Positions 1 to 64,000 of a stretch of 64,000 nucleotides of DNA are shown here, one piece after another. The translations under genes and the position numbers were made by a program. Positions within the stretch are counted from its first letter, which is position 1, and each line of letters opens with the position of its first letter. Source of the DNA: Raillietiella orientalis (Eukaryota); the NCBI GenBank assembly GCA_036172245.1, contig JAYWIR010000001.1, positions 11,160,001 to 11,224,000 of the forward strand, written 5' to 3'. Below the pieces are notes generated by a model, which saw nothing but the letters and a program-made list of their open reading frames with translations, did not search any database and was not told the origin of the DNA.

Positions 1-3000
1 TCCGCCGCGGTCGGTGAGCGCGCGCGGAATCCGCGGTGAAGGCGGAGGAAGTCTCCGCGTGGCGAGCGGGAGCAGCGCGCTCGAGTTGACGGCTTCCCGG
101 GCGCGACCGCCTCTCTTTCGTAACCCCCGGCATCCCCCAATCTTCTCTAATCGACGTTGTTCTGACGAAACGACACGAATGCACAGCTCAGGCGGCGCGC
201 TCGCTGCTCCGCACGACGGTCGGCGTCAGACCCCACCGTGTTGTCTGCCCGCCTTCCCCCCATCGTCTCTCTCTCTCTCTCTCCCTCTTCCCATCCCCCT
301 TGCGTCTTGCCCACCCTTTCCTTGGCCCCCTCGCTTCTTCTCCGCCGCCGCCGCCGCCGCGGGAAGTCCAGCTCCGATAGCGGCTGCTGCAAGCGGCTCG
401 CGACCCCACTGCCATCTACCGCCGGATGCCTCAACAACCCGGCTCCTTTCTCGCGTCGCTCCTCCTCCTCCTTCCCCGGGAGAATTCCGCGCCGCGGACG
501 ATCCGGAGGACCCTGCTGCTGATTGCCCGCGCTCGCAGCTCGCGTCGGGTGCCCCTTTGGCGTTCCGCCGGGAAAGAACCAACTTCGCCCGCGAACCCGG
601 GCGCACGACGGCAGCTCGTCTCGTAAACAAACAGAAGAAGCGGCGGAGGAAAGCGGCATGTGACCCTGGAGGTGCCGTCGTCGCCTGCCGCCGCACACGA
701 GAAGAACCGGGGAAAAATCCCCCTGAGCCCCCTTCCCCTCCCTCCCCCGCGCCCGCTTCGGAGAGCGGCGGCTGTTGAGCCCTTGCCGCCGCTGCGCCCT
801 CGGCGTTCGGTAAGTGGCTTTTAGTGTTTCTCCTTCGCGGTCTGGAGACCCCCGGTTGAGGTCAGCGGCTCCGCTTGTTCCCTCGCTCTACCCTTCCCCT
901 CTCCCATTCTGTGAAGGAAGGACCTACCCCAGCCCCCAGCCTCGCCTGAAGCCGGCCCGTTGCCTCTTCGGACGACCGACAGTGTGCGTTTCGGGGGGCA
1001 ACGCGCCCTCTTCCGGGAACAGCCCCGCCGTTGTTCTCGTTCTCATCGCCGCTGTTGCTCCTGGCGCTGCCTGCCCGCCTCCTTCCTACCTGTCTTCTGG
1101 AAGGCGGGAAGCGGATGCGAGAGGACCGGAAATTTTCGCCGCCAGTAGGCGGCGGCGGCGTCCGTGTCGGTCCGCCCTCGAGCAGAACCCGTTCGCTCCT
1201 CCTCCCCCGTCCGTCCGTCCCGAAGTCCTTGAGCATCGCCACGGATTGCCCTCAGGGCGATCGCCGCTCTTCTCTCGTCCCGCCGCGGACAGCATCTTCC
1301 TTTCTTTCGAAATTGCCACAGGCTCTATGCGCCCACCGGAAGAACAGCCGCGTCTCCCTCCGATCGCCTCCGTCGTGCCTGCGCGGGCGATCGACGCGGG
1401 TGCGCGCGCTCGAACGAGGAAACGACTGCGGGTTTTGTCGCTGAAGGAGGCCCGTCGGCGCCCACACCGGTGTGGGCAGGAAGGGCCGCCGCGCCACCTC
1501 CGAGGAGGGAAAGAAGCAAAAAAATAAAAGAGAAAAAATCCTCCGGAGCGGCGGATCCCAGGAAACACGACCAATTCCAGAGGTGGATTCCTCCGTGGGC
1601 TGCGCACCCTCGGCGGGCCCCTCGCCTTCGCAGCGGTGCCGGCGGCGCTCTGGACCCGATGGAACGTGGTCGGGACATCGCCTGTTGGAGTAGGACGCGC
1701 CCAGCTGCCCAGAATGCGCGCTTCCTGGGAGGACGTCCCAAGTCCTCTCCGCTTCCTCTTAACCCGCCCAACTGTCGTCGGCTGGGCTGCGATCGTTTCG
1801 GTCCCATCTCCCCCCCCCCCCCTTCCACACCCGTCGCGGTAACTCCCGGCGCACCGCTGGCCAAACAAGCGCGCACGCGCGTCTGGGGTCATCCCCGTCG
1901 GGGACGTCGGGAACGCAGGAGGGAAGGGCAGGCGGCTGTTCGCCTTCCCGCACACGAAGGGGCTCTCTGGACCCTCCTGGAGACGTTCCTCGTAGGAAGA
2001 CCGCAGCCTCCTCGGACGCTGCGAGGTTTTTTTTTTTCCGGATTTCGGGACTTCTGGGCGCCCGGGTGGGCAAGGGAAGGGCAGTGGGGACTTCCGTTCT
2101 CGGGGCACGGTGGGACCGGCCGCCTGCGGGTCGACGGTTCTTCCAGGTCTCCTCCCGGCTCGCTTCCACTGTTCCCCTTGGGGAAAGTAGGGAGAAGGGT
2201 CGGGAAGGCACCCTGGAACGACGAAGCCGCGCGCAGGCTCCCTGCCCCTCCCCCGGTGGGCGGAGCTCGGAGGGCCGACCACTCCCCTTCTTCCCCCGCC
2301 TTCCTCCGCTTCGCCTCCTTCCCGTTCCTATTCTCTCATTCTTCCTCGGCTTCTTTCGTTCCCAGAGTCCCGAAATCTGCTGACTCGGGTTCGGGGAAAG
2401 ACAAAAGAACGGCAGGCCTCAGCGCTGACGACGTCGAAAAGTGCGCGCGCGTCTCGCGAGCCCGGGGGCCACGCGAAACGCCGCCACCGCGCGGAAACCG
2501 AAGAACGCGCGCGGCCGGCGCGGCTCTCGGCGGGCGTTGAGCGCAAGAGGTGGAGGAGAGGAAGCGGGCGAAGAAAGTCCCGACATCTGACGCCCGGGAG
2601 CGCGAGATCGTAAACTTTTCGCCCTCCTCTTCCTCTCTCCCTCCCTCCCTTCTCCTCCTCCTCTCCTCCTGTCTCCCTCCCCCCTCCTCCTCCTCTCCGT
2701 CTCCTTTTGGCAGGGAAAGATCGCGTAACCCGAGCCTTTTTCCCGGGATCCTGTTACTGCCGGCGGCTCTCTGAGCTCCTCCCCCTGCCTCCCCTACACG
2801 CACGCACGCACTCCAAGGAGCTGCGAAATTTCAACGGGAGCTCCGCCGCAGGGTAAATGGGGGTTTGCCTGGAGTAGGGCAAGGTCGATAGGGGTGAGGG
2901 AGATGCAGAGAGAGGAAGAGAGACCCCCATCCCCTCGGTGCTCGGGGTGGACGGGCCTAGGGAGATGCGGCGGCAGCGACCTCTCTGCGGTGCTCTTGGG

Positions 3001-4352
3001 CTCGTCCGCCGTTAGGTTCGCGCTGACCTTGGGGGCAGGGAAGGAAGGAGGGGCTCCGATCCCGACGACCCCTAAGTCCTGACGTCGCGCGCCAGGACTC
3101 TTCAGCGCTCGATCCCCTCCCGCGACCGTGACCACCACCGACCCCGTCTTCCGGGAAAGCCTCGCATTCGGGCTCGCCTGCTTCGCGTGGAACCCCGCGA
3201 GTTCTGTCCGTCCAGGGTGGGCAGCATCCGACGACCCCTTCGGGGCTTTCCACAGTCCCCCGTCGGACCCCCGGGTGAAGCGTCCACCTCCCCCGGAGAG
3301 TCCGGCGCGCGCGCGAGCAACGACCTCGGCCGGCGGGGGCGCCTCCTGTCAGCCGCGCGGCGAAATTCGGCAGGAGGGGAGACGACGCGCGCGACGGGGC
3401 AAAAGCAAACGTCACCGTGAGTTGCACCTCCCGCTACCGTCCGCCAAGACGGCGGGGCCACTCCGTCCCCCACGGGACGTGCGTCGGCGCGCTCGATTAG
3501 CGGCTGTCTTCTACGACGAGGCGTCGTCGGCGCGCTGGGCACGCTGATGCGCTGCATTGCGTGCAGGGGACAACGCGAGGCTGTCTTCGTGCTGCTGCTG
3601 CTGCTGCTGCTGCTTTTTGTTTGTTTTGTTTTTGTTTTTGTTCTCCCCTCCCTTCCTCCATCTGTTGGAACACCATTTCCATCCCTCTCAGAAGAGATAG
3701 CATTTTTCCAGTGCAGCTGCGACCTGGCTTGGTGGACCTCCGGTGGACAGTGTGCCCCTCTCCTCGTGGCCGAAGAGAGGAGAATTTTCCTAGGACCCTT
3801 CGAGAAAAGTGGACTCTGGCTATTCGCGTATGCCGCTGGAGCGAAAGTGCCTTCGCTCTGCCTTTTTCTGTTTTCTGTTTTTTGTTTTTCTCGCTCTCCC
3901 TCTCTCCTCTTTTTTTGCCACGGCGCCCTTTTTTGCGACGAGATCGGCCACCTGACCGAGTCTCTTCCCTGCTTTCGGATCCATCCGTGAAAACGAGAAA
4001 CACTGAACAGTGGTGGCGCGCGATGTTTCCGAGGATCTCCTAATGACCTTTGCTCCAGGCTGAAAGCTTGAGAAGAAACGAAACGAGTGAATGCAGATCA
4101 TTAGTGCACCGTTTCTAAGGTCCTCGAAGAAGTTGCTGACCGACCAGAAGGCTCGCATGTAGGTCTATTATAATTTATTTTTTCCTCCCCAAAATGTTCG
4201 TTTTCGACCATCTACCTCGAACGTTGTTTTCGGGAATGCTGAATGTGAACTGCGCATACGAGAAACGATTTCGTTGCCCTACGAAGCGCTGCTATAGCAA
4301 TACCTAGCGGAGTAGCTTGCTCCTGTAAGCTATTGTTTCAAGCACTGCGAGG

Positions 4353-4448
4353 TATTGTTGGGCATTTCTAAGCAGTGTGCAAGTTATTGTTGGACGTTGC
4401 TACGCGGCGTGCAGCTTATTGCTGGACGTTGCTAGGAGGTGCATTGTT
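4353..4448. repeat. degenerate minisatellite, ~32-bp unit x3
   Basis: tattgttgg/tattgttgg/tattgctgg at 4353, 4385 and 4417, each followed by a similar (g)ac-gttgcta..gtgca segment. Confidence 0.65.
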
Positions 4449-7400
4449 AGAAGCCGTTGCCAGTTAGCGAGATGACGTACGGTAATTCGCCGACTTACCG
4501 AGGATGGCCGCGATGCTTGCGAACAGGCTTTTGCTCCTCATGGAGACCTCAAGTGTGAGCTCATCAATCTAGGGAAAGGAATCCCTGGATCCTAGAATGT
4601 TTCGAAATTCCCTTTCCTTGCTTTCGGATTTTTTTTTTTTTTTGTTTAGCCTTCCTTGAATGCTAACGGGATTTTCATGCGCAGGAGGTATGCTTCCGCA
4701 GTTTCACACAGTTCGTGAGCCGGTATGTCGAAGAGAATGTCACACGGGTTATAATGAAGTTACGGATGTCAGCAATTCAGCACCAATGAGGAGTGAAACC
4801 ACAACAAGAAAAAAAAGGAAAAGCCAAAAAAAAAAAACTTTGCTCGTAGCAAATCACGTAATTTTTACAACTGGTCTTTTCTCCAGAGTTCCAAGTCCCC
4901 GTGGTTTTCCAGTGTGGCTGGGAGCGTGAGTTTGGGCAGCGGTCGTAACAATGGGAAACGCTGACCTCGCAGTAACGTAATTAATGAACTGGCGTACGAG
5001 TTGACCATGTCGGTGGCATCTCCTCTCTGTGCCGCCGCGTGTTTTTCTCACGGAAAAGCGAAGAGGGGGCATTCCGGATGAAGCAAGGCGATTGCGGGTG
5101 CGCACAAAAAGAGGTGCTTCTCGAGAGACTGCGGGAGCCAGGAGGACGTCCGTTTCGCTTCTCTGCCCGTTGCCCATGCGGCAGATCCCTTTCCTTTCTT
5201 GTTGCCATTGCTGTTGTTTCGTTTCGTCGTTTTTGTTTTGCTGTTTTCCCTGGTACTGTCGGAGTTTTTCTTTTTTTCCTGCTACGCCGAAAGTGATGGC
5301 AACGATGATGATGACGATGATGGTAGCAATAACGAGTTCCATTTGGGAGGACTCGCTCGAGGCACTGTCGCTCTCGTTCCTGATGGTGACGTCCTTCCAG
5401 GAGTGGAGCTTCCGGTCGTTCCTTTCGTTTCATCTTGTTTTACATGATTTTTACCTTTTGCTTTTCCCTTTTCCTCGCCAGAGGGCAGCGCCTATCAGAT
5501 GCCAGGATCTGCACTTCCGAAACTAATGAATTCTCCTTATCTGGAACTTTGGGAATCATCCCGTTCTCCATCGAGATCGTCCAGTCGTCCAGATCCCAAT
5601 CAGCACCATCGTCTCTTCCTAAAGGGTTATCTGGCCTCTTTCTTTTCTTTTCTTTTCCTTTTTTTTTTTTTTTTCCTTTTCCCTTTTTTTTTGTTTTGCC
5701 TCCGCGGTGAAACTGACGCAACGCCCTGGACGTGAGATAAGAGATCCGTGCTACGCCGTTGCCTGGAGATCCTCCGCAGCGTTCTCCTCCTCCCAGATTT
5801 TCGCCCTGATCCCCTTGGGCGCTGGCGAAGCTCGGGTGGCGGAGAGGCGGCCACCCCCTTGTCCCCTCCCCTCTTCCGCTTCCGCCCTCTCGTCACCCGC
5901 TCCTCGCGCGCGACAAGAGGCAACCCTCCGCTTCCTCCCCCCTCCCTCGCAGTTTCTCGAATTTTCCGCTTTTATCGACCTCCGCCTGACAGGATTTCCG
6001 GCCTGGGTCGGCTCCCCTGTTTTGAATAACTGATTCCGGGACTTTCCCGTTCCTGGCGTTCGCCCCGGCCCGGGCAGATTTTGAAACCCGTCGCCGCCGT
6101 TTTCACCGGTTCTGGCGATTTCGGAAGGGAGGGGCGCGCGGCAGTCTCCACCGGGTCGCGGAGCGCGCGCGAGGCCGCGCGCAGCCTCCCTCGCCTTCGC
6201 CCGCCGTGCCACCGCTCGCCCCCTTCCGGCGACCACCGTGCGGGCGACCACGCTATACGTTCGCCCCCCCCTTCCCACGCAACTTCCTTCTGACGGTGCT
6301 CGGTTCCAGGTGCCCCGGTGGACTGGCAGCCGCTAGAGGCGCGCGCGCCCGGATCTTCCTGCCTCCCGTGCTCCCCTCGGCTTGAATCTCTGGAGGTAAG
6401 CAACGCCCCGCGCCCCGCCACGCCCCCACGGGAGGGCCGGACTTCTGAGAAGACCTCGACCCTCCCCGCGCCGTCTCCTCTCCGCGCGGAGGGGAGGGGG
6501 AGGAGGTGAAAGGGACGGCGGCGGGGAGGGGAAGGAGGGGGGAGGGAGAGCGCAGTCCGCGGGTCGCCGAGTCAGTTCGCTCACCTCGGCCTTCCTCCCC
6601 CCCCTCCCCCCCGCGCGCCGCCGTCGCCACGCGCGGCTCTTTCGCAACACTTCCGCGTTTGTTTCCCCCCAGCCGGAGGAAAACCCAGATTAAAGGTTAT
6701 CTTTCCTGGAAGATGCGCTCCCGCCTCAAAAGATACATATCATTATGCTGCATCTTCGGATTGTCCCCTCCTCCTCCTCCGCGCGCGAGACGGCCACGAC
6801 GCGTGGCGGCGGCTCGGTGGTGGTGGCATCGACTCCGCCGAAGGTTTCATCAGATCTCGTCCAATGGCAGAGGCACCTTAATGGAAAGATTAGATCGGGA
6901 TTCGGAGCCGCCCCCACCCCCTCTTCCTTCTCCCTCCTCCCCGTTCCCTCCTCCTCCCCCCGCTTGCCCGCCGCCCTGGCCGCCGAGATAAGCGAATGTT
7001 TGCAAATCCTGCTTGTTGTCGATTATCGCTCGTGTCTCCCGAATCCGCCCCTCCCCCCCTCGAGATGTTGTGCCGGGAGATTGCAACACGCAGACTCTGT
7101 CCTTCCTCCTCCTCTCATTCCCCCCCCCCTCCCCTCGTCCGATCTGATTCCGAGGTATCGGCGGACCCGGAGCATCCCGAGATGCCTCATTTCGGTGCTT
7201 CTTTTGCCTTTTTTTTTTTTCCGGGTCGTCCCGCGGAAAGCTCCGCTCCGTTCCCCGGGGCGACCGCTTTTTCGAAAACGTGCCCGAGATAACATCTCGT
7301 TTAGGCCGCGGACGACCGTTGTCATCTCCGTGTCGATCGACAGGGGTGACGGCGTGCGTCGGTCGCGAAAAGAGCTGCGCCGACGCCGGTGAGAGGTTGC

Positions 7401-9345
7401 TCTCTTCCGGTTGCTCTTCCTCCGCAGTCACCGCCTTTCACCCGCTCTTCTTCGCCCGTCTTCGACTCCACTCGGAGGTTCCTCCCGAAGAAGTCGAACA
7501 CCCCGGCCCGACACGTGGCCATCCACATTTCCTCCTTCCTCATTACCACCACCGCCACCAACCACCCTCACCCTCGCGAGCGCTTCCGGAAACTCCCGTC
7601 CTCGCCCTACAGGGGGCTCTGTCCCTCAGGAAGATTCCCCCTCGCCGGGCGCAGTGACACCAGGAAGATTCGTCTCGCCTTCGATGGCGGCGCGCCGCTT
7701 GCGTCGGTTTGCATCCCGGATGGTTTCCATGTTCGATTACAGGCGAATACTCTTCCTCCTCCTCCTCCTCCTTCTCCTTTTCCTCCTCCTCCCTTCCTCT
7801 TCCTCCGTCATGGCTGGCTGGTGGAGAGGAAGGACGTGGGTCTGGACGCCGGTGAGACGCTCACGATATGAGGAGCGAGTCAATCCCAACGGCAGTGTCC
7901 CCTCTTTCCTCCTTCTCTCTCTCTCTTCCGCTTCCTTCTCTTTCCTGTGCCTTCAACATGACCGTCCACGCTTGCGCGAATTGCTCCTCCGTTCCCATGG
8001 AATCCCGGTCTCGCGGCGCTACCACCGCGTTCCGAGCACCTCGAGGAGTCTGAGGGGACGGCAGGGCAGCACCAGCGTCCAAGGCAGCGGCGACACTCCA
8101 GCCTGCCCCGTGCGGCAGTAGGCATCGCTTTCGCCCGCAGCCAGACTCCGGACTGGACTTCTTCCTGTGCCAGAAATCGACGTCGCGCTCAGCACGCGCT
8201 TCCCCATACTCGGAGCTCCTGCAGGGAGCGCCCGTTCGCCCCTCCGCTCGGAGGCGTTCCGCTTCCGTAGGGAGCGCTAAACCGAGGGGACACTGGCTGT
8301 GGAGAGCGACTCCGCCCAGATGAACGAGGTGGCAAGTGGGGCAGCAGTCCCGTGTAAGGAGGGGGAGGAGCGAGGTTTGAAGAGCCCAACGGGCACTAAG
8401 TTTCCTGCCCTCTCCCCTTTCCCCCTTTCCCCCCTACGGAGCGAAAGGGGGGAGGGGACACGCAGCACGTTCCTTCCGCGGTTCTCTCGCTCGCCGGTGC
8501 TGCCGCCGCCGCCGCCCGCGCCTTGAGCACGCCGGGCGACTCCGATCAGGGGCGGATCGCCTCACCTCCGGGTCTCTCTCTTCCCCCCCTCCCCCCTACT
8601 TCCCCCTTCTCTCCTTTCGCGCGCACCCACCCGCCCACCTACCTCTTCTTCCTCCTCCCCGGAGCGACCGCGCGCGACAGCTGGCCGCGCAGTCTTCACG
8701 CGGCCGTCGCTCCTTCGCTCGCGGTCGGCGGACCGATCCCCTTAATTGAATCGCGCGCCTCGCGCGCGTCCCAGGATGGAGCTCCGGATCCTCCCCTCCG
8801 CGCTCGTCCGCGCCCGCGCGCGCGCGTACGTGACCCCGGGACCGGCCGCCGGTCGTTAAGGCCCGCGCGATGTGGTTATTGGACGGCGAAATATTTGCTT
8901 TCCCCACCCATCTCGAGCGCGGGCCCCGCAGCCGTCCGCTCCCGTCGGCAAATTGCGTTTCCATGACGACCCCGCTCCCGGGTTCGGCTCCGGAGACGTC
9001 GGAAGCCATCAGCGCTCGATCTCGCGCTCGCCGCCGCTGATTTACGGCCCGCCCCGGCACTCCCGTGGAAACGACCGAAGGCGGGTGGGCGCGTCGCCCG
9101 CGCGCGCTCCTCCCCCGCCGGAGAGACGAGTGCGGGGGGAGGGACGGGGTGGCGGCAGGGGAGGACGGGTGTTCCCTTCCCTGAGAGCAGCGGACGGCGC
9201 GCACTTCCAGGAGGGCGTGCACGCGCGTCGCAGTGCAGGTGCCACGCGGCGCGCACCCTGGGCCTGTGGGTCCGCTTTTTCGCCCCCGCCGGGTGGGGGC
9301 ACCCTTGCCATCGCCGCTGGGTTCGCTCACAGCCCCTCCTTGCAG

Positions 9346-9672
9346 GTGGCGCTGACGGGAGGACCCTGCGGCTCGCCCGCCCCCATGGAAGACGGAGAGA
9401 ACGCCAAGGCGTGCCCCTGCGAAGATGCCGGAGGCGGCAGCTGCGGGTCTCCCCGGCCGGAGGGACCCTCCCCTGGGGGAAGGAACAAGAGGAAGAACTT
9501 CCTGCCCAGGAACATTGTCCACTCGTCCTCCTCCTCCTCCTGCCCGGGGCTCCGTCGCTGTCCCTCGCACAGCTCGGACGACGACGACGACGATAACGAC
9601 GAAGACGACGACGACGTGGATGACGACGAGGAGGAGGACGACGTGGACGTGGACGTCGGTCGCTGCGGAGGC

Positions 9673-9720
<48 letters not shown>

Positions 9721-10036
9721 GAGGAGGAGGAGGAGGAGGCCCCTGGCGCCTGGGATGGCGACCCCGGGCAGCAGGAGTCGCCCCTCGACCTGAGCCTCAC
9801 GGGGGGCAGCGGCTGCCGCCACCGTTCTCCCGACAGCCTCTCCTCCTCCTCCTCCCGGGAGTCGGCCCCCGGCCCCACTGCCCCTCAAGGGAACGGCCAC
9901 TACGGCACCATCCGGACGCTCGTCGCCCGCGGCAGGCCCGCGAGCTTTTTCGGGAGGACTTCGGATTCCTGCGAAGGGCGCATCGGCATTTCCGTCGCCT
10001 CCTCCTGCCCGACGGGGAGGATCTCGTCGTGTCCTG
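9346..10036 (+). CDS. cas: Castor-A N-terminal exon (ATG 9385; RNKRKNFLPRNI, poly-D/E tract, PLDLS)
   Basis: Acceptor ctccttgcag ends at 9345. Donor cctg|gtaagt at 10037 is phase 1 and joins in frame to the acceptor at 16381 (G|AA ATG AAG). Confidence 0.75.
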
Positions 10037-13000
10037 GTAAGTGGCCTTTCCCCCCTCCTCCCTTCCCTTCCTCTCTCCCTCCTGAGGGGAGGGGTAGCGT
10101 TCTTCCCGCCGCTTCTGAGCCCTCCCTGTCCCGCAACCCCGGTCGTACCCGAGCTAAGCCAACGCGGCCCCTCTGGCCCTCGTCGGGACGAAGTTCACGG
10201 CAGAACCGCGAGCGTTCCGGGAGACGCCCTGTGCGTTTCCCCGGGAGACGTGAAACCCGCCCTCGCGCGCGCTTCCTCCCCTGACCGTCCTGGGTGACCC
10301 GGGGGGACGTATCCATGCTCCCCCTCCCCGGGCCAAGAAGACTTGGTTCTGGACTTCCCCCGGGAGGTGGGACCGCCGAGTTTCATGGGTGCGCGCGGGT
10401 GACTTGGTGCGACAGGAAGAGGTGTGGCTGCCCCTCTCCCCACTTCCTCGCGGTGATCCGGCGGTGGCGGCGGGGCCAAGCTGCCTGGCGGATCCTCCGT
10501 CCCGCGAGCTTCGCGCCGGCTCCGCCCGGCGGCAACAGCGGCAGCGCCCGATTGTTGCGCTTCCCACCCGGATGTTCGCCGTTTCACAGGAAACCACCAC
10601 CGCTTCCGGGATGCTTCTCGGCGCGCTTCCGCTGTAAACCTGGGAAACTTTGGGGGAAACGCACATTAAAAAAAAGAAACGGGAACGATCCGGAGGGGGA
10701 GGACATGAGAGAAGGGGGGGGGGAGGGGGGCGCAAGACGCATGGGAATCGAACGCTCCCTTTGGGAAGGAGCCAGAAGCCAGCCGACTGCCTCACAGCAC
10801 CTTCGTCGCTCCTGCAGGCCGCGGCGAAAGTAGGAGCGGGTGCGGAGCTTCGTCGGGCGCGTTTTTCCGCCCCCACCTCTTGCCCTGCGCAGCGCGTTTC
10901 GTGGCCCCCTCCTGGATTGCCGCCGCACTCTGGGAACGGTGTGTGTGGGGGGGGGAAGGGGGGATTGGCAGCGGCGGCTGCGCTTCTCGCACGAGTCGAT
11001 CCTTCGATTCGCGCCCCTCCCCGCGTGCTTCTCCATCCCGGTTCCATCGTCATTTTCCACCCCGGATGCTGGCTACCGCGGTGGGTGCGTCCATACGGGC
11101 CTCTCTTCCCGTCTCCCAGCGAGGCGCCGCGGCAGCTTCCCTGCGAGACGAGGCCGCACCCCGACTGCGGGCGGACGGGCGCGCGCTGTCCCTGCGCGGA
11201 TGCGGATGCTCTAGCACAGCCCCTCGAGCGCTTCCCTCCCTAGCCCTTCGTTCCTCCTAGTGCCGCTTCCCACTCCTAGATGGCAGAACCACAGCCTTTC
11301 CGACTCGCAGGGGACGGGTCTGTCCCGGGGAAGGAAGCGGCGACTCGCTCGCCTCTTCCTGCTTGTGCGGACAGGCGCCCAAACAGTCTGGGAAGCTCCC
11401 TTCCCCACCCGGAGGGGTTCATGTGTGGGCCGGGGAGTTTCCCGGCGGCCTGCCGGATGCCGCACCGCGTCCCATCGCTGGCGCGCTCTGATGAGGGTGG
11501 AGCTGTTGACGATGCGTGCCAGCCCCTTCTCCCTTTGGTCAGTTGGGCCAGCGCCTTCGGGAGAAAAATCCCCCCGCTTTCTCTCCGCTCCAGCGACGCC
11601 CGTCCAAACGCTCCCGAGATGAGCGCCGGTGTTGATTTTTCCCATGGCGCCAAAGCAGAACGAGCGGGAGGAGTCGAGCGCGAGCGCCTCCCGCCCTTTC
11701 CTCGAGGCCCCCAGGTCCCCTTTTGCCTTTCCCCGCAGATACGCGACGCTTCCCAGGGCGTCGTCGCGACCGCCGCCACTGAAAACCCACGGTCTCCGCG
11801 GGTCTTCAGCGAGACGAGGTCGCGACGAGACGAGACGAGACGAGTCAGGGAGATCAGGCGGGAAGGAGGCGCCTGGAAGGGCTCTCCTCCGCGATCAAGG
11901 GGAAGAAACGTGGTCGTAATGGTGGTGGTGGTGGTGACCTCGGATGACACCCCATCCCTTCGCCAGCAAGCCGGGAGATCTGCCGGTCGAGCGCGCGCCC
12001 CAGAGCCGCAGCCGCAGGTCCGGTGCTCCTGGCGCTCCGCTCTTTCATCCGCGCTGCCATCCCGCGGGTCAAGTGGGGAGGTCGCACGCCGCCACGGCGG
12101 CTCTTCACGTCTTCCTTCCTTTCTTCCCTTCTGTTTCCCAGGGTCCTCCCGCGGTGCCGTTTCGAGGATGCGCTTTTCAGTCCCGCCTCGCTTCGGAGCG
12201 CCCGGGACTCAAGTGCGCCGCGCACAGCTGCCGTCGGGCGCGCGCACTCTAGGCTCGCGTCGGCAGCCGCCGTCGCGTGGCCTCGCGTGGACGTGGGGTC
12301 TTCTCTCGGGTTCCGCTCCACCTTCCTGTTGCCTTTCCTCTCCCAGTCAAACGTCTCTGCTCCCTGCGACCGAAAGCGGAAGGAAGAGTAGCAGACTAGG
12401 GAAGATGTGGCGAAAGGCAGGGTTGCACTCGCGCCATCGAGGTCGACGCCGCCTTGGAAGATAGCGCACGCCGTTTGCTCCACTTTATAGACCGGATGGT
12501 TTCCACCTTCGTTTTCAAGATGGCACCTTTCCTCCTCCTTCTCCTTTCTTCCTGTTCCTCCTTTTCTCCCCCTCTTTTCCCATGGAACGGATTGCATTCG
12601 CCTCCCACCTTAAAAAGTGCTCGTCGATTCGTTTATTTTGTTTTTCCTTCGGTCGGACGATGTCCTCTGGCACGACGAGAGCGGCAGCGGCCGGGTCGCG
12701 CGCACCCGCCTCATCCGCCGCCGTCGTGCAGCGGTGCTCCCTCAGGAAGCGTTCGGGAACGTTCGGAAAGGAGGAGGAGCCGTCCTGCGTCCCACCTGCG
12801 CTCCCTTCCGTTCTAGCGGGTCCCGGGACGTCGGCCGGCTGGCGACGGCGGGCGGGCCGATGTTGGAGCGGATTCCTTTCGAGGGTGGGCGCACGGCAAG
12901 GATGTGAGCATCTCCTCTCCTCCCCCTTCTCCACCCGCTGGCGCACCGCTGTCCCCCACGCCGCCGACGCCGACGCCGACGCGGCGGGACCCGCGCGTGC

Positions 13001-16000
13001 GCGTCTCGCGAGAGAGCCCGCGGAAACGCGCGCGCACCGGTCCCTTCTTCCCCCGCCGCGGAAATGCCGGCCTCCGCGGAGGCGCGTGCGCCCACGGAAA
13101 TCTCCTTCCCCCCTTTCCTCCCCCCTCCCCCCTTCTTCCTCCCGAAGCGTTCGCGTTCGCGCATTCCCACCCTAATGATTACGTCTGAAATTAATTGACA
13201 CACTGTTGACGGCGTCGCCAGGGAGCGCCGTGCAATTTATCGAGTCTTTGTCTGGAGCGCGCGCTCTCCGGTTCCCGAAAATCCGAGAATTGCCGCTCGT
13301 CCCGGAGAGCAACACGCTTCCGTCTGGAGGACTCCTTTGTTCTTAATGGTCGCTGATTGCGTGGTGAAATCAAAATCCCGAGATGGCTTTATTTATCGTC
13401 TCCCGCGCGCTCCTAATGCTCCTTGCTCGGCACGGCCTTCTTCGCCAGATAATTAAGGAAGTTTCGGAAGTACCGTAAAAAGTTTCCCGCGAAGCTCCCA
13501 ATGGCAACCAGGCTTTTCGCCTCCGCTCCTTAACGACCCGGTTCCTGAGTGGGTTCGGGCGGAAGGAACCCAAACCTGCGGCGCCGAAGCGACTCCGGGA
13601 AAGGCCGAGGGTGGATAGCAACTTTGAGGAGGTGGACGGGGCGCCCCCCCGTCGGACCGCGGGGGCAATGTTGGGAACCGAGGAACGGCGCGAAAGGAAA
13701 AAACGAGAACGGGATCGGCGGCGCCCCATCTGTCGTCCCCCTACTTCGCGATCCCGGTGGACCTTCCTGCCGCGAGCCACCGCGTGGGCGGCGGGCACCA
13801 GAGGGAAGGGTGGAGCAGGTGTTTGCGACGGAGCGGCGCGGCTCATTCTTCCTCAGCGCTCGGGATGCGCGGAGATCGCACGCGTCGGCACGGCGACGGG
13901 GCTGCTGCGGCGAGACTTCTTCGCCGTTCTTCGAGCACACACTCGACCAGCATCGGCGTTTCAGCTTTCCTGGGAAGCCGTCAGCTTTCCTCCTTTTTTT
14001 TCCTTTTTTTTTTTCCTAATGGGAACAGCGGATTTTCAATGACAAATGAAAAGGACTTGCGGAGAGAGGGAAGGAGGTGGGGCGTCTGTGCAAAGGTCGG
14101 CCCTGCGTGCAGTCCTCTTTGCGCGTGGTTCGCAGCCACATTCGCCCTCCGCTCTTTGGCAGCGCCCATTGTTCACAGCCCGACGTGCACGTGGGGCGGG
14201 CGTCCCCCCCCCCCCCTCCCGTTCGGAACCGATTCTGAAAGACGACTGTTTGATGAGCTGGGAAAGAATCAAACTGGAGTGACGTCTGGCGCATAAAAAG
14301 TTGCGGTTCTTCGCTCGTGATGGAGTGCACGCACACAACAGCAGCAACGACGCGTCGGACTTGGGGGGGGACGGGCAGGAAAGGGGGGGGGGGGGAAGTA
14401 TTCAGCGTCGTCGTTCACGGGAGGAGAGAGAGGGCCATCTCGTTAAGCGTATCCCGGCTTCGGGCTGGAGAGTCCAACACTTTTGCCGCTACCCGGAAAC
14501 TCAACAAAAGCCTGAAAGGATCCTTTTGAAAGGAACAAGTGAAGGTTCAAGAAGCTGTGACAAAGGAGTGCTCCCGACTGTGCTGTTTGTTGGCGAAGCG
14601 GTGGGACCTGCTGCCGTGCCCGCGCCCCGATGCTGTGCGTGAAGGGATGAAAGGGCGAACAAGGCGGAAAACAAGGGTAGCCGAAGCGCTGCGCGGTCTT
14701 CCGGGGCCGTGCAGTGTCCGGAAGAGCTGACTTTTTCTCCGCTTTGTGTGCGCGGCCTGCCCGCGGCGCCCACGACTGTCGTCGGACGGTGTGCTCCGAG
14801 AGTCCTCCGAAGGGAAAGGGGAAGAGGGAGGGAGTCCGTCCCGATGCGCGCGCGCGCGCACCTCGGTCCGCCAGGCTCTTTGGCGGCCGCGCAGTTTCAA
14901 GGCTCATCGTCCTGCAGAAGCAGCAGTCGGACAAGAAGGGGTGGGGAGGGGGGAGGGGAGGCAACGCCAGACCGGGCGGCCAACCGGCGCGGGCCGTTCC
15001 GCTTCCCCGCGGCGCGCGGGTTCCCCTCTCAGCGGTGCGCGCGCGCGCGCGCCTCGGACAGGATGCGTCTTCGCTCCGCGCTGCGCGAGGACTTGTCGAA
15101 CGCGGCCGCCGCGCGCCAGCGGGGCCGTCCGCCTCGTTACTGAAGGAGGAAGAAGCGCGCGAACGAAGGCGAAGAGATGGCGTTCCGAGGAAGGTCGAGG
15201 GAAGGCGGCACGTTGTCAGGTGAACTACTGACGTGGGCCGCCTGCCTGCCGCTGCTGCTATTGGTTACCGGCCCGCCGCGTGCTACCGATCCGTTGGCTC
15301 GTGATACGCATCCTCTCCTTGAAGGCAGCTTCGCAGCTGGCCTCTCCCAGCCGGCGACATTTGACCTGCTGGAAAATGACGGAACCCGCCGTCTGCCTGC
15401 AGCACGTACGCCGTCCTCAGAGTCCCCCTAATGGGTTTATAATTTTCGTCCCATTTTGCGGCGCGCCATGCTGCCGTGCCCATAATCCCTTAAGACATGT
15501 GATTACGCGGTCATACTTGTGGGCTCAGGACTCGTCGAAAGATCGTAATGGGAGCGGGGAAGAAGGGAGGGATTAGGAAAGGCAACTCAGAATGGCTCTC
15601 GGACACCGCGCCCCTGCACCCTTACAAAGACCCTCAGGCAGTCCGGGGTTTTTTTTCCCTCTTTTTTCTTTCTTTTTTATTTACATGCTCCCGCGTTTTG
15701 GATTGCTATGGAAGGGAGCGGTCATCTTTCGGTCGCGGATCGCCTCTGCGGCGGTGCGGCCCTCGTACCGGAGCCGAGCAGCAAGGTTCCCTCGGGAACG
15801 CACGGGGAGGCCCCCGCTGCCACTGCCTCGTCCTGCTGCAGGCGGAGGCGCGGAGTGGACGAGGGGAGGAACGGCGTGCGCCCGCCGCCGCTGCTTCCAC
15901 GAAGGGTCCCTTCGGGCGCGTGCCCCCCTTCTTCCCCTTCCTTCCCCGGACCGAACGGCCCGGAGCCCTGCCGATGCCTCCGAAACCACTGCCATACGCT

Positions 16001-17474
16001 GGGGACTGCCGGCGGCAAAACTCGAAAGCTCTCGCGCCCTCGTCCTTCCTTTTCCACGGTGCGCTCCGCGTCTGTGCCCCCCCCCTCATCCCCTTCCACG
16101 TCCCTTTCGTCTGGAGGTGGTTCCGGCGGCGAACGCCGGGGGTGAACCGCCCAGGACCTCGGACGTCCTACCGTCCGGATGTTCCCGAGAGAAAGAAAGA
16201 GGGACTGAGTCCCTCCTCCGACGGGCGGAAGAGTCCCCAGCGCCTGGACCCCCTTACTTCTCCACCATGCGCGGTCGACCGCGCTGCATCGAAATTTCCC
16301 CCTCCCCCTCCCCTCCCTTCGGCGTGGGAGGCGATCTAGATGGAACGATCGACGGCGAACCTCCGCCCCCCTTCCTCGTAGAAATGAAGATGGCGGAATT
16401 CGGCGTCCAGAGAGGCCACGGGTGGTGCGACGTGTCGTCCTGCCTGGGTCCTAAGGACTCCCTGATGATCGCCGACTACTCCCGGTACATGAAGCGGTTC
16501 TCCAGCTGGTGCGAGTGCAACGCGTCTTGTTGCAGGGAGCTGAACTACAGGTGAGGCGTTCGCTGCTGCCCTGACCCCGCGTTTCCCTAGGGAGGCGGCG
16601 AGGGGCGGGGGGAGGCCACGTGCTTCCTTTTTCCCAACCCCCCCCTCCCACTCGGGCTTCGGGAAATGCGGAGCGGGAGGCGGGGAGTCGGCGGCATCTC
16701 GCGTTCGTTCCCCCGCCCAGCCCGGTGCCGCGAGATCCTCGACATCGGAGGAAACGACGTCGAACCTTTCGACCCACCAGCAACGCGCCTCCGTCCGCAC
16801 CTCTGGGCTGGTGACCTCTGGGTGCCGCTTGACACGCCCGCTTCCTCCCGGGGGAGCCTCCTCTTCCGCACTCCGCACGAATGTGGGTTCCCCTCCCTTC
16901 TTTCCCCTCCCCCATCACGGTTCTCCGCCGCCGCCGCCGCGCGCGCCGCGAGAGGGTGCCGCACTCGAAGCGGTCCGACCGTTTCCAGGGAGCACTTCCA
17001 CTGCAAAGGTTGCGGCAGCCACCGCGTGTTTATGAAGAAGGACGAGATGGTGCGCCACCTGAAGTGGCACCGCAAGCGGGAGGAGTCCCTGCAGCACGGG
17101 TTCATGCGCTACTCGCCCAACGACGACTGCTCAGAGCGCTTCGGCCGCGGCTGCTCCCACAATGGGAAGCAGACCCACTACCATTGCCTGAAGCCCGGCT
17201 GCGAGAAGGTGTATGTCAGCACCTCGGACGTGCAGATGCACGCCAACTACCACCGCAAGGACTCCGCCATCCTTCAGGAAGGTTTCCAGCGCTTCCGCGG
17301 CTCCGAGGACTGCGGCCAGGCCTTCTGCTCCTTCCGGGACAAGAAGCTCACACACTTCCACTGCAGGAGGAGCGGCTGCCAGTTCTCGTTCAAGAACAAG
17401 GCGGAGATCGGTGAGCTGCGCGAGCGCCCTTCCTCACCCGCCTGCGACGGGAAAGAGGAGGAGCGACCGAGGAT

Positions 17475-17543
<69 letters not shown>

Positions 17544-20477
17544 GTGCGTCTTCTTCCTCCCTCTCACCCCGACTCAGAGAAGCACAAGACGCACCACACC
17601 AAGGAGGAGACGCTGAGCAAGGACGGGTTCAAGAAGTTCCTGAAGAGCGAGAAGTGTTCCTTCGAAGGCTGCCACATGTCCGAGGTGTGCAACCACATCC
17701 ACTGCACGCGGCTCGGCTGCCGCTACGTGCTGCACTCCAGCAGCCAGCTGTACTCCCACAAGAGGAAGCACGAGAGGCAGGACATGGACGGCCTCCACGG
17801 CGGCAAAGTCAAGCTGGTGGGTCCGGGGAGTGGACCACTGCCGGTAAGTACCCTCCTGCGCTAGCCCGCCCGTCCTTGATGGGAGGGGCCGCTCTCCAGT
17901 TGCCCTCTTTACTCACCCACCCCCCTCAGGTGCGCGTGGCAGGGACGAGCCCCTTCGGCTGGCAGAAGTCGGTCGCACGCGACCGGGGATCCCCGGAAGG
18001 AACTTCCGCCGACGCCGCAGGCCAGTTCGTGGACAGTTTCGCCGACAAAGACGTTGCTGTCAAGTTCGGAGGTCAGTGGGGCCCTCTCCCTCTCCCTTTT
18101 TTCCCCCGACCGCTTGAGGCCTGTCTGCGACCGGGGATCGCTTCCTCGGGGGAGGAGAAGGCGTGGGAACTGGAGGAGGTCGAACTTCTGGTTCTGGGGC
18201 GATGGGGTTGTCCGTAGACCGGGGAGGGAGTGGGGGTCATGTCGTGCCCGCAAACTGACTTTTCCTTTTTTTTTTTCTCCTTCCCGGCGCCAGCAGCACC
18301 AGCGGAGAAGCCCGCCAGACGGGAGAATGGCGTCACGTCCTTCGGCGGCCCCTTCTGCCTGCCCATCGCCGATCGAGGCTCCAAATGCGCGCACCTGGTA
18401 AGCGGCCCGACCCTCGGGCGCGCCCTCCGGCGGCTGCTGCCTTCTCCGCGCCTCATGGGCCCCGGGGACGGCCGGGGACCGTCCACTTCCCAGGAGGAAG
18501 TGCGCGCGCGCACAATCGCCCTTCGCGTCCGGTCGGGAAACCTCCGGTGGCTTCTTCTCCTTCGTTCCAGGTGGCCGAGCAGCAGCAGATGTTCCGGGAC
18601 GTCCGCCATCTGAGTTTTTCCTCCCAGCCCAAGTTCCTCGTCCTGGACGACCAGGTGGACAGTCGGGACGGTCTGAAGTAGGGCGACTCTCCCCCCTCTT
18701 TCCCAGGGTTCTCTCACGCGTGCCTCTCTCCTTGCCAAGGTCTTCCTTCCCGCGCTTTGTGCACGGATTCCGTCCCTGCGTGCCTTTCCCTCCGGGCTTC
18801 GCCATGGTGGGGTCCCCCCACTGCGGCGGGCTGAGCCCGTTCGGGGGCCGATCCAAGGCGCTTCCCGAACCGGAAGTGCAAGAAGATGCTTTGGAGGCGA
18901 AGGACGACCACCACGACGATGACCACCACGGCGCGGCGCTGTCGTTCGCCCGCACCTCCCTGCCCTGCGCGTCCCCTCCCCCCCCGCCTCCCCCCCCTCC
19001 CACTCCTCCTCCTCCCCGCTCGGCGGGCGGCGCAGCAGCCTCGCCACCTCTTCCCCTTCCCATCCCGTTCCCTTTCCTCATCCGGGATTTCCCCGAAGAG
19101 AGGCGCCGCGCGTTCCGGGGGATGCTGGCCGCCGCGCACCCGCCGTTCCCGCCGTCTGAGGAGGAGGAGGAGGAGGAAGAAGAGGAGGGGGATGCAGCGG
19201 TCCGCAAGGGGCGGAGGCACCCCCGACCCAACGAGGTACCCGCGCGCGCAGCGCTCCTTCCGAGATTCCCCCCCTCCCTCGATTTTCTTCCCTCGGCGCG
19301 AGGGGGTCGCGTCCTCTTCATCACTTCCTCTCCGGCGCTGGGGTCTTCGCTCCTTTCCGAAGCTCTCCCCTCGCTTTCGGTACCGATGGTCAGCCACCCC
19401 TCCGGCCGCGCACGCCCGCGCGATTCCCCGAGACGCCGCACTCACACACTCTCTCTCCCTTCGCAGCATCCCGGTCCGGACTCGCGCGAGGCCGCCGCCG
19501 AGAATCCCGTCCCTGCTCCCCCCCTCTCCCCTCCGACCCCTTCTTCCCCTTCCCCTCTTCCTCTCCCGGCATCCTCTTCCTCCTCCTCCTCCTCTTCTCC
19601 TCCTCTTCCTGCCCCTCTCCCCCCTCTCCTCCTCTCGGCCTCTCAGCTGGCGCATCCTTCGGGCCTCGAGGTGCCTCCGAAGAAGGGGGGCACGAAGGTG
19701 TTCGGTGTCCACAACCCTGCCGGCTTCCCAAGGACCGCCTGCTCCTCCCTGCGGTTCCTGAAGGACGAGCCGGTGCCCAGCGGCTACGTGCGCTACAGGT
19801 GAGCCCCGGAGGAGGAGGCGGTTGCGGGGTGGGGGAATGGGGATGAACGCGCCTACTCGACCGTCGTCGACCCCCGATTTCTGCAGGTTCAACCAGGACT
19901 GCGGCTACGGGAGCTGCAGCTACCGGGAGCACCAGACGCACTTCCACTGCGTGCGCAAGGACTGCGGCTACAGCTTCTGCGACAAGACGCGCTTCGTGCA
20001 GCACACAGCGCGGCACGAGCGCCTGGACACCCTGATGGGCGGGGACTTCTCGCAGTACCGCGCCAGCGTTTCCTGCGGGCGCGGTGCCTGCGCCTACCAC
20101 CTGTCCCGGCACAGCGGCAACAAGGCATCGTCGCACTTCCACTGCCGGAAGTGCGATTTTGTCTGCACGGACACGAACAAGGTGGGTGGCGGGTTCAATC
20201 CCTCTCACCCCCTCCGCCTCAGGGGGAGGGAAGGCGGTCTCGCTCCTCACCCTTGACACCCCTTTTGGTTCAGGTGGTGGCGCACCGTAGGCAGCACCAG
20301 AAGCTCGACTCGATCCTGGCCGCCGGGTTTGAGAAGTTCGCCTCGGGGCAGGACTGCATGGTGGATGCCTGCCAGCACAGGCAGAAACAGACGCACTACC
20401 ACTGCGTGGACTGCCGCCTGGCGGTGGTTGGACTCTCGCAGATGTCCGAGCACCGCTACCGCCACTACCCCAAGTGA
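9385..20477 (+). CDS. cas: Castor/CASZ1-family zinc-finger transcription factor, paralog A (spliced, ~1062 aa, 7 Castor-type fingers)
   Basis: Phase-consistent GT-AG model: 9385-10036, 16382-16550, 16989-17410, 17578-17843, 17930-18071, 18294-18397, 18571-18677, 18740-19235, 19467-19798, 19887-20181, 20274-20477. It encodes Castor hallmarks: EHFHC..FMKKDEMVRHLKWHRKREESLQHGFMRYS, STSDVQMHANYHRKDSAILQEGFQRF, HSSSQLYSHKRKH, CDKTRFVQHTARHERLDTLMGGDF and TNKVVAHRRQH. Confidence 0.93.
13170..13460. promoter_or_regulatory. candidate intronic enhancer of Castor-A (TAAT/ATTA-rich island)
   Basis: ctaatgattac, aattaattgaca, cttaatgg, tttatttat, ctaatg and ataattaag cluster within about 290 bp of an otherwise GC-rich intron. 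Confidence 0.4.
16382..16550 (+). CDS. cas: Castor-A exon, lead-in to finger 1 (DYSRYMKRFSSWCECNASCCRELNYR)
   Basis: Acceptor ctcgtag|, donor tacag|gtgagg. Homologous to Castor-B 54139-54364. Confidence 0.9.
16989..17410 (+). CDS. cas: Castor-A exon, fingers 1-3
   Basis: tttccag|GGAGCACTTC through GAGATCG|gtgagc; Castor C-x-C/H(F/Y)HC-C2H2 repeats. Confidence 0.96.
17482..17539 (+). repeat. (CT)n microsatellite in Castor-A intron
   Basis: About 29 perfect CT units. Confidence 0.95.
17578..17843 (+). CDS. cas: Castor-A exon, end of finger 3 and finger 4
   Basis: ctcag|AGAAGCAC through CTGCCG|gtaagt; encodes DGFKKFLKSEKC..NHIHCTRLGCRYVLHSSSQLYSHKRKH. Confidence 0.95.
17930..19798 (+). CDS. 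cas: Castor-A linker exons (17930-18071, 18294-18397, 18571-18677, 18740-19235, 19467-19798); low complexity, no intact fingers
   Basis: Chain of GT-AG sites with matching phases. The last exon ends LRFLKDEPVPSGYVRYR, homologous to Castor-B LRLFKDEPIPTGYLRFR. Internal boundaries are tentative. Confidence 0.55.
19887..20181 (+). CDS. cas: Castor-A exon, C-terminal fingers 5-6
   Basis: ctgcag|GTTCAAC through AACAAG|gtgggt; encodes FNQDCGYGSC..CDKTRFVQHTARH..HFHCRKCDFVCTDTNK. Confidence 0.96.
20274..20477 (+). CDS. cas: Castor-A last coding exon, finger 7
   Basis: ttcag|GTGGTG; encodes VVAHRRQHQKLD..THYHCVDC..HRYRHYPK*. Confidence 0.95.
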   Translation: MVAHRRQHQKLDSILAAGFEKFASGQDCMVDACQHRQKQTHYHCVDCRLAVVGLSQMSEHRYRHYPK

Positions 20478-21618
20478 GGGCGCGCGCGCGCGGGGCCGAC
20501 GACGACCGCCGCCCGCGACTCTGCCTGCCTGTGATACCACAGCCCTGGACGCAGCGCGCCCCCCTCCCCCTCTGGGAGGAGGAGGAGGAGGAGCTCAGGG
20601 GCCGGCGAAGGAGAATGAGGCGGCGAAGAAGAAGGGGTTCAAAAAAAAAAAAAGAGGAACCCCCCACCACCACCACCCCAAAAAAAAGGAAAAAAACGGG
20701 AAGCCAAAATTCGCCACACGCGGCACCTTCGGCCAGCCTTTTTTCCTTCTTTTTTTTTTCCGAGGGGCAGGGGGGAAGAGAAAGGAGGGGATGCCGCGAG
20801 GTTCACGGGAAGCGGAAGGCTGGGGGGGAGGGGAAGAGAAATCCGGCATCTTCCAGCAGGGGACTCGGGACGCAGGCACCAGCCCTCGGAAGCCGGCCGC
20901 GGGCGCCCCTCTAGGCAAGGCGCGAGGAAGAGAAACTGCCACGGCTCCTGGTCCATCACCCACTCACCCCCGCACACCTCCTCACGCGGGGGCGGGAGGG
21001 CGCCCCTACCAGCCCGAACGACAAGTAACGCGGAGGGAGAGGTGCCGGCAGACCTTGAAGCTCCTGGCTGGTATGCGACCCCAGGCAGACCATGGGGTTG
21101 CGCAGTATCCCGATCACGCCTGGATCCGTGCAGCCTCGGGGAGGCCCAACGGAAGGAGTCCGACTGACCTCCTCTCCCCTTCTCTCCTCCTAGTTCCCGA
21201 GTGTTTCGCCCGTCAGATCTCTCTAAGGCGCCGCCGAAAGCGCCGTGGGCAACAAAAGATGCCCCACCGCTCCTTTGGCTGGACTTTGGGGGGGGGGGGA
21301 CCGAATGTGGGGGAGAGGTCAGAGTCAAGGTCACGGGGGAAGTCCAGAAGCTCCGCAGAGGCGAGGAAGGATGGACGGTGGGGCTAGGAAGTGAGGTTGG
21401 CGGAGTCATCGAGAAGGCTGTCGTTGAGAAGGGAATGGGGAGCGAGTCGCCGGATCCCCCCCTTCCCTCCTGGGTGCCTTCGGGCCGCTTCTTCTTTGCC
21501 CGGAGCGCCGCCATCGCTCTCGCGCCAGACGTCCCTTTGGCGCCTTGCAGGCCTCCCTCTTCCGGGGCATTTCCGTCTACGAAGGCTTTCCGAATGCTTC
21601 CGGTCTCCTGAGGCGGTA

Positions 21619-21624
21619 AATAAA
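21619..21624 (+). terminator. candidate polyadenylation signal for Castor-A
   Basis: AATAAA about 1.1 kb after the stop codon, in GC-rich sequence. Confidence 0.35.
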
Positions 21625-24199
21625 GACAGGAGAGGAAGGGAATGCTGCATCTCCAAGGGGACGGGAGTCGCCCGTCCGGAGTCATCCCGGCGTTCGCTCC
21701 TCCGTTCGCCCTGGGAGTAGGGCCGGTCCCTCCCGTGTCGTTGCCACCGCCACCGAGCGCGGCTCCCGTGGGTCAAACAGACGCGCGCGATCGTGCATGA
21801 CCCCGAAGGTCACACCAGGCAGGCGGGAGAAGGGGAAGAGGAGGAGGAAGATGACACCCGGGCCTCCCTCGGGAGACAGTTGGGGGCTAAATGAGCAGGC
21901 GAAGGGCCCGAACCCGATCCCTGCTTGACTTGAGGGGCAAGGGCAGGGACCCCCCTCACTCTCCCCGTTTTTCCGCGGGAAGGGTCTTCGGGTCGCCACA
22001 GTGCCGTCAGCCGCCCTCCGGCCAGAGAGGCGAAAAAGCAATGGGCCTCCAGGGCAGGCGCGGGCAGCGTTTGCCCTGGACCCTTAGCTCCGTTCCCGCT
22101 CCTGCCCTCCTCGCTTGCTTCGTCATCCCTTTCCAAAAGCGGGGCGGCGCTGCAGGCGAACCTCTCCTTTCATAGGATCGCGCCTCTGAGGACCCCTCGC
22201 CTCCTCCGCTTTCCCTGGACCCACCTGACCGAGGATCCCGAGCTGCTTTCCTGTCCTCGGGGTGCTACCCACAGGAGGCAGGTGACCCTCGCCCTTACGG
22301 CCACCGCGGCGGGAAGGAGGTCACCTCCAGGAAGGGGTTTCCGCCGCCCCTGGCCCTCACCTGCAGGATGACCCTTGCGACCTATTCGTAGAAGCTCCTC
22401 CTTTCCCTCTGGGAGACTCCTCTCTCCCACATCCGTCCCCAGATTGGGATCAGGGTCCCGCCTAGGTTCGTCATGCCAGAGGAGTCACCGCGGCAACCCC
22501 GGGCAACCGGAAAGACGGCGGCGGCGCGCGATCCCTCTTGCACGGGCCTCTCCGCCTGCCCGGCGGCCCGGAGAGAAACCGCCCTGCGCTGCCGGAAACT
22601 CCCCGCGCGCGCTGCGGCGCCTGCGGCTCCTCGCATCTTCGGCGGCCCCGTGACCTTAGCCACCCCGACGCACGCAGACGGAAGGCCAGCAGGAGAGGAG
22701 GATCCTTTTGTCCACGTGCAACGCCCCTAGGCCCTTTTCCCTCCTCCAGGCTGCCTCCGATACGAAGGAAGACTACCCTGCAAACCATCGACCGAGGGGG
22801 GGGGTGCGATGCGCCAACACCTTGCGGCGTCAAGCACGGAAGAATCTCCTCCTCCTCCACAAGTCTTCTCGGAGCAACCCTCGTTGCCTCGGCACTTCCA
22901 TCACCCTCAGTCCAGAGAGGAGGGGGGCAGCACGAGAATCCGTCAACCACCACCCTCACCCGTCAGCAGGACACCGTCCGTCAAAACGAACGGCTGATGA
23001 TGATACGGCGGCGATAACGGGGGGAGAGGGGGGGAGGAAGCCATAAATCTTCCGCCTCCGCATGCGTCCTGTCACACGGTTCCGATGCATCACGGGTAGC
23101 CAAACCTTCTCACCTCAGCAGACGCACTCCCTTCCCCCACGGATGGGCAAACTGACGCACCCCCATAGATGCCACCTTCGAAGGCTCCCTGATTCCAGCG
23201 CCAGCAAATGGCTCTTGGAAGGGAGGATGGAGGGCAGCGGCGGAAATCGAAAGCGTTCCAGCGAATCCGGAAGGAAAACGGGAACCTTTCGAGTAACCAG
23301 ATGCCACTTGTCTTTGAAGTTTGCTGATCCGGAAGTTCCATGCCTGACTATCCGAGCAGGCCAAGTAGCTGACCCACCGCGGTAGCGGGGAGACTTCCTC
23401 GCGTGCTCGTGGGATGCTCCAGAGGCTGCTGCAGGGAGGGAAAGCTGCCCCACAGGGCTCGTTTGGAGGAAACTGGATGAAAGGCGGAGTGGAGATTCAG
23501 GAAAGCCCGTTTGATGTTGCCATCGCCTGCATACGGAGGGAAGTGAAGTGGACCAATCTGGGGTGTGGGATGCAAGGGAGCCTTCGTGCGATCATGGGCG
23601 AACCAGTCTGAGACCGGCGGACGCGCCCCTTCTCCGTCCGACGGAGGCCGTCGGAAATCATGCCGGACACCGCGGGGCCGTTCCATGCCATTCCCTATTT
23701 ATTTACCTACTTATTGGGCCTGCCCCCTCTCCATCCACTCCTCAGCTCCGTCCCCAGTGAGGGTAGTCCCTCTGGCCTCGGATGGGCACATTTCAGTCCT
23801 CTTCGATCTGTGTAAATTTTGTTTATTTCATAGAAGTGGCCAGGCGTTCAGGTGTGACGATGACGTCACCGGAGTTGCATCCCGCCGGAGAAGGTTCCAT
23901 CCCTTCGGTGCTTTGGAACTCGAAGGGAGGGAAGGGACTCGGGATGGGTCCATTCTAGGGTTGGTCATTCTTGAAATCTGGGGCGGCTCCTTTGCAGGTA
24001 GCTTGGACCCAGTCTAAGGGATGCTGAAGCCCTCAGACTGACGACAAGAGGCTCCTCTGTGATGAGCGTCAGCTTCCCGGAGCCACCGCCAGCGGGGGAA
24101 CAGACGGACAGCTTGTTAGTGAGGGGCGAGAGAGGAAGGAGTCAGTGAGAGGAATGTCAGAACCGGGTGACCAGCTGTCTCTGAGGACGCTGGCGCCAT

Positions 24200-24900
24200 C
24201 GAGTGTGTAGGGGGAGGGGAGGAAACGACTCCTGAGAGCCATCCTGCCCACGGAGGGGGGGCGCCGTGGCAAGTCCCTCCTGGCGTTGGGGGACAGTGCG
24301 ACTCGAGAAGGGTCGATCCTGGTGCGCGACCGAGGGAGGGAGGCTGCGCAAAGAGCGCGCGAGTGGGCGAACGATGAGGAGCGCAAGCGGATGTCGCGCA
24401 CCCTCCCGCTCGCGGGTTGTGTCCTTCCTGCAGTCCCTCATCGCATCTCTCCGCCAACTTCCAGTCCGGCGGGGACTTCGGAACGTCTCGAATCCGGTGG
24501 AACGGGCTGCTCTCACTGGGTCGCGCCCCGTGACCCTTCAGCCTGGAGGATTCGCTGCTCCCGAGGCTGCAGGTTCCGCAGCGGCGCCGCGCCGCGAGGG
24601 TCCTCTGAGGACTCGGGAGGGGAGCCCTCCCCTCCCCAGCGCGGAGTTCTCCTTCGCCATCCTGACTCCACCTGGTCCAGAGGGAAGCATTGGGGCTCTG
24701 GAGACTTCCGAGTGGTGCAACGCGCATTCCTGGGTGTTTCTTCGCGAAAAACCGTCCTCTCTGGGCATGTGCGTCTCCCCCTTTCGCACATCCTCCAGGA
24801 AATCGCCGAGAAATGGACGATGGGAACGCAAGCGTCCGCCGCGGCACTCCATCCGGGAACAGAAAAAAAGGGAAGCGGCCGCTGGGGCAAGAGACGACGG
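24200..24900 (+). mobile_element. decayed non-LTR retrotransposon ORF1 (gag-like) remnant
   Basis: Translation has residual motifs TREGSILV and WGSGDFRVVQR..SGHV, resembling R1/Jockey-group ORF1. The knuckle cysteines are lost. Confidence 0.3.
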
Positions 24901-25273
24901 CGCCAGGAAGGCGAGGAGGAGCAAGTGTAGGATGAGGGGTAGTGACCCTGAAGCAGCCGCGAGAGCTCCTCTTCCACCCGCTGACCCTCGAGGAACGCCG
25001 TGAGCCTCGAGCGGCTGCTGCAGACCTGACAGGGTCAGCGGGGAACGCCCCGCACCCCTTCCTCTTCCCGGGTGTGCGTGACGCGGAAGCAGCGAGGGAA
25101 TGCACTCAGGAGTTGTGGCTGTCGAAGGAGTGGTTACCGGCGAACTTTGCGACCGAACCTCCGGAGCGCTTGTTCAGGTTCCGCAGGATCATCGTTTGAC
25201 TGCGCACCACGGTGAGTGTTTTGCCACTTCACTCGAGTCGGAGGCGCGAAACGGCTCCACTCCACACACGAAA

Positions 25274-25340
25274 GCCCCCCTGGTAGCCATGTGGCTGCGG
25301 CCTCTCCGCACGTCGTAGGTTCGAATCCCCACACGGAGGA
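25274..25340 (+). mobile_element. tRNA-derived SINE head or tRNA pseudogene (Pol III A and B boxes)
   Basis: A-box-like TAGCCATGTGG at 25284-25294 and perfect B box GGTTCGAATCC at 25318-25328. No complete cloverleaf is visible. Confidence 0.5.
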
Positions 25341-25439
25341 GCAACCCCGGGAACAGGGGAGGCTCATGGGTTCCCGGTGCCCTCCACGGGACGGCGCTGG
25401 TCGGTTTGTAGACTCCGGATGCCCTTGTTGACCGGACGG

Positions 25440-26130
25440 GATTGGAAGCTGACCCTCCGGAGTCCTTCCAGGTACTAAAGATTTTTCAGGATCCTCCTCC
25501 GGTTGTAAAAACGGAGCCGTTCCCTTTCCCCTCGGGGAGTGACCATCCTTCGCGCAGCATGGGGCTGATCGATACTCCCCTCTGGAGTCGTCTCTCCAGG
25601 CTGCAAGAAGCGCTCCGCTCCCTTCAGAGACAACGAGAGCGAGGGTCTCTATCGAGGTGTTCCCTTTGGGAATATCTTAGATCGGAAGAGGACCGGGCGA
25701 GAGAATTCCCGGAGGACATCAACATTCACGATGTCACCTGGACAATGGACGCGTTCACACTGCGAAAGGAGTCCGCAAGCAGAGGGCCGTGGAATGCGGC
25801 GAGTCGTCTCCCAACAGAACAGCCGTTCCTTCTTTCTTTCCTCCCTCCCCCCCTACCCCCTTCCTGCTTAGCTGTTACCGGATCTTTGCACGATCCCGCC
25901 CTTTTTTTGATATGCTCAGGGTTCTGAGGATGTGGACGAATCCGGTCGACAAGGCCGGTAGGAATTTCTGGACCGCAGAGCGGCGCACGCGGCTGCTCTG
26001 CTGCGGCGCACCAAGACGAATGCGGTCCCCACAAATAGGCGCCCCCCACAACTGCTGGGGCAAGGAGACGACTCCCGTGACCTGTGATCGTCGTTCTGCA
26101 CTCTCGGTGCACGCGTACACTGAATCTCGT
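25440..26130 (+). mobile_element. decayed LINE ORF1 (gag-like, zinc-knuckle) remnant
   Basis: Frameshifted remnants SEEDRAREF, LPTEQPFLLSF, RPFFDMLR, CCGAP and HNCWG..CDRR lie in the order expected for an I/Jockey-group ORF1. Confidence 0.35.
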
Positions 26131-26699
26131 TTACCCGTGACCTCCAATACTCATTACGTATCGCTGTCTGCCTCTGCGGTTGACGCACCTCCTTCCCCCA
26201 TGGGTGGACAAAATTGCCGACCACGAGACACATATCTGCCTCTCCCACGGATGGACAAACTTGACCACAATGGGGAACACCTCCTTCCCCGATGAACAAA
26301 GGCAAATGAACAATGGTATTGCAGTGATGGAACGTCGGCGAGTTTTCCTTCGAAGTTGCCGCCTTCACCTCCGCTCCCGACCTCAGTTTTAGTCGATGGA
26401 CTTTGCTACCCTCAGTTTTCTCTCCAGAGTATCTCTGGAAACTGCGGACCCTTCCTTTGAAGATTCTTTCTAGAGAAGCGCATCCTGTCGATCGTCCCAG
26501 ACTTCCCTGAGTAACGGTGACCGACTTTCCCTTTCGGAAAGGAGAAACGCCAAAGCCTTCCCCCCACCCTCGAAAGACTTGCTGCAAGGCGGCATGTCAA
26601 AACCGACGAGGAAGGCCTTCGTTTCCGAGGCCGTTCCCCCTTTGCGGATATATGGGGAAAGATTGCGCCATGTCCGCGCGCGTGACGCTTCATCTACCG

Positions 26700-29600
26700 A
26701 GAGACGGAGGTCGGGCCGTGGTTCCAGAATTCCTTCGCAGCGGTGGATCTTCCAAATTCTACTCTTCGTCTTCTCGCATCACCCTGGCGATGCCGAGTCG
26801 AACTGGGGTCGCTTGGAGCCTCCGGTTCGAGTGGGTACTCTCCGTGGCGCGAGGTCAAACGATGAGGTTTTGGTTCCCGGTTAGCCTGACGGAACCTGAA
26901 CAAGCTCTCAGGCAGCTGGGTCGCAAAGATCTCCAGGGGCCACTCTCGCGACGGCCTGCGTGCTTTCCCCCGCTGCTCCCGCATCGCGCATCCGGGGTCT
27001 CAGGACATTTTCCAGTCTGGTGGCGCAGGAGCAGTCCGCTCGTCGATCCGTCCTGGTCTTCCCGCACCACCTCGGTGCTTCCCGGAGCGCAAGACCGCCG
27101 CCGCAGGTGCGCATCCGGGTGTTTCGCGATGGAATCGGGAAGCAGCAGACTACCAGAAGTACGACTCGAGGGACCGGAAGTGGATCGCCACAGGAGGACG
27201 CGAACCATGGCGTCCGTCCCTCTCCGCCGGAAAAAGGTGGGAAAAGGGAACCCCCTCGCGTCTGCCCTCGGCGGTCGCAGCGCTCTTCGAGGGAGCGGTT
27301 CCTTGGAAACTGTTGCCCTTGTCCCTCCAGCCTCGCGCCTCCGCGCACCCCCCGCTCCTGCAGGAGCGAGTGGAGAGAGCTCATCCCGAGCGTGGTGTGT
27401 CCGCACTCACCTGCAGGCGGCGATGAGGGAGGGATGCACCAGGTGAGCGAATGCCCTCAGGTCGTGCCACGTGCTGCTCGTCCGCGCCGCTCGTCGCATC
27501 ATCTCGGGATCCGCATTCGTGCAGGACTGCCACCTGGTGGGGGGGGGAAGGGGGGAGGCAGGGAACGAACGGGACAAACAGCCCGCGCCTCGGGAGTGGC
27601 AAGAGCGAAGAGGGGAGACAGGCGACTGCGGCCAGGGAGAGGAGGGACGCCTCGCGCGCGCGCGGCGAGGCGGTCGGCTTGAGGCAGGAAACCCGTGGAA
27701 CGTTCAGGAAGCCTCCGGCGACTGCGGAGCATTGGCTCCCTGGAGGATCTGGATCCGCGCACCATTGATCGCGGGAAGCTCCCCCTCTTCGCCTGTCCCA
27801 GGAGGCCCGTGCAGGACTCTTTTTGCCGAGCAAAACTCGGGCGGGTCTCCCCGCCCAGGTTCACACTTCGACTCGGCAGCGCTCCAGAGGCTGCTGGGTC
27901 GGCCTTCCTCCGTCCCATCCCACTCGCTCTCTTCGTTGCCTAGGCGGCGACTGGCGGGTCACAGGCGCGCGTTGCCCGGTGACGGGCGGGGGAGCAGGCA
28001 TCGGAACGCGGTTCGTCTCCTGAGGTGTGTCAGTGACCGCACCTTCTCAGTACCGGGCGGAGTAGAAGAGGCGAGCAGCCTGATCCGAGTTCCGAGGGGC
28101 AAACAACACACCTGGTCGCCTCGACGGGTTCAGGGACACTCATTTTTCGATCGCCGTTGTAGTGGGTGACGACGGGAGGTAAGCCGCTTCGGAGAGAGTC
28201 GAAGGACCCTGCAGTATCTGAGCCATCCGCGTCGATCGCGGTGACCTCTCTATCTTCGGCAGCTGCTCTCGTCGACTTCCTGGAGAGACGCATGTTCGGG
28301 GAGAGAGGTCCAGTGGGTTTCGACCCAGACTGGCACCCCTGCCTCTTTCCGGTGGCACCAGACACGGATGGGGGGACTAGGGAGTCCTGCGCAACTGGTC
28401 GAGATCCGTCGCACGCGGGAAAGGCGAGAAAGGTGCGAGGTCGCGACCCGTTCTCTGACGCTGTGCAACGGGCGTTTCCCTTGGCGGCAGGGCCACCGTC
28501 ACCGCCGCCGCCTCGCGGGCCGTGGAGTCCTCGTTGCGGTCGGCCTGCTCCTGGGTGATGCTGCCTCCGGCGACCTCTCCCCTCTCCCCACGCGCGCGGG
28601 AAACACTAGCGGTCGGTCGCCGATCGCTCCCCCCCCCAGCGAGATCGAAAGATGACCCGCGAGGTGGACGTCGTAGTCACCTGGCGAGAAGGTCGCATCG
28701 AGGAAGGACGATATCCGACCGCTCCGTGGTTGCCTTCACCGCCTGCGGGCAGAGGATCTTCCACCGAGCGCGAAGCTGCTCGAGGATGGGCCCCTTCGAT
28801 CGCCTCCCGGCCGTCCTGGAGACCTGGACGGTTCGCCCAGCGATATGAGCGACCGGAAGCGCGCGGACAGCGTGCGGCCAAGCCTGGAGGTCGCCGGAGG
28901 CGTCGGCCTTCGCGGGACGACTTGGAGGGCGTCGGCAGTCAGCAAGAAGCAGCTCCTCCCCTGGAACGACGGGAGCGTGCACTGGCCTCGAGGATTCCTC
29001 CTCGAGGAAGCCCCGGGAAGGTCGAGCGAGACCCCTGGTGACGAGCACGACGTGGGAGGGCGCTTCCGACTTCTGCAGCCGGGACTTCCCGGAAGCACGC
29101 GGGGCGATTTCTTCTCCGGCGTCCGCCAAGGCCTTGGCGGAGTCCCCCGGGAAAGCTCCAGGAATTCTCGCAGGAGTTCCCTCGCAGATCTCGGAGGAGC
29201 GGAAGGGCAGCCGGAAGCAGGAAAGAAAACCCGAGACGCCGCCTGGGGCGCACGTCTTTCCTGCCGGGGACCTCGACAATGTATCAGGAGCAGCGACGGG
29301 AAACCGACGACGATTCCGGCTCCAGAGTTCCTACACACACACGTGCCCGCACGCCCCGACGCACTTCGGCAAAGCCGCGTGCGGACTCGTCATCTTCGTC
29401 GGCCATCTTGACTACAAGAGGAGCGCCACGCCTCCCGGGGGCGGGAGGAGGGCTTCGGTCGTCCTGCCTACCTTCTATGTCACCACTAGGCCGTTCCTGA
29501 TCTGGACCTCGGTTCGAGACTTGCCTCCCGGAGCATCCGACTCTGGAAGGGGTGCCACGCGGCCTGCTGCCTTCCACGCGGCGAGCAGACCTGGGCCTGG

Positions 29601-30500
29601 CCCGATCGCCACAGGAGCATCCCGAAACGCCATGGGTGCAACCCGCAGAGGGAGAGGAGTAACAGGCGGAATAGTTACCCCTTTTTCCTCCCTTCCTTCC
29701 TCTGGGGTTCCCATAGTTGACCGCCGTCCATTTTTGGAACCCGCTCGGGAACAGCTACCATCACCCGGGCAAGCAGGGCGGGAGGGCGACCACACGAGTG
29801 AACTCCACCATCGTCACCTGAGCAGAGGGAGCGCAGCGTCCTCCCTCGAGGGCTTTTGACGACGACCTGCCGACCCAGAGGTCGCCGCTCGCGAAGCCCC
29901 CTTGGGCGAGCTTTTTTCTTGTGAGCAAGAAACCTTAGGACTGCGTCCACCCCGGAGGGGAGCGCTGCGCTAGGAGAAGGAGAAAGGAGGGGAAGGGGGG
30001 GAGGGATTGCGAGCTGGGCGGTTCCGTGGCTGGGTGTCCCCAGGCAACGGTGTGGTTGAAAAACGTGTCCCGTGCCTTCTAGAAGGTAGCGCGCGACCAA
30101 AGCGGAAGTTCCCTCCTCGGATGCTCGCCCAGAACCTCGAGAATTCGTCGAGAACGATGACGGGCTCCGGGAAGGAGTCGCGCCCTCCGAGATCAGCGGC
30201 CAGTCATGGCAAAGGGTTGCCATTGCTCGCGCAGAGAGTGCCCAAGTCGGAAAGTTCGACACCTCCGGCAGGTCAAACGTCCGAAGCATTCGTCGGGGGA
30301 CTGCCAGTTCCCGGGTTGCTCCACCGGGAACCGCAGCGCGAAGAGGAGGGAGGCTGCCACCGTCGGTAGGGAGGGGCCATCCCGGGGGGCTCACCGACCT
30401 ATCGGACGCGAAGCTGATGGGGTCTTCGTGGCGCCTTCCGCTGCCCCCGGCGCGAGTCTGCGGTACGGGAGGCGCCGAGCACCTGACCAGGTCTTTTGTT
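26700..30500 (+). mobile_element. decayed non-LTR retrotransposon RT/RLE-type remnant(s)
   Basis: Ordered motif ghosts across frames: FWFPVSL (cf. WRPISL) ~26865, SAFVQD (cf. AFADD) ~27510, GGVGL (cf. GGLG) ~28895, AQVGKF and VGREG (cf. K..KY, VG.RG) ~30240-30375. Confidence 0.4.
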
Positions 30501-31479
30501 AAGAGTCCTTTCTAGAACCAACTGCTGGCTCCATTCAGGATTGGAAAGGAGAAGGGAGAGGAGGGCATGAAAGCGAGGTTACGAAGAGGAGGGTTTTGGA
30601 GGGTGGGTATGGGAAGGAGGGTATAGAAGAGATGGTATGAAAAGGAGTACATGAGAGGGATGGTATGAAAGTAGGGAAAATAAGCATTCTTCTTGTCCCT
30701 TGATCACCTGGCATCACCTTCAGTGCCCTAATAGGGTCCTGGGCTGAGATCGAAGCGCTCAGCAGCCGCAGACGGAGAGGGGAGGAGGCGTCCCTTTTGG
30801 GAGGGAAGCGGCGACATCTCAGGAGCCGCTGGGAAGGTGGGTGGGCCGCCGACCGTTGAGTCTGACTTCCGTCGGAGCGTCCGCTGCCTGTCCGCATTCC
30901 GCGGGAACCATGAGGCTACCGCACCCTCTTCAGGGGCCGCCGAAACGTGCGCCGCGTCGCAGGCATGCGTTTCTCGCAGCCGTCCCATCCCTTCCACTTT
31001 CCCGAGATCCGACCTCCCCCCCTCCCTTGCCCATCCACCGTGGCTTCCCCACCACCACAGCAGCGACTACCCCAGCATCTCACGTGGTCTTCAGGGGAGC
31101 CTCCCTTTCCGCGTTTCCGGGTGGAGACTCCACTACCACCGTCGAAAAAGTCCTTCTGATCAACTCTTTTCTCACCCTCAACCCCTACCCTTCCGAGAAC
31201 CCCTTCCACGAACTACACTCCCAACGCCTATTGGACAAACCACGTCCTTCCTCCACTTTCTTTACCCCGACCCCATTCCCCCAATCTTCAGAGTTTTCAG
31301 ACCGCAACTTGCAAACAGAATATAAACAAAGGCATACCCTCCCCTTTCATACCATCCCTGTCACACGCCCCTCCCATACCACCCCCCTCCCTTTATATCC
31401 TTTATGTAGGATGTCCTTCCTTCCTTCCTGCACTCTTTACACTCCACCGACAGGATCTACTTTTCGGGAGCACTGAGAG

Positions 31480-32330
31480 AGAGCGGAGGTGGCACCTGCC
31501 CTGCGGTCGGTCGCGACCTGCACCGTCTCGTCTGCTGCCCGCCGCGCCTCCTGGATCTGCCGTCGTCTTCTGCTTTGGTTCGCCCGAGGGATCCTCTCGT
31601 TCTGGCTCCTCCCGGAAGGGCGGGGAAGCGTCGCTGCAGGCGTTCTCGCGGGGTCTCCATGGCTGCCGCGCGGCGCCGATGGGGAGAGATAGTCCCGCCG
31701 CCGCATTCCTGCGCTGCCCCGCAGCCCGCGTAACTGCGGTAGCGCCCGCGTCTCCCCGCTCCCAGCATCCGCGCGCGTCGCCGGCAGGTCTCCCGCAGCG
31801 ATCCCCGGCATCCTCCGCCGTCCACCACGCGAGGAAGTGGAGCTGCGTGACCGCAGTCCGTCTCCCGCCCGCCGGGATGCTCCGGCAACCGCGGGCGACG
31901 GCACGTGCGCGCGTGCGGGATGCTCGACTGGCGTGAGGGCAGCGGGCCCGCGGCCCATTGGGCGCGTGCCTCGACCTGGTGGTCCCTCAAGAGCAGGCGC
32001 ACCCGCTGCTCCACTCAGCAGCTGCGCACCTTCCGAGCTGCCCGTACTCGTGACCGCGTGCAATTTTTCGACGCCAACACAAGCACGGTCCTCTTCCAGC
32101 GACGGGAACGATAGCCCCAAGGGAAGAAGCGTCTGCTTCACGGAGCAACCACCTCTCCCCTTCCCCTCCTCTGACTCCATCCAGAAAATTCTCGTGGAGG
32201 GAAGAGGAAAGATCAAACCCTCCGCTGTGAAGCCATCGCGGAGAGAGGAGTTTGGTAACGAAGGTCCGTCCTCCTCTTCCACACCTCCAGGACTTTCGCG
32301 GCGGCATCCTCTGTGCAGCTGCCTTCGCGG
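31480..32330 (-). mobile_element. decayed LINE ORF1-like remnant
   Basis: Weak resemblance only (EGAQLL, LRDHQVEARAQW, GCGAAQEC). Confidence 0.22.
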
Positions 32331-33082
32331 CGAAGGCATCTTCCTGTCACCGTCCTGAACACCATCCGCGACCGCATTTTCTGAACTTCTCGTCCTCCAT
32401 CTTTTCCTTCGTTCTGTTTTGCAGTTCGCTTCGTTTCTCGCCTTTCTCTAACGAAAAGCTCAAACAGCACGGTGAGTCCCTTCCGAAAAGGCTCTCGAGT
32501 TCTTGCAGGAATGTTCCCCCTTCCTAGTGTGGAGTGGCATCCAGAACAGCGGATTCGCCGTTATTGTGAAGAGAAAGGGAGAGAGAGAAATGCACATGCG
32601 CCGTCGCAAGTGTACGCTTTCAAGCCATCTCTTGATCAAAGGGCAAACACAAATGCAAAAAAAAAGAAAAAGCGGAATATTTTGTTTGGGGGGAAGAGAA
32701 GGGAAACAACAGGAATGTATCATGGCTACCCTGAGTTCGAACAAAAAGATGGCTTTCGTCCAAACCACGTGTTCGCCCCGCTAAAAATAAACGATCTCAA
32801 CAATGGCTTCTTTTTTTTTTCCTCTAACGGGATGACGCTCGTAGCGCGCGTCGTTGGAAACGGCGGTACTTGCAGTTTTTCGTTTCCAAGTCGCCATTTG
32901 CAAAATTTCTCTTCCCCCCGGGCATTCCACTCCTGCTATCCGGTTTTTGTATGGGTTTGCCTTTTTCACGAAATTTCCGTGTGGAATCCCGAAACTCTCA
33001 GAAGCGAAACTCACTGGAGCACGTCCTTGCCCCAAATCACCCACACATCCGGCTAAGCAGTAAAAATTTTCTGATTTTTTTT

Positions 33083-33130
33083 TGTTGCTGTTGCTGCTGT
33101 TGTTGTTGTTGTGTGTGTGTTTGTGTGTGT
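33083..33130 (+). repeat. compound (TTG/CTG)n(TG)n microsatellite
   Basis: Directly visible in the sequence. Confidence 0.85.
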
Positions 33131-34639
33131 TTTGTTTTGGGCTTGAGTTTTTTTCTCCCCCTTTTTACTGAGGAGAGGGGGGAAAAAAAGAAAGAAAAAA
33201 GAAAAAGGCAGTGGGCAGGTCGTTGAGGAGGGCGAGTAAAAAAAAAAAAAAAAAAAAGTGAAAAATCACGAATGCACCTGTAATGGCTCGCTTATGCGCC
33301 TTGTTTTCTTTTCCGTATTCCCAGCCCAGTCGCTTTTCGTTCCAAAAACACCTCGAAGAAAAATTACAAGCTCGACGTATAGCAGATTTCACATTTCCAA
33401 GAAACTAATTTCCATTATCTTTGGGCTGATTTACGATACGAAGAGCAGCAGCAGTGATTTCAATCAGCGGAGGGTGAGAAAAATGAACAGAGGAACCGCG
33501 TCGAGGAAATGAGCTCGGAACGCATAAGACCGAAGATGCGTTTGGATTCCGCGAGTGACCGGGGGGCTGCGAGAGCCGGATCAGCCTCCGCAGTCGGCGA
33601 AGGGACCTCAGCAGCAGCACCAGCAGCTGGGAAATTCTTTCAGGAGGTGTCATGGAAACCGAAAGTTTCGGTTCAGAGAGGCCGCAGCACCACCAACGGC
33701 TGCGTCCATTTCGATCCGATGAAAATTTGCTTGCTCTTGCGCACTCTCCTTCCCTCTCTTTTCTCTCTCTCTCCTTTTTTTTTTCTTTCTCCTTCTTCCT
33801 CGAGTGATCGCTTTGCTGAAGCCAGCGTGCATGTAGGGTAAGCCTTTTGCTCTCGATTTCTTGACGCGAGACAGATGTGAATACGAAACAGATGCTTGCC
33901 GTCTGGTTGATGTGCAATAAAAACCCAAGATCTTGATTGCTTCGATGGAGTGCCGCGGAAGACACGGCGGATTCGGAATCTCCTTGAAGAATTTCATCTA
34001 TTCGAGAAAAAGAGGTTTTGCTGCATCTTTAGCGCTCCTCTTTCATTTTTTTTTTTTTTTTTCTGTTTCTTCTTCTTTTTGCTATTTTAGCGGCATTCCT
34101 GTTTTGGGGGAGACGGGCGGAGAGAATATCTGGACCGGAAGGGGAACGCAAGGAGGAACGCCTGCCTTTCCCCGGGTGTCGGGGGAGGAAACCCGGAGGC
34201 CGACTCTTCTGACGCTCGGAAAGATTCGAAGGGAATCCCGTTCGGAGCGGTGGCCCTGCTTCTCGCGTGGGCAGAACCTGCCGTCGGTGTTTCCGTCAGT
34301 CAGTTTCCTGCCCGCCTTCGAGCGCGCGCGAAGGAAATTTGTCGTTCCCGGTCGCGCCTCGCGCCTGACGGCAGCGAAGGACAAGGAAGTAGGGAGGAAG
34401 AGGGAGAGGAGGATGGTGCGGACCGGTGTTCCCGCTTCTGACGCGCGTTTCCCGGTCAACCGATCCTCCCCGGGAGTGCGCGGGCTCAGCCGCCGCGCTC
34501 TCTTAGGAGGTCACCGAAGAGGGGACCTCCCCTTTCTTCTCTGGAAGTGCTTCCTCCTCCCGGAGGGACGGGATGACCTGGACGTGGTCTCCCCTCGTTT
34601 CGGAAACGCGCCGCACATTGCCTGGAAACAAAGGGCGCG

Positions 34640-35100
34640 CGCGTGATCCAAAAGGAGCGTTTAGACGGGAAGGAGTCCCTGATTCCTCTTCCGGAGAGAT
34701 GGAAGAGGAAGGAATCCCCGCTTCCAGTCGGATCCAGTCCCGTCCTTTGTTTTCCTCGCCTCCCGAAGGCAGTCCGAGGCGATTCCCGCGCGGCAGGCCC
34801 CTGGATGGCCGCAGGAATCCACGGGCCGGCGCCGGCGATGCATTCCGAACCAATTGGCTACCCTCCCTCTTCACCCCCACTTCTACCCCCTCCACGTGAA
34901 AACGGTGAATCCGGGAGGAATGAACCTCCTGGCGCACAGGATGGTCGATCTCCCGACAGCCCTCGGGGGCCGAGCCCGTGGAGGCAAATCGAGTGCAGTG
35001 CGTAGCAGCAGCCTCTAACGGGAGGACGCCCCAGGTTGCCCTTCCTCCTGCTCCCCTTGCCACAGCGAGGCGGCCGGCGCGTCATCAGGCTCGCCGGGAA
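34640..35100 (+). mobile_element. decayed LINE ORF1-like remnant
   Basis: REGVPDSSSGEMEEE resembles the IRGVP..SEEEI.EE motif of ORF1. Confidence 0.22.
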
Positions 35101-37639
35101 CTGCTAACCGCCTCCAGACTGAAACGACTGGGGAAGAAGGGAGGGGAGGAGGGGAGGCTCACATCTCCCTCCTCCCTTCATTTCTTCCTTCCTCGCTCTC
35201 CTCGCGTCCTGGGGGAAGGGAGGTGGGAAAGAATGGCTGCGCGGGCGTTCGGCACCACCGCGAGCTGGAGAGTCGCCCCGCGCCGCGAAAGCTCTGCAAG
35301 CGCACTCTCTGGTCAAGTTGTGCTGCCTCCTAGCGGACGAGGCCGATATCCGCCCTTTTGTTTGCTCTCCGAGAGGCAGGTCGGAAATTTTTATGACGGA
35401 GATTCCTCAGGCCGGCGGCCACGAGAAGCTTCCGATGGTCGCCGCTCCACGAATGCGAGCGCAAAGGGCACGCGGAACGTCCTCCGTCTCTCCCGAATCT
35501 CCCCTGACTGCCTTCTTTCCCCGGGCCGCACCTCGATCGGATTGGCGAGGATCGTCCTGCCAACCATCGTCCTGCATCCGTCTTTCGGTTTGTCTGCTCG
35601 GTCTCTCTTCCTTACGCTGAGCCGCGAACCCCTTCAGGTTCCTCCCTTCCTCCGCTCCGTCTCCTCCTGTCCTCCTTCCGAACCTCCAGAACAGAGCGCA
35701 ATGGTTCCTGCTCGCCGGCGGGATTTTCCGCTCATCCTTTTTGTCCACCCCTTATCCGTTCCTATACTCCTCTTTATCGTTCGTCAACCACTCACCATCG
35801 TCATGCAGTCCTGCACTCCTCCTTTTCGTCCACTTCATCTACTCGTCCGTTGCTGCTGCCACTTTTGCAGGACGCCCCTATGCTGCTGCCAGGTGAGGCG
35901 GAGATCTCTCGGACGGACCACTCGGCGTCGGGGATTTCTCCTCGCCCTTTTGTGGCAGTCCGGGTGCACCACGACCCGCCTCCGCGGGGAGGCGATCACT
36001 TGCAGCTCCTTCGCCGACGACAGGGGGGTTACCAGGGGACATCGCTATTCCCTTGGCTAACCGAAGAGGATCTCCCCCTCGTCCTGGGTGCCGAATCAGC
36101 GGGCAGACCGCCCCGGTCCGTCTCGTGTTCCAGGCCCCAGAGGCGGGCCAGAGCGACTTCGTGCTGCCTCCTGGCTCTCACGGAGCAGGCGTCTTGGCCT
36201 CCATTCACGGGTCTTCCGCTGCGGCGCCGGCGTGGGGGGGGGAGGGGCTAAAGGGTTTCAGGTCCGAGCTGCGGACCTGCCCCGGTGCTCTTCGCGCACC
36301 TCGTCGAGATGGTCGGCAGGGCGACTCCCTCCGCCCCTCGCGCTTCCGTGCTGTGCCCGGAGGTCGGAATTGCCAGGGGGCCGATGCGACCTCCAGCAGG
36401 CGATGCCTGTGCGCTGCCGGGCGATCGCCTGAGGCGATGCGCGCGCGCAACACAGCAGCAGCGCCTCAGCGCGGCGGCAGCCTCCCTCCCGCAGCTCGTG
36501 AGCTCCGGACACTGCCCGCAGCGGTCCTCGCAGCCTCGCAAGAATGAAATTGAGAAACACTCTGAGCTCAGCTTCGGTTTCCAAGAGGCGGCCGAAGCGG
36601 CGTGCGTCTCCGGGCAACAGATATGCATGCGCGCTCCTTGTTTTCGTTCCCTCCTAACTCAGGCCTCCTGCTGACTCGCTCGTCCGCCCGCCCGCTCGCT
36701 GCACACTTTGCGACGGTCGCGCGGCCGGGGTGCGGGAGAAAGACAGGGCCCGAAGTGTGTCGGGCGAGTGGTCAGGAAGACGACGACGCTCCTTCGCGAC
36801 CCCGCCTTCTCAGTGCCCTCCTGAGGCCTGAAAACGCGGAAAACGTCGCTCTGCTCCCGCACGTCCACCCTCCCCAGCATCCAGGGAGTCCGACGTCCTA
36901 GAAGGGAAATCCCCCCAGGACGCTCCCTGATCCCGGAGAGGCTGCAGGACCCCTGGGGAAGGGTACGCCTGCGATCCCCTCGGTGGATCGCCCCGCTCTG
37001 CCAGACGCGGACTGCGTGGTGCGGCCATTTTCTCCCTCGCTCCGGAGAGGAAAGAGGGAAAGAGGAAAGGATTTCTTTGGCTACTGCTGCTGGAGATTAT
37101 GGTGGATCGAGCAGCAGAAACGAGGACCGCGCGCCTCTGATGGCGCCGCCGGCGGGAGCCGCCGCTCTGCGAAGTCTCCGGAGGTCGGGAGACGTCCCGT
37201 TCGAGAGCCGACGGGCGGCCTTCAAAAGTGCCCGCGGGTTGATTGGATGCGGAGGTCGAGGTCTTCCGGTCCCCCGGCTCGCGACCGGCCTCCGCCCATT
37301 GTTGGAAGCAGGAGCGGAGTTGGTGTGGGCACCGACCAGGGGCACACCCTTGGAACGCCCCTTGCACCACCACTGCGTTCGCGCGCCTCCCCGCGGTTGC
37401 GGGATGGTCGCGCCGGACGCGCGCGCCCTCCTCGGCTGACCTTCGCGCTGACCTTGTTCCGTCAACTTCCCGGGAGGGGCCGTTGCTCTTTCTCCTCGGA
37501 GATGCGGGTGCCCGGGTGACAGCACTGGCCTCGGTCCCCGAGGCGGGTGCAGCCGCGGACTGTCTGAAGCCCGAAGCTCGAAGAGTGGGGGAGGGGAGGG
37601 GGAGGAAAGCGCCCGCTCCCCTGCCCTCCCTCCGAGATC

Positions 37640-38950
37640 GGAAAGGGCGCATTCAGGCGTTGATTGACGTGGGGGGAGGCAGCTGCTGGAGCATGAAGGA
37701 CCCCGCGTCGTCCCGTCTTTGTGCCTCGGGCGGGGCGCCGCCGACAGCCGTCAGCAGCCTTCGCGGGCGCGGCGGGCGGGCCGACAGAGAGGGAAGGGAA
37801 GGGAGGGCGTGCCCTCTTCCCGATCCGGACGCGAAGAGGAGGGCGTCCGCCCCTCCTTCCCTCTGGGAGCGCTTCCTGGAAAACCCCGCATGGCCTCAGC
37901 AACGACGTGCCCTCTCCCTCTAGTCTCCTCTCCCCCCCCCCCCCCCGCCCTCCTGCATCCTCGCTCACCATCGCACCAGCAGGAAGAGACTCGTCCGCGC
38001 ACTCATGGCGACGTCCGGGGATCCGCCGCATGATGGTAACCTTGGATGGCACCCTCAAGTGCCCCCGAGGGGTGCCTCCAAAGCTGCGGCGGCAGGAGCA
38101 TGTGATTCGGCTGTCCTCAGGGAGAGGTCCTCAGGAAGGGTCCACTCGGAGAGGCGTCCCGCCGGAAAAGACCGCAGCGCCTCTTCCGCCCGCATTCCCA
38201 GGTGCAGGCGGACCCGAGGACTCTTGAGAAGAGTCCCGCTTCCTCTTCCCTCGTGCGCTGGTCCTCCTCCGACTTTCATCTTCCCATACTTCTCTTCCTT
38301 TCTCCCGGGACGTGGGGCGCTGGTGTGGATTCCCGAAAAGTAGCCCTGGAGCATCGGTCCGTGGGTGCGAGGAGCCGGCCTGTCTTGGCGCGACGTTCCC
38401 TAGGATAGGTGGGGTGGATGCTTGCCCGAGTCCGGCCGCCTCCACCGCCGGGTGGCAGGCAGGGCGGCGTGGCAAGCGTGTGACGTAGCTGCTGACCGGA
38501 AACCGCCGCGTCCAGAGCGTCTCCTGAAGGTCGCCCCACTCTGCCAGACTCTACCGTGGACCTCCGTCTGCAGGGCTGAGACTCCCTGCGGCAGAAGGGG
38601 GCTCTCGTACGCTCCCTCCTAATACCAGGAGCCGCGCGGACTCGCTCGGCTCGGTCCGAGCGGCGGCCGGCGTACCGGCTCACTAGGTCTGCACGGCCAC
38701 GAGTCGGTGGTTTCAGCCCTGCTTCTCGCCGGCTCACCTTTCTTCCTCTCGGAGGGGGAGGTGGGACAAAGCCGTTCCTTTCGCTCTGGGACCTCCCGCA
38801 CTACCGGCGCCATCACGGCACCACCACGGGAGGTGGCAAACTGCAAGAGGGATCGCTCCAGGCGTGGGAAGAGCATTTCTTCTGCGACCTTCTGTTGGGC
38901 TTTCGCAAGCCGCAGAGGTCGCCACCCTCGTGCTGCAGCCGCCCGACCCG
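37640..38950 (-). mobile_element. decayed LINE ORF1-like remnant
   Basis: Weak remnants (LRVPSKVTIMRRIPGRRHEC) in the position of a decayed first zinc knuckle. Confidence 0.22.
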
Positions 38951-41425
38951 ATGGGCAGCAGTATCGGGCGCGCCATGAAAGTCCCTCCGGTTGCCGCCGG
39001 GTGCCACGTGGAAAGGTGGGCGGACGTTCAGACAGCCCCATCTGCTCCTTCTCCTCCACGCGGAGGGGTGCGGAGCGGCGAGGTTTGCCCGAAACCAGCC
39101 ACGCCCGAGAAGGGGGTCACTGCCCGTGAGACACGACATAAGTCCAATACCCTCCCTTCCCTTCCCTTCCCCTGCCTATCCCAACCCATTCATCCACTTT
39201 TGTTTTCTTGCCGCCTCCTCGTCACATGAGGGTCTGAGGGGGCGGTGGACGGGAGACTCCTGGGTGCCGCTCTGGAACGTACCTCCCTGCCGGTGGTAAG
39301 GCCTGCACACCACCTCGCCGGGGAGGGAGACGATCGGAGGGTCGTGGGGGCTAGCTGAGGGTGTCTCCGTCCGTCCAGCAAGTCGCGGGCTGCCCGGCGC
39401 GGCCCCCCCTGGTTTCTCAGTCTACCGCTAGAGGGACGCAGTGTCAGCCGGTTGGCCCCAAAGGGGTCGAATGCACGCAAGCAAACGGAAAGGGAAAGCG
39501 CACGCCTGTGCTGCGCAGGAGGAGAGGAGTGAAACTTCCGCTTCCGAAGCTCCGGGAAAAGGAACGAAAGTGGACGGGGAAGGAGAGAGATTCTTCCTTT
39601 CCTTTCCTGCTCCTCCCCCACCAACCTCCGGAGCGGAAGCCAAAGTCGGAGGGAGGAAAGCTGAGACTGCCGCTCTCCATGGAAACGTCGGTGGGAAGGC
39701 GGGGCGGCCCGCCGTGATTCCGCGTGAAATCCGGCTTCGTCTCGCCGGTCTGCAAACATCCCTGCCTCCCGTCCCTCCTTCGTTCCCCGAATGCGCCTCT
39801 TCCCCTTCGCTCTCTGCGTCATCACCATCCCCACCCCAAGCCCCTAGCGGGTCGGGCGTGAAATTAGCGACAGGGCCGCCGATGCAGTTCCCGTTCTGCC
39901 GGGACGGCTTGTCGGCGCGCAGCGGAGAGAGAGGATCTTTTTGCTTCCCTTCTCCATGCAGGCGCTCCGAGGAGGGAGGGGAGGAGACGCGAGCACAAGA
40001 CGCAGGCGGGAAGAGGAGGACCAGACAGGAACCCTCATGGCCTATGCCTACGTCGGCGCACATTCCTCAACGGACGGCGCCACCGGGGCAAACCAATCCG
40101 ACTTTCCCCTCTCGCTGGAGCTGCGTGCGCGAGCGCGGACCGGCAGCCATTTTTTTCTTCCTCTAAGGAGGGAAAAACGAAAGAAAGCGTAGAAAGCGAA
40201 AGCGCCTCGCGTGTCAGCTCGTCGCTTGGCGACAGATCCGTTGGATTGTTGAACAACCGACTACGTTCGGGCAACGGAAAACGAAAGTCTCTACAGGTGC
40301 GTGCGTTCCTCGCGCACGAAAGAGGCAGCACGAGGAATGCGAAGGCCTGGAAGCGCTCCTGAAACTCGCAGCGACGCCCGAGGAGGCTGCACGCGTGCGA
40401 ATTTCGGGAGAGACAGAAAGGGAGGAAGGGATAGCTTTTCGCAACATCCTGGGCTGTCCTCCCCGTATGCGGTTTTCCCATACCCCGGAACTTGGAAGCT
40501 GGGATTCTCGCTCGGGTTCTTGTTTCGCGTCGCACACACTCATCTACTGAGCTTCCGCTGGACAGGAAACGTTCTTAAGCGTTCGTTGTCGCTCTCGAGT
40601 TATCCTGCTCTCCTCATGGTGAAGCAACCTCTTTTCGCCTCGTCTTCTTCCCGCGGCGGCAGGGGGGGCGAGCAGCAGCACCTGCTTCCAAGCATCTCCT
40701 CGATGAACGGCTCTCCAACATGTTCGTAGATCCACGACTCGTCCGGCAGGAAGGGCGGTAGCGTAACCTGGATGTTGCAGGTCCGAGCGGATCTCCGACT
40801 GCAACGCAACGTCGGGCGGGCGGAGAATCTCCCGGATGCTCTCCGACCGTCGCGCCCGCGTAGAGGGGTCTCCCCTTACGGTAAAATGCCTTACAGGAAA
40901 GGGTGACAAATTTTGCGCCCCATCGCAGATATGATCCCTGCTGCTGCTTCCGCTTCGGCTGCCCTGTCCCCTCCCAATCTCTGCATCCTTTCCTTGCCCT
41001 TCCCGAAGCGGAATGGCGCTCGGCGGCGACAGACTGGGAACACTTGCTGCCGCTAAACTGCGTCGAAAGGAAAAGCGGAGAGGGAACTCCTAGCTCCTCC
41101 TCCCGGGGTCCACGTGAGAAAACCCTTTTCTTGGCAACGCAGACCAGGAGAGAGAACAGAAATGAGGTTCCACCGCTCAAGGTGGTTGGTCGTCTGAGCA
41201 GCGACGTGTCCTCGCGGTTCACCCTGCGCCGTCGTCCAGAGCACTCTGAGAGCGCGCGTGCAACGCCTCCATCCAAGTGGCCCCTGCAAGGACCGCAGGA
41301 GAGGCCTTCCACCTTTCCACCCCGTGCCACCTCCCGCCTGAGGCCTCCAGACCGCGCCAACGACGACGACGATGGGAAGGAAGGAGGAGGCGCGGAGGAC
41401 GGAAATCCCCAACCAGATGAACCTC

Positions 41426-41431
41426 TTTATT
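41426..41431 (-). terminator. candidate polyadenylation signal for Castor-B
   Basis: TTTATT on + (AATAAA on -), about 170 nt after the stop codon. Confidence 0.4.
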
Positions 41432-41596
41432 CAGGAATGCTTTTATGTCTCGGCAAGAGCATCAAAAAGAGGGGGAGGGGAGGATGATGAGGAGGAAGAA
41501 GAACATGAGATGGGCCACTCGTGGGTGCCACCTTGAGGTACTCTCGAGAACGGAATGGATCTGCTTGAAGGTCACCGCGGAGGAACCCTCCGGCGC

Positions 41597-41800
41597 TCAA
41601 TTCTTTTCGTGCTTGTATCTGTGGGAGGACATCTGCGACATCCCCAGAACGGAGAACCCGCACTGGATGCAGTGGTAGTGGGTCTGGCGCTTATTGTGCT
41701 GGCAGCTGCTGTTTTGACAATCCTGCGACGGAACATACCGCTCGAAACCCGCGGCGTTGATCGAGTGCAGCTTCTGGTGCTGTCGCCTGTGAGCCACCAC
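41597..41800 (-). CDS. cas: Castor-B last coding exon
   Basis: ttccag|GTGGTG; encodes VVAHRRQHQKLH..THYHCIQC..HRYKHEKN*. It is 204 nt long, the same as in Castor-A. Confidence 0.95.
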   Translation of the reverse strand: MVAHRRQHQKLHSINAAGFERYVPSQDCQNSSCQHNKRQTHYHCIQCGFSVLGMSQMSSHRYKHEKN

Positions 41801-44800
41801 CTGGAACAGAAGGATAAAGAGGGGAAAGCTCCAAGGGACCAACAAGAACTCTCCGTCGGATCCGTCGTTCTATCGACGCGCTGCCTGGGTGCACCGACGG
41901 CACAGATGAGTTCGCGCGCATCCTTCCCGTGGGAGCCGGTCGGGACTCTGCATGAGTGAGAGAGCACAGCAGGAGATGTGAGGATGAGCACGCTCGCATT
42001 GAGCTCCTCACTCCAGCACCGGAATCCCGGCTGGCACGCGTCCCCGGGAAAACGTTCGAGCGCCCTTCGCCGCCGCCGCCGCCATCTTGCGGCAGGAAGA
42101 CCGACACAGAGGGAGGACGTCCACTGTCGCTGCCGCAGCAGCAGCAACACCCAACCACTCTGGACGGTTCGCGCACGTTTCGGAGGGCGAGAGACTTCAC
42201 CGCCCAGCGAGTCTGGGGAGGGTGCGGGCAGCCGCAGCACTCTTCGTAACTACGAGTCCGCGGAGCACGAGGGAGTAGGAGGAGAAGGATGGAGTAGGAG
42301 TGGAAGAGGAAGAGAGGAAGTGAAGGATACGGAGGAGGAGGAGGAGGAAGAAAAGGAAAACAGGGAGAAAAGGGGTAGATTTCCGCTGTTCCTCTACTGA
42401 GCATTAACTGCTGCCATTACTTCCGTGAGGAATGTTGCTGCTTCAGGAACTCTGGACCGCTTGACGGCGAAGAGCAGTTCTTCCGCAACCACCAAGGTCT
42501 GTTGACGTTGCGTAATATGCAAATGATTGCCCATCGTTTGAGATGGCCGTATGAAACGACGGATGCTACGGCAGCCGCGCTCCATTTTCTGAGGTCCTCT
42601 CCCTCCGGGACGCATCTCCACCGATCCGAAGACGGGGCTCGAGAAGGACGCAGTCCGCACCACGTCGTCATCAGGAGGAAAATAAAGCCAAAGAAGGGGG
42701 GATGATGCGATTCTCCAGCCGGGAGGAAGGAAAGAAAAAAGGGATCTGGCGTACGCACTCTACAAAAAGAGACAGGAAAGGAAACGGGAAGAACAGGAAG
42801 AGGAGACGTTAGGAAGAGGAAAGGGAAGGCAGGTGGGAAATCCCCGAGATGTAGGGGATGGCGCGCAAAGATGCTCGCACAGAGCTTCTATCCATGTTCC
42901 CTCAAGGAGCGCGCAGTGGTCAGCAGGCGAGCCGCCGCCGTGAGAATGTCGGCAGGTGGAACCCGTCTCAGGCGGTGTTCCACTCGCCGGGCGGCCTGTG
43001 GTTTCATTCCGCCGCCGGCGAAGGAAAGCGGAGGGCCAACGGGGAGAAGAGGCACGGGGGGAGAGCCGCTACAGTGCCTCCGGAGCTCACCTTGTTCGTA
43101 TCGGAGCACACAAAGTCGCACTTCATGCAGTGGAAGTGCGACGACTTGCTCTGTGGCGTCCCGGAGGCGTGCTTGCAAGCGCTGCGGCCGCAGGAGACGT
43201 TGGCGCGGTACTGGCGGAAGTCCCCGCCCATCAGGGTGTCCAGGCGCTCGTGCCGGGCCGTGTGCTGTACGAAGCGCGTCTTGTCGCAGAAGCTGTAGCC
43301 GCAGTCGCTGCGGCGGCAGTGGAAGTGCGTCTGGTGCTCCCGGTACCCACAGTGGCTGTACCCGCAGTCCTCGTTAAACCTGAGGGAGCCGCCCGTCGGA
43401 GCTGCCGCTCTCCGGCTTCCGGCCCGACCTACGGGAACTCACCGGAATCTGAGGTACCCCGTGGGGATGGGCTCGTCTTTGAACAGGCGGAGGGGGGCGT
43501 GATGGTGGTGGTGGCGCGGCTTCTTGCTCTCTGGCTCTGGACTGAAGGACTTCCGCTTGAAGCCCTCGCGTCTACACGCGTCGAGGCGCTTCTGTGACTT
43601 TTCCTGCTCCTCTGCCGCCGCCGCTGCTGCTGCCGCCGCCGCCGCTGCTGGAGAGCGCTCTGAAAGGCAGGAGGTTGGCGAGTGCTCGCAGAGGACCGTG
43701 ACAAGGAAGACCTCGCCCCAGAACGTTCCGCCCCTCCCCCCCGCCTCCTGCTCAGAGGGAGCAGCAACAAAAATGGGAGAAAGGGAAAAAAATTACCAGG
43801 AGAGCTCGTCGCCATGGTTACGAACGGAGGTCGAACCAGGGAGAGTATGTTTGGTCTGTACCCAAACACCGGATATCCGACTTGGAAATGGGGAGGCAAA
43901 AAATAAGGGTGCGACTGAGTATCGGGCAAGCAGGCTGCTCCTACACAAAATGAGAGAGGCACGGTTGGTTCAATTAGGCATGTCACTGACCGGGAGGATT
44001 CTCATGCAACAGGTCACGGTTCCGCAGAAGGAAAGGGACCCTCGCCTATCCCCCACCGTAAAGAGGGTCCCAACCAGCGAAAGGAGGGTAGGTTGCTGGT
44101 CGCTGCTCGAGAAGACCGTCGGCAGGGTGGAGGACGAGGAGCGGAATGGCGGAAGCGGCACAAAAAGGGAGAGCGACCGAGGAGGACGGGCTCCGCAAAA
44201 GACAGAAAGGCAACCGCAGGGCCTCTGCAGCGTTAGGGGATGGCGGGTAGGGGGGAGGAGGGGAAGAAACGGAATCGGCGCCAAGGGCTTGCAGGAGACT
44301 ATTCTGGCGCGGTTACCCCGTCCGAGGCATCCTCGCCCTGACCCGACGAACCCTGAGCCCCCGGAAGAGACCGAAAGACTGAGAGGTCAGGGAGAAGGGG
44401 ACCACTCCTATTCCCCTGAAGAAGAGGACTGGGGAGGAGAAATTCTGCGCTCATAGGAGGAGAACGTTAGACAAGGCTCCACAACGGGGGTGGTCTCCTC
44501 AGGATGCAGGGTCCTCCCCCCCGACGCGAGAGCGGCTACATTCCCCACCCCGCCCCCTCCTTGCATACGAGCTCGGGAGGAACAGTGACCTTGCTGGAGA
44601 GCGACCCGCTCGATGGTCACGGCGCTCATCGGACGCTCTTCCTCTTCGTTCGCAGTGGCAGAGCGGGATGCGGTTTCCAGCGCCAGCGGCGCGTGGCACG
44701 CCGGGGGCTCCTGGCTGCTGAGAGCGTGCTTCAGAAAGTGCGGGTGCAGCTTGTCCATGTCGGAGAATGCCTGGAACGCGAGTGTTGGAGCCCGGGGCGC

Positions 44801-47800
44801 TTTCTCGGCGGGATGGGTGGCGGGGAAGAGGGGCGCGCGTGCACCCGCCCTCCCGCCCACCCGCCCCGCCCCGCCACACCAACCTGGTTGCACACGTTGC
44901 AGTGGTAGTGGTCCTTCCTCTTCAGCTTGCAGAAGGGCCGCCCGCAGGTGTTTTCGGAGCTGAACGCCGCCTGGAACGGAGCCGGGCATACGCCGGCAGA
45001 GAGGAGGGCGGAGATGGGCACCATCGGGGAAACCACGATCTCCACCGGCGGCTTCGCCTCGCCTGCGGGAGGAAGGAAACCGTGGTCAGCGCGCGAGAAG
45101 GTCGGCGCGCCCGAGGTGCGTCTCACCAGCGCCTTCGTTCTCCCTCTTGAGAACTTTCGCTGCACCCTCGCGCAGGCCGTCGGGGCAGCCCGACGGTGGG
45201 CCTTCGGAGGCCCCCTTCCCACGTTGGCTGGACAGGAAGGTGGAAATGGGGTAATACGTCCCGGTGGCCTTTATGACTAGAAGGGAGGCGCAGAGGAAAA
45301 AACCGTTAGCCCCAGGCGGTGTATGGGAGGGAACGCCAGACACGAGTTCCGACTTGGCAGTCTTCTCTTCCCCGCACCGGCTCCACCCAGCTCACGCGAA
45401 GCCCAGCACCAAGTCAGAGAGCGCGTTTCCGGCCGGTGGATTCCGTGGGACGGTAGCGCCTGGGAAGTGGTCCGTCCAGTGCGGTTGTCGCAACTTCCCC
45501 CCTCTCGACCATCATCGCACCACTGCCGCCGGTGCCCTCGATTTGCTCATCTCTGCTGTTCTAGACCCCACGGGCTGAAGAGGAAGTGCGCCATCTCGAG
45601 CGCGGACGCACGATCGAGGGTGGACTGTGCCACCCTGGCGCGCCATGGAGCAGCAAGACGCTGGCGAAAGGGTTATCTTGGCCCCACGCAGAGGTTGAAC
45701 GCGATGCCCAGCTGCTCGAGAGACGACCAGTGCTGCTGCCACCGCCCCCACTTCGCCGCGCGGCAGACGACCCGACGATGTCAACGCTCGGCATCCACGG
45801 GATCAATGCTGGGAAGTTCCAGAGACTGCTTCCAGGGGTCACTCCGTTGAGGACGAACTTCGGTGTCGCCGTCGCCGTCCGACCGGCAGATTTTAAACCC
45901 TTCCCGCTTCATTCTCCTCCTCCAGGCTGATGAGGGGCAACCAATCGTTTTGCGCTCCCATGTGAGCTCTGCGACGGCGGCGGCGGAGGAGGTGAGAGAG
46001 ACGGTGGAAGATTCCTCCTCCTCCTCTTCCTCCGCAGCATTTCCATTTCACGAGAAGCATTTTTGTTGTTGCGCCTTGTGGCCATTATCGTCAGCTAAAA
46101 GGAACGCGAGGCCGGCTGGACCTCGTGCCCACCGGCATCCGGCGGAACGGACCCTATCGCAACCGGCGGCGGGGCACCTGGGTGCAAAGGAAGAAGACCG
46201 GAAGGAAGGCGCCTCATTCGTCGGGACCGGAAAGAGCCCTCCAGCTTCGCCTTGCGGCGCGTCTTCGGGACGCGGTGCGTTCTGTTACCGCTGGAGGAAC
46301 CGGCGAGGAAGGGGGTGTTGCCGGCCGAAGGTTTTTCCGCGCTGCGCCCTCATTCCCTCCTTTTTGCCCGTCCGTTTCTTTGATACACACCGAGAGCATG
46401 TCCGCTTCCCCCTCCATTCGAAGCCGCACCAGCAATGGTGCTCTCTCTCGTCGCGGCGCCGACGCTCCGGGAAGCCTAGTCTCCACCTTGTGCAGGGAAG
46501 AAGGTTGTTTTTTTTTTTTCCTTTCCCCGGTCCCTTCCAGCCGCGTGCCCGGAGTCGCGTCTCCGCCTCGCGATCGCAGCGCCGCGCGCAGCGCTGTCCG
46601 GGGTTCGCATGCTTTGTTCCGGGGAGCGTCCGACTCGGGCCTTTTAATGACGTCTCGAAGCTCGAGTAAACAACGACGAGCTGTTTTTCTTGTTCACTAC
46701 CTTCGTGCAACAAACAGGACAGGCAACAAGCAAAACGGGGAATTGACGAAAAGAAAACGACAGCAAGTGAAAAAGGAAGACAAAAAAGAACGCGCCGACG
46801 CGCGGCTGTCCCGGTACTGCCCGCGCGATTCGACGTTCGCGCCCTCAATTCCAGCGGAGGGTGGGCGACTCCCTGCTTTCCAGAAGGATCGGGCCGGTGT
46901 CTGGAGCGAAACAGCCATCACGCATTCCTCTCCGCCCGCGAGAATCGCCCGCCGTGTCGGAGCCAGGACTGGGAAAGAGTCCAGTTGGGCGGGAACGGCG
47001 GGCCACGAGTGGACTCGAAAGAGGCGCGTCCGCAAAGCCGAAGGGCATCTCGCCACTGGCGAGCAGCGTGGGATGGCCAGCGATCAGGGAACGGTGAGCG
47101 AAGAGGAAAAAGGAAGGGGGGGGGGAGGAGGGGAAGAAGGAAACAAAGAGCTCGTGGGGAGCAACGCAGGCGGAAGGAGACCCTGCCGCCGCGTGGAGTT
47201 CGGAAGTTCACGGAGAGGTGCCGAGAGCAGAGGCGGCCTCTCGGAATTCCGATGAGACCGCGCTTGCGGCTGCCCTTTGAAAACCTCCTCCTGGCTGGGA
47301 GGAAGGGGGTGGGGTGAGGTGAGGGGATAAAACGCGGGAGAGGAGGGGCGTGTCGGTTCCCGACAAAGCTCGCACCCCTACGGGGTCCTCCCGGTGCGCA
47401 CCGCAATCTGCCGACGCTCGAGAACACTTCCGTGCCCCTTTGCGCCTTGACGCTAGGGAAGGAGCTGCCGCCGTGGCCGAAATCCAAGTGAACGTGGTGG
47501 TGGCGGCGGAAAAGAGGGAGAGAGGGAAGGAGTTGCCAAGGGGACGGGGGACCCCGCTCGGCGGTCGAATGCGGTGACTCTCCGTTGGAGCCGCAGCGGG
47601 TGTAGCGGCGGCGACCACGAACCGATGAGTGACGCCACCCAAGGTTTCCGCGGGTCGTCTCGTGAAGCGTGCAAGGGGGAAAAAACGGGAAGCGTCAGGA
47701 AGACCCGAGCAGATGGAGGTACGCGCGTGCAAAGCGACGATCATCCCGGGGAAGTCCGCGTTTGCCAAGGGTGAGCCGTACCGGAAACGCCCACGAAAGT

Positions 47801-50800
47801 GGGACCACCTGGAGCGGCTGTGGAAGAAGGAGGAGGGGTGGAGGAGGAGGGATGCATTTCTGGAGCATCTCACGCGAGCGTCAAAGAGCCATCTCGGCGA
47901 GCCGTGAGATGCGTGAGATGAAACCCAGGCCGCAGGGAACCTTCCCGGAAAGTCACATGGGACGCGCGTTCTCGCAGCAGCCCGGAGGGCAAGTGCAGAC
48001 GGGCCCGCTCGTCCTGGGCTGAGACCGAGCAGTACCGCGACCTTGCTGGCCACGTGCGCTCCTCTCGCGACACGGTGGTTCCCGCGAGCCAAAAGGTCCC
48101 GCCGCCGACTGCGGCGGGTTCTTTCGAGCGTCCCGGTCCCGTCGAAGCGTGGCGGCGGCGGCAGCCCTTTTCGCGCGCGCACGAAAACGGCTGCGGCGGC
48201 GAAAGGAGGGAGGGGGGGAGGGGAGAGACTCGTGATGTTGGTGGAGAGTACCTGCCGCCGCCGCTTGCGAGCAACGCACGAGAGCTGGGAGGCTGTTCCA
48301 GAACCTCAGCCATCGTCGGCATCCAAAAGATCCGCAGGCGCCCTCCGCTGACGGAGAACGAATACTCTGCTGCCTCTCGTCCAGTAGGTTGGTCGGTGTG
48401 AGGTCGCATGGGGACGGATTTCGGGAGGAGGCGGCAGCCTGGCGCCTCCCGTGAAGAGGAGCTAAATTTGCCGGAAGCACAGGACAGCGTCCACCCCTCT
48501 CCTCCCCACACTCCGGAATGAACAAGCAGGCTGCCGGAAAATGCCGTGAGCCAGTCTTTCTCCAGGCGTGCCTACGAAAGAGGGGAGGGGGGGCGCCCTC
48601 CATCTTTCTAGTCCACCCCCGCGTCCGCTACAGGAGACGAGGAGGACGCATGAGAATTTCGAGGATCGCCCTTTCTGGGAATTCCAATGTGAAGAAGAAA
48701 GGATGGCTGCCTGCCCCCCCGCATGCCGACCGGCCGGCCAGAGAGGCAAAGGGCTTCTCGTCCCCGAGGGCTCTGCTCGCCCTCAGGGAGCCGTGCTGCT
48801 TTCTCCCCGAGGGAACTGACCGACGCTTGAGCGCACAAGATCAGCGGGCAGCGGCGAAGACGGGTGCGTGCCCTTGGTGCAGTTCAGGGGCGTCGACCGA
48901 AGGGGAACTCTCATCACCAGGCGCCGGTGACCCTGCTTTTTGAACCCCACTCTCCATCCACCCCCTCCCCCTGTCATGGTCAGCGCCTCGGGGTGCCGCA
49001 GGACGCGGAAAAAGGACGTGGCTGCGGCGGCGGAGAGACTAACGAGGAGCGCGCAGCAGCAAGCGTGGGTGAGGGAAGATCACGTTCTCTCCCTATCCCG
49101 GATTTCCGGCCGGAACAGAGCGCAGCAGGAAGAATTCATCCCTGCAGGAACCAAGGCGCGCGAGCGGCAGTTGGATTCTGCGAAGAAGATCAGCACCAAC
49201 CGCCGCGGTTCCGAGCCCAACGAGGAAGAGGAGGAAGGGAAAAAGAGGAGGGGGAAGGGAAGGAGAAAATGAGGTGGAGGAGGGAGGCTCGCACGCGTGC
49301 CACTTCACCGGGAGACAAAAAAGATCACGAACTGGGTCAACTGGAGGATGAACCGGCGACGCGAAGAGAGCAGTGGACCTTATCGCCTCGGACTCGCATG
49401 CCCGTGGGCAGGAAGAGGCGCGTTCCTCCCCCTCGGGACGGACGCGATCTGTCCGCCCAACCACCCTTTTTGCACCCTCTTTTTCTACCCATCGCAGACA
49501 GAGGGAGTCCCGTCCCCCCTCGCTCGGAAAAATTCGACCGGGACCAGAACTGGGGAGATTGCGAAGGCACCCTCCTGCTCGCATATCGGAGGAACCTCCT
49601 CCTCATCCCCCACCCCCACGCACCTCGCGCGTGCCGCACCCTCGAAGGTGTGCAGACCTTTTGTGGTGAAGAAGGGTTGTTGTTGTTTTGTTCTTCGGCG
49701 CGCCGCTGTGTGTCGCGTCTGAACGCAAGCCGAGCGGGATCGACTCGGAGAACGGCCTTTCGGTGTTAAGGAGGGAGGGGGCAAAGTTCACCTCCTCACA
49801 GGTGACCAGGGTAGTCCCGGAAACATCAGGGGAGGGGCGAACAGGATCCCTGCTTCCAGGGAAGAGCAGCAGGAGGCGTTCAATCTGCAACGTCTCCGGC
49901 CGGCGGGCGGGAGCTGCGGGTCCCGGAGGTGGGTCGCCGCTACCTATCTGCGCGCGCGCCCAGAGCATGTCCCCTCCCGTCGGGCGTGGTCGGACGCGCA
50001 CAAGAATCCCGACGCGCAGGAAGAGGAGGAATGTGGGGAAGCGGGGGGGGGGAGAAAGAAAGAAAGAAAAAGAAAATCTTCCTCACCTTTGCTTTCCGGC
50101 GAAAGACATCCGCTAGCTTCTTCCGGCCCGGACTGCTTCCGGTCTCTCTGAGCATCATCAGGGTAGAGGCGTTCGTTCCCCGCGGGCACCTGACTGCAAA
50201 AAAAGCAGATGTATTTGTTGGACCAGGGGAAAAAGGGAAGTCGGGGAGTCATGGCGACCGGATCGAAACGATCCGAAGGCGCTTCCTTCCGTGCAGCCCA
50301 GGATCATTTCGGGATGCTCGGCCGAACAGTTTTTTCCCCTTCGAAGGACCAAGGTTTCTCCTCCCCTCCTGCCCTCCCTCCCTGCCGCGAGCGAAACGGA
50401 GGGGAAGAAAAGGTCAGGAGCGCTCGCTGCCGAAATTCTGCGTGTCGGAGCCAACCGGAAGTAAAAACTGCATCCCTAAGGAAGGCACCTGTTCGTTTCC
50501 TCCCCACCTCCCCCCATCACCGGCCTCGACCGCAAGCGGCAGAAAAGTCCATCGCGCTAGCCAGCGCGGCGGCTCGGACCACCACGACTGGCTGACTGGG
50601 TGACAGAGGCGGAGGGCGGGGACGCGTAGGCGCGCGAGGGAAGGGCCAAAAAAAAAAAAAAAAAAGGCAGGGTGGTGGCGGACCCCCCGGAGTCGCTTCG
50701 CCGCCGCCGCCGCACGCGACCCGCCCCGGAAGGATCTCCTCCTGCTCCGAGGGCAAAGAACGCGCAAGCGCAACAAGGGAGGTGCAGGCGTACTTTTTGC

Positions 50801-53800
50801 TGCTGCTGTGCGCCCCGGCCGTGCTGGACGAATGCGACTCCGGAGAGCTGTTGGACCCGAGATGAGTGTCGCTGATATGAAAGCTCAAATCTGCTCTGCG
50901 GATGGAGACGAAGGAACATCTATGGAAATCACAGTGGTAATGACGCTCCCTCTGCAGCAGGCATCCCGCGTGCTCGCAGAAGTGCTCGAAAGATTTCTCC
51001 GCTTCCGACTGCAAGAAACGGTCGGCAGAGGGCCGTCAGGAGGAGGATGCCGGAGGCGTCGATGTTCTTACGCAAGTCTCCGAGTCGGAAGGCGACCTTG
51101 AAGCCAAGGGACTGAGGGAAGAAGCCATGTTGGGGAAGGTGGCGGAGGCGGCGTCGCTTTCTTTCGGAGGCGCAACTGCGCCTTCGCGCGGTGCGGCGGC
51201 GGCGGCGGCGGTCGCGTCCGGGGCCACGTGCAGGCAGCCACCCGACACGGTCGCAGGAGCCCTCGGGTTCTTCACGGGGCGGACCTTCTTCCTGCGGCAC
51301 ACGTCTTCGCAAGGGACCTTCCTGAAGTGCTCGGCGCTGCCCTCGAAGAGGCACTTGTGCATGGTGAAGTGCTCCAGAATCTTGAACGGGTTCTCCGACA
51401 GCACCATCGCTTCCCCGCAGCCGTTCTTGCGGGACCGCACTCGTCAGCCCATCCCGGCGGGAGACAGGCAACTACTTACCAGCTGGCAGTGGTAGTGCTT
51501 CCCGAAATTCCGGTAAGCGCAGTCTTTGGAGCACGGGCACGGCTGGTGACCAGGAAGGACGTGCGTGAAGTGCGACTGGATGATCAGGTCCTGCTGCATG
51601 TGCCTCTTGGCGTGGTCGTTCATGCTGTCCAAGGAGTCAAACGAAAGGTTGCACGTTTCGTGCTTGCAGTGGTAGTGATCCTAGGGAGGAAAGAAAAACA
51701 AGAGGCGGCCTCGTGAAGAGCCCGTAGAGCAGCAGCAGCAGCAGCAGCAGCAGTGCTGTGGGCAGTGTTCGTCACCTTGTTCAGCAGCTCGCACCACGAG
51801 AAGCAATGTTCAGAACTCTCACAGAAAATGAAGTAACCTTTGAGGAAATCTTCAAGCACTGGTATTCTTTGCTTTGGCTTCATTGCAGCTGGAGAGGGAA
51901 AACAAAACAGCCGTGAGTGGGGACCACAGATAGCAGGCATTTGCTTTCGTTCCGCTGAGGAAGATGGCAACAGCAAAGAATGAGCGAAAGAAGGAGAAGC
52001 GCAGTACAAAAGTGGTGGCTGCAGCAGGAACAGTAGCAGTCGCAGGAGGCGGAAAAAGAGGACGGAGGGGTACGCAGAGAAGGAGAAGCAGCAGCTCGGT
52101 GTCGCAACAGCGACAGTGAAACCACCTGCTCTGTGGAGATTGCATAAGTCACTCCAGACTTCTGCATCTTCAGCGAAAGGGGTGCTCGGGAAAACAGCCC
52201 CGGAGACGTAGGCAGTCCGACGGGATGTAGCGCCCACCCGCCTCCCTCTTTTTAACAGAATGGCACTTCTGCAACCGGGAGTCCATGAGCGCGGTTAAAG
52301 GGTGCTGCTTCAGCCGCGAAAGAAGAGCCAAGAAAGTGGAAAAGAAGGATAGGATGGTGAGCGTGCGCGTGCTGCCACTAGTATCCCCCCCCCCCCCCCG
52401 AGAGACGACATGAAGGAGACGGTAGCGCTGACGGCGACGGGGGAGAGTGCTCACGAGCCCGGGGTGTGCGCACGTCCTTATTTGAAGACTCTTCCTCCTC
52501 TTTCCCATCCACCTTCCCCCCTTGGCTCCCAAATCTGCCGGAAACAGCAAATCAGCATTCCGGACGTCCTGTGCGCACCGTAGCGAAGGACTGGGAGGAT
52601 GCGCATCCACGAGGCTGCTAGCGAAACTCCTTGGACGGCCGCTCTCCGAAGAGCTTCCCTGCCTCCCTCGCTCCCCGTCTCGGCTGGTTCCTCTGGAATG
52701 CGTGGTCAACGGGCCTCCGGACAGAGGCACCCAGGAGGAGACCCGTCGATGAACGCCCGCCGAAGACCCGGTCATCGCTTTCCTGCCTTCCAATTCCCCC
52801 TCCCTGCCGAGACAACCCCGAGGGCAGGGCATGGCCACGGAGAGACGTCGGCAAGCAGCACGGATCCACTCATTGCTGCTGCCACCGCTACTGGCCAGAA
52901 GCAGCAGCAGATCCCACTCGCAGCAGCACCGTGTGGCCCCGACCGCTATGGTAGGGAACACAGGAGCGGCGAGACTCGTGTTTGGAGGAGGCCGGTCAGG
53001 AGAGGGCAGGGATTGATCCGAGAGGCGGACGAGCGAAGGGGTCAGGGGGCAGCGGGTTCGGGTACCTTCGTCATCCGCTTCGTCGCAGCGTCCGGCGGAA
53101 GAGGACAGCTCGCCCCTGCCGCTGCACGGGGCGGAGGGCGGAGGGGTCTGGAACAGGTCTGCGAGGGACGTGAAGGGCTTGCTGTTGGACGTTTCGGCGC
53201 CGGAGGACTCCTCTTCCGCGGAGAAGCAGCAAGGGTTGCCCTCGTGGAGGGCGCTTCTGGAGTCCTCCACGGAGGACCTGGAGCAGGAGAGGGAGTCTCC
53301 GTTCGGTTCCAGGTTCGAAGGAGCCTGCTTCTCCCTCGGTGGCACGAGGGGCAGGTGGTGGTCGGAGGAGGTCAGCTCCATGTCCTGCTTCTCGTGCTTT
53401 CTCTTGTGCGAGTACAGCTGCCCGCTGGAGTGGAGCACGTAGGTACACTCGGGCCGTATGCAGTGGATGTGGTTGACCACCCCGGAGAAGCGGCAGTCGA
53501 AGAAGTGGCAAGGTTCTTGTTTCAGGAACTTCTTGAACCCGTCCCTGGTCAGCTGGTCGTCCTTCGCGTGATACGACTTGTGCTTGTCTGCGGAGAGAGG
53601 GGAGCAGGGCTTCGCTCGCTCGCGCGGGAGTGGGGAGGAGAGGGGAGGAGGCGCTGGACGCCGCCGCACGCTCACCCATGTCGCCTTTGTTCTTGAAGGT
53701 GAAGGAGCAGCCGTCCCTCTTGCAGTGGAAGTGGGTGGTCTTCTGTGCGCGGAAGGCGCAGTGGGCCTGGCCGCAGTCCTCGCAGCTGCGGAAGCGCTGG

Positions 53801-54364
53801 AAACCCTCTCTCAGGATGGCGGAGTCCTTGCGGTGGTAGTTGGCGTGCATCTGCACGTCCGAGGTGCTGATGTACACCTTGTCGCAGCCGGGCTTCAGGC
53901 AGTGGTAGTGGGTCTGCTTCCCGTTGTGGGAGCACTCTCCGGGGAACTGGTCCGCGCAGTTGTCCGTGGGCGAGTAGCGCATGAACCCGTGCTGCAAGGA
54001 CTCCTCCCGCTTGCGGTGCCACTTGAAATGCCGGATCATCTCCTCCTTCTTGACGAACACCCGCGACGTGCACGTGACGCAGTGGAAGTGCTCCCTGGAG
54101 AAGGGAGGAGTGGTCGACGGGATGGGAGCGAGCCGTACCTGTGGGCGAGCTCCCTGCAGGACGACCAGCCACAGTCGCTGTAGCTGGAGTACCTCCTCAC
54201 GTGACTGCTGTACTCAAAGAAGTGCGCAGCCGCCACCGTCTTCGAGGTGGACTTGGCCGCCGCCGACGGTTTGCACGAGGCAGCGAAGCCCGCCGGACCG
54301 GGCACGGCGGCGGGAGCGGCAGCGGCCATGAAGCGCGGGACGACCGAAGGCGGCGCTGTGAGGC
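41597..54364 (-). CDS. cas: Castor/CASZ1-family zinc-finger transcription factor, paralog B (spliced, ~1060 aa, 11 Castor-type fingers)
   Basis: Phase-consistent minus-strand model: 54364(ATG 54329)-54139, 54094-53676, 53587-53066, 51888-51776, 51680-51480, 51425-51072, 51008-50794, 50193-50087, 45062-44884, 44770-44590, 43659-43443, 43379-43091, 41800-41597. It has the same Castor hallmark motifs as paralog A. Extra linker exons may exist. Confidence 0.93.
43091..43659 (-). CDS. cas: Castor-B exons 43659-43443 and 43379-43091, C-terminal fingers
   Basis: Encode poly-Ala, KRK/KKPR basic patches and LFKDEPIPTGYLRFR|FNEDCGYSHC..CDKTRFVQHTARH..CSDTNK. Confidence 0.93.
44590..45062 (-). CDS. cas: Castor-B exons 45062-44884 and 44770-44590, fourth central finger
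   Basis: Encode CGRPFCKLKRKDHYHCNVCNQ|AFSDMDKLHPHFLKH across a 113-nt GT-AG intron. Confidence 0.88.
50087..50193 (-). CDS. cas: Castor-B linker exon (tentative)
   Basis: Acceptor ttttttgcag| (phase 2) and donor AAAG|gtgagg (phase 1) bridge 50794 to 45062 in frame. Confidence 0.6.
50794..51888 (-). CDS. cas: Castor-B central exons (51888-51776, 51680-51480, 51425-51072, 51008-50794), three extra Castor-type fingers
   Basis: Encode CFSWCELLNK|DHYHCKHETC..HAKRH, CSKDC..KHYHCQL|NGC..HFTMH and CEHAGC..RHYHCDFHRC..HISDTH. Splice phases are consistent. Confidence 0.8.
51728..51753 (+). repeat. (GCA)n microsatellite in Castor-B intron
   Basis: About 8 units. Confidence 0.85.
53066..53587 (-). CDS. 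cas: Castor-B exon, end of finger 3, finger 4 and linker
   Basis: ccgcag|ACAAGCAC; encodes DGFKKFLKQEPC..NHIHCIRPECTYVLHSSGQLYSHKRKH. The 3' donor (GAAG|gtaccc) is tentative. Confidence 0.85.
53676..54094 (-). CDS. cas: Castor-B exon, fingers 1-3
   Basis: Encodes EHFHCVTCTSRVFVKKEEMIRHFKWHRKREESLQHGFMRYS through FKNKGDM; GT-AG bounded. Confidence 0.96.
54139..54364 (-). CDS. cas: Castor-B exon, lead-in to finger 1 (EYSSHVRRYSSYSDCGWSSCRELAHR)
   Basis: Acceptor ctcccag|, donor cacag|gtacgg; aligns with Castor-A 16382-16550. Confidence 0.88.
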
Positions 54365-55190
54365 CTGGGAGAGCAGGAAGCGAAAGATGTGGGACGTGGT
54401 GGCTCCTCGTCTCTTTCCCGCCCGCAGCCGCCCGCGCAGGGTGCGGCCGGCACCCAAACGTGAGAGCGGTTGGAACGACTCCTGCATCCCTCCCCTTTTT
54501 CTACCCTCATGAACCCTGCCGCGCTCTTCGGGGACAGACCACCGCCGAGGCGACCCTCCTCCTACCTGCTACCGCCTTCCGGATGCGCCAAGCAATGACC
54601 GCTCGGTCCGCGGACGGAAGGGGAGCTGCTGACCGCCGCATCCTCTCGTGCAGCACCCGCATAGATCGCGCGCTCTCGTTTCACCCTTTTGCCCTTCTCC
54701 CTCCCCAGCCGCCGGGCGCGAGCGCGAACCTCCGGCCAGACGGCGGTGGTGCGCCGGAAGGGAGAGCAGCGGCGGCGGCGGCGGCGGCGGAAGAGTTTTC
54801 CCACGGCGCTCGCGGTCAGGTCGCGAGGTGTCCGCTCTGTAATTACCGGAATTTTCCAGATTCTCCGCGAAAACCTTCCTTCTCATTTCACGTCGCCTGG
54901 CAACGCACCGTGGGAAAGCGCCGAGGAACACGCGATCGTAATGACGAGAAATTCGCGGGAAGCGAAAAACGGGGAAAAAACGGCGGGGGAAGTTGGAGGA
55001 GGGAGGAGGAGAGAGAAGGAAAGGAAGAGGAAGGAAAGGAAGGAAAGGAAGGAAGGAAGGAGGGAGGGAGGAAAGGAGAGGAGGAGGAAGACGAGCTGCG
55101 CAGGCGCGGGTCGGTTTCCGTAAGGGAGGGAGGGACAGCAGGAGGTTCGCTCAGAGCGCTGCGTGCGTGCGCGGGAAGTCATGGCCTTAC

Positions 55191-55314
55191 CGTTGCCGCT
55201 GAAGTCCTGCTGCTGCTGTTGTTGCTGCTTCCTGCAGCAGCTCACCAACGAGCTGCTGCTCTCCGAGGATGAAGTGTTCTCGGGGGCGGCTGTCACGGGT
55301 GCGGTGCCGGCAGG
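55191..55314 (-). CDS. cas: tentative upstream exon of Castor-B (coding or 5' UTR)
   Basis: Acceptor ttcttgtag| and strong donor AACG|gtaagg (phase 1), in frame with the exon starting at 54364. The exon contains no ATG. Confidence 0.45.
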
Positions 55315-56499
55315 CTACAAGAAGAGTGCGGGAGCCTTGCGGGAAAAGTTCCTGCGCTCCGAAAGAGGAGGAGGGGGGGGGGGGAGGTCACGGCGGGACC
55401 AGCAAAGAGAGGACCGACTAAGAACGCGCTAATGGCTCCAGGAGGAGGAAAGGGGCATTCCAGTAGCGCCCCGTGCAGCGGCCAGCCTCTTGGGAGGTTC
55501 TTCGTAGGAAAAGGGAGCAAAGGGTTCGACCTCCTTGGCCCCTCGCAGCAGAGGTAACCTGCGGGCGGGCATGGCCCTACCTTGGCGGAGCCCCTTCCGC
55601 ACGAATCCGGGTGGAGGCGGAGGGGGGAGCTACCACGCCTGTCCCTCTGTCACAAAGGCAGTCAGAAGGACTATCTCGACTGCGTCCGTGCGACCTGAGA
55701 TCCGCCTCGACCCAGCCTCCGCGCGCGTGCGCACCATAGCCACCGTTTCGGTGAGCCCGAGCAGGGCACACACGAAGTTACTGCAAGCAATGCAACCTGC
55801 TCGCGGGTCCCCCCTCCCCTCATTTGGTGGTCGCTCGTGGCCGCATTTTTTTCCCCCTTCTTCTCTGGCTCTGCCTGCACAGAGAGGGAGGGAGAAGGCA
55901 GGCAACAGCCGGAGTGAAAGGACGACAGCGACATTCCCGTGGACCGGGGTCTCTGCACGGAAAGCAGTGCCCACGGCGCGTTCACCGACGCAGCGCCCCA
56001 AGCCAACTTCCCCGCCTTTCCCAAGTGCACGTCCCTGGAGGCCTTCGCTCCGGCTCCCTATGGGAGCCTGGGGGAGCCACGCAGATGCACAGGGGCAGGT
56101 GAGGGCAGCGTGCAGGGTCGCCGCTCGCGGGTGACTTTGGTCGAAGGACAGCTGCTGCTCCTCGGCAAAAAAGCGAAAAGGGGTGGGAGTGGCTCCCTTC
56201 TTGCGCTCACGCTCGGGCCACGGCTCCGAGCCTTTCAGGAGAAACGGTGGAGTGAGGCGATTCCTTACCACCGCAGCGCTCCCGGTGTCTCTTTTATCGC
56301 CGTCTCCAGGGTGTCGGACGACGTCCGCAGGCTCCGAAGTCTTGCCGGTGCGGTCTCCCAGGGGAGGAGCACTTCCCGACGCTCTCCCGGAACAACCTCT
56401 CACTTCTGCCGGCATGCGGCATGGCGGAGAGGCAACCTCCGGGGAATCTGAAAAGGGAAACAACGAGTGCACCAGCAAGGCAGCAGTGTCGTGTAGCGA

Positions 56500-57400
56500 C
56501 GGCTATCCGGGGTTATGAGCGCGACGGGCGTCAAGTACTGGGAGGGAAACCGTGATGCCGTGACGCGGAAAGGTCGGCCTCCGTCCCGATCCCTCGCGGT
56601 CCCCATGACCAGCTGCCCTGACCCTCCTTCCCCTGCGTCATACACTGGCTGACGGGTGAGGCCGTCAAATCAATCCCGTTGGTTCTAAAAAACTAGCCCG
56701 TCGTCGCTGACCAGCTGCGTCACTCACCCACTAGAAGGCGCTGGCGTGGCTCGACCGCCGGGATGGTAACATTCACCGGGATATGGTGACCCACCGATTC
56801 CGACGTGCCAAGACTGGGTCTGCTTACCCCTCCTCCTACGGCCCGCGTCCTCTCGCGCGAGCTGCCGTTCCTAGCACTGGCGTAAGTTGGACGCTTCCGT
56901 CCCTCCGCCTCCTGTCACGAGGTGCGCGCCGGTGGTGGATGTCTCCTGCAACGACCGCAACTTCATCCCTTTTCCCAGTGCTCGCAACCCGGGGATGAAC
57001 CCGCAATCGGGAGACCTGCTGTTGGGCGGAATCTCCGAACTTCCAGCTTGGTGGCCGCATTGTGTCACACCCGCCCACCCCTATCTTCGAAAGTCGCATC
57101 TTGCTGAGCGTTTCGCTCGGGTTGGAAGAGAAAATCCGCTCGCGATCACCTAGTCCTCCCTCCTCCCTCCCCTACGGCTGGATGATCCACACTTTTTTCT
57201 CGACTTCTTCGTCACGTTCCTTCTCCTTTCTTGTACAGCAACTCTACCGATTCCTAACTTTCGAGCGCTCCCGCTGACGCGGTTGCCCACGCCGCCACCC
57301 ACTCTCAGGTTCGGCGGATTCCCATCCAGACTCTCTGTCCATGTCTCCAAGTGGAACGTCTGCATCTCATGCAGGAATTGAGCTGAACGGATCACCGAGG
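56500..57400 (-). mobile_element. decayed 3' part of an R2/RLE-like non-LTR element
   Basis: Ordered remnants WTESLDG, SLPTRAKR and GGCDT resemble the post-RT region (W..S.DG, LPTR.R, CR.GC) of RLE-clade elements. Confidence 0.3.
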
Positions 57401-58052
57401 CAACACAGAAAACTGCCGCGACCCTTTAAAAGAAGAAAAAAAAAAAAAAATGTGGGGGAGGGGGGGAGGTATGCGGCTGCCGCGCGCCACGCGCAAGTGT
57501 TGCTCTTCATACACGGCGCTGAGACGAAGGTGACTCGACAGATGAAGGCTCCCATAAATTTCCGAACGGATTGTCTGCGGCGAAACCACTTCAAAATCAA
57601 GTGCCACGGGGCGTCCACCCCACAAGTGAGATTCGAGTTCACACGAACTCCATGGAAGCCTCGGTCTTCAGTCGGTCAACAACAGCAAGCGCTCCAGAGC
57701 AACAAACGATCGCAGCAATTTTCCCTCTCGGCGTTGGAGGTTACCTAGGAGACACCGAAGGAACCGGTCGCTCAGCATATCGAGTGAGCATGCAGATTCG
57801 GCTACCCCAGCGTGCAGGAGTGCCCAGGAATGACAGCCGACTAGAGAATCACCTCATTACCGTTTCACTATGACCGTTCCACTTCGCTCGGAACAAACAT
57901 CGAGATCGAGGAAGCTGCCTGCTCCCGGGACCTCCTCTTGCAGCAGGCTGCTGCTCGGAGAGGCAGTTCCATCATTATTTTGCGAAATTTCGTGTTTCTT
58001 CCTCCCTTCCCCGCTTGGTTTTTTTCTGTTCTCGCTCTCCCTCTGTCTCTCT

Positions 58053-58088
58053 CTTCTTCTTCTTCTTCTTCTTCTTCTTCTTCTTCTT
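58053..58088 (+). repeat. (CTT)n microsatellite
   Basis: About 12 units. Confidence 0.9.
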
Positions 58089-58139
58089 TTTTTTACACTG
58101 GCACGCAGTTTCTTAAGCTGCGGTAAATTCGGTTTCGTC

Positions 58140-58935
58140 TGCTATGATTAATTTGGATTGATAAAAAAAAGAAGCAATTTTTCTCTCCCTTGTCAGATTT
58201 CCTAATGAACACGACCGTGAGGCTACACACACGATGAATGAGATAATGCACGCTGCTGGAAAAAAATAATGATAATAAACTTCCGAGATCAGGTCTGCTG
58301 ATCTACGAAAAATGGTGGTGGACTGCTATTCCGCATGCGGCTGACCAGGGAAAGCATCTTCCAGAAGATCAACACGGACTCTCCTGGAGATCAGCAAGAA
58401 GAACACCACGGAGAACAACACCACCCCTCACCACAGTTACTATGCTGAGAATTGTACGTTAAATGGCCATTGCCACAAGTTCGTAAAGTAATAAATGGTC
58501 GTTCGACAACTAAAATGAATATCACTGAAATAAATTATCAATGCATTCACAATGAGATCGTCATTATAAATTTCCAAGGTGATTCGTAACAGATAATAAT
58601 GATAATTGACAATAATAGCAGTTTAGCTTTGGAATCTGCTCCTTTCTGGTGTTAAGAGCTGGGAGCGCTTCCCTCCGAGTTTTGGAATCGTTTTGATGAG
58701 AATCGTATCTCAGGCTTCTTCTGAAATTATATTCTGTGATTATGCCGTCTCCTCCTCCTCCCCCCCTCCCACCTCTTCTTCCTTCTCCCGTACACACACA
58801 TGCACCTCGCTGGTGAGCTTGGCTCGTGAGATAAATGTACCAAAACGCAAGCAAATCATCAGTAAGTGAATTGTATCGGATGCTGCTCAAATTCGCTTGA
58901 TTTACGATGACGTCAATCACAAGACTATTAAACAG
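58140..58935. promoter_or_regulatory. candidate upstream enhancer of Castor-B (AT-rich, homeodomain-site-dense)
   Basis: Sharp drop in GC, non-repetitive, with many TAAT/ATTA/TTTAT cores and TGATTTACGA at 58898. Confidence 0.4.
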
Positions 58936-59194
58936 CTACGAGCGTGAAATCACACACGTTTCGGAAACGGACGGCAGAACATCCCGCAGGAGTGCGCGTA
59001 ACGGGAAAAGCTCGCCAATGCCAGATTCGTGATCCCGGGCTGCCAAGTTCCTGCCGCCTATTAAATTGGGAAGGGGGGGGGAAGCCCTGCAACAAGAGCT
59101 TCATACTCTCATCGCGTGAGCTATATAGCAGGAAAGGAAGAGTGCGTCCAAACGAGCACATCCCCCCCCCCCCCCGTCCGCGAACCACGCGTTT

Positions 59195-59221
59195 TGCGTG
59201 CGTGCGTGCGTGCGTGCGTGC
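59195..59221 (+). repeat. (TGCG)n microsatellite
   Basis: About 6-7 units. Confidence 0.85.
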
Positions 59222-60966
59222 CTCACAAAGGGGTATGCGCGCTGACGAAACGCCTTGCTGAGATTCGCGCGATGCATCCGAAAGAGTCTTCTGGTGCATC
59301 CTCCTCCTCCCGAATGCCCCACGCCGCTGATGGAAAACGCCTACAAGAGAAACACGCAGTTGCCGCGCGAAACCGAATCTGCGCGCGGGGAAGTTTCGCC
59401 CAAACTGTGCAAAGGAATGAAATTCGATTAGCAAAGAGGAAAGGAAAAGGCAGAAACGAAGGAAAAACCACCGCTCGGATCTCACTTCGAGAAGGAGGGG
59501 AGGGGGAGGGGGGCAGTCCTCAACTCTTTTGCCCCCTCCCGAGCAGGAATAAAGCAAAGACCGCAACACTGCCTGAATCCAATGCCTCGTTCCTTTGTTT
59601 ATCTCCATCTTTGTTTATAATGCAAAAGTCGTATTTGCATTGCTTTTCAAATGCAGATATTAGTGTGTAAGCGACGTGTGGTGACCTACGCGATTATCGA
59701 AAGCAGGGAGAAAAAACTGCGTGCCTCATGGAGGCTCCTGATAATAAAGATTTCTGCATTCACCCGTCGACTTGGAAATGTCATCAGCTCTTCCGATTTT
59801 GCTGTTATCGTTCACTCGATGCAAAGCGATCTATAAATAGGGAGGGAACACCTTAAGCAGGCTAAACACATCCTTGCTATCCTCCCCCCCCCCCCCCGCC
59901 TCCCCCGAGAAACGAGCGCGACACGAAGGATAGGGCAGGCGAACGTCAATGTTTAGAGGGACGCCATCGATTTCAGTTCGCAGGAGTTCGTTCGGGGAAG
60001 GCCTGCCATATCATCAACAACACTTCGGAAATGAGTGCATGGAATGATTACTCGAAATTCCTGAATCTCTCCCCCCCCCCCTCCTCCCTCCTTGTTACAA
60101 GTTGTTCTATTCACACAACTGACGCATCCATGCTGCTGCTGACATATCCCAAAATATCTTTTATTGACTCAAGAATTCAAGAAACAAACCCGAGGGAAGG
60201 ATCGAGCAACAACAACAAAAAAAAGAGGGGGGGGGACATCTAAAATACACGAAATTCCTGAATTTATCAGAACTTTGTTTAAATTTCATTACCGACACTC
60301 TGCTCTTTCCTCCGCTTTTTTTTTTCGTTTTCTCTCTCTCTCTCTCTTCTCCTTTTTGGGTGTTTTTTTCTTTCCTTTTTTTTTCCCCCCTTCCCCGGGG
60401 TTTTCCTGCGCCGATTCCAAAGTTCGATCGAAAACGTGAGAAATCACCGGCGATAAGCGGCACACTACACCGTCGACTTGGAAACGCACAGCCTGCGCTG
60501 CTAAGAATAGCCCGGCCCTACTCAAACACACGGCGCCGTGAGTCACACGGGAATTCCTCGCGCGCCACTCCGCAGCAAAACCAACAATGCGCTCGCGAAT
60601 GGCGGCGACCTGTCTCCACGACGACGACGACGACGAAGCATGGCCCGGCAGCGCCATGGAAACGGGAGGAAACAAAATGCCGGCCAAGTATTCGGGCGCG
60701 CGGCAAATTCTTTTCCTTTTTCTTTTTTTTTCCTTCTCCCCCAATTTATTTTTGTTATCGAAGGCCCAGATAAGCGATCCGCGAGGCATCAATAACGCTG
60801 GCGAATGACGATGATGATGAAATCGAAAAGGCCGACTTGCTGGGACTGAATCGCATAGCAGGCAGGGTTTTGTTGTTTGCATCAGGGTGGATCAGATGCG
60901 AAACTGTGCTGGCTGTAGGGAAATAAGGGATGGCACCCTAGTCGACGCCTCGGTCGCATGCTGGAG

Positions 60967-61500
60967 CAGCCTCGAAGATCTGCACGGACTACTTAAAAGG
61001 AACCCACAAGTGGGACAGACGCCTAGAGCTCACTTTGGAAACAAGAAGAAAACCCTCACCGGGAAACTCCAACACGGAGAGCCTGTTTGTCTGTTTGTTT
61101 TCTCCCCCCTTTGGTAAAAGAGGAAACGAGACACAAAACCCTACCACGTCAACAACAGCAACAGTTGCCTCGTCTCAGGGCTATAAGACATCCTAAGACA
61201 CAGATACTTATATCTGTACAGCCTTTTTTCTTTGTCCCCATGGGCAACCTCGAAGATCTGCACGGACTTCTTAAAAGGAACACACAAGTGGAACGGAAGC
61301 TTAGAGTTCACGTTTGAAACAAGAAAACTCTCATCAGGAAACTCCACCACGGAGAGAGCCTGTCCTCCCCCGATGAAAGAGGAAAGGAGACACAAAACCC
61401 CACCACGTTAACAACAGCAACAGTTGCCCCATATCAGGGCTAAAAGACATCCTAAGACACAAATACTTATATCTGTAGAGCTTTTTTTTTTCTCGCATGG
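60967..61500. repeat. diverged tandem duplication, two copies (60967-61244, 61245-61500)
   Basis: Shared blocks cctcgaagatctgcacggact, ttaaaaggaac, aacaacagcaacagttgcc, aagacatcctaagacac and atacttatatctgta occur in the same order in both copies. Confidence 0.92.
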
Positions 61501-64000
61501 TTACCAAATTCTGAATCCGAAAACTGCCATCCAGTACTGATGGATTGCTAAAAAGGACGATCAAACAGAGCAAGCGCTTTCTTTGCCGTCCTAGGAGAGT
61601 GACGACGAAAACCGACGCTTTTCTCCCTTTGATGCAGAGTCCCTTGCATTTGGAAAATTCTTGACGGTTCTTCCAAGATCACCAGATCCTCGGGCGATTC
61701 GATTTTGATTTCGGCTGGGTGAAAAAAGAAGAGATCCATCATCAAAAGGAAGACGAGAGCAATTTTTTTTCAGCAGCACGCACTCTGTTGCACTTGGCAG
61801 CACTGTTAATGCCCTGCTTTAGCAAAAAGATAGCGAGATTAACAACGACAAATTGGATGAGCATGTTATTAATGTTTCCTTAGCGTCAAAGATCGTTAGT
61901 AAATCACAAAGGAAGCTGCAATTTCGGGTTCGATAAATACATTTATGCTTTCGTGACTGACTTTCAGTTCCGCTAATTGTGTGAATTTAATCAGTGTCCT
62001 TTGTGCGAAAGGCACCACTGGCGTAGAAATAACGCGTGTTTATTCTTGGACACATTCGAGTCAGAACTGTGTCTTCCATCATTCCTGTGTTCAGTGTTGT
62101 TTATAGGAGTAGCGAGAAATATAAATGCTGTCTTGAAAAAAAAAAAAAAGGGGGGGGGGGAAGGCAAAAAAAAAAAAAAAAGCAGTAGGGACAACAACAA
62201 AAAAAGATATTTCATGGGAAGCCAAATTTTCATGGACTTCGTAAATTTCTCGACATCCGCTCGGATATTTGTGCGCGCGCGCGTCTTTTTGGTAAATTTC
62301 GGTAAATGCGTGAAACTCTCTCTCTATCTATCCCTATCTCGTGTATGTGTGTGTGTTCGTTTTTCTGCTTCGTTCACTTACAGACACATCTTTACTAACG
62401 AAGGACGCAATGGAAGGCATAAACGATTTGGATGCCATGAACGTTTTCATGCAAAAAAAAAAAAAAAAAAAGGAAAGAAAGAAGCACACTCTGGCGGAAG
62501 AAACGAAGTCTTTTGTCTTAAGTTACAGCAATGCAAAGTCCCGATGAGAATATGGCAAAACTATAGCCCCCCCCCCCCCCCACTCGATGACAGTCTGCAG
62601 AAATTCTTCTGCGCTGGCGGACGCAATCATCAGCGAAATAGGGGATAACCCAGAATGATAAGGCAAAATTTATTCAGCAAATGAACACGATTGAAATCGT
62701 CGAAGAAATGCACACGCTCCGCTCCGGCCACTTTCGATAAAAATTCGTTCATCGTGATAACCAAAGGTTTCAATTTGTATGCTGCATTTCTGGCCATTCA
62801 GTCGATGGCATAAAGAGCAGTCTTTTGTTGTTTCCAAGTGCTTACACAAGATTGACAAAGCGATAAAAGGAAAACTGCATCCACCTCACACCGACAGTTC
62901 TTACAAGACGGAGAAGAAATTTCAATTAAAAGCTCTCTCATCTGTTTTTCTTTCTTTCCTTTCTTTTCTCTCTTTCTTTCTTTCCTTTTTTCTGCATAAA
63001 AGATGAAAGAGCCGGCGTGCACCAACAGGTCTTCAATAGGAAAACCCTCTGTTGAATCGCCACTTTAAAGCAATTCGGAACCGACAAGTCGAACGTTGAG
63101 GTCCGAACCGGAAAAGTCCGTGAAAATCCGTGAAAACGTCTCGCACTTCAGGCTGTTGGGAAATCCCGGGGTATCCCCCTCCTGGGACACGACGATCCCC
63201 CAGCAGGAGGGATGCTGCTCATCGCGGAAATGAACTGCCGCCTCGGAGACTCCGGCAGACCGACTGGACATTCGCACACGTCTGCACAGCTTCTGATATT
63301 CCTGATTGAACCGCGCACACGTGACGCCGCGGTGCACAACCGTCAACGCCCACACCATGAAGAGCTTCAGCTATAAACGGGAGTTGGGAGCTTTCGGTGA
63401 AGAGATTCGGATCGAGAAGGGCGCATGACCATTTGATGCCAGAAGCATCGTGCGTCTCGTTACGACTGGATCGGACGCTCGGTCGTCAGGTGCGAAACCA
63501 CGAGCTGCTCCGTGCCGCCACCCCACCCCCCTTCTCCAGGGTGGGCCAGCGTGAGCACGCGGCGCTTCCGCTTTTCAGGAAACTGCAAAGGGAGGAACGG
63601 AGGAGTTTCGGTCACACCGGTCAGGGGCCGAGTTCCGCATCCGAAATCCGTCTCTGCGTTACCGGCTGCATGTGCTCAGCATCCCGGCGAAGACGCACGG
63701 GAGCGCGCGCGCGTCTGCGGACCGATGCGGGAGGAGGCGCCCAGGCCACTGCGATGCGGGCGGAAGACGGGAGGATCGAACCGGAGACACCTTCCGGTCC
63801 ATCGGTGCAACCCGGAGGGAAGCAGGGAGAGCTCGAAAGGTGCCAGGGCAAAAAGGCGGCGGATATGATGATGATCAAATGGAACCACTTTGCAGGAGTA
63901 ACCAACCAATCACACTTAAGCGCGCGCGCGCGCGCGCGCGCACACCAACACGCACCGATCTGTGTACGAAAATGAAAAGGCCTGCGCGGGTTCTGAATTC

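Follow-up and report, generated by a model that had tools for sequence, protein, structure and literature searches.

A convergent pair of diverged castor-type genes, one of them without the middle finger block

We identified two castor/CASZ1-type genes lying tail to tail in a single stretch of 64,000 nt (the window), with copy A on the plus strand (9385-20477) and copy B on the minus strand (54364-41597). These are probably real castor paralogs derived from an old local inverted duplication, with constrained fingers and non-equivalent copies, B being the long form and A a derived short form. Both were located by tblastn and profile-HMM matches, and an earlier note on this DNA, which had described two convergent castor genes on opposite strands with stops 21.1 kb apart, is borne out on both points: the stop codons lie at 20475-20477 (copy A) and 41599-41597 (copy B), separated by 21,119 bases. 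Within the neuroblast timer series, castor generally counts as a single-copy gene. Its role as a late neuroblast timer comes from the Drosophila literature (PMC8406537), and in the literature consulted such late temporal-identity roles in neural progenitors are documented for Drosophila and mouse only. The single gene that the note cites for Drosophila and mammals is no general rule for arthropods, since horseshoe crabs have several castor proteins, on different contigs, among the matches listed. Its suggestion that a two-gene castor locus is undescribed agrees with the literature searched, in which there was no report of tandem or linked castor duplicates.

Membership of the castor family was consistent across methods. 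The protein search proposed in the note was run with the exon translations and returned best matches named castor/CASZ1 (E down to 1e-129), the finger exons of both copies matching such proteins at E values of 1e-95 to 1e-129. The closest protein match to the pair was 80% identical among the matches listed, and short-length searches yielded no fragment closer to copy A than 76-78%, so near relatives are not represented in the protein collection. A profile HMM built from 120 castor-matching proteins found seven colinear pieces in copy A and 12 in copy B. Both copies share with arthropod Castor and vertebrate CASZ1 the repeated HxHC finger units, a pre-finger motif that closes with ...LNYR|EHFHC and a C-terminal cluster of three units. 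Copy A additionally carries, at 9481, the N-terminal RNKRKNFxPRNI motif of arthropod Castor, present among the matches listed in named castors of arachnids, horseshoe crabs, decapod crustaceans and hemipteran insects. The LPxNM..ILTLAAL motif conserved in other arthropod castors was found in neither copy. The family PF26743 (PF26743.1) is annotated, as a precomputed assignment, on nearly all listed protein matches; hmmscan of 13 exon translations against Pfam gave no castor-type family, the Pfam copy used probably being one without the PF26743 model.

Copy A encodes a short form of approximately 719 aa with seven HxHC units. Its model consists of seven open exons and six GT-AG introns with no internal stop, the donor and acceptor choices around introns 1 and 4 being predicted. 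Exon 1 (9385..10036, plus strand, as are all copy A features) opens with the ATG at 9385 and contains the RNKRKNFLPRNIV motif at 9481, an acidic D/E run and a PLDLS motif at 9781, which we take to resemble a co-repressor docking motif. Its N-terminal motif matches the castor N-termini of several arthropods and profile positions 85-173; its 3' end is tentative, the predicted GTAAGT donor at 10036 being phase-compatible with the acceptor at 16382. Exon 2 (16382..16550, 5' boundary predicted) holds the pre-finger DYSRYMKRF...CRELNYR motif and ends in phase 2, and exon 3 (16989..17410) encodes finger units 1-3 and ends in phase 1. The exon 3 protein had 430 matches (best E 4e-119), with 71-74% identity to named castor proteins among the best 120 of the 430. 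Exon 4 (17578..17843) begins EKHK and encodes unit 4; its frame has a stop at 17861, so the donor must precede that position, and we placed it at the GTAAGT at 17843. Exon 5 (19647..19798, acceptor at 19647 predicted) runs to FLKDEPVPSGYVRYR and ends in phase 2, exon 6 (19887..20181) encodes two C-terminal finger units and ends at TNK in phase 0, and the last exon (20274..20477), with 201 nt of coding sequence plus TGA, encodes the last unit.

Where other castors have their middle finger exons, copy A has intron 4 (17844..19646), which is 1.8 kb long. No frame of this intron has coding-type GC3, and the profile matched nothing in it. The middle exons of copy B, used as tblastn queries, had no match on its plus strand up to E = 10, and their sole match inside it was 27 aa long, on the minus strand, at E = 3.7. 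Correspondingly, profile positions from about 600 to 1298, the middle fingers, were unmatched in copy A. What copy A retains is the RNKRKNF and PLDLS N-terminal motifs, the pre-finger motif, the first four finger units and the last three. Among 127 homologs that are 1000 aa or longer, the number of HxHC units ranged from nine to 13, with 12 units in 107 of them; copy B, with 11, has such a full set and copy A does not. Copy A is a castor member by descent with a truncated architecture, having lost four or five finger units.

The exons located for copy B, all on the minus strand, contain 11 HxHC units: four at the N-terminal end, four in the middle block and three at the C-terminal end. Most of its linker exons are predicted, the exon chain having no fixed form from 53082 to 51680 and from 50862 to 44973, and a twelfth unit could lie in a further exon. 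The pre-finger exon (54139..54364, EYSSHVRRY...CRELAHR) has an AG acceptor at its 5' end and shares its starting phase, 1, with copy A exon 2. Exon 3 (53676..54094) encodes finger units 1-3 between introns of 44 nt upstream and 88 nt downstream, and its protein had 377 matches (best E 1e-129), with 70-80% identity among the first ten and 76-80% to targets named castor. Exon 4 (53082..53587, 3' donor tentative) begins DKHK and encodes unit 4 followed by linker. Three units of the middle finger block lie at 50862..51680, in exons 51680-51480, 51425-51072 and one starting at 51008 with an open 3' end, with 54 and about 63 nt of intron between them. Two small exons at 44590..44973 (about 44973-44884 and 44770 to about 44590) match profile positions 1125-1195 and encode one finger unit absent from copy A. 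Then follow an exon ending in FKDEPIPTGYLRFR (43443..43659, 5' boundary tentative), which closes in phase 2 before a 63-nt intron, the exon for two C-terminal finger units (43091..43379), which is the homolog of copy A exon 6 at 82.5% DNA identity, and the last exon (41597..41800), with 201 nt of coding sequence plus TGA.

At the 5' end of copy B, position 54364 marks no start codon but the first base past an AG acceptor with a pyrimidine tract; the closest ATG in frame lies at 54329. Because a splice acceptor opens the pre-finger exon, the N-terminal motif may sit beyond position 64000. Neither a motif regex nor the profile HMM found an RNKRKNF-type motif anywhere on the minus strand of the window, the part from 54364 to 64000 included, and copy A upstream ORF pieces used as tblastn queries for an N-terminal exon matched only the shared pre-finger exon. 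A candidate exon at 55175-54972 on the minus strand, which lies in a poly-Q stretch and drew weak matches from three references (E 0.4-20), was not accepted.

The two gene models have four intron positions and phases in common (R|EHFHC phase 2, NKxxx|E/DKHK phase 1, R|FN phase 2 and TNK|VVAH phase 0), as the earlier note had proposed. Its further claim of identical 204-nt last exons stands for length, both having 201 coding nt plus the stop, but not for sequence, which is 69% identical at the DNA level. The description of both genes as full-length is not supported, as copy A is without the middle fingers and the 5' exon of copy B is not in the window.

The divergence between the copies is substantial. 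In a blastn comparison only four exon pairs aligned, at 69-83% DNA identity, and the introns did not align; at the shared positions these measure 438 vs 44, 167 vs 88, 88 vs 63 and 92 vs 1290 nt in copies A and B, respectively. Since exons alone align, the duplication is old and not a haplotype artefact. Synonymous codon identity between A and B was 234/292, only slightly above a permutation baseline of 208 ± 4.4. The note's claim of an old duplication is well matched by these results. Over 421 codons dN was approximately 0.2, and the pairwise dN/dS that it had called for came to about 0.3-0.5 by simple counts (NG86 0.39, LWL85 0.40) and 0.005 by maximum likelihood with dS 'saturated', values that are unreliable because the extreme GC3 makes dS untrustworthy in both directions. 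We therefore used the codon-identity permutation and a count of near-invariant residues in place of pairwise dN/dS. By the simple counts, dN/dS exceeds what is expected for strongly constrained fingers.

The 21.1-kb spacer between the stops (20478..41596) contains no recognisable gene. Coding-type GC3 periodicity was absent from it except for castor exons and their antisense shadows. In a Pfam scan of 137 ORFs, each 70 aa or longer, from the lower-GC islands, the spacer was represented by the ORFs of its lower-GC parts (31.5-34.8 kb and 40-41.5 kb); nothing rose above cut-off, with one sub-threshold, low-complexity Atrophin-1 match, and Rfam and tRNA scans gave no match. The regulatory DNA of both castors may lie within this gene-free spacer and the flanks.

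The purifying selection that the note had inferred for both copies is supported, in their fingers, by residue conservation and codon composition but not by the unusable dN/dS figure. Copy A keeps 183 and copy B 190 of the 197 columns whose conservation among 118 homologs is 95% or more. Finger exons and last exons have a GC3 of 0.82-0.96 in either copy, the middle block of copy B has 0.77, and non-coding DNA about 0.65. These figures bear on whether copy A might be a decaying partial duplicate or young pseudogene, in which the loss of the middle fingers was a first step and no working protein is made. Four to five finger units kept by all 127 long homologs are missing from copy A, which is the longer branch in every tree and is off-consensus at 14 of the 197 near-invariant columns, against seven for copy B. 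Nevertheless, its seven exons all have open frames, its six introns are without exception GT-AG, and its GC3 of 0.86-0.96 equals that of B, where in the absence of selection it would drift toward the background of roughly 65%. It has held its near-invariant residues although divergence erased all intron similarity, and its N-terminal and pre-finger motifs are better kept than those of copy B. We consider decay very unlikely. It is likewise very unlikely that the tail-to-tail order is an assembly artefact, with real paralogs that are not neighbours or a mis-join in the spacer. The physical linkage of A and B across the spacer is read from the assembly as its one source, but the window contains zero N, and its composition profile has three islands of lower GC, of which the one at 32-34 kb is in the spacer, with no abrupt break at any single point. 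Collapsed or duplicated haplotypes cannot account for the pair, given the divergence of 17-31% between the exons of the two copies and the complete divergence of their introns.

A third alternative concerns the date of the duplication. Trees placed both copies within arthropods (SH-aLRT 100) and inside a pancrustacean group (support 83/91). The finger-domain tree recommended in the note thus yielded a pancrustacean placement for each, but did not show A and B to be sisters: our careful tree did not join them, B falling with Malacostraca (82/79) and A with an insect (61/63), and a tree forced to hold them together was 0.27 lnL worse (AU p 0.478). With the N block alone the two were sisters (support 92); with the C block, copy B grouped with an ostracod protein and copy A was left out. 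The split in the careful tree and the pairing of B with the ostracod protein leave room for an ancient duplication, at or before the pancrustacean radiation, with the A type lost or unannotated elsewhere and the linkage kept since. Moreover, copy A is no closer to B (69% amino-acid identity in the core) than to the other castors (identities of up to 74% within the best 120 of 430 matches). We nonetheless give this older date little credence. Joining A and B costs almost nothing in likelihood, the N block unites them, and both have K in place of a near-invariant R at one column. No A-type ortholog exceeded 74% identity among the best 120 of the 430 matches, and no second A-like castor appeared among the best 120 of 430 and the best 120 of 377 matches, horseshoe crabs excepted. 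The end branches of the two copies (0.63 and 0.50, vs a median of 0.083) are both very long, so long-branch effects reach every tree, and we attribute the unstable placement of A and B to them.

Under the favoured reading of two real and lineage-restricted castor paralogs, the pair would have arisen long ago in a pancrustacean-like lineage of GC-rich DNA, when the gene was duplicated locally and inverted, and both would have been retained under purifying selection in the DNA-binding fingers while equivalence was lost. Copy B would have kept the usual long architecture; copy A would have become the short form, its middle block gone by deletion of several exons. Both copies are presumably expressed, and the value of the finding depends on this. 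Both are predicted to be castor-type regulators, with DNA or partner specificity that may partly differ. Copy A is without a third of the fingers kept by every other sampled castor, and the pair is therefore a natural experiment for learning which parts serve which roles, as well as an example of the partitioning of a duplicated timer gene.

A stricter partition, which we regard as rather unlikely, would have split the ancestral modules, with copy A holding the N-terminal motifs and the better pre-finger motif, and copy B all finger blocks, no N-terminal module and a start at or near the ATG at 54329. If so, castor's regulatory and DNA-reading parts would have been separated into two co-regulated genes in one gene-free landscape, and the pair could point to a lineage whose toolkit for neural timing and fate was duplicated and rewired.

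Single-copy Castor/CASZ1 genes differ from this locus, where two genes are linked and one of them has seven units in place of the nine to 13 of the 127 homologs. As in mammalian CASZ1a and CASZ1b, which have 11 and five fingers (PMC3072398), long and short finger complements coexist; in mammals both come from one gene and the short form is without C-terminal fingers, whereas here there are two genes and copy A is without internal fingers, both ends being kept. As an event, the duplication is unsurprising, because developmental regulators often have lineage-specific duplicates and the same gene series has a precedent in Drosophila nubbin and pdm2, where a temporal-series transcription factor was likewise duplicated locally and both copies were kept. 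That pair belongs to the POU family, unlike castor; pdm2 is a closely linked paralogue of nub (PMC8406537), and redundancy and shared enhancers are documented for the two (PMC4574355). For the castor pair we infer both features. Horseshoe crabs resemble this locus in having more than one castor protein per genome, with Tachypleus and Limulus entries forming separate branches. Their copies, presumably products of whole-genome duplication, are on different contigs, full length (1831-1886 aa) and on short branches, in contrast to the adjacent, inverted and strongly diverged pair described here.

Two castor genes lie linked in the window. They have diverged but both have conserved zinc fingers, and one gene lacks the middle block of finger units kept by the other. 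When the window was compared with itself, four short aligned segment pairs were found between its halves, all inverted, and no others. These joined copy A, on the + strand (9385–20477), to copy B, on the − strand (54364–41597): A 16984–17420 with B 54099–53665 (83% DNA identity), 17575–17788 with 53590–53377 (79%), 19884–20184 with 43382–43088 (82.5%) and 20261–20447 with 41813–41627 (69%). All four pairs are exons, and their translations match castor/CASZ1-named proteins of arthropods, molluscs and other protostomes (exon 3 of A, 430 database matches, best E 4e-119; exon 3 of B, 377 matches, best E 1e-129). A castor profile built from 120 of the matching proteins and searched on both strands gave colinear pieces on each, at profile positions 85–173, 353–383, 382–521, 520–592, 1298–1317, 1316–1416 and 1415–1480 for A (+), and 346–383, 383–521, 522–600, 719–780, 781–836, 905–945, 1050–1069 (weak), 1125–1154, 1154–1195, 1265–1317, 1316–1417 and 1415–1481 for B (−).

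The two genes have four intron positions and phases in common, as the earlier note had claimed, all with GT-AG boundaries in both copies. With last and first exon bases given in turn, they fall between R and EHFHC (phase 2; A 16550/16989, B 54139/54094), NKxxx and E/DKHK (phase 1; A 17410/17578, B 53676/53587), R and FN (phase 2; A 19798/19887, B 43443/43379), and TNK and VVAH (phase 0; A 20181/20274, B 43091/41800). A fifth common intron is likely, because exon 2 of A and the pre-finger exon of B both open after an acceptor in phase 1. The last exons, previously described as identical 204-nt exons, are of equal length (201 coding nucleotides plus TGA) and differ in sequence, while the spacing of the stop codons was correct: 21,119 bases lie between that of A (20475–20477) and that of B (41599–41597). 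Several GT-AG introns of B are very short (44 nt, 54095–54138; 54 nt, 51426–51479; 63 nt, 43380–43442), whereas the matching or neighbouring introns of A measure 438, 167 and 88 nt; the paralogs have thus drifted far apart in intron size.

Coding exons were recognisable by a GC3 of 0.77–0.96 with a GC2 of 0.30–0.52. The model of A has seven exons on the + strand (9385–10036, 16382–16550, 16989–17410, 17578–17843, 19647–19798, 19887–20181 and 20274–20477), a frame open throughout, six GT-AG introns and 719 residues; around introns 1 and 4 the junctions are predicted, picked among phase-compatible sites. Exon 1 includes a low-complexity coding run with a long Asp/Glu stretch (9560–9760, +), and intron 3 is, at about 17455–17545 (+), mostly a long CT/TC dinucleotide run that would read SLSLSL... 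if translated. In B the conserved exons are clear, and the predicted exon chain has gaps at the linker exons, between 53082 and 51680 and between 50862 and 44973. A poly-Ala (GCN) coding stretch (43610–43655, −) opens the exon before the C-terminal fingers.

Copy A is not full-length, as it had been called: profile positions from about 600 to 1298 had no match in it. The 1.8 kb between its exons 4 and 5 showed no coding-type composition in any frame, and the middle exons of B had no match in intron 4 of A on the + strand up to E = 10, matching only A's other fingers. By HxHC count, A has 7 finger units and B 11, compared with 9–13 in 127 homologs that are 1000 residues or longer (12 in 107 of the 127). 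Thus, A lies below every sampled castor in finger number.

Nor was the same label, with the end placed at 54364, supported for B: that position is the first base past an AG acceptor preceded by a pyrimidine tract, and the ATG that lies in frame downstream of it is at 54329. B therefore probably has at least one upstream exon, which would lie beyond the window. Exon 1 of A carries a PLDLS motif and a RNKRKNFLPRNIV motif, the latter common to A and to arachnid, horseshoe crab, decapod crustacean and hemipteran insect castor proteins, and neither a RNKRKNFLPRNIV-type motif nor a profile match for B was found on the − strand at 54364–64000. The first intron of A spans 6.3 kb, and only 9.6 kb of DNA is available upstream of B in the window; alternatively, the N-terminus of B may truly have been lost. 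The sole candidate in the window for additional B coding sequence, a poly-Gln-containing open stretch upstream of the pre-finger exon (55180–55269, −), was rejected as an exon; its matches, from three castor references, were weak (E 0.4–20).

Over 421 aligned core codons, A and B are 69% identical in protein. For these codons NG86 gave a dN of 0.23 and a dS of 0.59, and maximum likelihood a saturated dS, neither of which is trustworthy at GC3 > 0.9; the standard dN/dS methods differ by two orders of magnitude because the GC3 of the castor exons is so extreme (0.77–0.96). We therefore used a codon-identity shuffle (2000 permutations of codons within amino-acid classes) and a count of near-invariant columns. 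Identical codons were found in 234 of 292 same-amino-acid pairs, compared with 208 ± 4.4 (maximum 224) after shuffling; synonymous sites are near the codon-bias level, not fully there. A keeps 183 and B 190 of the 197 columns with a conservation of 95% or more among 118 homologs. Together with the intact frames and splice sites and the undiminished GC3, these results argue for purifying selection on the fingers of A and of B alike over most of the period since the duplication, upholding the earlier note on this point for the finger domains. In a 51-row tree, the end branches of A and B were 0.63 and 0.50 (median of other rows, 0.083), A evolving somewhat faster; the pre-finger motif showed the opposite trend, A being closer to consensus.

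That tree placed both copies within arthropods (SH-aLRT 100), grouped with barnacles and malacostracans at weak support (83), and as sisters at 65. The N block alone joined them (92). The C block alone gave (A,(B, ostracod)), supported at 83 and 82, but did not reject an A+B clade (AU p = 0.451). In a careful 31-row tree, both fell in a pancrustacean group (83/91), B with Malacostraca (82/79) and A beside an insect (61/63), yet the tree uniting them was worse by only 0.27 log-likelihood units (AU p = 0.478). The trees thus cannot decide whether A and B are sisters. Among the matches listed, of 430 for exon 3 of A, no A-type ortholog was closer than 74%, and a short-fragment search found none closer than 76–78%; for B, no protein more than 80% identical was among the matches listed in the protein collection. 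Because the copies are adjacent and no close A-type ortholog appeared among the matches listed, we favour, with moderate confidence, a duplication within this lineage.

The paralog pair is real and clean, and the finger loss in it is unusual, but the process behind the pair is ordinary. Each copy would be transcribed from its own upstream region toward the common 21-kb spacer, B performing the ancestral castor job and A, with seven units and its N-terminal motifs, binding only part of the castor sites, or variant sites, or acting in some tissues only. In function, the nearest precedents are the long and short isoforms of mammalian CASZ1 (PMC3072398) and Drosophila nub/pdm2, a linked pair in the same neuroblast timer series (PMC8406537; PMC4574355). 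Full-text literature searches turned up no report of linked castor duplicates; one spider paper mentions castor only among genes not cloned. Several castor proteins per genome are already annotated in the database for horseshoe crabs.

The two castor genes are alone in at least 64 kb. Outside the castor exons and the antisense shadows that they cast, the window showed no coding-type periodicity. No Pfam family scored above cut-off for 137 ORFs from the lower-GC islands and neighbouring stretches, and no Rfam families or tRNAs were found within the window. Developmental regulators commonly sit alone in long gene-free DNA. GC content is 59–70% across most of the window, which has no N; the three lower-GC islands (47–50%; 4000–6000, 32000–34000 and 58000–64000) could be old mobile elements or regulatory DNA. 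The A and B sides also have in common two non-coding matches of about 50 bases at 84–85% identity, one inverted, between the A upstream region and the last intron of B (7751–7803 and 42351–42302), the other at 5650–5695 and 60708–60756; low-complexity sequence or small conserved elements could account for them.
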